The notes beneath the pieces were generated by a model, which ran no database searches, was not told where the DNA came from, and saw only the letters and a list, made by a program, of their open reading frames with translations. Source: Psammoneis japonica (taxonomy: Eukaryota). Taken from it: a stretch of 29,732 nucleotides of DNA. How positions within the stretch are numbered: position 1 is the first letter of the stretch; each line of letters opens with the position of its first letter. Below, piece by piece: positions 1 to 29,732 of this stretch. A program made the translations under genes and the position numbers. The stretch is taken from assembly GCA_008632985.1 (NCBI GenBank), contig QPGO01000023.1:186001-215732 (forward strand), in the 5' to 3' direction.

Positions 1-1
1 A

Positions 2-1288
2 TACTTTTATCCTACAAACGCCTCCTCACCATGGAGGTCCATATTCTCAAATTCGACGCTGGATGGTTGCGACTCTTTTGATTTCCAAAACGTCGAACCT
101 AGTCAGTCGCGTGCCTTTTATGAATGGCTTTTTGCAAAAGGACGTAATGTGGGCATGTTGTCATTCGAACCAGACTTTATGAATCAGAACTACATTTGTG
201 TCCCTTGTTTTATTCACTCTGCCACCAAGTCTCCGCAGTTTCTACACGCCATGGCCGATGCAGCGCTAGACGCGAATCTCACAATCCAATGGTGCTATGC
301 GAGTCCAACTGATGTCCTTGAATCCCTTGCAATGCCTTCCGTCACCAACTTTCGTGTGAGTTTTGACTTTTGCTATGGCGAAAGTTGGAACATTGGAACC
401 AGTTCATTGCTGGTCTGGGCTCTTGGTGCTTTTCCTTCCAAGGACACTCTGTGGACAACTGATAACAACCGTCTCATCGTGCCAGGGTGCACCTGGACAC
501 CCGACCACGAAGGGCCGGCCGCCGAGCTACACTTGGTACTTGCATTGATGAGCATGGGTCCGGTAGGCATCTCAGACGCACTGGGATTCTCTAACGCAAC
601 ACTGTTAAAACGAGCAATTACTCAGAATGGGACGCTTCTAAAGCCGTCAAAGTCAATCACCACAGTTGATTCGTTTTTGGCTCTCGGCAACAAGCACCCA
701 AGGCCATGTGTATGGAACCTATTCGACCGTCGGCGAGGTTACAGTGCACCAGCTGGTTTCGTTCCAACTGGAGAGTACGTGCTCACTTAATCCTCTTGAT
801 TTGTTTCCCCCAGTGGATAGCGCGACTCGTACCTACGTTTACCGAAGATTTGGGTCAACTTGCAACAACGGCACGAACGCCACTTCATGCGTAAGTGTTG
901 TCAAAGCCGAAGCATTAGCCTCTATTTTACTACCAAGAGCCGACTTTGAGAACGAGACAAATGGAAACAGCTTCTCGCCAACCACCACAACCATTTGGCC
1001 TGTATGCGAAGCTCGGGTTGGGTTGTGCTTGGTGACTTGGGCAAGTATGTTCCCTTAAGTTCCATTCGATTCGTAGACGTGAATTGCACATTGCATGGAG
1101 CTGACTTCAAAGTCAAGGGAATACCAGGGGAAGTCGTCCCGGTCACAATTCTGACCAATGTGCTCTCCTCTGAAGCAGAAGTTCTGGTGTTACGTTTAAG
1201 ACTCCCGGCGGATCTGGGTAATCTCGCGGTAAGGTGTCAGTACAACGACTGCATCGCCGGCCGCAATAAATATGCAGCAAATGTTTAG
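2..1288 (+). CDS. C-terminal part of an uncharacterised putative glycoside-hydrolase-like (GH36/raffinose synthase-like) protein; 5'-truncated, two apparent frameshifts
   Basis: Frame open from base 2 (YFYPTNASSPWRS...GMLSFEPDFM...IQWCYASP...VTNFRVSFDF...WNIGTSSLL...PSKDTLWT...SMGPVGISD...GTLLKP). Protein-like sequence continues in other frames after ~695 (GHVYGTYSTVG) and ~1010 (GWVVLGDLGKYVPLS) to a stop at 1288. Family call is from motif recollection, not a search. Confidence 0.55.
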
Positions 1289-2118
1289 TTGGAGCAAGCA
1301 GTGCAAATGAGTTTGAATGAAACACAGGATGCAGTTCCCGCACAGGCTTAATTGCAGAATGATAGTCAGTCGGCAATTGCATCATGACTTTGATGAGTAG
1401 TTTGCGCTCCAGCTGCCTCTCGTTATCCGCCATCAACAAACCACCAGCGTAAGAAATCGCCTTCCGAATCATTTTGGCAGACAATTTTGGAAAGAGCAGA
1501 GCAAGAACGGCCTTTTTTTTTGCAAAGAAATGGCGCAAGTCAGCAGAGGAGAGCGTGTCAGCGCTAGGCTCAGCCACGCGTCATGGAACACTTCGTGCCG
1601 CACAATACCGGCGGATCTCCCATTTCTCAGATTGCCGTGGGGATCGTGGCATGGACTCGCATCGAATTTGGCGTAGAAAACCAATCGACGATGGTAATGT
1701 GGAATCAAGCGAAATAACGACAACAGAAGTAGTTCCAAAGACTCGACCGACGAGACCCACACTGGTGTATCCACACGCCCTTACTGATGTGGCCGTTTTG
1801 TTCACGAAATTGCATGTAACAAATCGCACAGTGTCAGATTGGCGCAGGGTGGTAAAGTGTACACATGGGGTGCCAGTCATGTCGGACAATGTGGTCACAT
1901 CCCTGATAATGCACAGAAGGTTGTACTACTACTTACTCTTATCTCTACTAGAGGGCTACCGGTATCAGGTATAGGCTCGCCTCACTACTGCATCGGTAGC
2001 GCCCTTTTTATTCGCGTAGGAGCATGAACGTGTCGGACTGTGCTACTACATACAAGAAAACATATCATACGTAACAAAATTTCTGTGGGTCCAACAATAG
2101 CTCAATCACCGTTAGTCG

Positions 2119-3317
2119 CTAACTCGCAATGAGCGGTTGTGAGCCACTTGTCTCATAAAATATTGCAGGCAAAGCAAACTCGACATCATTCTTGTTCACA
2201 CCGTCGGCAATCGCAAACAGTACTTTTTCTCTAACTTCGGCGTATTCGGAAGTACCGGGTCTGATGTCGAAACTACAGCTCACGCTAACTTGAATATGAT
2301 CAGCCTCGTACGTCGTTAGTCGCACGCTTGCCGAAAGCAGTTTGTCTTCACATACTGACTTGATTTCCTGTTCAATGTCCTTCAGTATCGTTGGTAGCTT
2401 GCCCAGATCTTGATATTTGAATCGTAAGGTTTGCTTGACCTGTGATTTGGTGACTTTGCTGTACATGCTAACGCGTTTGCCTGCGATTTGGCTATTCGGA
2501 ACTCGCATGGGAACGTGATCGCTTCCCAAGAGCTCCGTTTCAATCAAACCAATGCTCACAACGGTTCCTTCCGTCCCGTCTTGAACACGGATATACTCGC
2601 CCACTTCAATAGCATCCCAAGCACTCAACAACAGGCCACTCACAATCTGTTCCACCATGCCTTTGGAACCGAGACTAAACAAAATCGCGGACAAACCCGA
2701 GGCCGCAAAGAACGAATTCAAACCCCTACCGAGTGGGATGCCAAGAACGTGGAGCACATTGTATCCAGTCAAAACTCCAAGAGTCAAATCGCCCAGTCGG
2801 TCAAGCAATGCCACCTTGCCCATGCGAGTCCCATAAACCAGCTTGTTCAACATGAGGTGCTTGATAGCCGACAACGCCTTGCTGCCCCAAATCAACAAGC
2901 CGACATGAGGAGCCACTTCAAAGAGATCTTTGGTGAGGGGCAGTGCAGTCTGTAACTTGGGTATCAAAGTTTGTAAAAAGTCTACCAACAGAGTGATACC
3001 ATATGCCTTTGTGCCCAAGTCAATGCTTTCTGCGGCAGCGTACATGAGTGTCTGTTTGTAGCGGCCCTTTTCATACGTGAGGTGCGTGGAATTGAACAGT
3101 CGTTCGACTATTGGATCCATGATTATGGTCAGCACGTAGCGCCAAGTAAATACGGGGACTTCTCCAACAAGGTCTTTTTCACTATTGCTGTTTCCGCTGC
3201 GTCATGTTCTTCGCTAGGTGCTTCAAGTCGCAGCCTGCCGAGAAAAGCGCCCTGAACAGGAAGCACTTGTTGAAAGCTCGCGAGCGTCAGAAGCAAGAGA
3301 ACATAATATTTCTTCAT
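2119..3317 (-). CDS. MscS-family small-conductance mechanosensitive ion channel with N-terminal signal peptide (possible bipartite plastid presequence); one apparent frameshift near 3135-3180
   Basis: ORF 2119-3135 shows the MscS TM3/beta-domain pattern (GLSAILFSLGSKGMVEQIVSGLLL...IEVGEYI...EGTVVSIGLIETEL...VPNSQI). Upstream ATG at 3317 gives MKKYYVLLLLTLASFQQVLPVQGA-F, a hydrophobic signal peptide followed by Phe. Confidence 0.85.
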
Positions 3318-3626
3318 TGTACGAACAAATTCGTCAAGAGGCTTAAACGTTTGAACGGTGGGTACCAAACAAAGCTGGTAATGGTAACAATCGAGTCCGA
3401 CGTCGTGTCGCCGCTGGCAGGTTTCAGGTTGAAGATGCGGTGTGTACAGCACCTATCATGTCGGATCGCGATCTTTTTGCGGTGGTGATCTTGCGCGCTT
3501 CTGTTTTTGCGCGCGTAAGGTGTGTGGAATGCATGATGGCATTGGCTCTTTTGGGAGACAAAAGGTGCTTCAACAAAAGTTTCGCGCCCTTATCCTACTA
3601 TCTCTCCCTATGGGTTAGTTCTACAG

Positions 3627-6320
3627 CTAGCTAAAAGTCTTTGAAGGGTACGAGCAGATCAATGTTTCTTGGTCAATGAACCACCACCCGGATTCTTGAG
3701 CCCGCTTCTTTTTCCAGTCCTCACCCACTATCCAATTGTTGTGAGCACAGTACAGTGGTTTCTTGGTTGCGGCAGAAAATGAATCTTGCCCCAGACTGTA
3801 CGCATTGTCATTGTTCTCACCCACCAGCACGGCGCCATTTGGGAATACAAAGCGGTCCAAAAGCTCCACATGGAGTTCCGAAGCAGCGTCGCGTTCTTCG
3901 ACTCCTGTTGGCATTGTCTCTGGGTTTGGCGTTATTGTTGGCCGGTATATGCATGACGAGTAGTATCGTTCACTGGGGAACTTCTCACAAAGAATCTCAT
4001 CGAAGCTCGGCTGCTCGGTGACTTTAGAAAATTTTGCGTGCTTTTTTTTCGTTTTCGGGAGAAAATAGTGGTGGTATGAGAAATTATTGCGTTTTGGAAT
4101 GCCGAAACAAGCCTCTACTTACCTTGACAATGGCTCGAAACGCTGCCAAGACAATTTTACTGTGTGGAGCCACGTACAAACCCGAATTGAGTCGACACCG
4201 TCCCGCTGGATTTTCCGTTTGGATGGTGCTTACAGTTTCGTGTGGTTGTCCTTCTCTGCTGTCATTTTGCTTGTAGGGCGAATTGGATTGGATTGCCATG
4301 ATACTATTGCCAGTGACGGAGGTTTGGTTGCTCATGTAGCCCGCCAGAGCGTCAAAGGGATGGACAAACCACATGATATCAACGTCGCTCCAGATAACGG
4401 AATATCCCGCCTCGAGAACTTCGAGAGTCGCTCGACTCTTGAGTTTGGTCACCTTCTTGAGTCCCTCACTGCCATAAGTACCCCCAACTTGGGCCAATTT
4501 TGTACTATTCGTCTTGTCGGTAGCCTCAGCCGCAGAGGCAGCAGTCAAAAACATGGGCAAGCCCTGCCGTATACCCCATTTGTACACCTTTCTGTCCAAG
4601 GCGGCAATGACAAAGTGGTCATTCATGCCCACGCGTTCCAGAATGCACTTGAAATTCAACAGATGCTCACGGTATGCATAATTGACGGCCGTCAACAAGA
4701 CAAAGCCGTCGGATTGGCGAGCGTGCAATCGCAATTGTTCGTGCAACGTATACCTCCAATGCTTGGTGGCGAGCTCGGTCGCCTTGCTCTTCTCTTGGTG
4801 TCGTCGTCCACCAACGGGAGCTTGGCAAAATTCCAGGCATCGCGGCGTGTCATGTTGCGCACCCGTTCTTGCTCGGATGGATCGTCGCGGGCGGTAACCG
4901 GAGATCCAAAATAGTCGCGTTGTGCAATGTCCCATTGATGATTATTCTGGTCGCTACGAGTAGCATCCTTCTCCTTCACATCCATAACGTAATACGGACA
5001 ATTATCGGGTGTCCCGTGCTTGAGCATGTATTGCCGTGTCGTTGTTGCTGTTACAGACATAGAAGTATTGGTTTCTGCTTGCGGCTGTTGTTGAAAAATT
5101 GTGGTTGATGCGCCAAGTAGCGATTCAGGTACACGCCCGTCGTTCCAGACCACAAAGCATGCGTCCAGTCCGTGTAGGCGGAACCTTGTCCGCGCTTGTG
5201 TTCGTAGTGCAGCCATTCGGTCGGAACCGCACTGGCGTCAATGGCGGTGCGATGGGCCGTCAAAATGATCATGTCAAGCAACCAATTGTCGTACGAGGAG
5301 TACGGATAACGAAAGGGTGGAATACCAAAGGGCAGTAACTGCGATGATTGTTGTTGCTCATAGATAGTTGATGCAGTATTCCACGCCCAAAAATCGTAGC
5401 CACCTGTCGTGTGCCGTTGTCGTGTACCGTCGTCGTTAACATCCGTGCGCGTCGACACGACAAACCACCTCGAGTCACTCGTCTGTGTATTTCATGGACA
5501 ACAAACGGACTATAGTGCCCTGCCGCAGGACGTATCCGTGGCAAACGTGTCGACTGAAGTTGCTTCGTCAAGAATTGATGCATGGCTTGAAAATTGTTCA
5601 CGTGCAAATCCGAATTGACAAACGCCACAACGCCACCAATAGTAGTAGACGCCAACACTTGCATTTGCCGCAGCATTTGGTCCAAGCGCGGTAGGCCTTC
5701 GTCCGTGTGTGCAGCATACAGTGGGAATATCGGATCTGCACACACCTGTCGGGTGGCCGCATCATTGGTAAAGACGACGAGCTGTCCGCGACGGCGGCTG
5801 CTGCCGCTCAGTTCCTTGACCCATTTTGCAGCGTTTCGGGTAGTTGATTCGTGGTAAACGGCGGTGGCGCGGTGAAGACGAGTATGTGATTCTTGTTGTT
5901 GTTGTGTTTGTTCTGTAAAAAAGTCGTGACGCAAACGTCAGAGCGTCGATGCGGCACGGCCTTGGCGGCCGCTTTCAAGGCGCGTTCTTGCAAGTGTCGG
6001 CTGTATGGATGCAATTTATTTTTGAGAACGTCTTTTTGTTGCTGCCAGTGTTGCTTATGTAACAGTGCGGACTTGTCGATAGCTTTCTTGCGTTCGCGCT
6101 CGGTGTGCTTGTGGTGGCAATGGAAAACAATAGAAGAGGTGGCCGTCGCCACGAGCACAAAAATCAAAACCAATTGCTGCGTCGACAAGCACAAAAGCAC
6201 ATTTACACCAATATGTCGCACTTGAATCCGTCGTCGTTTGCGATGGTGTTGACGAAACGACGGTATTCTATTATTGTGCATAGAGCTCGGCCTCCTCGCT
6301 GCTGAAAACAGTTGCATCAT
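3627..6320 (-). CDS. Type II membrane glycosyltransferase: N-terminal GT-A-like domain plus C-terminal nucleotide-diphospho-sugar transferase (PF03407/GT77-like) domain; several frameshifts, one intron
   Basis: C-terminal domain: FVLLTAVNYAYREHLLNF...VIAALD...VTKLKSRATLEVLEAGYSVIWSDVDIMWF (DxD)...RLNSGLY...TEQPSFDEILC...LLDRFVFPNG...HNNWIVGEDWKKKR. N-terminal pieces: basic tail plus TM (VLIFVLVATATSSIVF), GLPRLDQM...VAFVNSDL, GGYDFWAWN...IPPFRYPYSSYDNWL. Confidence 0.78.
4041..4122 (-). other. Spliceosomal intron (82 nt) in the glycosyltransferase gene
   Basis: Minus strand AAG|GTAAGT...AAAG|CAC; removal joins AFRAIVK to HAKFSKVTEQPSFDEILC in frame with the ORF ending at 3627. Confidence 0.65.
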
Positions 6321-6659
6321 GACGTTGATCTCTAGTTGTCGACTCCAGTCGATGCATTTATAACGTAGAAAACAGCGTGGAACAGAGAAAAGGCATTCAC
6401 ACAAGAATGTGTGGTAAGAATAAAGAAGCACACGCCAGTTTGAGCAGAGACGCCCGACAAACTGCTCGATGGTGCGAAGGAGGATTGCGTGCGTGGTCGC
6501 TTTGAGGTGTCGCAGCAGTGATTCGGGCTCGTCTCACCCACTCTCTCTGGCATCAACAGCACCAACGTACTCAGGTGCGTTCAGAAAGCTCCAAGAAGTA
6601 TCGTGCCGGTAAGCTCAAAGCTGCTTATCATGGTGATCTTGGTTGTGTGTCGGTAGAAA

Positions 6660-6860
6660 AATGTGAACGTTATTTCAACGAAAATTTTTAAATTTCACAA
6701 TGCAAGCCTGTCAGCCATAGTTTCAAAGGCTGAAATAAAGTACCTACATATTTAAAATAATATATTATAGATATTTAGTAATATAATTGATTGGATTTTT
6801 CTTTTCCGTTGAGTTTACATTTATTCGTGAGTTTAGTTTTGTATAATTATTCTAACGAGG
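6660..6860. other. Short AT- and TpA-rich intergenic island upstream of the glycosyltransferase and abutting the eroded repeat block
   Basis: e.g. tttaaaataatatattatagatatttagtaatataattga; by eye the most AT-rich stretch in the window. Confidence 0.7.
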
Positions 6861-6905
6861 GTACAGCACCGTACCGTACGGCAGGCGGACAATGTACAGT
6901 AATGC

Positions 6906-8825
6906 ATGAGAACTAACTTGACAAAGATGTTTTTGGTGTGCGTGCTGCACAAAAAGAGATGCGGGGATAGATGGACATGCTGGACACGCTGGACACGCGT
7001 CACCATCTTGTCTGCAAAGTTGCCACTCTTGACAACAGCCAAGAGGGGGATCGCCAAGGATGACATGGTTTGTGGAGGCGAGCCTGCCACTCCTCCTTTT
7101 CACCACGCCGTTGCAGATGAGAGCTGCTGTGGCAAAGAAAAGCTGGTGCTGCTCTCCAGAGAACTCTGGAGGCAGTGGCAAAAGTTGCTGCACAGCTCTC
7201 TCACAGCTGCAGCTGACAAAACTGCAACAACTCGAGGACCATGAAGGGGCCACCTCTTTGCCACACCTCACATTTTCTTTTTGCTGAAAAGCTGTCTCTC
7301 CAGAGAACTCTGTGGAGGAGAGGGAAAAGTTGCTGCGTGGCTCCCACAGCTTCAGTTGACAAGAAGCAGTGGTGCAACCATGATGGGGTCACCTCTTCAC
7401 CACACCTTGCATTTTCTTTTTGCCGTCCCTCCAGACTTGTGTCATGTGGTCACCTGACCTGTGGCAACATCATCCAGGTGTGCAAAAATCTCTGAGTTTG
7501 GCAGAGTGGTGCATCATCGGACATTTTGAAAACCAGCGCATTGTTGCATTGCATCTGTGACAAGTTGCTTGTCATGCCTCTGGCATGTGGGTCAAGTTGA
7601 CCTGACAAGCAAGACCACCCCCTGCTTCCATTGCCCAGTGACAGGTCTCCTCCCTGTGCTGCACAACAGTGCAAGAAGCCTGCCGATGCCCCACCACCAC
7701 CACCACCACCACACAGCACACACACAAGAATTGTTTGAAACAACATTGCACACATTGGCAAATTGCACAAATGGGTGCATTTGCCTTTTCCCATTTGCGC
7801 ACATGCGAGTTCAGTTTTTTTTTTGCAATTTCAGCATTCAAACGAGGTGGACCACCCAGTGCAAAGGCCAGTGACATGAGACAAAAAGCAACAGCCACAA
7901 CCTCTGCAAAGAAGAAATCACACATCATGCTTGGAGCCAGCAGCCAATGAGAACTTGACAAAGATGTTTGGTCTGTGTGCAGCACAAGAGATGGATGTGG
8001 GGATGGACATGCATCACCAAGTCTTGTCTGCAAAGTTGCCTCTCTTGACAACAGCCATGAGGGGTGCTGTCAGAAAGGATGACATGGCTTTTGGAGCCTG
8101 TCACTTCTCCTTTTCTTCACACCATTGTCTGGATGAGAGCTGTGGCAAAAACAAATGCTCTCCACCCAGACAACTCTGGCTGGAGTGGCAAAAGTTGTTG
8201 TGCAGCTCTCTCACAACCAACTGCAGCTGGCAAACTGCAACAACAAGAGGACCATGAGAAAGGGGCGGGTTGCCTCTTTGTGCCACACCTTGCATTTTCC
8301 TTTTGCAAAAAAGCTGTCCCCAGAGAACTCTGGAGTGGGAAAAGTTGCTGTGCAGATCTCACAGTTTCAGTTGACAAGAAATGATGCAGCCATGATGGAG
8401 TCACCTCTTTGCCCGCCACATCTCCTGTTTTTTTTGTCATCTCCCAGCACCCCACCCCCCTGTGGGGGGAGGACAACCAATTGCTGCTGCTCATTCCACA
8501 TGCACAAGTGACCCATCTTGCTTTGCACTGAAACATGGGTGAGCCCGTTGTGTCATGTGGTCACCTGCGGCAACATCCAGGTGTGGTGCAAAAATCTGAG
8601 TTTCACAGAGTGTGTCATTGGACGTTTTGAAAACCAACACATTTTTGTTTTGCATCTGTGACAAGTTGCTTGCCATGCCTTGGGCAAGTGGGTGAAGAAG
8701 CTGACCTGACAAACAAGATCGCCCGCAATTGCCCAGTCATAACAAATCCCCCTGCAATGTGCAACAGTGCAACAAGAAGCTGGCTTTTGCATCCCCCACC
8801 CTGCTGCACAGCACTCACATGCACA
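6906..8825 (+). repeat. Degenerate tandem duplication (~1.04-kb period; copies ~6906-7730 and ~7948-8825) with an internal ~150-bp subrepeat
   Basis: Shared blocks include atgagaac(taac)ttgacaaagatgttt, tcttgtctgcaaagttgcc.ctcttgacaacagcca, gaggaccatga and gcatctgtgacaagttgcttg.catgcct. In copy 1, ctctccagagaactctg...aaaagttgctgc...cacctctt..ccacacct..cattttctttt occurs twice. Confidence 0.85.
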
Positions 8826-11800
8826 ATGGCAGCTGGTCCTTCACCTCTCCTTCTTTCCAGCCTCTGCAGCAACCAGGCAGCCCTTTTTCTCCACCGTCCA
8901 AATTTCCACCTCTGAGGCAGCAGCCACATTGTTGCCAGGCACTGCCTTGTTCCAGGGCAGCCCTGCCACAGTTGGTGCCAATGATGAAGACAATTGCTTT
9001 CTCCTGCTGAGCTCACAAGAAGCAGCAAAAGTGACAACTCTTCTCCAGCCAAATGTCCTGGAGATTTGAGGTGCTCAACCCAGCTGGTGTCTCTCAGCAT
9101 GGCCCTCCTCTTCCAAAAGGACAAGACTTGTTTCTTTTCCACCCCAGATGAGTTTCCTTTTGCCCTGCCAGCAGCATGTGATGCATCTGCACACTCTCAT
9201 GGCTTGCCTGCCAACAACTTGCAACCTGACTGTCTTGGTTGGTGTGGATGACTCTGTTGTCACTCAACTGATGAACAAAGAGCTTGCCCCCCCCCCAATT
9301 TTGCTCTGACAAGGCTGTTGCCAGCCATGGCCTGCAAGCTCTGCCACCTCTGCTGCTGTCTGTCTGAGGGTCCTTGCCTTGCTGGTTGCCATCGAATTGC
9401 CATTTTGCGTGCACAAATCATGGCATCCAGTTGGCACCCTCTGTCAAAAACCAAGCAAAACTGCCATTGACACACTTTTTGGCATTTTCCCAGCTCTCAA
9501 ACTGAAACCAGTCTGACTTTGCCACCTCATGTTGCAACAAAACAAAAAAGAACTTGCTGAACTCTATGGTTTCAGCACAGCACACAACAATCAAGCAACT
9601 TCAATTGCTGGAGCTTGCGCTTGCATTTCCAGGAAGCCAAGCACTCAACAAATTTGACAGCTTGTCACAAGCCCAACTGCCAAGAAAAATCCCAAAACTT
9701 TTGAGACCAACCCCAGGAGTCCAACAGCAAAGAAGAGCCAGAAGACAGCAGCAAGCAAGGCAGGCAGTGCTCATCAGAAGTCAAGCACAGTGTGGAAATC
9801 ACCCCTGTCATCACATTGATTTCAGCCATGCAGCCATTGCACTTGCAGAAGCACACAGTCTGGGACACTTTGTGCTTGTGTTTGCTTGGTTGAACAACTG
9901 GGAGACAAGCACAAGGAGAAATGTCATCATGAGACAGTGTGGCGCAACCCAAGAGGTGAGCAGTGTGCTGCTCACATCTCCTTGTCCTGAGCACTCCCAT
10001 GTTGTTGCCAACAGAAAGGGTTTCCCCTGTGCACTGGTGCAAAACATCAACAAAACAAAACCCAAAGTCTGCATTTAAAGTGCTGCTGTGCTTCCGCCCT
10101 GGTGCAACTCTGGCAACAAGCTGACCCACACCCCAAGCACATCATGTGATGCAGCAGGGATGTGTGACAATTGGTCAAAATTGATGCCAAAAGGCTGTGG
10201 TGCCTGCCAGAAACAGCTGACAACAACAAAAACAGGGCCAGCACATCAAACAACAAGACTTCAAAAGGAAAATGCCAAATGCTTCAATGGGGCCTTCTTC
10301 CTGGGATTGGGTCTGGCAGCAAAGGTGAGACAGGCAGTCTGGAAGAGTTTCAACATGAGAAGGAATGGGACACAAATTGAGCACCAACTCACACTGAACT
10401 GGGCTCAAACTCATGCTTCTGGGAGCAGCAACAATGGAGGATTGTTCACAGCATGGAGCAGAGAACATAAATGGACAAAGAAAAAGGGGAGTTGTTGATG
10501 CCGGAGAGGCATGGACCAAGAGCAGTTGGCAGTTTTGGCTGGTCAGTCATCCAAAATGACTTTTGAGACACACAGAAAATGTGCTGACTTGTGTTGACAC
10601 TTGTCGGCACAAGGAAGAATGGCCAATGCATGCTGAGTTGGTTTCATCTTCAAACTTCTGAAAACAGCAACAATGGAAGATCATTCACCATGTGACACAG
10701 GAAACTTAGAACAGACAATGGGGAGAAGGGGGGTCATTGACACTTGAGAGGTGTGGAGAGAGAGAGCAATTGGCAGTTTGATGCATTGTCCATCTGAAAT
10801 GACTTGCAGAACATGCAGAATTTGTGCTGAAACTTGTGCAGAAACTTTGCACATGAGAACAGAAAATGCCCAAAAGAATGCTGAGCAATCAACCAAAAGG
10901 GCTTGATGCCAATTGTTTTCCACTGCATGAGATTGCCAATGATCACAGAACAAAGGCATGTCAACAAAAGAACAGGTCTTAACAGGCAGGCAAGAGCCAT
11001 CATTTCACCATCAGAGAAACATGGCATCTGCGCCAGAGCTTGCACAGAAATGCATGCAGAGGGTGTGGCGCTGAAACCAAGGCAGAATTGTGGCACAAAA
11101 CATCAACAGTTCTCTGCACCATTTGTGTGTTCCCTTGAGAAATGGAGGAGCTTGCACATCTTGGCTCTCTTGCTCCCACTGACAGGTCAGTTCAGAGGGA
11201 GTGATTGCTGCAGTGGGGAAGATGCTGCTGTCATTCCATGCATTGTGCAGTTGCTGTGGGGGCAGGGAATTCACAAGGAAACAAACAAGCAAGACTTGCA
11301 GAGCGGAGCACAGCAACATCCATTTTTCATGCCATTGTCAATCATGGAGAAAGATCCAATGGCTGGCTCACATCCAAGTTTCAATTGCTGCTGCTGCACG
11401 CTGTGATCAACATTGTTTTCCTTTCTTTTGGTTGCTCAACAAACTCTGATGCCTCTGCCTGGGTTGGTCATCATCTCTGACACAAGCAAGGAAAGGAGAG
11501 GCAGAATTCATCCAACAGCTTTCAACCCACATGTGCTGGTTTCTTCTTTAGATCTGGCCCACAATCATCTCTGCAAGAGGGAAAATGTCAACTGTCCATG
11601 TCAATGATGGCAACTTCAGGGCAGCCTGTGGCACCACCCTCAGTTCTGTGTGGCTGGACAGCTGCTCTGCAAAAGGCACTTTGAGTGCATGCAGCTTGGA
11701 GCCCACAACAAGACTTGCAGCTCACGTGGATCCCAACCCACTGGCATCATGTTGTGCACTGAGCTCAACTTTCAGGTTGTGTGAGCAAGTTCAGAGGTCT

Positions 11801-12100
11801 TTCAAATTTTTGCGCAAAATGGCAGAACGTGGCACAACCTCACATGAGCAAAGCATGAAGTCAACAATGACCTCTGGCTCCGTCCAATGATGATGATGCA
11901 TGGTTTCATGAAGGCCAATGATCCAGATCAAAGAAGCATGGGTTCCTGGAAATGATTCCAATCATTCAGATTGGGTGGCACTCGCATGGGTTGGAGGAAG
12001 AGGCACTTGGGCTTGGGGCACTTGTGACGTGCGATTGCAGTTGTTGGAAACTCACACCGCACAATGGTTTGAGGGTTGTCCTTTGGCTGGGAGAGATGGA
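6970..12100. other. Heavily eroded repeat/TE-derived domain, depleted of both TpA and CpG; family not recognisable
   Basis: About 7 TpA found by eye in ~5 kb, few CpG, strong TG/CA excess; all ORFs are short, Cys/His/Trp/Gln-rich and nearly Tyr-free. Confidence 0.75.
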
Positions 12101-12513
12101 TTCTCATGAAATCATGGCTTGAACGGCATGTGGACAGTGAGAACGCATTTCGATTGTCCGGAAAAGATGTTGAGAGCCAACATTAGAGTGCATCGTAAAC
12201 AGCTTTCTAAAACTTCTCCGAATTCATTTTGTCCAGCCCATTTGTTTCTCTTCCACCAAACATTGACAGCTCCATCAGTGCTGGGAATGATCTTGTTTAC
12301 AACGTAGTCAACCGTTTCATTTGCCGACGCGTTGGGCTTTTCACACAGACTGTTTGGTCCCATCCACCCACCTGTGGCGTGCAAGTGACATCCTGGCACC
12401 ATTGTTTCCGTGTACATTGCTGTAAGAGCTCTTGCATCGTCATGTTGAGACGCTTCCATGAAAATGTTTTGAATCACACCGGACTTGACCAACCGTGACG
12501 CTCCGCGAAACAC

Positions 12514-12618
12514 CTGTTGGAAAATGACAGAAGCGGGGAATGGCAAGACAACAACATGAGCACACTGTGAGATGGCATGAGCAACTCGAGAAAAACAAAA
12601 CCAAGATGTAACTCGCAC
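12514..12618 (-). other. Spliceosomal intron (105 nt) in the FkbM gene
   Basis: Minus strand CAG|GTGCGAGT...TTTTCCAACAG|GTG; splicing gives DVEGFEPQVFRGA, matching the usual FkbM spacing. Confidence 0.75.
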
Positions 12619-12642
12619 CTGCGGCTCAAAGCCTTCTACATC

Positions 12643-12647
12643 CACCT
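12643..12647 (+). repeat. Left 5-bp target-site duplication CACCT
   Basis: CACCT directly before the 5' LTR; identical copy at 20535-20539. Confidence 0.95.
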
Positions 12648-12958
12648 TGACAGGGATCCCACATGACCCTTTTACATTGGAACCTCATGTTCGAAGATGG
12701 CACATACATTCAGTCGGGTTTGTGACTGAAATTCACTGATCTTTCGGAGTGTTTCAACAACCTGTCGGAATCCATCCGTTCTGACAGCCATGTCGATTCT
12801 GAGACCAGCTCAGAATCTCTCACAACTTCTAGACAAAGCATTGTCGCAAGGCACTGTTTCTAGACCAGGCTCTAGCTTGCTCTCTCCTGTCAGTGCACGG
12901 ACTTGATCACCCAAGACACTCTCAGGCGAGCACTCAGTTCTTGCCCATTTTCCTGTCA
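12648..12958 (+). repeat. 5' LTR (311 bp)
   Basis: Begins TGACAGGGATCCC, ends CTGTCA; ~93% identical to 20225-20534 by manual alignment. Confidence 0.96.
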
Positions 12959-15900
12959 TGGTTGCAACACTTCCGGTTCGGTCCAACACGACCACTTCTT
13001 TCAAGCCGAGTGCTGCTCATGCGTCTCGCAATGCTTCCTCTCCCAAGCCGTCTTCGCACGCACTTTCTTCGCATGAAGTTTTTACAGTCCACGGACGCTC
13101 CGTCGATGACGTCCCCATGGCCAACCCTCGTGACCGTTGTCACAATGTTGATGCTGGCTCCATTGTCCAGCATGCTGGCATGTACACCACACGTCGTCGT
13201 CGTTCTCGTCGCGTGACCCAGGGTGCACACCACCCTGCCACCCGTTGCATCAAGCGCACATCTGCGCCACGCTCCAAGCCGCCTTCCAAGCCCTCGCAGC
13301 AGGCCCCCAGGCGCAACAAGGTCTCCACCCGTCGCTCTCAACGTGCCGTCAACCGCACGCTCTCTAGCTCCACCGACACTGTGGATTTTGAGCGCCGTGT
13401 TCGCTCATCTGTTCGTGGCCTTCGCAACGGCAAACCCGTCACTTTGCCCAGGACCCTTCATGCTGTTTCGCAGCCGACTCGCAAGCGCACCAAGACCGCT
13501 CGCCGTCGTACCCAACGCGCTCTTCGTCGCTCTGTTGCTTCGGTCAAACGCACCCCGGCTCCTGCTCTGCCTGCACCTGACGAGCTCCGTCTCTCTCGTG
13601 TCAAAGCTGACGTCCGCGCCGCTCTCAGCGAACGTCTTGCTCAGGCCCAGGCCCGCGTTGATCGTCTCCAACTCGAGACTGAAAAGCTCTACTCCAACTT
13701 TCGCGTTGTCAAGCACTCTCGTGCTCGACTTGACACGTTGTTGGATCAAGCCACTCACGACGAATCCGAGTTTTTCAACCCCGAACACAATCTCTGTGAC
13801 CGCGCGATCCGCGACCAATTGACAGATGTCGACACATCCCTTGACATTTTACATGTCGATTTGGACACTTTGCACAACCGCATTCCGAAACCTTCCGCAC
13901 GCGACAACCCCGCGCCCTCTGCTCACTTTTCTCGGCCGCGCCCCCGAAAACGTCGAACCAAATCACGCTCGCGGAAATCACTCCGGATGACTCCCAACCA
14001 GGAACACCATGCCCTATGATCCCACCGTCTCCGCCACGGCATGTCCCGCTCCAAACCCTTTTATCATCCAGACGCTGATTTTTTTTTTCAGCCTGAAACA
14101 AGAAAGTGTCAAGACAGTGGCCCGCAGCAGCCTCCGCACCCCTCTTCGGATCACTTCATCTACGTCACCGTTGAAACCGTACACTCCGACGATGAGCACG
14201 GTGCATCAGCTCAAGGGGGTCTCAACCCATTGCTGACGACCCGCCACCCACTCCCACTGTCACTGCACCACTGGGGTCCCCTGAGGAATTCCCCCCGCTT
14301 TCATCTCCAACGGATCAAGCCACTCCTGCTCTCTCCCATGTCGACCCGTCATCAACCTCCGCGACACCGCTTTTTGATGTTGTCACTCCCATGTTGAACG
14401 AAATGGATGAAGCACTTGACAAGGCTCTTGCCTCTCCTGCTCACACTCCTGCAGTCGACTCACCTTCTCCAGCTTCGCCCGACACCTCTGACGCGTCTGA
14501 CCCATCCGTCGACCAAGACATCAACGTCCAGGTTCGTCTCGTCACCTTCGAGGCTCTCTTCGACACCCAACAAGCTCTTGCACCGTTTTTCCATCGTGAG
14601 AATGAACGTGCCGTTGAGCTTCGCGACACTGTCGATTCGGCAAAAACGTCTTTCGAGCGCCTCCTTCGTTGACACCCTGCTTGCGAAGCAAGCACTCTAG
14701 CACTTCGTCGTTTTCAGGACATGATGCGCGAAGCCGAGTCCCTTTACTTGGAACTCATGTTCCACCTTGCCCTCACCCCACGACCACACCCCGCTTGCCC
14801 GTCCGCCCACCACTCATCAGTCGACGACACTGTTTTCTCTCATGTTGCCAGCGAGCGCACCTCGGAATCCTTGTCGAATTCACTGATGAAGCATGCATCC
14901 TGTGCAAATTTGCGCACTCTGAAGCACCATCAGAATCCGCACACACGACGACAAAAATTTCATGCATTCTTGAATGACTTGCGTGGGACCTTCGCATCAT
15001 TTCCGGAATTCAATGGCACACTCAATGATTTTCCCTCTGTCCCTCTCCGCCCACTTCCAGACCATGCCGACAGCGCCCTCCATGCTCTCCTCTGGATGCA
15101 TGTGGACGCAACGCACCAATCTGACATTTCTGACCTTGGATCGCGTTCTGGCAAACTTGCTCTCGAAGAACTCCAGCTACGCTGTGCGCCCATCACTCAG
15201 GAACACAGCAACCACTGCTCAAACGACTGCCTCCAAGTCTTTCGCAACTCGGACGAGTCCGCCAGCAGCTTTATCCAACGGTTTGAACGAAAACTCCGGA
15301 GCCACAAGAACGCCGGCCTTCCCGTCAAGACTGATGCGGATGTCAGTGCCCATTTTCTCGGCCAAATGGGCAGCCATCCCCGCTGCGACGCCACCATCAA
15401 GCAATTCGAATCCGAATTTCGCACTGCTGCTCGTCTCTCCTCTGCCACCGCTCCTCGATTTAAGGACATCCGGCAAACGTTTTATGACATCGACGAGCAG
15501 CATCACAACCAACAGCATCGTGATCGGCTCTCGCATGGCTCCCGCTCCCGCTCTCACAACAACCATGCTCACCTTGCTACCGTCAAACGCGCTCCTCGGA
15601 ATGCACAACGACAGCAACAGCAGCACCGTTGCCCAAACCAACCTAACGCAACCGAGATCTGCAACCACTGTGGAAAACGCAACCACAATGCCTCCGTCTG
15701 TCGCTCTCGGCTCCGTGATCTGAAGCAGGGCACACCCAAAGATCAACCTGCTGCCAAACCTCCTCGCGACCTCAGCGAAGTCACGTGCCATCACTGCAAA
15801 AAAAAGGGGCACCTTCGTCCCAACTGTCCCGAACTCGCCAAGGACTCCAAACAGACCGCTCTCGCAGCCACTGCACCTGCCATGCACTGCCGCGCAAAGG

Positions 15901-16340
15901 CACCTCCCCCGAAGGACCAAATCATTTTCTGCGCTGCTCGAGCTGACATGGAGGATGCTCACTCTTGTTGTCCCTCCTCTTCCGACTCTATCCCAACCCT
16001 GGCACCACGCCACGTCTCCTTTGATGACGACTCATCTGCCTGCTGCTCCACGAGTGACTCGATCGCATCTTCCTCTGCTCATGGAACTGTGCCTGCCATC
16101 ACTCTCCAGGACCTCCTCGATGACACCTCTTCGATTGATGGCAACGACACTCTCTCCGCCAACTTGCACTCCACTGGTCCTCCGCCCCTTGAACATCATG
16201 ATTGCGACTCCAGCACGGAATCATCATCCACTGTGCCATCTTTGGTCCGTCGCCCATGCGAGCCGGATGACACCACGGCCTGCCCTTTTGATGAACCGCC
16301 CCCCCGGGAACTCTCCCGAGGAATCACCAGTCTGCTTTGA
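12958..16340 (+). pseudogene. gag: Copia gag region: Arg-rich/coiled-coil N-terminal part, gag core and two CCHC zinc knuckles; frameshifted
   Basis: ORF 14721-16340 contains CNHCGKRNHNASVC and CHHCKKKGHLRPNC (CX2CX4HX4C) and ESASSFIQRFE; upstream ORF 12958-14019 is basic with a heptad-like stretch. Confidence 0.8.
12959..12970 (+). promoter_or_regulatory. Putative primer-binding site TGGTTGCAACAC
   Basis: TGG (complement of tRNA CCA) immediately after the 5' LTR; cognate tRNA not identified. Confidence 0.55.
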
Positions 16341-19300
16341 CTTCCACAACGCTTTCACCACGGCATCTTACGCATCCGGGCACACTGCAATCTCTGACGA
16401 TGACATCGACTCCGTCACATCTGATCTCAGCTGTGACTCTGTCGATGCGGTCCACACCATCCCCCGTTTCTCATGCAACACCGCTGACTGTCACGTTCAA
16501 ATTGCCTGCATGGCCGACGATCCCAACCAGTGCCGACCTCACCAACCACCCCCGCGACTCCGACCTCACGGACATCAGCAGTTGGTTTGTCAACTCTGGT
16601 GCCTCTTCCCATTTCGTTCGTCATGACTCACTTGACAACAGCACCTCCTGTCACGTCCCTGTTGTTGTTGCAGACGGCACCACCGTTCATGCCACGAAAG
16701 TTGGATCCGTCACCCTCCGTTTTCAAGACGACCAAGGACATCCGGTCAACCTTGTTCTCGATCGCATCTGTTGCATCCCCGGCCTCAACCGGAACTTTTT
16801 TTCGGCACCCTCCTTCACGGCCAATGAACTCTTCAATGTCCGAATCACTGCCAATGTCACGACACTTGACTTTGGCGACGGACACACATTCAGCTTCCCG
16901 ATTCTCCATCACAGGCGCTCCTGTCACGATGTCACAGCTGCCACAGAACCGGAACCCACTTCCGACCTCCCGTTGACGGAAGCAACCGACGCCCAAGGCT
17001 CATCAAAACCAACGACACATGCAATCGACCTTGACCTTGCAGGTCGCCGTTTCGGTTGTCGCTCCTCTCAGAGCCTTTTGGCGGGCACAGTTGGCAAAGT
17101 TTGGCACGACTGCCACATTGCCCCCGGGACTGACGACTGTCTCGACAACGCGCGCATCGCCATCTCCCGAAAGCGCAACCGCGTTAAGTGTGACCCGACT
17201 GAACCACCACACACATTTTCACGTGTGTTTGTGGACACAATTCCCAACCCTCACACAGTCGCACTCACCCCAAAAACGTCTTTTCCCTGCCACCTCTTTT
17301 TGGCAACCCACAAAGGACACTGCTGCAGTGTTCATGGCCTCGAGAGCCCATCATCTGGCAACATCATCGCCGCCTTTAAATCATGGATGACCGAAGCACA
17401 ATCCCAGGGACAAATCCAAGACATAAACTTCATCCGCGCGGACTCCGCAACATGTTTTCTGTCCTCCGAATTTCTTGCCTTTGGTGAAGACAATGGAATC
17501 AAGGTCGAAGTTGCCGCTCCACGTCACCAGGAGCAGAACGGGGTCGCGGAACGCATGTGGCAAGTCGCAAGCCGGATGATTCGTTGCCTCCTTGTCAACG
17601 CACGACTCTTGGCACACTTCTACCACCATGCATTTGTCCATGCTGTCGCCATCCTGAACGTTCTCCCAGCCAAAGGCACGCGGCTCCCTGATGGCTCCCT
17701 GGCTACACCGCACTGCCATGCATTCAACAGACTTCCAAAGATTGGCAATTTTCGGGTCTTTGGATGTCCCGTCACTTTTGACAGATGCCAACCTCTCAAC
17801 CCGGCAACTCGTTGCCCGACCACCACCCAACAACAGATTCAACGTCGATCTCGTGGCATTCATGTGGGTTTCGCACCAAACCAGGCTGGCCACCTCATCT
17901 GTGTTCCTGAGGGCATCGGCACCAAGAATCTGATTGTAGCGTGTGACGCTGTCTTCGACGAACTTTTGAATCATCACTCGTGCACGACCACGTCCCCTTC
18001 TCTGGCGCACTCCTGATCCGGAACATCTCCAACGATGCCTCCGGCCTCAAGACATGCACCGAGAATCCGGTGGATGAACACACGGCACTGTTCAAGATTT
18101 CCTTGACGTTGACTCACCCCCTCATTCCTCCACTCTCACCGAAGCGCCTCCGGAATCCGATGAATCCGATTCAGCGCCACCATCCCCTGCACCCGCTACA
18201 ACCGGTCTCAGACGATCCACTCGCACCAACGCTGGCCTCCGCACTTCCGTGCGCTTCGCGGACGAGGAGCAACTCTACGCCATAACCTCCTCCACTCCCC
18301 CAGTCAATCTCCTCGAACAAACTCTCTTCGACGACTCGCTCGCCATGGAATCTGCGTGCAGCGCCTCCGTCGAATCTCCTTGGCCTGACTGCAATTGGTG
18401 CAAATGCCCGGATCCTTTGCAACAGGCCTTGGAAGCCGTCCAGGCCACCTCTTCAATTCCCATTGATGACCACTTGCCCGTTCCCCGCTCTTTTCGAGCC
18501 ATCCTCAGACAACCTCCTGCGATTCGCGATGCCTGGCTTCGTGCCGTCCGATCTGAGCTCAAGAACCTCATCGTGGACAATGAAACTTTTGCTCTTCATG
18601 AATGTCCCCGTCCAGACGATGAGATCATTGGCACCACACTTGCTCTGCGTGCCAAGGAGAAATCCGACGGCTCTCTGGAGAAACTCAAGGCTCGACACTG
18701 TGCGCGCGGCGACATGCAACGCAAATCAGCCGATGATGACAATTGGTCACCAAACGCATCCTCTCGTGCCATCAAGCTCTTCCTGGCTTTTGCAGCAAAG
18801 GCCAAACGACACGTCAAGAATGGTGATTTCGTCGGTGCTTGCCTTCAAGCCCCCGCTCGCGGCCGCCCATTTGTTCGATTCGACCCGATTCTGAAGCAAC
18901 ATTTTCCTGAATTTGCTGAACATTTTGGTGTGCCCCTCCGTCTCAAGAAAGGCATGTGCGGGACCATCCGCAGCGGTCTTTGGTGGTCAACCGAGCTCTC
19001 CGAATTTTTGCTTGCCCAAGGACACACCAATTCCAAGGCAGATCCCACCTTCTTTGCCAAGCACTTCCCCGACGGCTCACATCTCAAGCTCATTTTCTAC
19101 ACGGATGATGTCATCTACTTTGGGTCTCACGACAGAGTCGAAAGGACTTGAGAATCTCACACAATCCAGGTGCAACATCACATTCAACGGTGACGTCACC
19201 TGGTTCTTGCAGATGCGCATTCACCGATGTTCCGACGGCTCCTTCTCTCTCGACCAACATCGACATGTGCGCAATCTCCTCAAGCGGTTCCTCACTCCCA

Positions 19301-20187
19301 CCTCGCCTTGGGGCAGCCCCAGCTTTCAGGATGCCCCAGCCCCCGTTGATTGTGTGTGCTCCAAAGCGAATCAACCCAAGGACACCGCCGAATCCAAGCA
19401 AATCGCGAACAAGTGTCCTGGTCTCCATTTTCGATCCGCTGTCTGCTCCATCCTTTATCTCGCCTGCAACACTCGCGCTGACATTCTCTGGATCACCTGC
19501 AAACTTGCAAAGGCTTGCACCAACCCTGGCATGAAGGACTTTGATGCTCTCGTCCACCTTTTTGGCCATCTCCGCAAACATCAAGACCTCGCCATCAAAT
19601 TTTATTCTGATCCCACCGCGAGCCCTGTTCACGCGATTTGCGAAGCTCACAACATCAGTCATTCTGAATTTGTGGTCTTCACCGATGCCAGCTGGCAGGA
19701 TTGTCCGGACACCGCCAAGTCAACCGTTGGATTTATGGTCTACTTCAATGGGGCAATGGTGGAAGCCAATTCCACTGTCCCAACCCCTGTCGCAATGTCC
19801 ACTGCTGAATCCGAGTGGATGGGAGCCTGCACTGGCGCTGTGGCTGTCGCTCACCTGCGCATGTTGGCCTGCGACTTCACCTTCCTTGGCACTCGCCACT
19901 GCTCCATTGACTCCCAGCGACTGTCCGCCACTCCCACAATCCTCATGTTGGACAACCAAGCCGCAGCCCAAATGGCCCAAAACGACCAACAAACTCAACG
20001 AACCCGACACATTGAGCGACGCTTCCAACATGTCCGCGAAGGGCAGCGACTCGGTCATCACTTGCTTGTTTGGGTTCCCGCGGAAAGTCAATTGGCGGAC
20101 TGCCTCACCAAAACTCAATGTGCAGACAAAATTTGGGTCATGGTCGACCGTGTCCTGTGGCGCCCACCTGCACACATGCTGTCATGA
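16337..20187 (+). pseudogene. pol: Copia pol: protease, integrase, reverse transcriptase, RNase H; frameshifted and hypermutated
   Basis: PR WFVNSGASSH (catalytic D->N at 16592); INT FVDT...IRADSA...HQEQNGVAERM; RT KLKARHCARGD...DFVGACLQA...LKKGMCG...FYTDDV (19098-19109); RNaseH FTDASW...STAESE...DNQAA...RTRHIERRFQHVRE...QLADCLTK. Confidence 0.95.
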
Positions 20188-20216
20188 GCCCCTTCTCATC
20201 TTCCCTCATTCGGTTC

Positions 20217-20224
20217 AAGGGGGG
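20217..20224 (+). promoter_or_regulatory. Polypurine tract AAGGGGGG
   Basis: Directly abuts the 3' LTR. Confidence 0.85.
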
Positions 20225-20534
20225 TGACAGGGATCCCACATGACCCTTTTACATTGGAACCTCATGTTCGAAGACAGTGCATGTGTTCAGTCGGGTTTGT
20301 GACTGAAATTCACTGATCTTTCGGAGTGTTTCAACAACCTGTCGGAATCCATCCGTTCTGACAGCCATGTCGATTCTGAGACTAGCTCAGAATCTCTCAC
20401 AACTTCTAGACAAAGCATCATTGCAAGGTGCTGTTTCTAGATTAGGCTCTAGCTCACTCTCTCCTGTCAGTGCACGGACTTGATCACCCAAGACACTCTC
20501 AGGCGAGTGCCCAGTTCTTACCCATTTACTGTCA
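20225..20534 (+). repeat. 3' LTR (310 bp)
   Basis: TGACAGGGATCCC...CTGTCA, followed by CACCT. Confidence 0.96.
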
Positions 20535-20539
20535 CACCT
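20535..20539 (+). repeat. Right 5-bp target-site duplication CACCT
   Basis: Matches 12643-12647. Confidence 0.95.
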
Positions 20540-21410
20540 TGAGAACAGGAATCAACGGTCGATTCTTGAACCAGCCTCTGTCTTCCGCAAATTGATCCAG
20601 TGGAAAAACCTGAACCGTGGCGGTTGCATTCTTTGCTCGTCCCTTTCTGACAAAACTCCCAGTTCCAGGATTTTTCAAATCACCCACGCATAGATCCAAT
20701 GCATCTTCTCTTGCGCCAACACCGTCATTGTAAAAGTTGATGCTGCTCTTTCCTTGATCAGCACTCTCATGCAGCAACGACCGCTCTTCTGCGCCACTGC
20801 TCCATTCGTTAAATTTGATGGACTGGCAAATGCGAATGCCATTCACAATGTTGGGTTCAAACACATCAACATGGCACCCCAAGGATGCAGAGAGGTGAGA
20901 AAACCATCCAATGTTCCCACCAACATCCAAGACACGAGCGTTTGGATGTTTCCAAGTCTCGTCCTCTAGCAAGACTTCTCGGAACGCTTCCGTCAACACC
21001 TCCTCGTAGTGCTGTCCGTGCTTAAAAATGCAAAACCGCAGTCCATCATGTTCTTTGTTGTGCAACGACACATAGAATGGTGGATCCAATGCAGTCAATC
21101 GAAGGAAGATTTGACCATCGTTGGGGTCTTTTATGGGACAGTCATCGCGATGAATGTTGCTCAGCAAATTCTTGCAATCAAAGGGCTTGACACCAGCAAA
21201 GTGTTGCACAATAGACAGTGTCTGCTCCAGGTATCTATCATTGTAATTCTCTGGAAAAGAAACGGTTTTCCAACTTACTAGCACAGTGATGAAGGCACCC
21301 AAAGCAACAACGCAAGAAAAAGAAATTGAGTCGACGGCGGCTTCGCCGGTTGGCGATTCCTCGTTAGGAACATTTTTTGTTTGATTGAACACTGTAGCTT
21401 TTTCTTGCAT
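20535..21410 (-). pseudogene. FkbM-family SAM-dependent methyltransferase, 5' part (type II membrane anchor), disrupted by the copia element
   Basis: ATG 21410; TM VVALGAFITVLVSW; SAM motif RVLDVGGNIGWFS...VDVFEPN; ...VFPLDQF...IPVLKV running into the LTR. Confidence 0.9.
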
Positions 21411-21660
21411 TAACAAAGATTCTGATGAGAATCATTCCAATGTTTTCGAGCTATGGGTGAATTGTAAAGCTTTGGCTGCCCTGAATGGATGCGGTGAAAA
21501 TGTGCTCTAATAGAGAGTTGCTCATTGTGTTTTATTCCCGCTGCCCAATACCCGCTATCATGGAATCGCTAAAAATGGCGCGCGCCCTATTTTTTATCGC
21601 TGAAAGCCTGCGCTGACACGACGACCTGAATGATGTGATGTTGTCGTGCTCTTCTTCACG

Positions 21661-22873
21661 ATGAAGTTTTCTACAAAAAGACGACGAAGGAGGCGACTCC
21701 TACAAATTTTGTTGTTCTTCTTGACAGATTTCTTTTTCTTATATCATTTCCTTCACCCCGCAAGCTTCCGATCCGAGTCGACAATTACAGAACCAAGAAT
21801 TCCTTCGTTGTTCGATGAGCTGTTCGATGCTCCAAATAATAACACCATGTCGAAACTGAATGTGACACTTGCAACGACCATATACCACTTAGGATGGGAC
21901 AACCATGTGGGTCGGACCAATAATCATCTTACTACAATCCTACACGCTCTCGACTTGGCCTTTGATCTGCATGGTGACATTGCGAATGACGGTTCCAACT
22001 GCATTTTCGCTGTGGCTGTTTCTGGTTGGGCGTATGAGACGCTCAGAAAGTTTTTCTTTGACGAAAATACAGCAGAAGACTGGGATCTCAGGTTGGAACA
22101 AACGGTCCCCATTATTCACTTTGATCGAATCAATCAATTGCCCGGAGAAAAAAGGCTCGTCAAGCTTGGAGTCCATCCTACTACTTTTTACTACACAAGA
22201 GACCATCTCAGCAAAGCGTCAGTTGATCGCATTGAGAAACGAAGACGATTGATTCTGGGACAGCTGTTTTGCCATGTGTCCAAACGAAATCTTGAGACGG
22301 TCAACCTCCTCAAGGCACACTTGGACAAAATTACATATGCAAAGGAAGATGAGCATCTTCGGGGCAAGTACATGGTGGTTCATTCTCGATGGCTGGAGGG
22401 ACAATGTTATTGGCGTGTCGGGGACAAGCTGCCTCTGGATGAATGCGATATGAAACCAAGCTACATTAAAGATATTCTTCGTTCATTGGGCCTGCTCGGG
22501 CGCATACCAATCGTCGTCATCAGTGACATGCAGAGGCCCGAGATACTGCGAGTGCCCTCAAAAATGATGAAGAGATTGGTCGTCACGTGATTATCCCGGC
22601 TTTGACCCTCGATTCAGCACGACCAATTCGTCAATTTCGGTAGAGAGCGACATGATGATTGCCATAAAGAGTGACATTTTTGTTGGCACAAGAGCGAGTA
22701 GCATGGCAGTCATGGTTGGTCTGGTTCGGGTACTGTCAGGAGCAGACCCAAACAGCAATTATTTGTACGTCACACGGAATGATGATGAAAATTTGGAAGT
22801 TTGTGGCGAATGCATCTTTTTTTGCAATGGCAAGAGGTCAGCCATATGCGGCGCGAGGGAAGTATATCCATAG
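21661..22873 (+). CDS. Type II membrane glycosyltransferase, GDP-fucose O-fucosyltransferase-like (GT-B); one apparent frameshift near 22550-22620
   Basis: Basic tail plus TM (KRRRRRRLLQILLFFLTDFFFLYHFL), GRTNNHL, YMVVHSRWLEGQC, IVVISD, then DMMIAIKSDIFVGTRASSMA (D..I...SD.FVGT..SS motif of fucosyltransferase-type GTs). Confidence 0.7.
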
Positions 22874-23149
22874 ATGCATGTCATCCTCGCTCTCACTGTG
22901 TCGAGGCGAGATCCGCCATAGACCGTGTAGAGCTTAATTGGTCGGATTCAGTCCCACTTGAAAGACAAGAAGTGCACCCATGTTGTGTCGTATCTAACTC
23001 TATTAGTAAATGAAAACTATTTTCTCAACAAGTGGCCAGATCACAAAGGGAACTCTCGAAAGAACAAGCTGCTGAATTGGGGCGAGGTCTTGATGCTTGA
23101 TGATGCTCCGACCGTGGCACCTTATCACAAGGGTCATGATCCGGACTGA

Positions 23150-26100
23150 GCTAAGCTGGTTTTCATCATGCAGCGACATGAGAGAATGACTTATGAACAA
23201 GAGGATCTGTGTGCACCTTCACTCGATTTGTCTCACACTGCAAAGAAAGCTGCCATCTGGCTAAACTCTTCATGCTCTTCTTTGAGACAATCAAGAACAT
23301 TGAGAGTGTGTTTGCCAAAAAGAGCTCACTTCCATTCATTCTGCAGAGAGCTTGCTGCAAGTCATTCTGCAACAAAATCAGCATCATCAAACTTCCTGTT
23401 TTGCCCTGGCATTCTCTGGAGCTGGCAACAGCAGGTGGAGCAGCCCACAGAGGACTGCTTCAGACTTTGACTCCACTGGATGCTGGACCAAGAAGTGAAG
23501 ACATGGTTGGCCATTTGCAATCAGGTTTGTTTGCATGCCTTCCCACGGGGCAACAAGCTCACCATGGGGCAGCAGCGCAAATGAGAGCTGCTGTTCATCA
23601 GCAAAGATGCAGCTGCTTTGATGGAAGCCAAAGCCATTCTTCTGGCACCAATGTCCACTGTGTGGACGTCTGACTCTTGTTCATGCCCTTCTGGCATTTT
23701 GCCTGAGAGATGCTCATGCAGAATTTTGAACAATCCTTGTGTTCCACAGCAGCAACACTGAGCCAAGCCCAAAGTGCACATCTTGGGAATGCAATGACTC
23801 TTTGGAAATGCCCAACACCTTTCAAATTTGTTTTCTCCCAGCAGCTTGTTTGAGAATGTCCTGCAGCTTCATTTTGACTTGCAAGGCAGGCAACCAGAAA
23901 ATCCTGCAAGTTCAGACATTTGATGCCTGCCCAGATGACAATTGGCTTGCTCAAAATGATGCAAACAAAGCTTTTGTGCTTTGTGCTTCTTGAGGCAGCA
24001 ATTGTGCCTGCAGCACTGCTCTCAACCAAACATTTTGTGCAGTGCAGTTGGGCATGGAGCATTCCACCAGTGCCATCATCTGTGGTCAGTGGTTTTCCAG
24101 CATGCTTGCCATTTTCATGATGACTCTCGATTGATGCATGCCAAGAAGACAGAGTGGCATTTGGTGCTGTCAATGCTCAGAAAATGCAGTCAATGCCCAG
24201 CTGTCAGCAACCCCTGTGGCTCCTCAATGAACAACATGGGGAAATTGTGAGAGACTGATGCAGCTCAGTGCTTTGACAGCTGTGGCCATGCTCACATCTG
24301 CATCAAGAAAACAGCTTGACTTGGCCATGTGGATGACCTCTCATCTTTGCTGAGAGACTTTTGCAGGTGGAGAGAGCTGAGAACAACAATCACTCACAGA
24401 GCACATGACTGGCAGGTTGTTTTCATTTAGCACACCACCAACATCCATGCCAGAAATGCAGGGGCTGCCAAAATTTGGAAAAAGACAGGCAAGCGGCCCC
24501 ACTTGTGCACCAGCATTGTGGCAGCAGAGAGGAAATGAACAAAGCCTTTGTTGAGGCTGAGATGGTCAAATGTGCAACACAGGCCTTGCCAGCTGCCCAA
24601 GCAGCAGAGTGCATTGAAGCCCCTCCTTGAGTCCAAGCCATTCATTTTTCAATGCATCTGTTGGCATCACAATGTGTGCCATTGCAGCTCTTGTTTTCCA
24701 GATCAATCAAGCATCATCAGAAGGGAGAGAGATGGAGCTCACAATGAAGGGTCACAAGGGGTGGCTTTTTTCATCATGGAATTGTTGAAGCAGTTCCTTT
24801 GGTTTTGGCATGAAGCAAGCGTCAATGACTGGTGCCTTTTTTTTACAGGGTGTGTGCTTGTCAAAGTGTGGCCTCCATGTCTGGGCAAGATGATCCTCCA
24901 CAGACTTGGTCACATTTTTTCAGTGAGCACATCCACAACATTGGTTTTTTTGAAATGTGTTTGCAATGAGGCAGCTTAAAAACATGGCAGCGAACAAACT
25001 TCTGCTTCTTCACCAACAGCATGAAAGCAAGAGCCCCAAAGGACTTTTTCTTTGTCAAAAAATCTCAACACTGAAAAGACCGGGTGGCATTGCAAATTGG
25101 CTTTTGTCACTTGCCAAATGATGCCCAGTGGTGGAAGTGGGTGACAAACATCTTTTTTTTGGCATTGTCAGTTGCTGCCAAATCTGTTGAACAATGCCAA
25201 AGTCCTGAACATTGTGTTCCCAAAGCAATTCACACAATGTGCAAGTCTGCGCAAGCTGTCAGGGCTCTCACCTTGAAATGTGTTCAACAAAGATGCATCA
25301 GATGACATTTCCAATGCACCAAGCACTGCAACTTTAGAGCACCAAAACATGTGTCATGCACTCTTGCAGGTTGAAAATCGTGCATTTCAGCTGGCGCAAA
25401 ATGTGGCAGATGCAGGCAACACACTGCCCCAACTGTGCAAGGGGCAAATTCAGCTCAAGACAAGGCAGTGTTTCAGTTGTGTGAGGGGGGCAAGTCTGGC
25501 TTGCCAAGACAATTCTTGGTGGAGATTGGCTCACAAGCCCAACTTGGCATCACCCCCAACTGCCACAAACAGCAAACCCCACACAATGGCTGTGACATTC
25601 AATCCTGGCACAGCTCTGCAAATTTGGGTGCTGTGACCACTCCAATCTGATGACAAGAAGAGTGTTCTCAATGTTTCAGATGAAGACTGTCAATTTGATG
25701 GAAGACACTGCAGGCCAACAAAAGCAGCCACACCAAAGAAAAGTGCTGACTGCCACGAGGGGGGGGGGACAAGTTGCAACACCTTTTGGAACAAGTGCCA
25801 ACAGAAATGAGTGATGGCCTCATCAAAGATTTTCAATGGACAGCTTGTTGCGTTCATTTTTGACATGCCAGCAGAAACTCGGCATTGTGCTGCTTGCGCA
25901 ATTTCAAGTGGGACGATGCTGAAATGGCAGTTGCCCATCAGCTCATTCAAAAATTTGCACGATGCCAACAGCACTTTCACGATGATGATGCGGCGGCGGT
26001 GTCAGCACTTTCCCACAGCCATGCCACAGCACATCTTTCTTCATGTGACAACACAGATGATTGTTGATGGTTGATTCAGGAGAATGGTCCATTTTGCGCA

Positions 26101-29100
26101 AACCACAGGAGTTTTGTTGATGCATGAATTCAGCATCACACACGGTTGGCCTGTCAACTTGTTCTTGCGGCTGTGTTTCTGTGGATGTGTGAACAGCATG
26201 CGGTGCCTTTACACTGCTGACACTTGCAGTGGTTGGATCCTTTGCATTGCTGCCACTTTTGGTGGTTGGGAGCCTTTGCACTGTTGCAGAAGGATGGTTG
26301 GAGCATTTGTGCTGCTGCAGAAGGACCGTTGGAGTCTTTGCACTGCCTCAGAAAGGATGGTTGGAGCCTTGGTGCTGCTGCCACTTGTGATGGCTGGAGT
26401 CTTTGCATTGCTGCCACTTGTGGTGGTTGGGAGCCTTTGTGCTGCTGCAGAAGGATGGTTGGAGCCTTTGTGCCACTGCAGAAGGACCGCTGGGGCCTTT
26501 GTGCTGCTTCAGAAAGGACGGTTGGAGCTTTGGCGCCATTGCCACCTCAGGTGGTTGTGGTCTTTGTGTTGCTGCCTCTTGTGGTGGTTGGAAGCCTTTG
26601 TGCTGCTACAGATGGTTGATTGGAGCCTTCATGCTGCTGCAGAAGGACAGTTGGGGCATTTGCACTGCTTCAGAACGGACTTCAGAAAGGACGGTTGGAG
26701 CTTTGGCGCTGTTGCCACCTTTGGTGGTTGTGGTCTTTGTGTTGCTGCCTCTTGTGGTGGTTGGAAGCCTTTGCACTGCTGCAGATGGTTGGCTGGAGCA
26801 TGTGTGCTGCTGCAGAAGGACAGTTGGGGCATTTGTGCTGCTTCAGAATGGACAGTTGAGCCTTGGCGCTGTTGCCACCTTTGGTGGTTGGAGTCTTTGC
26901 ATTGCTGCCTCTTGTGGTGGTTAGAAGCCTTTGTGCTGCTGCAGATGGTTGATTGGAGCCTTCATGCTGCTGCAGAAGAAGGACAGTTGGGGCATTTGCA
27001 CTGCTTCAGAAAGGACAGATGGAGCCTTGGTGCTGTTGCCACCTTTGGTGGTTGGAGTCTTTGCATTGCTGCCTCTTGTGGTGGTTGGGAGCCTTTGCAC
27101 TGCTGCAGAATGATGGTTGGAGCCTTTGTGCTGCTGCAGAAGGACATTTAGATCTTTGCACTCCTTCAGAAAGGACGGATGGAGCCTTGCAGCACTGCCT
27201 TGCTTGTGGTGAGTGGGAGCCTTTGCGCTGCTGAAAAAGGATGGTTGCAGCCTTTGCACTGCTTCAGAAGGACAGTTGGACCATTTGCACTGCTTCAGAA
27301 AGGACGGTCAGAGACTTTGCATTGAGAATCCGAGCAATGACAGTGACACTGCCGGTGGCAACACTTGTCGTGAACCAGCTACAATCAAACAACAACCATT
27401 GAAAATGATGATGAAAATCAAATGAGTGGGTTTTGCATGCAAGCCAGAATGTTGGCACATTGTCACATGCAGAAACAATGCTGTGGTCAACATCGAATTG
27501 GAAGAAACTGCAAATCACAGCCTGTCATTGCACCACCATTGCCACACCCGGCAATTTCTCACGTGCTGGTTTGATGGATCTTCGAGATTGCCGCATGGAG
27601 CCACACAGAAATGAGCAAGCAGAATCCCACATGGTTTGCACTGGCATGCCAAAAATGAAACTCGACAAGCTGTCCATTTTGCACTGAGGTTGGCAGAGAC
27701 AAGAGTGGGCCAAAATGCCCTGCACCAGCGAGTGTTGCAGCTTGATTTTCCTTTTTCCTGGAAAACTCAACCCACTGGAGCAGCCTTCAAACCATCCACT
27801 TTTGGGCAATGCACAAAATGATGGATTTTGGAGTGCCCCCCCCCCCCCCCCCCATTGCAAAAGCACCAAGTGTGACTTTAAGTTTTCTGTGGCCAGTTGA
27901 GCAAGGTGCCAAGAAGAAAGCATGAAAATGGGGTCTCAAAGACCTCCTCCCCTTGCAAGTTTAGCCCAAACCCCAAATGAGCTGAAGGGAAAGACTGCCA
28001 TCAGCACCAGCATGGCACACTGTTCCACTGTGCAGTTTTGGCAAAGACTGGAAACAGCATGCAAACCATGGCAACCATGCATGTGGCATTTTGCTCATGA
28101 CAGTGGCAAAGGCACCATCAACCCCCAGGTGCCTCTTTGCTGATACAAAAAGTCAAGTGGTGCAAAAAGTCAAGGCCCAAGTGTCTTTTGGGCACCAACA
28201 GTGCTCTGAAAGAATCTGTTCTGCCTGTCCTGAAATTCACCAGCCCCACAGTGCAAGCTTCTGAGGCCATTGAAGCAGTGCTCTTGCAACAACAGCCAGC
28301 ACTGGCAGCTCATGATCTCAAGCCACGAAGTGGGGTTTTGACAAAAGCCCAACACTGCAAACTCTCTTCCTGCAGAAGGAACTCAAGACAGCTGAGGAGG
28401 CATTTTGGAGCAGCAGACACTGAATCTCCAAGCTCAGACCCAAATGTTGGAGACTGACAATTCACCCTGACCCATCACCAAATGAACAAATTTGCCACAT
28501 GCATGCATTGCATTTCAAATGATTCAATCATCATGGGGTTCTGCAGAGCGTTTTGTCAAGTGGAGAGTTAAAGAGCCCACAAGCAGCAAACGAAGGGGAA
28601 GCAGCAAGAGGAGGTGCAAAAAGAGCTGCAGGGGTGGGAGCAAAGAAGAGGCACACAAGACAAGGCACAGGGCATTTTAAAGAAGGAACAGGAGATGCAT
28701 CAGTGTGAAGTTTGGAGAGGAATCAGAGAGCATGGGCAGAAAGGTGATCATGAACAACGTTGCAGCTGAGAGTTTGGGTTGCCCACACACTGAGATGGTG
28801 CGCAGAGGAGCGGCAGGAGGAGCCGAAACGGTCGGCAGCAATTTGATGCCAGCCAAAGTCAGTGGAGGATAAGAGCACAGATGGTGAAGCAAGATCATGA
28901 GAGAAGGCAATGCAGGAGGGATCGGAGCCTTGGAAAGCAGCGGAGTCGAGCTGAGGAGGCTTGGGGTGGTGAGGAGCAGAGAGCAGGGGAGGAGGAGCCA
29001 AAAAGGCAGGAAGCGATGAAAGAAGAAACCAAGACCACCAAGATCATCAACAGCAAAAGGAAGGAAGAAGATCCCATCATCAATGAGAGACTGAATGGTG

Positions 29101-29300
29101 AGGGAGCCTTCGGAAGAGGAGGCAGCATGTCCAAGAAACTTTGACCTCGTGCTTGTGTGGTGTGCCTCACCCAGTTAGAACTGGAGAGGAAGGAGCAGGC
29201 AGACCGGGAGGAGGGCGAAGGGGAGCTTTGGGGATGGCGACATCGACAGCAATGCAATGGTGATGGGAAGGGGCGGCAACGGAGGCGGGAGGAGGGATGG
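23150..29300. other. Second heavily eroded repeat/TE-derived domain, TpA- and CpG-depleted
   Basis: About 19 TpA counted by eye in ~6 kb, TG/CA excess, Tyr-poor Cys/His-rich spurious ORFs in all frames; no recognisable domain. Confidence 0.75.
26200..27320. repeat. Minisatellite of ~30-34-bp units (core ggttggagcctttg(ca/tg/cg)ctgc) organised as a ~160-bp five-unit higher-order repeat
   Basis: Near-identical ~160-bp blocks start at about 26513, 26685, 26849 and 27011, with more degenerate copies on both sides. Confidence 0.9.
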
Positions 29301-29732
29301 TGATGCCGACATCAGCAGATGTCGAAGGGGGCGGTTCATTCGGGAGGAGATTCTTCATTCGTACTGCAGCTTCTCGCATTTTCATAAATAAACAGCCATG
29401 GAGATAATGAATGTTTACCAGCCACATCTGTCGTGAATGAATCGCCAAAAATCGCATGCCAATCTCGCACACACGCATCTCACAAATCTGCGACCCTCAC
29501 TTGTTTACTAAAAATAAGTTTCCGATTCCTAAAAATAAATCCGTGACGTGGCAAGAATTGTGTGTGTATCGCGTGCATGAGCCGCCGCCGGCACGTTACA
29601 ATGTGTGCATCTCTGATGTTGAGTGTGTGCGGTTAGACCCACACGACGCGATCGCGATCTCATCAAAAAATCAAACATCAAACATCAACCCACCATGAAC
29701 GAAGCAACTCCTTCCGTTTTATGGAGCGAAAT

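Follow-up and report, generated by a model that had tools for sequence, protein, structure and literature searches.

Dinucleotide composition of the window

The window, a stretch of 29,732 nucleotides of the Psammoneis japonica genome, carries two old blocks and a Ty1/copia insertion in which TpA is scarce, together with unique DNA. The features are listed below, with the strand where one applies.

6970–12180, no strand: old hypermutated block A (TA o/e 0.00–0.06, CG o/e 0.06–0.20, CA/TG o/e 1.6–2.0)
12181–12642, no strand: DNA 5' of the copia insertion, partly depleted of TpA (9 found, 18.0 expected; Poisson p=0.015)
12643–12647, + strand: target-site duplication CACCT, left copy
12648–20534, + strand: Ty1/copia LTR retrotransposon (RVT_2, Pol_BBD and SH3_retrovirus domains; TG..CA ends; polypurine tract AAGGGGGG)
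12648–12958, + strand: 5' LTR
12830–12876, + strand: CTAG sites in the 5' LTR at 12830, 12861 and 12873 (partners in the 3' LTR at 20407, 20438 and 20450)
20225–20534, + strand: 3' LTR
20535–20539, + strand: target-site duplication CACCT, right copy
20540–21100, no strand: DNA 3' of the copia insertion, depleted of TpA (7 found, 21.9 expected; Poisson p=2.2e-4)
23270–29200, no strand: old hypermutated block C (TA o/e 0.01–0.11, CG o/e 0.07–0.25)
26205–27320, + strand: tandem array inside block C, unit length 161 bp, sub-period 31–33 bp

The observed/expected ratio (o/e) of TA was 0.00–0.11 in the old blocks and 0.02–0.19 in the copia element, compared with 0.55–0.70 in unique DNA, and CA/TG o/e reached 1.6–2.2 in the TpA-poor domains. 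In approximately 19 of 30 one-kb bins CA/TG was raised while TA o/e did not exceed 0.21. CG o/e was 0.06–0.25 in the old blocks and about 1 in the copia element, so that the signature of 5-methylcytosine-type CpG decay (loss of CpG, gain of TpG/CpA) was present in the former and absent from the latter. Such decay cannot remove TpA.

The borders of the old blocks were sharp, at approximately 6970 and 23270. Block A retained seven TpA in 5.2 kb (8740, 9565, 10076, 10468, 10707, 10980 and 11549) and block C retained 16 in 5.9 kb. A high-copy repeat lies inside block A at approximately 9668–11001 (summed contig depth 854–1740), and block C is now partly single-copy, with a depth of 61.5 over 23675–25675 and one 2768-base contig spanning 23080–25848 with five differences. 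Pfam searches of 22 ORFs of the old blocks yielded no family above threshold and no reverse-transcriptase remnant, and Rfam and tRNA scans of the window found nothing. Protein searches returned relatives from metagenomes or transcriptomes only, with best matches 56–84 % identical, and the taxonomic assignment was Chlorophyta for one gene and Haptophyta for another. Two paralogue pairs inside block A (6915–7397 with 7952–8409, and 7437–7678 with 8548–8776) agreed at nearly all CA and TG states, with three and two CA/TG differences, respectively. These paralogues were duplicated later than the main mutation wave and do not polarise it; their CA/TG differences were not used for context because the CpG-poor blocks allow a CG as well as a TA origin.

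Loss of TpA from the Ty1/copia element

The copia element contained 48 TpA in 7.9 kb with normal CpG. It is frameshifted, with tblastn matches to the reference proteins P0031–P0035 in frames 3, 2, 1, 3 and 1, and the empty site was recovered as a joint of 12642 to 20535 on three contigs. None of 80 metagenome loci related to the element was hypermutated (TA o/e 0.48–1.03), and these relatives served solely as an unmutated reference. The deficit of TpA in the roughly 0.5 kb beside the element on both sides may be spill-over; CpG in the 5' flank was near normal.

Over 300 aligned bases the two LTRs differed at 21 positions, all of them transitions, 19 of which fell within Y-R steps. Seven CA/TG double differences and four differences of TA versus CA/TG were found, and therefore 18 of the 21 differences were at TA-derived steps, against three others in the same 300 bp. 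Eight shared CpG sites were intact, with one CG/TG difference. The LTR pair proves that the mutations arose after integration; they were specific to the dinucleotide and fell on both strands. The initial annotation had reported three CTAG sites kept in both LTRs, and their positions agree; over the whole element nine CTAG were observed where 1.9 were expected from relatives.

The same loss was visible in the coding sequence. At 33 columns with conserved Tyr (at least three of the reference proteins P0031–P0035 agreeing on Tyr), the element encoded Cys at 11, His at seven, Phe at five, Tyr at four and other residues at six, such that Cys or His now stands at 18 of 33. The Tyr content of the reference proteins was normal (3.0–3.5 %). 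Comparison of positions 9001–29000 with other copies gave 2191 differing places, of which polarisation drew on 40 selected for window-specific states, which are not a fair sample. Among the matches listed, the window reads CA and the copies in run X1 read TG at 11483/4, 14503/4, 15392/3 and 18086/7.

Flank dependence of the remaining TpA

Classes of TpA are given below in the order YTAR/YTAY/RTAR/RTAY. All flank tests rest on small samples, of 23 to 48 sites, and expected ancestral counts were taken from host genes or from relatives only 35–54 % identical in protein.

The initial annotation had counted 16 YTAR, nine mixed and one RTAY among 26 TpA in 8700–11600 and 23150–29200. A recount reproduced this exactly (16/6/3/1) and the excess of YTAR differed from a 1:2:1 expectation (p=8.6e-5). 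Normalisation to background, named in the initial annotation as the test of the excess, did not abolish it. In 9.1 kb of unique DNA of the same window the classes were 41/93/102/106 of 342, so that normalising raised the excess, because YTAR, the rarest class, comprised just 12 % of unique-DNA TpA (binomial p=2.9e-9). Within the block limits used here (6970–12180 and 23270–29200), 14 of 23 TpA were YTAR, which was incompatible with a null combining the purine/pyrimidine skeleton with the background TpA fraction (p0=0.121; p=3.9e-8). A further null, built from the class shares of CA+TG in the old blocks, treated every TpA as a fresh C>T product of CpA/TpG; it predicted a YTAR share of 22 % and was also rejected (p=1.8e-5). 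Each of the four nulls was thus rejected at p<=3e-4. Survival estimates for the old blocks were 0.30 for YTAR, 0.048 for YTAY, 0.023 for RTAR and 0.009 for RTAY. Half-sites among the 23 TpA numbered 25 TA-A, 11 TA-G, five TA-T and five TA-C, compared with 140, 137, 193 and 214, respectively, in the background.

Two details of the earlier description needed correction. The absence of GTA applies to the + strand only; at five of the 26 positions the sequence is TAC and hence GTA on the opposite strand (24844, 26210, 26607, 27380 and 28144). The sites had also been termed surviving, which fails for at least three of them. Units of the tandem array served to polarise three TpA sites (26607, 26922 and 27149), and all three were unit-specific G>A novelties at positions where the other six aligned units have G. 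On the C strand these events occurred at CCA, CCA and GCA, with no single motif. At other columns of the array, units with CG stood alongside units with CA or TG. Since all three polarisable array TpA were new, a bias of removal in the old blocks was inferred through a steady-state argument.

Flank dependence in the copia element was seen directly. In a tally from the LTR pair alignment, mutated copies made up 9/10 of RTAY, 2/2 of RTAR, 5/8 of YTAY and 2/10 of YTAR (RTAY versus YTAR, Fisher p=0.0055). Survivors over the element were 14/26/3/4, whereas 25 unmutated relatives predicted 7.8/16.8/7.8/14.7 (chi2 p=1.2e-4). The effect lay with the 5' base (A, 3 against 14.2 expected; G, 4 against 8.7; p=7e-5), while that of the 3' base was weak (p=0.024): TAT alone was depleted, and TAC on the + strand was not (3' C, 23 against 17.3 expected). 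In the interior, YTAR stood at expectation (6 observed, 5.8 expected) and the enriched class was YTAY (23 against 12.5). Tyr codons preceded by a purine had become four Cys and four His with no Tyr left; those preceded by a pyrimidine gave seven Cys, three His and four Tyr, so that all four remaining Tyr have a 5' pyrimidine. An apparent strand asymmetry (YTAY 26 versus RTAR 3, with about 2:1 expected from relatives) is not claimed, because the conserved Tyr codons gave 11 Cys and seven His.

The preference for TAY or RTA proposed in the initial annotation, with sparing of sites poor on both strands, is upheld in its core by the background-normalised excess in the old blocks, the LTR contrast of RTAY with YTAR, the comparison of copia survivors with relatives and the four remaining Tyr codons. 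It does not hold throughout at the R/Y level: the interior YTAR count and the undepleted + strand TAC of the copia element give it no support, and the 3' effect there is weak.

Direction of the products

In the old blocks, steps with pyrimidines on both sides comprised 259 CA and 414 TG, and those with purines on both sides 449 CA and 282 TG, giving a log odds ratio of 0.93 +/- 0.11 (0.68–1.00 in sub-regions). Predicted values were 0.32 (0.15–0.48) for symmetric change and 0.96 (0.78–1.14) for TAY>TGY/RTA>RCA, and the opposite rule gave a negative value. A model with biased CpG products predicted 1.21 (0.98–1.42), which is not cleanly separated from the observed value, and unique DNA gave 0.48. 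In the copia element the ratio was 0.18 +/- 0.17 against 0.0 in relatives, a comparison that is unreliable because the CpG fraction of the element was about 0.1 higher in every class; several of its YTAY sites became CA. The asymmetry of the old blocks would fit T-A-Y>T-G-Y, equivalent to R-T-A>R-C-A on the partner strand, but CpG decay is a confounder, and the copia element shows the asymmetry only weakly.

Proposed mechanism and alternative explanations

The data show specificity for the dinucleotide, timing after integration, changes on both strands and a flank dependence of the TpA that remain. These patterns probably reflect hypermutation of TpA to CpA or TpG at the DNA level after integration, with a flank-dependent rate favouring T-A-Y half-sites. 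The target would be integrated genomic DNA, with A:T>G:C changes on either strand, and the three domains struck would be the two old CpG-poor blocks and the one young Ty1/copia insertion. The rate per strand would be set by the base beside the mutated one, T-A-Y (R-T-A on the partner) being changed several-fold faster than T-A-R. RTAY, with two good half-sites, would become almost extinct; YTAY and RTAR would have one each; and YTAR, with none, would persist, or would linger once made by ordinary C>T at CpA/TpG. With such half-site rates, the TpA now present in the old blocks would represent a steady state between slow creation and context-dependent removal. The altered base would be the one beside the favourable flank (TAY>TGY, RTA>RCA), and the agent may be a base-flipping enzyme that reads the -1 and +1 neighbours, a candidate adenine deaminase or thymine modifier.

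The same order of RTAY over mixed over YTAR sites would result equally well from a protein that binds double-stranded DNA and sees RTAY whole, as at a restriction-modification type site, with half-matches struck less often and the strand changed at random, without any strand-wise trinucleotide. The nearly symmetric product ratio of the copia element, in which YTAY sites yielded both CA and TG, agrees with this, but the old-block ratio exceeded the symmetric prediction in every sub-region and Tyr codons with a 5' pyrimidine gave more Cys than His, which makes such a reading unlikely. A bias of creation alone was judged quite unlikely. Hypermutation would then be long over with all TpA erased, and the YTAR bias of the present, new TpA would express a C>T (G>A) preference, for example from non-CpG methylation or a cytosine deaminase at YCAR, which is silent on removal. 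The three new array sites speak for it, as does the strong CpG decay of the old blocks, from which it follows that cytosine methylation acted there. Against it, YCAR/YTGR made up just 22 % of CA+TG steps, so neutral creation was rejected (p=1.8e-5 and 7.3e-5), the polarised events had no motif in common, and the young copia element, with its CpG intact, displayed flank-dependent loss directly.

Editing of adenosine to inosine in retrotransposon transcripts by an ADAR-like enzyme, fixed by reverse transcription, is very improbable. According to the B. natans preprint (bioRxiv 10.64898/2026.01.13.699255), ADARs prefer an A that is preceded by U, and the clearest case here is a retrotransposon. 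Nevertheless, LTRs that were identical at insertion now differ by independent TA>CA and TA>TG changes, both strands were struck rather than the RNA strand alone, the old blocks carry no detected reverse-transcriptase remnant, the insertion flanks are also TpA-poor, and the data need no double-stranded RNA structure. Background composition, with YTAR as the commonest TpA context in the genome, or chance among 26 sites is scarcely credible: beyond the small sample nothing spoke for it after testing, and YTAR was the rarest class in the unique DNA (41/342), with all four nulls rejected. Fungal RIP predicts a TpA excess with a CpA/TpG deficit and was rejected, as the opposite was observed.

Flank-dependent hypermutation after integration is the preferred reading. 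TpA-specific hypermutation of invading DNA has been described once so far, in a 2026 preprint on one chlorarachniophyte, and a literature search for further reports found that preprint alone. The present data add a saturated footprint of TpA loss in another organism, an LTR retrotransposon as target, and, in the flank dependence, an initial constraint on which enzyme is at work. Under a T-A-Y / R-T-A rule, the field of candidates would narrow to enzymes that read the base on each side, whether they deaminate adenine or modify thymine.

Comparison with known systems

In Bigelowiella natans, Mettrop et al. (bioRxiv 10.64898/2026.01.13.699255, 2026) described TpA hypermutation of integrated DNA from giant viruses and virophages. 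Their preprint reports that the same dinucleotide rule governs de novo mutation, with 231 TpA mutations in the lines studied and a rate of roughly 1e-7 to 1e-6 for each site and generation, that the target is single-copy, and that TpA-poor genes are enriched for reverse-transcriptase and DDE domains. The two cases share near-exclusive A:T>G:C change at TpA to TpG or CpA in foreign or mobile DNA and clustered windows that are TpA-poor and CpA+TpG-rich; in the window, too, transitions at TpA, such clusters, and affected mobile DNA beside spared host genes were found. In contrast to the targets described there, the window has as its clearest target an LTR retrotransposon whose LTR pair can be dated, and its old targets are CpG-depleted as well. 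The main text of the preprint was found to hold no flank-context or CpG analysis. P. japonica might be a second algal-type eukaryote with a Bigelowiella-like TpA-destroying defence, in which a TadA-like (U-A-C), base-flipping DNA adenine deaminase would follow a T-A-Y to T-G-Y rule on chromosomal DNA once integration is complete, reach about 0.5 kb into the neighbouring genes, and act on domains later CpG-decayed by methylation, as a natural double-strand-context adenine editor in transposon immunity; this fuller picture is speculative and, taken as a whole, doubtful.

RIP of ascomycete fungi resembles the present case in being DNA-level, dinucleotide-specific and near-saturating, with transitions in mobile DNA and possible flank spill-over. 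It converts CpA/TpG to TpA and enriches TpA, whereas here the direction is reversed, with TpA near zero and CpA/TpG doubled. Because a portion of block C has no second copy at >=80 % likeness, and the B. natans target is likewise single-copy, duplication may not be the trigger.

APOBEC3 shares the character of a mutagenic retroelement defence with a short flank motif. It deaminates cytosine on minus-strand cDNA before integration, giving G>A on one strand, whereas the changes here are A:T>G:C, on both strands and after integration.

The initial annotation had put forward a TadA/ADAT-like enzyme as a speculative candidate. In TadA, ADAT2-ADAT3 and TadA-derived base editors, U or T precedes the target adenine, as here. 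In tRNA-Arg, the native target of TadA reads U-A-C-G. A pyrimidine after the A is supported in the old blocks by half-sites and products; in the copia element TAT was depleted and + strand TAC was not. Domain searches found no gene with the TadA/ADAT-family deaminase fold (HxE...PCxxC) within the window. A TadA variant is reported to act on adenine in YAC (PMC13109818), and amphioxus ADAT2, the sole ADAT2 shown to edit DNA, deaminates adenine at GAA and not at TA (PMC10354150). A T-A-Y / R-T-A rule would argue against this GAA-preferring precedent, and a naturally occurring enzyme for A:T>G:C conversion of chromosomal DNA would also be of interest for base editing.

Sequence states of the window

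Dinucleotide observed/expected ratios (o/e), tallied in 1-kb bins, separated three sequence states within the window, which are listed here with the features that they contain.

1–6900 and about 21100–23100: unique, gene-bearing DNA; TA o/e 0.47–0.70, CG o/e about 0.9–1.3
About 6970–12180 (block A) and 23270–29200 (block C): old blocks; TA o/e 0.00–0.11, CG o/e 0.06–0.25, CA/TG 1.5–2.2
9668–11001: high-copy repeat in an old block; summed contig depth 854–1740
26205–27320: tandem array in old block C; 161-bp units built of 31–33 bp sub-repeats
12648–20534 (+): Ty1/copia LTR retrotransposon (copia); TA o/e 0.02–0.19, CG normal (o/e about 1)
12648–12958 and 20225–20534 (+): copia LTRs, with TG..CA ends

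No Pfam family was found above threshold in 22 ORFs of the old blocks. At a likeness of ≥80 %, the segment 23675–25675 is present in a single copy. On its left, the hypermutated domain ends sharply, within about 100 bp, and the DNA directly adjoining TpA-free block A (6600–6900) is very TA-rich, with 21–27 TpA per 200 bp. CpG is low only in the old TpA-free blocks, whereas it is retained in the young, TpA-poor copia, indicating that TpA loss is much faster than CpG decay. At several array columns, one unit has CG while others read CA or TG, showing that CpG decayed after amplification. Cytosine methylation probably affects the hypermutated domains as well.

The copia element and its insertion site

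The copia element contains RVT_2, Pol_BBD and SH3_retrovirus domains, a polypurine tract and a perfect 5-bp target-site duplication (CACCT). Comparison with five long relatives by tblastn gave matches spread over frames 3, 2, 1, 3 and 1, indicating that it is frameshifted. The nearest relatives of its polyprotein (P0031–P0035) are single ORFs of 1570–2524 residues on 7.5–10.7 kb metagenome contigs. Such a length is unusual for Ty1/copia polyproteins and, given the normal Tyr content of these relatives, does not stem from lost stop codons.

In a public sequencing run containing 83 % of the window's words (X1), contig depth beside the insertion was 30–32, about half of that in the single-copy block 23080–25848 (61.5). 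Three X1 contigs join 12642 to 20535 across the insertion. An empty site therefore exists too, and even with 7 % divergence between its LTRs, copia may be heterozygous or polymorphic at this locus.

TpA was depleted in the unique DNA beside copia, with 9 sites against 18.0 expected in 12181–12642 and 7 against 21.9 in 20540–21100, and CA/TG was raised in both segments. No TpA deficit was detected outside the old blocks at their edges. Hypermutation may have spilled over into about 0.5 kb beside copia, including the ORF at 20532–21431 (−).

On the sense strand of copia, C strongly exceeds G in 13000–20000 (GC skew about −0.2 to −0.33), and G+C there is 54–59 % versus 44–53 % in host DNA (1-kb bins). 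In every class, CpG makes up a share of Y-R steps about 0.1 higher than in relatives. Conversion of TA to CA or TG accounts for only part of the G+C and skew excess.

TpA hypermutation after integration

The two LTRs of one element are identical at insertion. The copia LTRs differ at 21 of 300 aligned bases, all by transitions; by dinucleotide, there were seven pairs of CA versus TG, four of TA versus CA or TG, and one of CG versus TG. CpG is otherwise intact (eight shared CG), so each CA/TG pair represents an ancestral TA hit by separate mutations in the two LTRs, on opposite strands. Consequently, 18 of the 21 differences are TpA>CpA/TpG changes made in chromosomal DNA after integration, and the LTR pair proves that the process acts on a retrotransposon after its integration. 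At four adjacent-pair sites, TG in other genomic copies corresponds to CA in the window. Among 33 columns in which the references, with ordinary Tyr content, agree on Tyr (TAY), copia has Cys (TGY) in 11, His (CAY) in seven, Tyr in four, Phe in five and other residues in six.

Flank dependence of TpA loss

The initial annotation had proposed that TpA sites left in the old repeats are mostly YTAR (R, purine; Y, pyrimidine), reflecting a mutator that reads sequence context. Its hand count over 8700–11600 and 23150–29200 was reproduced exactly, and the three CTAG sites that it placed in both copia LTRs are present. Flank classes were compared between old blocks, unique DNA and copia.

Table. TpA sites by flank class
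Measure	YTAR	YTAY	RTAR	RTAY
Unique DNA of the window (342 sites)	41	93	102	106
Recount over the ranges of the initial annotation (26 sites)	16	6	3	1
Expected ancestral TpA, old blocks (skeleton null)	47	105	130	108
Estimated survival, old blocks	0.30	0.048	0.023	0.009
Approximate relative removal rate (division of old-block counts)	1	3.4	6	14
Mutated LTR copies at inferred ancestral TpA	2/10	5/8	2/2	9/10
copia (47 sites)	14	26	3	4
25 unmutated relatives, sense strand (share of 4196 sites)	0.165	0.357	0.166	0.312

YTAR is the rarest class in unique DNA, probably because it contains a stop codon on both strands, so normalization to this background, which the initial annotation had set as a refuting test, sharpened the YTAR excess (P=2.9e-9). 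Since transitions preserve purine/pyrimidine class, a skeleton null could be built from the R/Y skeleton of the old blocks and the background TpA share per class; against it, the 14 YTAR among 23 old-block sites were again in excess (P=3.9e-8). At the half-sites of leftover TpA, the 3′ base was A in 25, G in 11, T in five and C in five, versus 140, 137, 193 and 214 in the background. The annotated absence of GTA holds for the + strand but not overall, as five of the 26 sites are TAC.

Evidence from the young copia is independent of the old blocks and more direct. Mutation of LTR copies differed by flank (Fisher P=0.0055), in a tally that is blind to sites with the same product in both LTRs and therefore under-counts mutable classes. 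The TpA sites of copia departed from the classes of its relatives (P=1.2e-4), with 5′ purines depleted (A, 3 versus 14.2 expected; G, 4 versus 8.7). The four conserved Tyr codons that survive are all preceded by a pyrimidine. CTAG was the most over-represented tetranucleotide (9 versus 1.9 expected), and C/G-flanked CTAG the most resistant in copia; in old blocks and copia alike, ATA/TAT was the half-site most prone to mutation. In the copia interior, however, YTAR was at expectation (6 versus 5.8) and the enriched class was YTAY (23 versus 12.5), while the 3′ effect was weak (P=0.024), with TAT depleted, TAG enriched and + strand TAC not depleted. This indicates that the purine/pyrimidine rule is an approximation.

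Probable removal bias and direction of change

Not all old-block sites are survivors as first described: those at 26607, 26922 and 27149 arose newly from TG by G>A change, each occurring in one array unit with G in the other six aligned units. If every site were new and neutral, TpA classes would be proportional to the CA+TG of the blocks, with a YTAR share of 22 %. This null was rejected (P=1.8e-5), so the old blocks are best read as a steady state, in which ordinary C>T change would create TpA everywhere and hypermutation would remove it at class-specific rates.

The mutated base may lie beside the favourable flank (TAY>TGY, equivalent to RTA>RCA) or away from it. Counts of Y.Y steps in the old blocks were 259 CA and 414 TG, and those of R.R steps 449 CA and 282 TG, so that the log odds ratio is 0.93±0.11 (0.68–1.00 in every sub-region). 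From background composition, a symmetric model predicts 0.32 (0.15–0.48), the adjacent model 0.96 (0.78–1.14) and the away model a negative value. CpG decay feeds the same old-block products, and a fully biased CpG model predicts 1.21 (0.98–1.42); the few polarisable CpG changes in copia (Y.Y steps, two TG and three CA) are without such bias. The product asymmetry is weak in copia (0.18±0.17), where conserved Tyr codons after a pyrimidine became Cys in seven cases and His in three. We infer that the adjacent rule is favoured.

Unique DNA (1–6800 and 20600–22900; TA o/e 0.55–0.70) is tilted in the same direction as the hypermutation products, with YTGY exceeding YCAY and RCAR exceeding RTGR (log odds ratio 0.48; 0.61±0.17 in 1–6800 alone). 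This tilt may reflect either a weak footprint across the whole genome or simply codon usage.

Candidate enzymes and comparison with known systems

The footprint matches that expected of an enzyme which flips out one base and reads both its neighbours. Candidates are an adenine deaminase with T-A-Y as its target or, on the opposite strand, an activity directed at the thymine of R-T-A, and both fit the data equally. The native TadA site is U-A-C-G, and the motif appears compatible with the TadA-like candidate of the initial annotation. A TadA variant is reported to edit A in YAC (PMC13109818). An ADAT2 homologue has been proposed as the agent in Bigelowiella natans (bioRxiv 10.64898/2026.01.13.699255). 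Amphioxus ADAT2, described as DNA-active by experiment, has a reported adenine preference for GAA, which does not match the footprint in the window (PMC10354150).

In two integrated viral regions of B. natans, 230 of 231 de novo mutations were reported as A>G or T>C, all at TpA, and TpA-poor, CpA+TpG-rich clusters as enriched for transposon domains (bioRxiv 10.64898/2026.01.13.699255); this was the only account of the pattern that a full-text search found. The phenomenon is therefore already known, and both the dinucleotide rule and the defence idea have been published. The organism of the window appears to differ from B. natans: its host ORFs have relatives at 56–84 % identity, and atlas assignments pointed to conflicting algal phyla, Chlorophyta for one gene and Haptophyta for another. 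A literature search that included the main text of this preprint found no description of flank dependence of TpA hypermutation; that main text contains no context, flanking, trinucleotide, tetranucleotide, CpG, logo, neighbouring or downstream wording. To the pattern described in B. natans, the present analysis adds flank dependence as a mechanistic detail of TpA hypermutation, together with the evidence from the LTR pair that a retrotransposon is hit after integration.

Follow-up and report, generated by a model that had tools for sequence, protein, structure and literature searches.

Probable TpA-directed hypermutation of an integrated copia retrotransposon and its flanking DNA in Psammoneis japonica

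The closest described system is the A/T>G/C hypermutation that Mettrop et al. found exclusively at TpA in mutation-accumulation lines of Bigelowiella natans (bioRxiv 10.64898/2026.01.13.699255). In these lines, 231 of the 302 new mutations fell into two viral inserts; all but one of the 231 were A>G or T>C changes, and every such AT>GC change was located at TpA. The same preprint reports that reverse transcriptase and DDE domains are over-represented among TpA-poor coding sequences, and proposes a defence similar to fungal RIP. A tRNA deaminase able to act on DNA has been described in amphioxus, ADAT2, although in DNA this enzyme prefers 5'-GAA for adenine and 5'-TCG for cytosine rather than TpA (PMC10354150). 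In full-text literature searches, we found no paper other than the 2026 preprint on targeted A:T-to-G:C hypermutation of integrated DNA. The preliminary description of the locus discussed here, which knew of no described pathway for such a pattern, is therefore outdated in this respect.

The locus is part of a window of 29,732 nt, by which we refer to the whole stretch of P. japonica DNA that was analysed. The element of interest occupies positions 12648–20534 and is oriented on the plus strand. Its 5' LTR (12648–12958, plus strand, 311 nt, with the termini TGACAG...CTGTCA) is 92.6% identical to the 3' LTR (20225–20534, plus strand, 310 nt), which immediately follows a polypurine tract at 20216–20224. 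A target-site duplication, CACCT, can be read directly at 12643–12647 and again at 20535–20539, and contigs from the sequencing runs X1 and X2, which represent related copies, join 12642 to 20535 without the element and thus show the empty site. The interior, likewise on the plus strand, comprises a gag-like region (14340–15911, frame 0), delineated by tblastn of homologues and with a weak match to zf-CCHC_5; a protease-integrase region (16295–18061, frame 2), whose ORF at 16337–18016 encodes 559 aa, matches the Pfam families Pol_BBD and SH3_retrovirus and has 3790 relatives at E<=0.001 (HMMER); and a reverse transcriptase / RNase H region (18062–20184) with a match to Pfam RVT_2 (E 1.6e-11, 44.7 bits). 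The latter region is split into two frames, 0 and then 1, at about 19140; in some of the other copies, an additional G stands at 19141 (three contigs, depth 110 of 550). The weak Pfam scores are no surprise in a copy that carries frameshifts and is heavily mutated. With its TG...CA LTR ends, the 5-bp duplication, the polypurine tract and an integrase upstream of RVT_2, the element is a Ty1/copia LTR retrotransposon. It belongs to a multi-copy family, as its word depth in run X1 is 280–790 compared to 53. In the protein collections, no copy of the same family was found, the best relatives being 51–61% identical; a word-based search gave two matches at 40%.

The most conspicuous feature of this element is its dinucleotide composition. 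It contains 48 TpA, corresponding to an observed/expected ratio of 0.12, while its 541 CpG are at a normal ratio of 0.96, and CpA and TpG stand at 1.32 and 1.40, respectively. At the density found in those parts of the window that bear genes (0.0397 TpA per nt), 312.9 TpA would be expected, about 85% of which are gone (Poisson P ~7e-78); the depletion is thus confirmed as real and far beyond chance. The counts and the abundance of CpG on which the preliminary description had relied were both reproduced: the copia interior (12959–20224, 7266 nt) contains 35 TpA, compared to 19 within the initial 600 nt of the window. As the ratios of ApT (0.94), ApA (1.17) and TpT (1.14) are all normal, the loss is specific for TpA and not a general AT-to-GC drift. 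The G+C content of the element is 55%, compared to about 48% in the flanks.

On the protein level, the depletion is reflected in the scarcity of tyrosine. As had been noted before, the 559-aa protease-integrase ORF contains a single Tyr and the 539-aa gag ORF (14721–16340) two; the latter also has 22 Cys and 39 His. The preliminary description had further pointed to six motifs in which a usual Tyr appeared to read Cys or His (KKGMCG, GACLQA, AGHLICVP, TPHCHAF, FGHLRKH and DRICCIPG). All six are present in the copia frames, and the claim held in a comparison to 150 homologues from a HMMER search: in the protease-integrase ORF, Tyr, Cys and His account for 0.2%, 3.6% and 6.3% of the residues, whereas the homologue medians are 3.05%, 1.85% and 3.85%. 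At the 18 pol sites with a Tyr majority among the homologues, the element has 4 Cys (TGY), 7 His (CAY), 3 Phe, 1 Trp and only 3 Tyr. In other words, 11 of these 18 sites were changed to Cys or His and 3 were kept, in contrast to 294 of 399 kept among the other conserved pol residues (Fisher p = 1.4e-6).

The LTR pair, which together with the protein homologues provides the polarity of the changes, offers a view on their timing. It differs at 22 positions, 21 of which are transitions and 18 of which are found at TA, TG or CA sites. Sorted by their state in the two LTRs, the YR sites of the pair, unchanged ones included, fall into the classes TA/TA (4), CA/TG (7), TA/TG (2), CA/TA (2), CG/CG (8) and CG/TG (1), that is, one CpG change compared to at least 11 changes at TpA sites. 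Since CpG was kept in both LTRs at eight sites and changed at only one, the seven TG-versus-CA swaps did not originate from CpG; instead, they fit ancestral TpA steps that were resolved independently in each LTR. As the two LTRs were identical at integration, most of the process must have acted on integrated DNA and on both strands. Recombination between elements could also make LTRs differ, but would still require that TpA was resolved in DNA copies. Together with the four Tyr>Cys and seven Tyr>His changes, these seven sites bear out the central claim of the preliminary description, a DNA-level conversion of TpA to TpG or CpA on both strands in selfish DNA.

The TpA that survive in the element are not randomly distributed. 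After TC or TT, they persist at 0.75–0.83 of the baseline, compared to 0–0.23 after all other prefixes (30 of 211 sites versus 18 of 1145, p = 5e-14), and the four TpA kept in both LTRs are without exception TTTA or TCTA. A preceding 5'-TY is therefore protective, and the process depends on context and displays a strand asymmetry: the protective context is one-sided relative to the sense strand of the element and fits no simple single-strand rule. This sparing suggests an enzyme-like specificity. Selection for Tyr was considered as a force that retains TpA and was rejected, because the T of the survivors occupies all three codon positions (first, second and third in 9, 5 and 10 of 24 cases).

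Ordinary neighbouring genes are spared. The borders are sharp, within tens to hundreds of bases, and the rho value of TpA is 0.47–0.70 in the gene-bearing segments 1–6950 and 21000–23150, compared to 0.00–0.21 in the copia element and the blocks described below. The loss extends from the element into the adjacent flank DNA. The insertion splits a host ORF on the minus strand, whose C-terminal part lies at 12112–12645 and whose N-terminal part lies at 20532–21416, as deduced from the ORF list and the empty-site joint in related copies. The C-terminal part is partly depleted, with 9 TpA in 12001–12647, and in the N-terminal part TpA is low for about 400–800 nt beside the element: outward from the 3' LTR, the counts per 200 nt are 2, 1, 5, 6, 8, 7 and 11, with a baseline of about 8. 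At 21063, 21092 and 21139 within this flank, related copies read TA where the window reads CA.

Two further segments, both non-coding, show the same signature. Block A (6969–12180) is non-coding and nearly free of TpA and CpG, with 7 TpA in 7000–12000, a CpG observed/expected ratio of 0.04–0.2 and an approximately two-fold level of TG and CA; it includes decayed internal repeats of 1.1 kb and a high-copy repeat at about 10000–11340. Block B (23200–29170) is likewise TpA- and CpG-free, with 16 TpA in 23200–28900, and harbors an array of 161-nt tandem repeats at 26149–27320. Both blocks are more TpA-depleted than the copia element, their CpG ratio being about 0.1, with a range of 0.04–0.37, and have an ordinary G+C content of 44–53%. 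Among 50 ORFs of at least 100 aa from the two blocks, a Pfam scan found none at the curated cut-off and eight sub-threshold matches (E 0.006–0.04); a scan of 22 block A ORFs also found none at this cut-off and three sub-threshold matches (E 0.009–0.022). Two block ORFs had no relative in viral contigs. For the window as a whole, neither an Rfam family nor a tRNA was found, and an atlas search with its MscS-like ORF returned mostly bacterial clusters along with a single green-algal one. In the blocks, the loss of TpA is accompanied by CpG decay through 5mC deamination. A single deaminase for both TA and TCG was considered here and rejected: all CpG contexts are depleted and TCG is only about two-fold under-represented among the surviving CpG (17% versus 34%), and ordinary CpG decay fits better. 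Despite their decayed internal repeats, the blocks have the word depth of single-copy DNA in run X1, and the main target in the B. natans preprint is single-copy as well; the earlier designation of the process as repeat-targeted is thus not demonstrated.

What has to be explained, then, is a process that is specific for TpA, has both outcomes, acted after integration, spared the neighbouring genes and depends on context. We consider it probable that the copia element underwent a post-integration TpA-to-TpG/CpA hypermutation of the B. natans kind, most likely by adenine deamination, and that this process also made both blocks. In such a scenario, a Ty1/copia LTR retrotransposon would have inserted into a host ORF and, once integrated, would have been hypermutated on the DNA level, TpA becoming TpG or CpA through a transition from A:T to G:C at one or the other position of the step. 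About 85% of its TpA would thereby have been removed and its G+C content increased, with Tyr codons becoming Cys or His codons, whereas the same process, almost complete and joined by ordinary CpG decay, would have resulted in the flanking TpA- and CpG-free blocks. As for the chemistry, an enzyme that deaminates the adenine of 5'-TA to hypoxanthine in either DNA strand, directed at silenced selfish DNA, would be the most likely; here, we infer such an enzyme as well as the signal that targets it and its role in defence. As TpA is its own reverse complement, the deamination of A and a modification of T cannot be told apart from sequence, and adenine deamination would share this pattern with at least one other chemistry.

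The second of these chemistries involves a dioxygenase of the TET/JBP type, which might act on silenced DNA and oxidize the T of TpA to 5-hydroxymethyluracil or one of its derivatives. The oxidized base would mispair with G or be misrepaired, leading to T>C on either strand, and because T>C at the palindromic TpA equals A>G on the other strand, it fits all of our counts equally well. Thymine modification is also linked to repeats in some protists. Still, nothing in the window favours a modified T, and the high-depth contigs read these sites cleanly. While the known DNA-active ADAT2 does not prefer TpA (PMC10354150), which speaks for thymine modification, the authors of the preprint favour adenine deamination and name an ADAT2-like candidate (bioRxiv 10.64898/2026.01.13.699255). 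Overall, we regard thymine modification as unlikely, though as an alternative to be taken seriously.

The element could also have been poor in TpA before it integrated, either through RNA editing of the ADAR/ADAT type that was fixed by reverse transcription, or through a long-term avoidance of UpA in the RNA of the family. In favour of this, ADAR-type enzymes prefer a 5' U, as the discussion of the preprint points out, the survivor pattern is asymmetric relative to the sense strand, and the depletion common to both LTRs carries no date. Editing of the sense RNA, however, gives only A>G and hence Tyr>Cys, yet Tyr>His is seen seven times and Tyr>Cys four times. Similarly, LTRs made from one template should not differ by seven TG/CA swaps and at 22 sites, the non-coding blocks and the flank of the host gene are depleted too, and the homologues have a normal Tyr content. 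An origin before integration is therefore very improbable.

A sequencing or assembly artefact would arise if long reads miscalled a base that is modified at TpA and CpG in heterochromatin, and if polishing failed to correct it in repeats. In its favour, the loss is limited to repeat-like DNA, and the pol frameshifts could be indel errors. We compared the window to 657,387 de novo contig records of the public run X1 (140.7 million letters, on average about 214 nt), whose library type is not on record and which possibly derives from the very sample behind the assembly of the window, so that this check is strong but not fully independent. A contig of 3417 nt at word depth 53 reproduces 6001–8938 with nine differences, and another of 2768 nt at depth 61.5 reproduces 23080–25848 with five. 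Altogether, the TpA-free blocks are matched at 99.7–99.8% at word depths of 53–61 and the copia junctions exactly, with 0 differences. Noisy reads could not yield such contigs, and as de novo contigs reproduce the TpA-free sequence, a base-calling artefact is unlikely. Moreover, polishing would have reached the blocks, which are single-copy by depth, and the same signature arose de novo in the Illumina-sequenced lines of B. natans (bioRxiv 10.64898/2026.01.13.699255). We thus find an artefact hard to believe. Two further runs from the same sample, X2 and X3, cover almost nothing of the window, and this absence of cover is uninformative. CpG decay of the 5mC type is also mildly at work in the copia copy; of the eight listed sites at which the window is contradicted by all X1 contigs, five read CG in the contigs and TG or CA in the window. 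At 7976–7977, 11483–11484 and 12261–12262, the window and X1 differ by TG/CA; these differences come from one sample and are only suggestive of new mutations in present-day lines. Between family copies, the differences total 259 C>T, 183 G>A, 177 T>C and 162 A>G, with 20–55 for each type of transversion.

Lastly, a generic AT-to-GC bias in a repeat region that recombines, such as GC-biased gene conversion, would agree with the raised G+C content of the copia element (55% versus about 48%), but scarcely deserves credence, given that only TpA is lost while ApT, ApA and TpT are normal, that the blocks have an ordinary G+C content of 44–53%, and that gene conversion is not expected to follow a TY-prefix rule.

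If a hypermutation by adenine deamination is indeed at work, how does it relate to other known systems? Fungal RIP shares with it the restriction to transitions, the targeting of selfish or duplicated DNA, a leakage of a few hundred bases into the flanks and the destruction of coding capacity (PMC2621366, PMC3318451). It converts C:G to T:A, however, mostly at CpA, and thereby creates TpA and lowers G+C, while here TpA is destroyed and G+C is raised; instead of C>T at CpA, an excess of TpA and a drop in G+C, we find TpA at 0.12 and 55% G+C against about 48%. The deamination of 5mC at CpG likewise turns a self-complementary YpR step into TpG or CpA on either strand and leaves TG-versus-CA differences between copies, but acts on CpG, which is intact in the copia element (0.96). 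As the preliminary description had argued, neither process accounts for the TpA loss of the element. A-to-I editing by ADAR or ADAT resembles the proposal made here in that a deaminated adenine is read as G; ADAR, however, has RNA as its substrate and would leave its marks on the sense strand of a retroelement alone, whereas both strands are affected here. In the APOBEC editing of LTR retrotransposons (PMC4866542), restriction by a deaminase also leaves a hypermutated integrated LTR element, yet there C>U changes are made on the minus-strand cDNA during reverse transcription (G>A in the sense strand); both LTRs would bear the same changes, and they are not directed at TpA.

The similarity to the B. 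natans system comprises the clustered depletion of TpA, the enrichment of CpA+TpG and the sparing of host genes, and is one of signature only. By the thresholds of the preprint, which apply to 1-kb windows, blocks A and B pass in five and six consecutive windows, respectively; the copia element passes the TpA threshold in all windows and fails the CpA+TpG cut-off (1.22–1.46). This calls for caution: the decay of CpG confounds the CpA+TpG criterion, and targets that have kept their CpG, such as this element, escape it. While the preprint describes viral inserts as targets and its main text mentions neither LTR, copia nor retrotransposon, the target here is an LTR retrotransposon; and while its main text does not address CpG, the blocks described here lost CpG too, which inflates CpA+TpG. 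The flanking-context rule, the strand asymmetry and the flank spread are seen here, in a comparison that covers the main text of the preprint. The plain sequence of the window thus lends support to a process so far described in this preprint. The LTR pair allows the decay of TpA to be compared to that of CpG, a tool that was not used in the preprint, and the context rule is a requirement that any candidate enzyme must reproduce in vitro. If a natural DNA adenine deaminase acts at TpA, it would also be of interest to base-editing work. New in this locus are thus the LTR retrotransposon as a target, its dating by the LTR pair, the 5'-TY context with its strand asymmetry, the flank spread and the two blocks depleted of both TpA and CpG. 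It is tempting, though for now slightly less than an even bet, to see in them a general RIP-like defence that reaches beyond viral inserts, and maybe into another lineage: one that disables LTR retrotransposons and shapes heterochromatic blocks, follows a TY rule with an orientation set by the element, spreads over 0.4–0.8 kb and proceeds at a speed well above that of 5mC decay.

The dinucleotide counts divide the 29.7-kb window into three compositional regimes. The gene-bearing DNA (1–6950 and approximately 21000–23150), in which Pfam recognizes ORFs for an MscS-type channel and a PF03407 glycosyltransferase, has ordinary dinucleotides, with an observed/expected ratio (o/e) of 0.5–0.8 for TpA and about 1 for CpG. 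Blocks A (approximately 6969–12180) and B (approximately 23200–29170), where a Pfam scan of the ORFs yielded none at the family cut-off, contain 7 TpA in 7000–12000 and 16 in 23200–28900, respectively, together with a CpG o/e of 0.04–0.37 and TpG and CpA at about twice their expectation. Finally, the copia element at 12648–20534 contains 48 TpA (o/e 0.12) and an intact CpG complement (o/e 0.96); since its ApT, ApA and TpT are normal, its loss is limited to the TpA step. If TpA were as dense as in the gene-bearing DNA (0.0397 per nt), the element would be expected to contain 313 and the blocks 198 and 226, which gives these deficits Poisson probabilities of about 1e-74 to 1e-78. The TpA loss in copia reported in the preliminary description is therefore real, and our recount agrees with its figures of 35 TpA in the copia interior and 19 within the first 600 nt of the window, and of one Tyr in the 559-aa ORF and two in the 539-aa ORF; all six motifs quoted there are found in the element. 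The copia sense strand is also C-rich and G-poor (C 34.5%, G 20.6%), a skew that far exceeds what TpA conversion alone could yield.

We compared the window with de novo contigs of two public sequencing runs, X1 and X2. The X1 contigs (657,387 records, 140.7 million letters; library type not on record, perhaps from the window's own source sample) contain 64% of the sampled words of 12001–22000 and have a word depth of 53–61 on single-copy parts. Both blocks are at single-copy depth. Within block A, the segment 10003–11336 reaches a depth of 924–1195, compared with 53, and has many internal joints; it is an embedded high-copy short repeat. The last TpA before block A lies at 6968, and about 185 nt upstream of this vanishing point there is a dense TA-rich tract (6718–6784, 16 TpA in 67 nt), in which one TpA of the window, at 6766, is CA in X1.

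The element is a Ty1/copia LTR retrotransposon with LTRs of 311 and 310 nt (ends TGACAG...CTGTCA), a 5-bp target duplication (CACCT), a polypurine tract preceding the 3' LTR and, according to Pfam, a protease-integrase upstream of an RVT_2 reverse transcriptase. Its pol is spread across three frames, and single-base indels near the frame breaks occur in some of the other copies present in a public run (e.g. an extra G at 19141, in three contigs, at depth 110 of 550), so that the window's copy is dead. It interrupts a minus-strand host ORF (12112–12645 and 20532–21416) with a weak Methyltransf_23 match below cut-off; in X1 and X2 contigs representing related copies without the element, at approximately 85% identity, 12642 is joined straight to 20535. 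Contigs that exactly match the copia junctions (11660–12676, 20729–21903) have a word depth of 30–35 versus 53–61 in nearby single-copy DNA, and the insertion may be carried by one of two haplotypes, or by part of the cells. Between the 5' LTR and gag lies a 353-aa ORF (12958–14019) that matches no Pfam family and is covered by no homologue. Where TpA is absent, TGA is the only codon able to stop a frame; long empty ORFs are thus expected, and this one may be meaningless.

The direction of change is visible in the tyrosine codons. A HMMER search with the protease-integrase ORF returned 3790 relatives at E ≤ 0.001, of which the best 150 have a median composition of 3.05% Tyr, 1.85% Cys and 3.85% His, while the ORF itself has 0.2%, 3.6% and 6.3%. 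When these 150 relatives were mapped onto the element with tblastn (193 plus-strand matches; 1017 codons with at least 8 homologues), 18 sites had a Tyr majority. There, the element encodes Tyr in 3 cases, Cys (TGY) in 4, His (CAY) in 7, Phe in 3 and Trp in 1, whereas other conserved sites keep their residue in 294 of 399 cases (Fisher p = 1.4e-6). As both TAY to TGY and TAY to CAY changes occur, the step was altered at its T as well as at its A, and hence on both strands, which supports in substance the earlier proposal of a process converting TpA to TpG or CpA on both strands of DNA.

The LTR pair informs on the timing. As both LTRs of an element are reverse-transcribed from a single template, they are identical at integration. 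Here, they differ in 22 of 311 aligned columns, 21 of these being transitions. YpR steps are shared as TG/TG (18), CA/CA (28), TA/TA (4) and CG/CG (8), and differ as CA/TG (7), TA/TG (2), CA/TA (2) and CG/TG (1). A TG-versus-CA swap requires two adjacent transitions, and the seven swaps thus fit an unstable ancestral step that was resolved separately in each LTR. This step was not CpG, since both LTRs retain eight CpG and just one is changed, so that double conversions should be near-absent; TpA fits, with 18 of the 22 mismatches at TA/TG/CA sites. Given LTRs identical at integration and independent TpA resolution, most of their divergence arose on integrated DNA, and the same would extend to the bulk of the TpA loss. 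Judged from these sequences, TpA decay in copia is much faster than CpG decay. Recombination between elements could have contributed to the LTR differences, but it still needs TpA to be resolved differently among DNA copies.

Survival of TpA depends on its context. In copia, 30 of the 48 survivors follow T plus a pyrimidine (TY prefix), compared with 41 of 360 TpA in the gene-bearing DNA. Normalized to all TA, TG and CA sites sharing a prefix, survival is 0.75 of the baseline after TC and 0.83 after TT, but 0–0.23 after every other prefix (TY 30/211, others 18/1145; p = 5e-14). The four TpA that both LTRs retain all read TTTA or TCTA, and conserved Tyr sites are kept in 3 of 5 cases with the prefix and in none of 9 lacking it (p = 0.03). 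Survivors occupy all codon positions (9, 5 and 10 of 24), which selection for Tyr would not account for. In the mirror context, a purine and then A follow the TpA. This context is as common as the TY prefix in the baseline (44/360) and offers no protection in copia (6/134 survive; p = 0.004 against the TY prefix); of the 23 block survivors, 11 have the TY prefix and 11 the mirror context, including 5 with both. No single-strand rule accounts for this asymmetry, since copia contains both TG and CA outcomes; that transcription or replication sets an orientation is only a guess.

The loss extends into the right flank of the element, where successive 200-nt intervals contain 2, 1, 5, 6, 8, 7 and 11 TpA (baseline about 8), and host-ORF positions 21063, 21092 and 21139 are CA in the window and TA in related copies. 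In copia, CpG decay has barely begun; in the blocks, both steps are lost, and the TpA-poor domain extends 0.4–0.5 kb farther than the CpG-poor one at two block edges (CpG returning at approximately 11700 and 28750, TpA at 12180 and 29176). Block B includes a tandem array (26149–27320) of about 6.6 units of 161 nt, made of 31–33-nt sub-repeats. In eleven variable dinucleotide columns, its units show no states other than CA, TG and CG, with CG persisting in four, so CpG decay adds to the CpA and TpG excess there. Of the eight copia sites listed at which no X1 contig agrees with the window, five are CG in the contigs and TG or CA in the window. Of the 93 CpG that remain in the blocks, 17% are preceded by T (34% in gene-bearing DNA) and 39% by G (24%).

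The preliminary description knew of no pathway for such a 'reverse RIP'. In the full-text literature, however, it is already in print in one preprint on Bigelowiella natans (bioRxiv 10.64898/2026.01.13.699255); we found no second report. According to the preprint's main text, 231 of 302 new nuclear point mutations in mutation-accumulation lines fell in two integrated viral regions; there, all but one were A>G or T>C, and these AT>GC changes were all at TpA. It further describes 124 TpA-poor, CpA+TpG-rich clusters across the genome, an enrichment of reverse transcriptase and DDE domains in TpA-poor coding sequences and a single-copy, silent main target, and proposes an ADAT2-like deaminase.

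In the window, the changes are specific to TpA, lead to both products, postdate integration, spare neighbouring genes and depend on flanking context. An enzyme working on DNA would convert TpA; our best guess, which we hold at slightly below even odds, is deamination of adenine to hypoxanthine at 5'-TA on either strand. Its main rival, in which thymine at TpA is modified and then mispairs, would yield the identical pattern because TpA is palindromic, though we consider it about half as probable. A sequencing artefact from noisy reads miscalling modified bases is very improbable, since contigs of X1's depth and accuracy cannot arise from such reads, and these differ from the window at 9 positions in 6001–8938, 5 in 23080–25848 and none at the copia junctions (11660–12258, 12231–12676, 20729–21903). 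Between X1 and the window, three differences are double changes of neighbouring bases at a CA or TG step, namely TG to CA at 7976–7977 and CA to TG at 11483–11484 and 12261–12262. DNA editing has been shown for just one ADAT2, which, as far as the account in PMC10354150 goes, prefers GAA and TCG, not TpA, and the preprint's candidate is therefore far from established. The same holds for repeat targeting, given the single-copy depth of the blocks and the single-copy target in the preprint's account. From the co-occurrence with CpG decay, the targeting signal may be chromatin that is silenced and methylated.

The likeness to B. natans is one of signature, and we do not claim identity of the systems. 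By the thresholds in the preprint's main text, blocks A and B count as clusters, whereas copia does not, with a CpA+TpG Rho of 1.22–1.46 against a cut-off of 1.52. That text never names LTR, copia, retrotransposon or CpG, while the window features a copia LTR element and CpG loss in the blocks. This kind of system has thus already been described; the window extends it to a new class of target and provides a richer natural record of it.

Follow-up and report, generated by a model that had tools for sequence, protein, structure and literature searches.

The locus analysed here raises the question of what process acted on a pair of long terminal repeats (LTRs) in which TG in one copy repeatedly faces CA in the other, on which nucleic acid it acted and when. 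Positions are given for the window, i.e. the whole stretch of 29,732 nucleotides that was analysed.

Element, LTRs and insertion site

Positions 12648–20534 (+) of the window are one complete Ty1/copia LTR retrotransposon, bounded by a direct repeat (12648–12958, 311 nt, versus 20225–20534, 310 nt) of 92.6% identity, and both LTR copies carry the TG...CA termini expected of copia LTRs. The original prediction had placed the interval of interest at 12698..12958; its end is correct, but 12698 is the first difference between the copies and the LTR itself begins at 12648. The features of the element are:

12643..12647 (+), target-site duplication, left copy CACCT, abutting the 5′ LTR
12648..12958 (+), 5′ LTR, 311 nt, 92.6% identity to the 3′ LTR
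12698..12708 (+), three reciprocal TG/CA sites clustered with one TA/TG site inside the 5′ LTR
12907..14019 (+), Arg/Ser-rich open frame 5′ of gag, no Pfam match
12959..12970 (+), putative primer-binding site, first bases TGG, adjoining the 5′ LTR, assigned by eye
14673..16340 (+), gag-like frame with a weak CCHC zinc knuckle (zf-CCHC_5, 16.2 bits, cut-off 27)
16295..18016 (+), protease-barrel/integrase/SH3 frame (Pol_BBD, 36.6 bits)
18078..19151 (+), first part of the reverse transcriptase (RVT_2, 44.7 bits), frame disrupted near 19100
18895..20187 (+), frame with the reverse transcriptase end and RNase H (14 homologues with HSPs, at most 50% identical)
20217..20224 (+), putative polypurine tract AAGGGGGG, adjoining the 3′ LTR, assigned by eye
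20225..20534 (+), 3′ LTR, 310 nt, repeat of the 5′ LTR
20535..20539 (+), target-site duplication, right copy CACCT, abutting the 3′ LTR

Pol_BBD and SH3_retrovirus were matched by Pfam within 16337–18016 and RVT_2 within 18249–19151, so that the integrase region lies 5′ of an RVT_2-type reverse transcriptase, which is the Ty1/copia order. The knuckle residues C, H and C of the gag-like frame were conserved in 7–8 of 8 homologues, and the protease-barrel/integrase/SH3 frame had 3746 relatives with a top identity of 51%. The coding frames of the element are disrupted, and in contigs of a public run single-base indels, including those at 19141 and 19147, separate the element from other copies. 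Inside the window no further copy was found by blastn of the element against the window, which returned the LTR pair only. The LTR pattern, written with YR degeneracy, gave 0 matches in metagenome contigs and 0 in viral contigs, no relative of the integrase protein was found among viral contigs, and 0 matches were obtained in an Rfam scan of the window. At 7.9 kb the element is long for copia, and its sense strand is strongly C-rich (GC skew about -0.3). The Arg/Ser-rich frame between the 5′ LTR and gag encodes 370 aa and had no family match.

Contigs of one public run fuse position 12642 to position 20535 (3 in X1, 1 in X2), and the flank therefore occurs elsewhere without the element. The flanks themselves (12000–12647 and 20535–21000) are moderately depleted in TpA and are present as several diverged copies in the public run, from which it follows that the element was inserted into another repeat. 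In the public-run contigs, flanks 12227–12642 and 20535–20996 are fused without the element at ~85% identity, and the flank copies have a 105-base gap at 12511–12615. Two minus-strand open frames (20532–21431 and 12112–12684) meet the insertion point from either side; together with a weak Methyltransf_23 match (16.7 bits), this suggests that a gene of a different element may have been interrupted by the copia insertion.

LTR differences and the ancestral dinucleotide

Apart from a single 1-base indel, the LTR alignment showed 22 mismatches, all but one of them transitions. Fourteen mismatches made up seven reciprocal TG/CA dinucleotides (12698-99, 12701-02, 12707-08, 12842-43, 12852-53, 12878-79 and 12931-32), four were sites with TA facing TG or CA (12706, 12806, 12866 and 12943), one was CG facing TG (12845), two were lone transitions (12865 and 12934) and one was a C/A mismatch adjoining the indel (12952); 18 of the 22 lay within TG/CA/TA pairs. 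The original prediction had counted about 22 differences with seven reciprocal TG/CA sites and four sites of TA versus TG/CA, together about 18 mismatches, all of which was reproduced by realignment. The remainder had been described as three C/T transitions and an indel; the count holds, but one of the three (12845) sits in a CpG. Common to both LTRs were 8 CpG and 4 TpA.

Mismatches were concentrated inside YpR dinucleotides, with 20 at 142 aligned positions versus 2 at the other 168 (Fisher p = 7e-6). When 21 transitions were placed at random 200,000 times, reciprocal sites arose with a mean of 0.24 and a maximum of 4, and seven were never reached. Reciprocal sites are also found beyond the LTRs, in two other repeat pairs of the window with 10 and 9 sites. 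The changes are A:T to G:C transitions at TpA-type dinucleotides, in both orientations.

Two self-complementary dinucleotides come into question as ancestors of the reciprocal sites. Under methyl-CpG decay the sites would have been CpG at insertion and would later have suffered deamination of one strand in one LTR and of the other strand in its partner, and two independent CpG events do yield TG/CA pairs. Base composition and codon content were therefore compared for both dinucleotides. TpA was lost from the element interior (O/E 0.10), TG and CA were enriched inside the element, and CpG stood at O/E 0.99; the values for two host open reading frames (ORFs) were 0.54–0.59 for TA and 0.95–1.04 for CG. 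Tyr content of the element frames was 0.2–0.8%, compared with 1.9–6.1% in the 34 homologues checked, and the gag and integrase frames contained 3.5–4.4% Cys and 6–7% His. Conserved columns were defined by a residue shared by at least 60% of at least 8 homologues. At the 11 conserved Tyr columns the element had Tyr at 2, His at 5, Cys at 2, Phe at 1 and Trp at 1, whereas 212 of 269 other conserved columns were retained (Tyr versus the rest, p = 5e-5); the 19 conserved Arg columns had Arg at 16 (all CGN), His at 2 and Asn at 1. A second residue comparison was confined to the closest relatives (at least 40% identical). Here 43 Tyr positions of the relatives corresponded in the element to Tyr (5), Cys (12), His (9), Phe (10) and others (7), and 64 Arg positions to Arg (40), Gln (5), His (3) and others (16); the difference between Tyr>Cys/His and Arg>Cys/His/Gln/Trp was again significant (p = 5e-5). 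Replacement of Tyr by Cys or His while Arg CGN was retained indicates extensive conversion of TAY to TGY and CAY, with CGN codons mostly preserved.

A loss-rate model was then set against the LTR counts. The loss p(TA) was put at ~0.8 per copy, as obtained from the Tyr codons and from a rho of 0.10 versus ~0.57 in host genes. At p(TA) = 0.8, the 8 visible TA sites correspond to ~22 ancestral TpA and to 7.1 expected reciprocal sites, and 7 were observed. For CpG, the 9 visible sites correspond to 0.06 expected reciprocal sites at p(CG) = 0.11 (2/18 Arg codons) and to 0.63 at p(CG) = 0.35. By a rough likelihood with homogeneous rates, all-TA was favoured over all-CG by 8.1 log units. The single-rate model under-predicted the TpA common to both LTRs (0.9 expected, 4 observed), and this excess requires resistant contexts such as CTAG. 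The choice of TA rather than CG as ancestor, made in the original prediction, is supported by the O/E of 0.10 versus 0.99, by the loss of Tyr, by the retention of Arg CGN and by the loss-rate model, and at 11 LTR sites the polarity of change most probably runs from TA, as judged from the coding sequence and composition of the element itself.

Several observations are nevertheless of the kind that methyl-CpG decay would leave. LTR site 12845 is CG versus TG, the neighbouring blocks at 7001–12000 and 23001–29000 are CpG-poor (rho 0.06–0.25), an old repeat pair (6969–7724 / 7989–8819) has CG facing another dinucleotide at 13 sites, TA facing another at 1 and 10 reciprocal sites, and one site of a tandem array reads CA in 14 units, TG in 11, CG in 3 and TA in 0. 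At 16 interior sites every aligned contig differs from the window, and the contigs read CG at 6 of them (window TG or CA), TA at 2 and are reciprocal at 1; this tally rests on the 40 of 1853 variant rows that were listed, all outside the LTRs, and favours sites where the copies agree. Agreement among copies of this kind is to be expected of CpG that decays slowly, but not of TpA lost differently by each copy. A two-class CpG population, with some sites saturated and some protected, would fit the LTR counts if these are taken by themselves. Against CpG decay stand the interior CpG O/E of 0.99, the CGN codons still present at 16 of the 19 conserved Arg columns and the LTRs themselves, in which 8 CpG are intact in both copies and 1 is half-decayed, although a rate that gives 7 double events predicts many more single ones. 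The reciprocal sites expected from CpG (0.06 or 0.63, as above) fall far from seven, and the loss of Tyr codons is left unexplained. CpG decay as the source of the reciprocal sites is accordingly regarded as very unlikely, and TpA is preferred as their ancestor.

Timing, strand and targeting of the TpA changes

Loss of TpA in each LTR equals the loss in the interior, which means that nearly all of it took place after insertion. Among the seven reciprocal sites, the 5′ LTR has TG in 3 cases and CA in 4, and interior replacements of Tyr by Cys (sense A>G, 12) and by His (T>C, 9) are balanced (p = 0.66). With both orientations in each LTR and a balanced interior, editing of one strand of RNA or cDNA is excluded and the substrate was chromosomal DNA. 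Both ratios bear out the original prediction of a DNA-level process after insertion, and they support the view that the two LTRs would have been struck independently, on either strand, once the element was in place.

Editing before integration was considered in two forms, namely an ADAR-like activity on element RNA and a deaminase acting on single-stranded reverse-transcription intermediates. ADAR prefers a 5′ U (cited in 10.64898/2026.01.13.699255), and by the standard reverse-transcription scheme, the two LTRs could in principle come to differ if editing followed the copying of the LTR template. RNA editing, however, would give sense A>G only, copied into both LTRs, a pattern that was not encountered here, and editing of plus strong-stop or minus-strand DNA predicts a single orientation per LTR, with TG in the 5′ and CA in the 3′ copy, as opposed to the mixture of 3 and 4 found in the 5′ LTR. 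It also predicts neither the balance of Tyr>Cys and Tyr>His in the interior nor the equal depletion of window DNA that does not transpose. In Bigelowiella natans, moreover, comparable changes arise in culture in single-copy integrated DNA (10.64898/2026.01.13.699255). Taken together, these points leave editing before integration with next to no probability, and chromosomal DNA is retained as the substrate.

LTR divergence was 7.1% over all positions (Jukes-Cantor 0.075) versus 1.2% (2/168) outside YpR, a 6.2-fold inflation of LTR age. The element's age is overestimated by LTR-divergence dating, as had been predicted, and LTR dating in genomes with TpA hypermutation will overstate age in general, about six-fold in the present case. 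TpA changes accumulate at roughly a hundred times the rate of other substitutions, and well ahead of CpG decay.

Dinucleotide rho was computed in 1-kb windows along the whole sequence, with the following ranges by region:

1–7000: TA 0.55–0.70, CG 0.9–1.3
7001–12000: TA 0–0.06, CG 0.06–0.20
element: TA 0.02–0.21, CG about 1 (0.67–1.28)
21001–23000: TA 0.47, CG 0.9–1.0
23001–29000: TA 0.01–0.11, CG 0.07–0.25

Only the element and other repetitive sequences show the TpA change; host genes 5–10 kb away have normal TpA levels. The boundaries of the doubly depleted blocks, at ~7000 and ~23250, are sharp to within 250 bases. The host MscS-type gene at 2119–3201 (-) has TpA O/E 0.59 and CpG O/E 0.95 and retains its conserved Tyr. 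As a baseline, 17 metagenome loci of distant MscS relatives (at most 63% identical) were examined, and no 1-kb window among them had rho(TA) below 0.40. Top identity of the two host ORFs was at most 84% among the proteins searched, the relatives being metagenome, Logan or MMETSP proteins, and the nearest atlas clusters are eukaryotic, labelled Chlorophyta and Haptophyta.

The MscS-type channel gene is a single uninterrupted frame; at one position it has Tyr, in contrast to His in 7 of 8 aligned relatives. Its N-terminal part does not resemble that of the relatives, which may point to a paralogous copy or to an absent first exon.

The blocks at 7000–12000 and 23250–28750 contain 0–4 TpA per kb, with TG and CA at 1.7–1.9 of expectation, and their long open frames had no Pfam match. 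Both are probably silenced repeats or foreign inserts of considerable age, which have experienced TpA hypermutation as well as CpG decay. A single deaminase removing both TpA and CpG from these blocks was considered and found unnecessary, as the element's own rate of CpG decay suffices, the repeats there being about ten times more diverged outside YpR than the LTRs. The tandem array (26149–27320) is built of 31–33-nt units in a 161-nt higher-order repeat and lies within a 358-aa open frame.

Across all six phases of the window, 82 stop-free frames of at least 110 aa were counted. Loss of TAA and TAG creates a surplus of stop-free frames, so that open frames are poor evidence for genes here, and in such genomes long open frames in all six phases are an artefact of this loss.

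An error of reading was also weighed, in which TpA of silenced DNA would carry a modified base that is taken for G, the assembler then picking TG or CA at random. Reciprocal sites in identical LTRs and a near-total apparent loss of TpA would both result. Only 60% of the window's sampled 31-mers were present in the one public run that contains the stretch, and at 15392-93 the window has CA where 4 of 4 aligned contigs have TG. On the other hand, host genes retain TpA and the conserved Tyr, which would require a modification limited to repeats. Nor is any modified DNA base known to pair stably as a different base at such levels. One contig was identical to 12231–12676, and 243 of 887 aligned contigs were at least 99% alike to the window, in a run that may be non-independent of the assembly. 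The changes in B. natans, for their part, are heritable, line-specific Illumina calls (10.64898/2026.01.13.699255). Only a slim chance is thus left to a reading artefact, and the substitutions are treated below as real mutations of chromosomal TpA.

Proposed explanation, known systems and surviving TpA

It is considered likely that a Ty1/copia element was inserted once and that, in the chromosome, its TpA then became TpG or CpA through events that struck the two LTRs separately and fell on either strand. Beyond A:T to G:C change at TpA on chromosomal DNA, the following is what we infer of the mechanism. A single insertion would have made the 5-bp duplication, and about 80% of the TpA of the resident element would then have been turned into TpG or CpA by an enzyme-driven editing directed at DNA that is silent, foreign or repeated, presumably the same kind of process as the de novo TpA-only hypermutation of B. 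natans lines. The likeliest chemistry would be deamination of the adenine of 5′-TA-3′ to hypoxanthine, which would be copied as G at the next replication. TpA being self-complementary, an event on the top strand would give TG and one on the bottom strand CA, and reciprocal TG/CA pairs between the LTRs are the consequence.

The full-text literature on TpA depletion or dinucleotides together with hypermutation yielded one relevant item, a bioRxiv preprint by Mettrop et al. (10.64898/2026.01.13.699255). According to this preprint, 231 of 302 new nuclear mutations in B. natans mutation-accumulation lines fell in two integrated viral regions, 230 of these, each at TpA, were A>G or T>C, and the TpA rate was ~6e-7 per site per generation; TpA-depleted coding sequences (CDS) were enriched in reverse-transcriptase and DDE-endonuclease domains, and an ADAT2-like DNA adenine deaminase was proposed. 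The process seen here is alike in that only TpA is affected, giving TpG or CpA according to strand through A:T to G:C transitions, and in that it is confined to foreign or silent DNA with neighbours at normal rates, CDS with reverse-transcriptase domains being depleted in both. It differs in that the preprint describes new mutations in culture, in giant-virus and virophage inserts that still have much TpA (rho 0.45), whereas here the scar lies in a copia element, is close to saturation (rho 0.10) and is timed by an LTR pair. Neither CpG nor LTR nor retrotransposon is mentioned in the main text of the preprint (10.64898/2026.01.13.699255). The process as such is thus already contained in that source, and what is new relative to it is the timing by an LTR pair, the approach to saturation, the lag of CpG decay behind TpA loss and the survival of CTAG. 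The element is regarded as a further instance of this newly described targeted DNA hypermutation, in a retrotransposon and possibly in another organism.

Among better-known systems, repeat-induced point mutation (RIP) of fungi is likewise a post-insertion, DNA-level hypermutation of repeats that acts at one dinucleotide on both strands and wrecks transposon coding capacity. RIP, however, changes C to T mostly at CpA, makes TpA and lowers GC, whereas here TpA is destroyed and GC rises; fungal RIP was rejected as an explanation, since TpA was lost and not gained and TG and CA are enriched in the element. Methyl-CpG decay shares the conversion of a self-complementary dinucleotide to TG or CA, with reciprocal pairs between copies, but its source is CpG, which is intact in the element (O/E 0.99), and the source here is TpA. 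ADAR and APOBEC editing before integration likewise produces deaminase-type transitions clustered in retroelements, with the 5′ U preference of ADAR; there, one strand of RNA or cDNA is edited and the changes are common to both LTRs, whereas here both strands were changed and the LTRs separately.

Chemically, the same outcome could be reached from the other base of the pair. If T at TpA were hydroxylated to 5-hydroxymethyluracil (5-hmU) or 5-formyluracil and mispaired with G, T>C would be driven much as C>T is by 5-methylcytosine at CpG, and at a palindromic TpA a T>C change on one strand is an A>G change on the other, so that the two cannot be separated by sequence. In dinoflagellates, 5-hmU has a preference for TpA. 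It is reported to be enriched on repeats in the dinoflagellate Breviolum minutum (PMC11071213) and to be tied to transposon silencing (PMC11572971). Weighing against this chemistry, the base-resolution 5-hmU map of B. minutum was reported without a sequence motif (PMC11071213), and the authors of the B. natans preprint prefer the ADAT2-like adenine deaminase, on the grounds of the presence of a candidate only (10.64898/2026.01.13.699255). A modified thymine is judged unlikely. The idea of dinoflagellate 5-hmU in particular was set aside, as nothing ties the window to dinoflagellates and B. minutum shows no motif; modified thymine was retained as a chemical rival to adenine deamination.

Chromosomal rewriting of TpA in invading DNA was reported only in 2026, from one alga and for viral inserts. 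Adenine deamination or not, the present element provides independent natural-history evidence that a retrotransposon is among the targets, that the rewriting follows integration and affects both strands, that it can run almost to completion and that it outpaces CpG decay. A wider reading, which we stop short of calling probable, would be that a RIP-like genome defence by TpA editing operates in a second eukaryote, beyond one chlorarachniophyte and its viral inserts, in which retrotransposons would lose nearly all TpA, and with it Tyr codons and TAA/TAG stops, within ~1% neutral divergence, CTAG would be spared, and the slower decay of CpG would in time add to the loss and leave kilobase blocks with neither TpA nor CpG.

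Surviving TpA were examined for context. The element retains 48 TpA, of which 9 lie in CTAG, whereas CTAG accounts for 8 of 364 TpA in normal regions of the window (p = 2e-5); 3 of the 4 TpA common to both LTRs are CTAG. Editing may thus favour TpA flanked by A or T and leave CTAG, and a context protected in this way may offer a handle on the specificity of the enzyme. ATAT, ATAC/GTAT and ATAG/CTAT are almost absent among the surviving TpA of the element.
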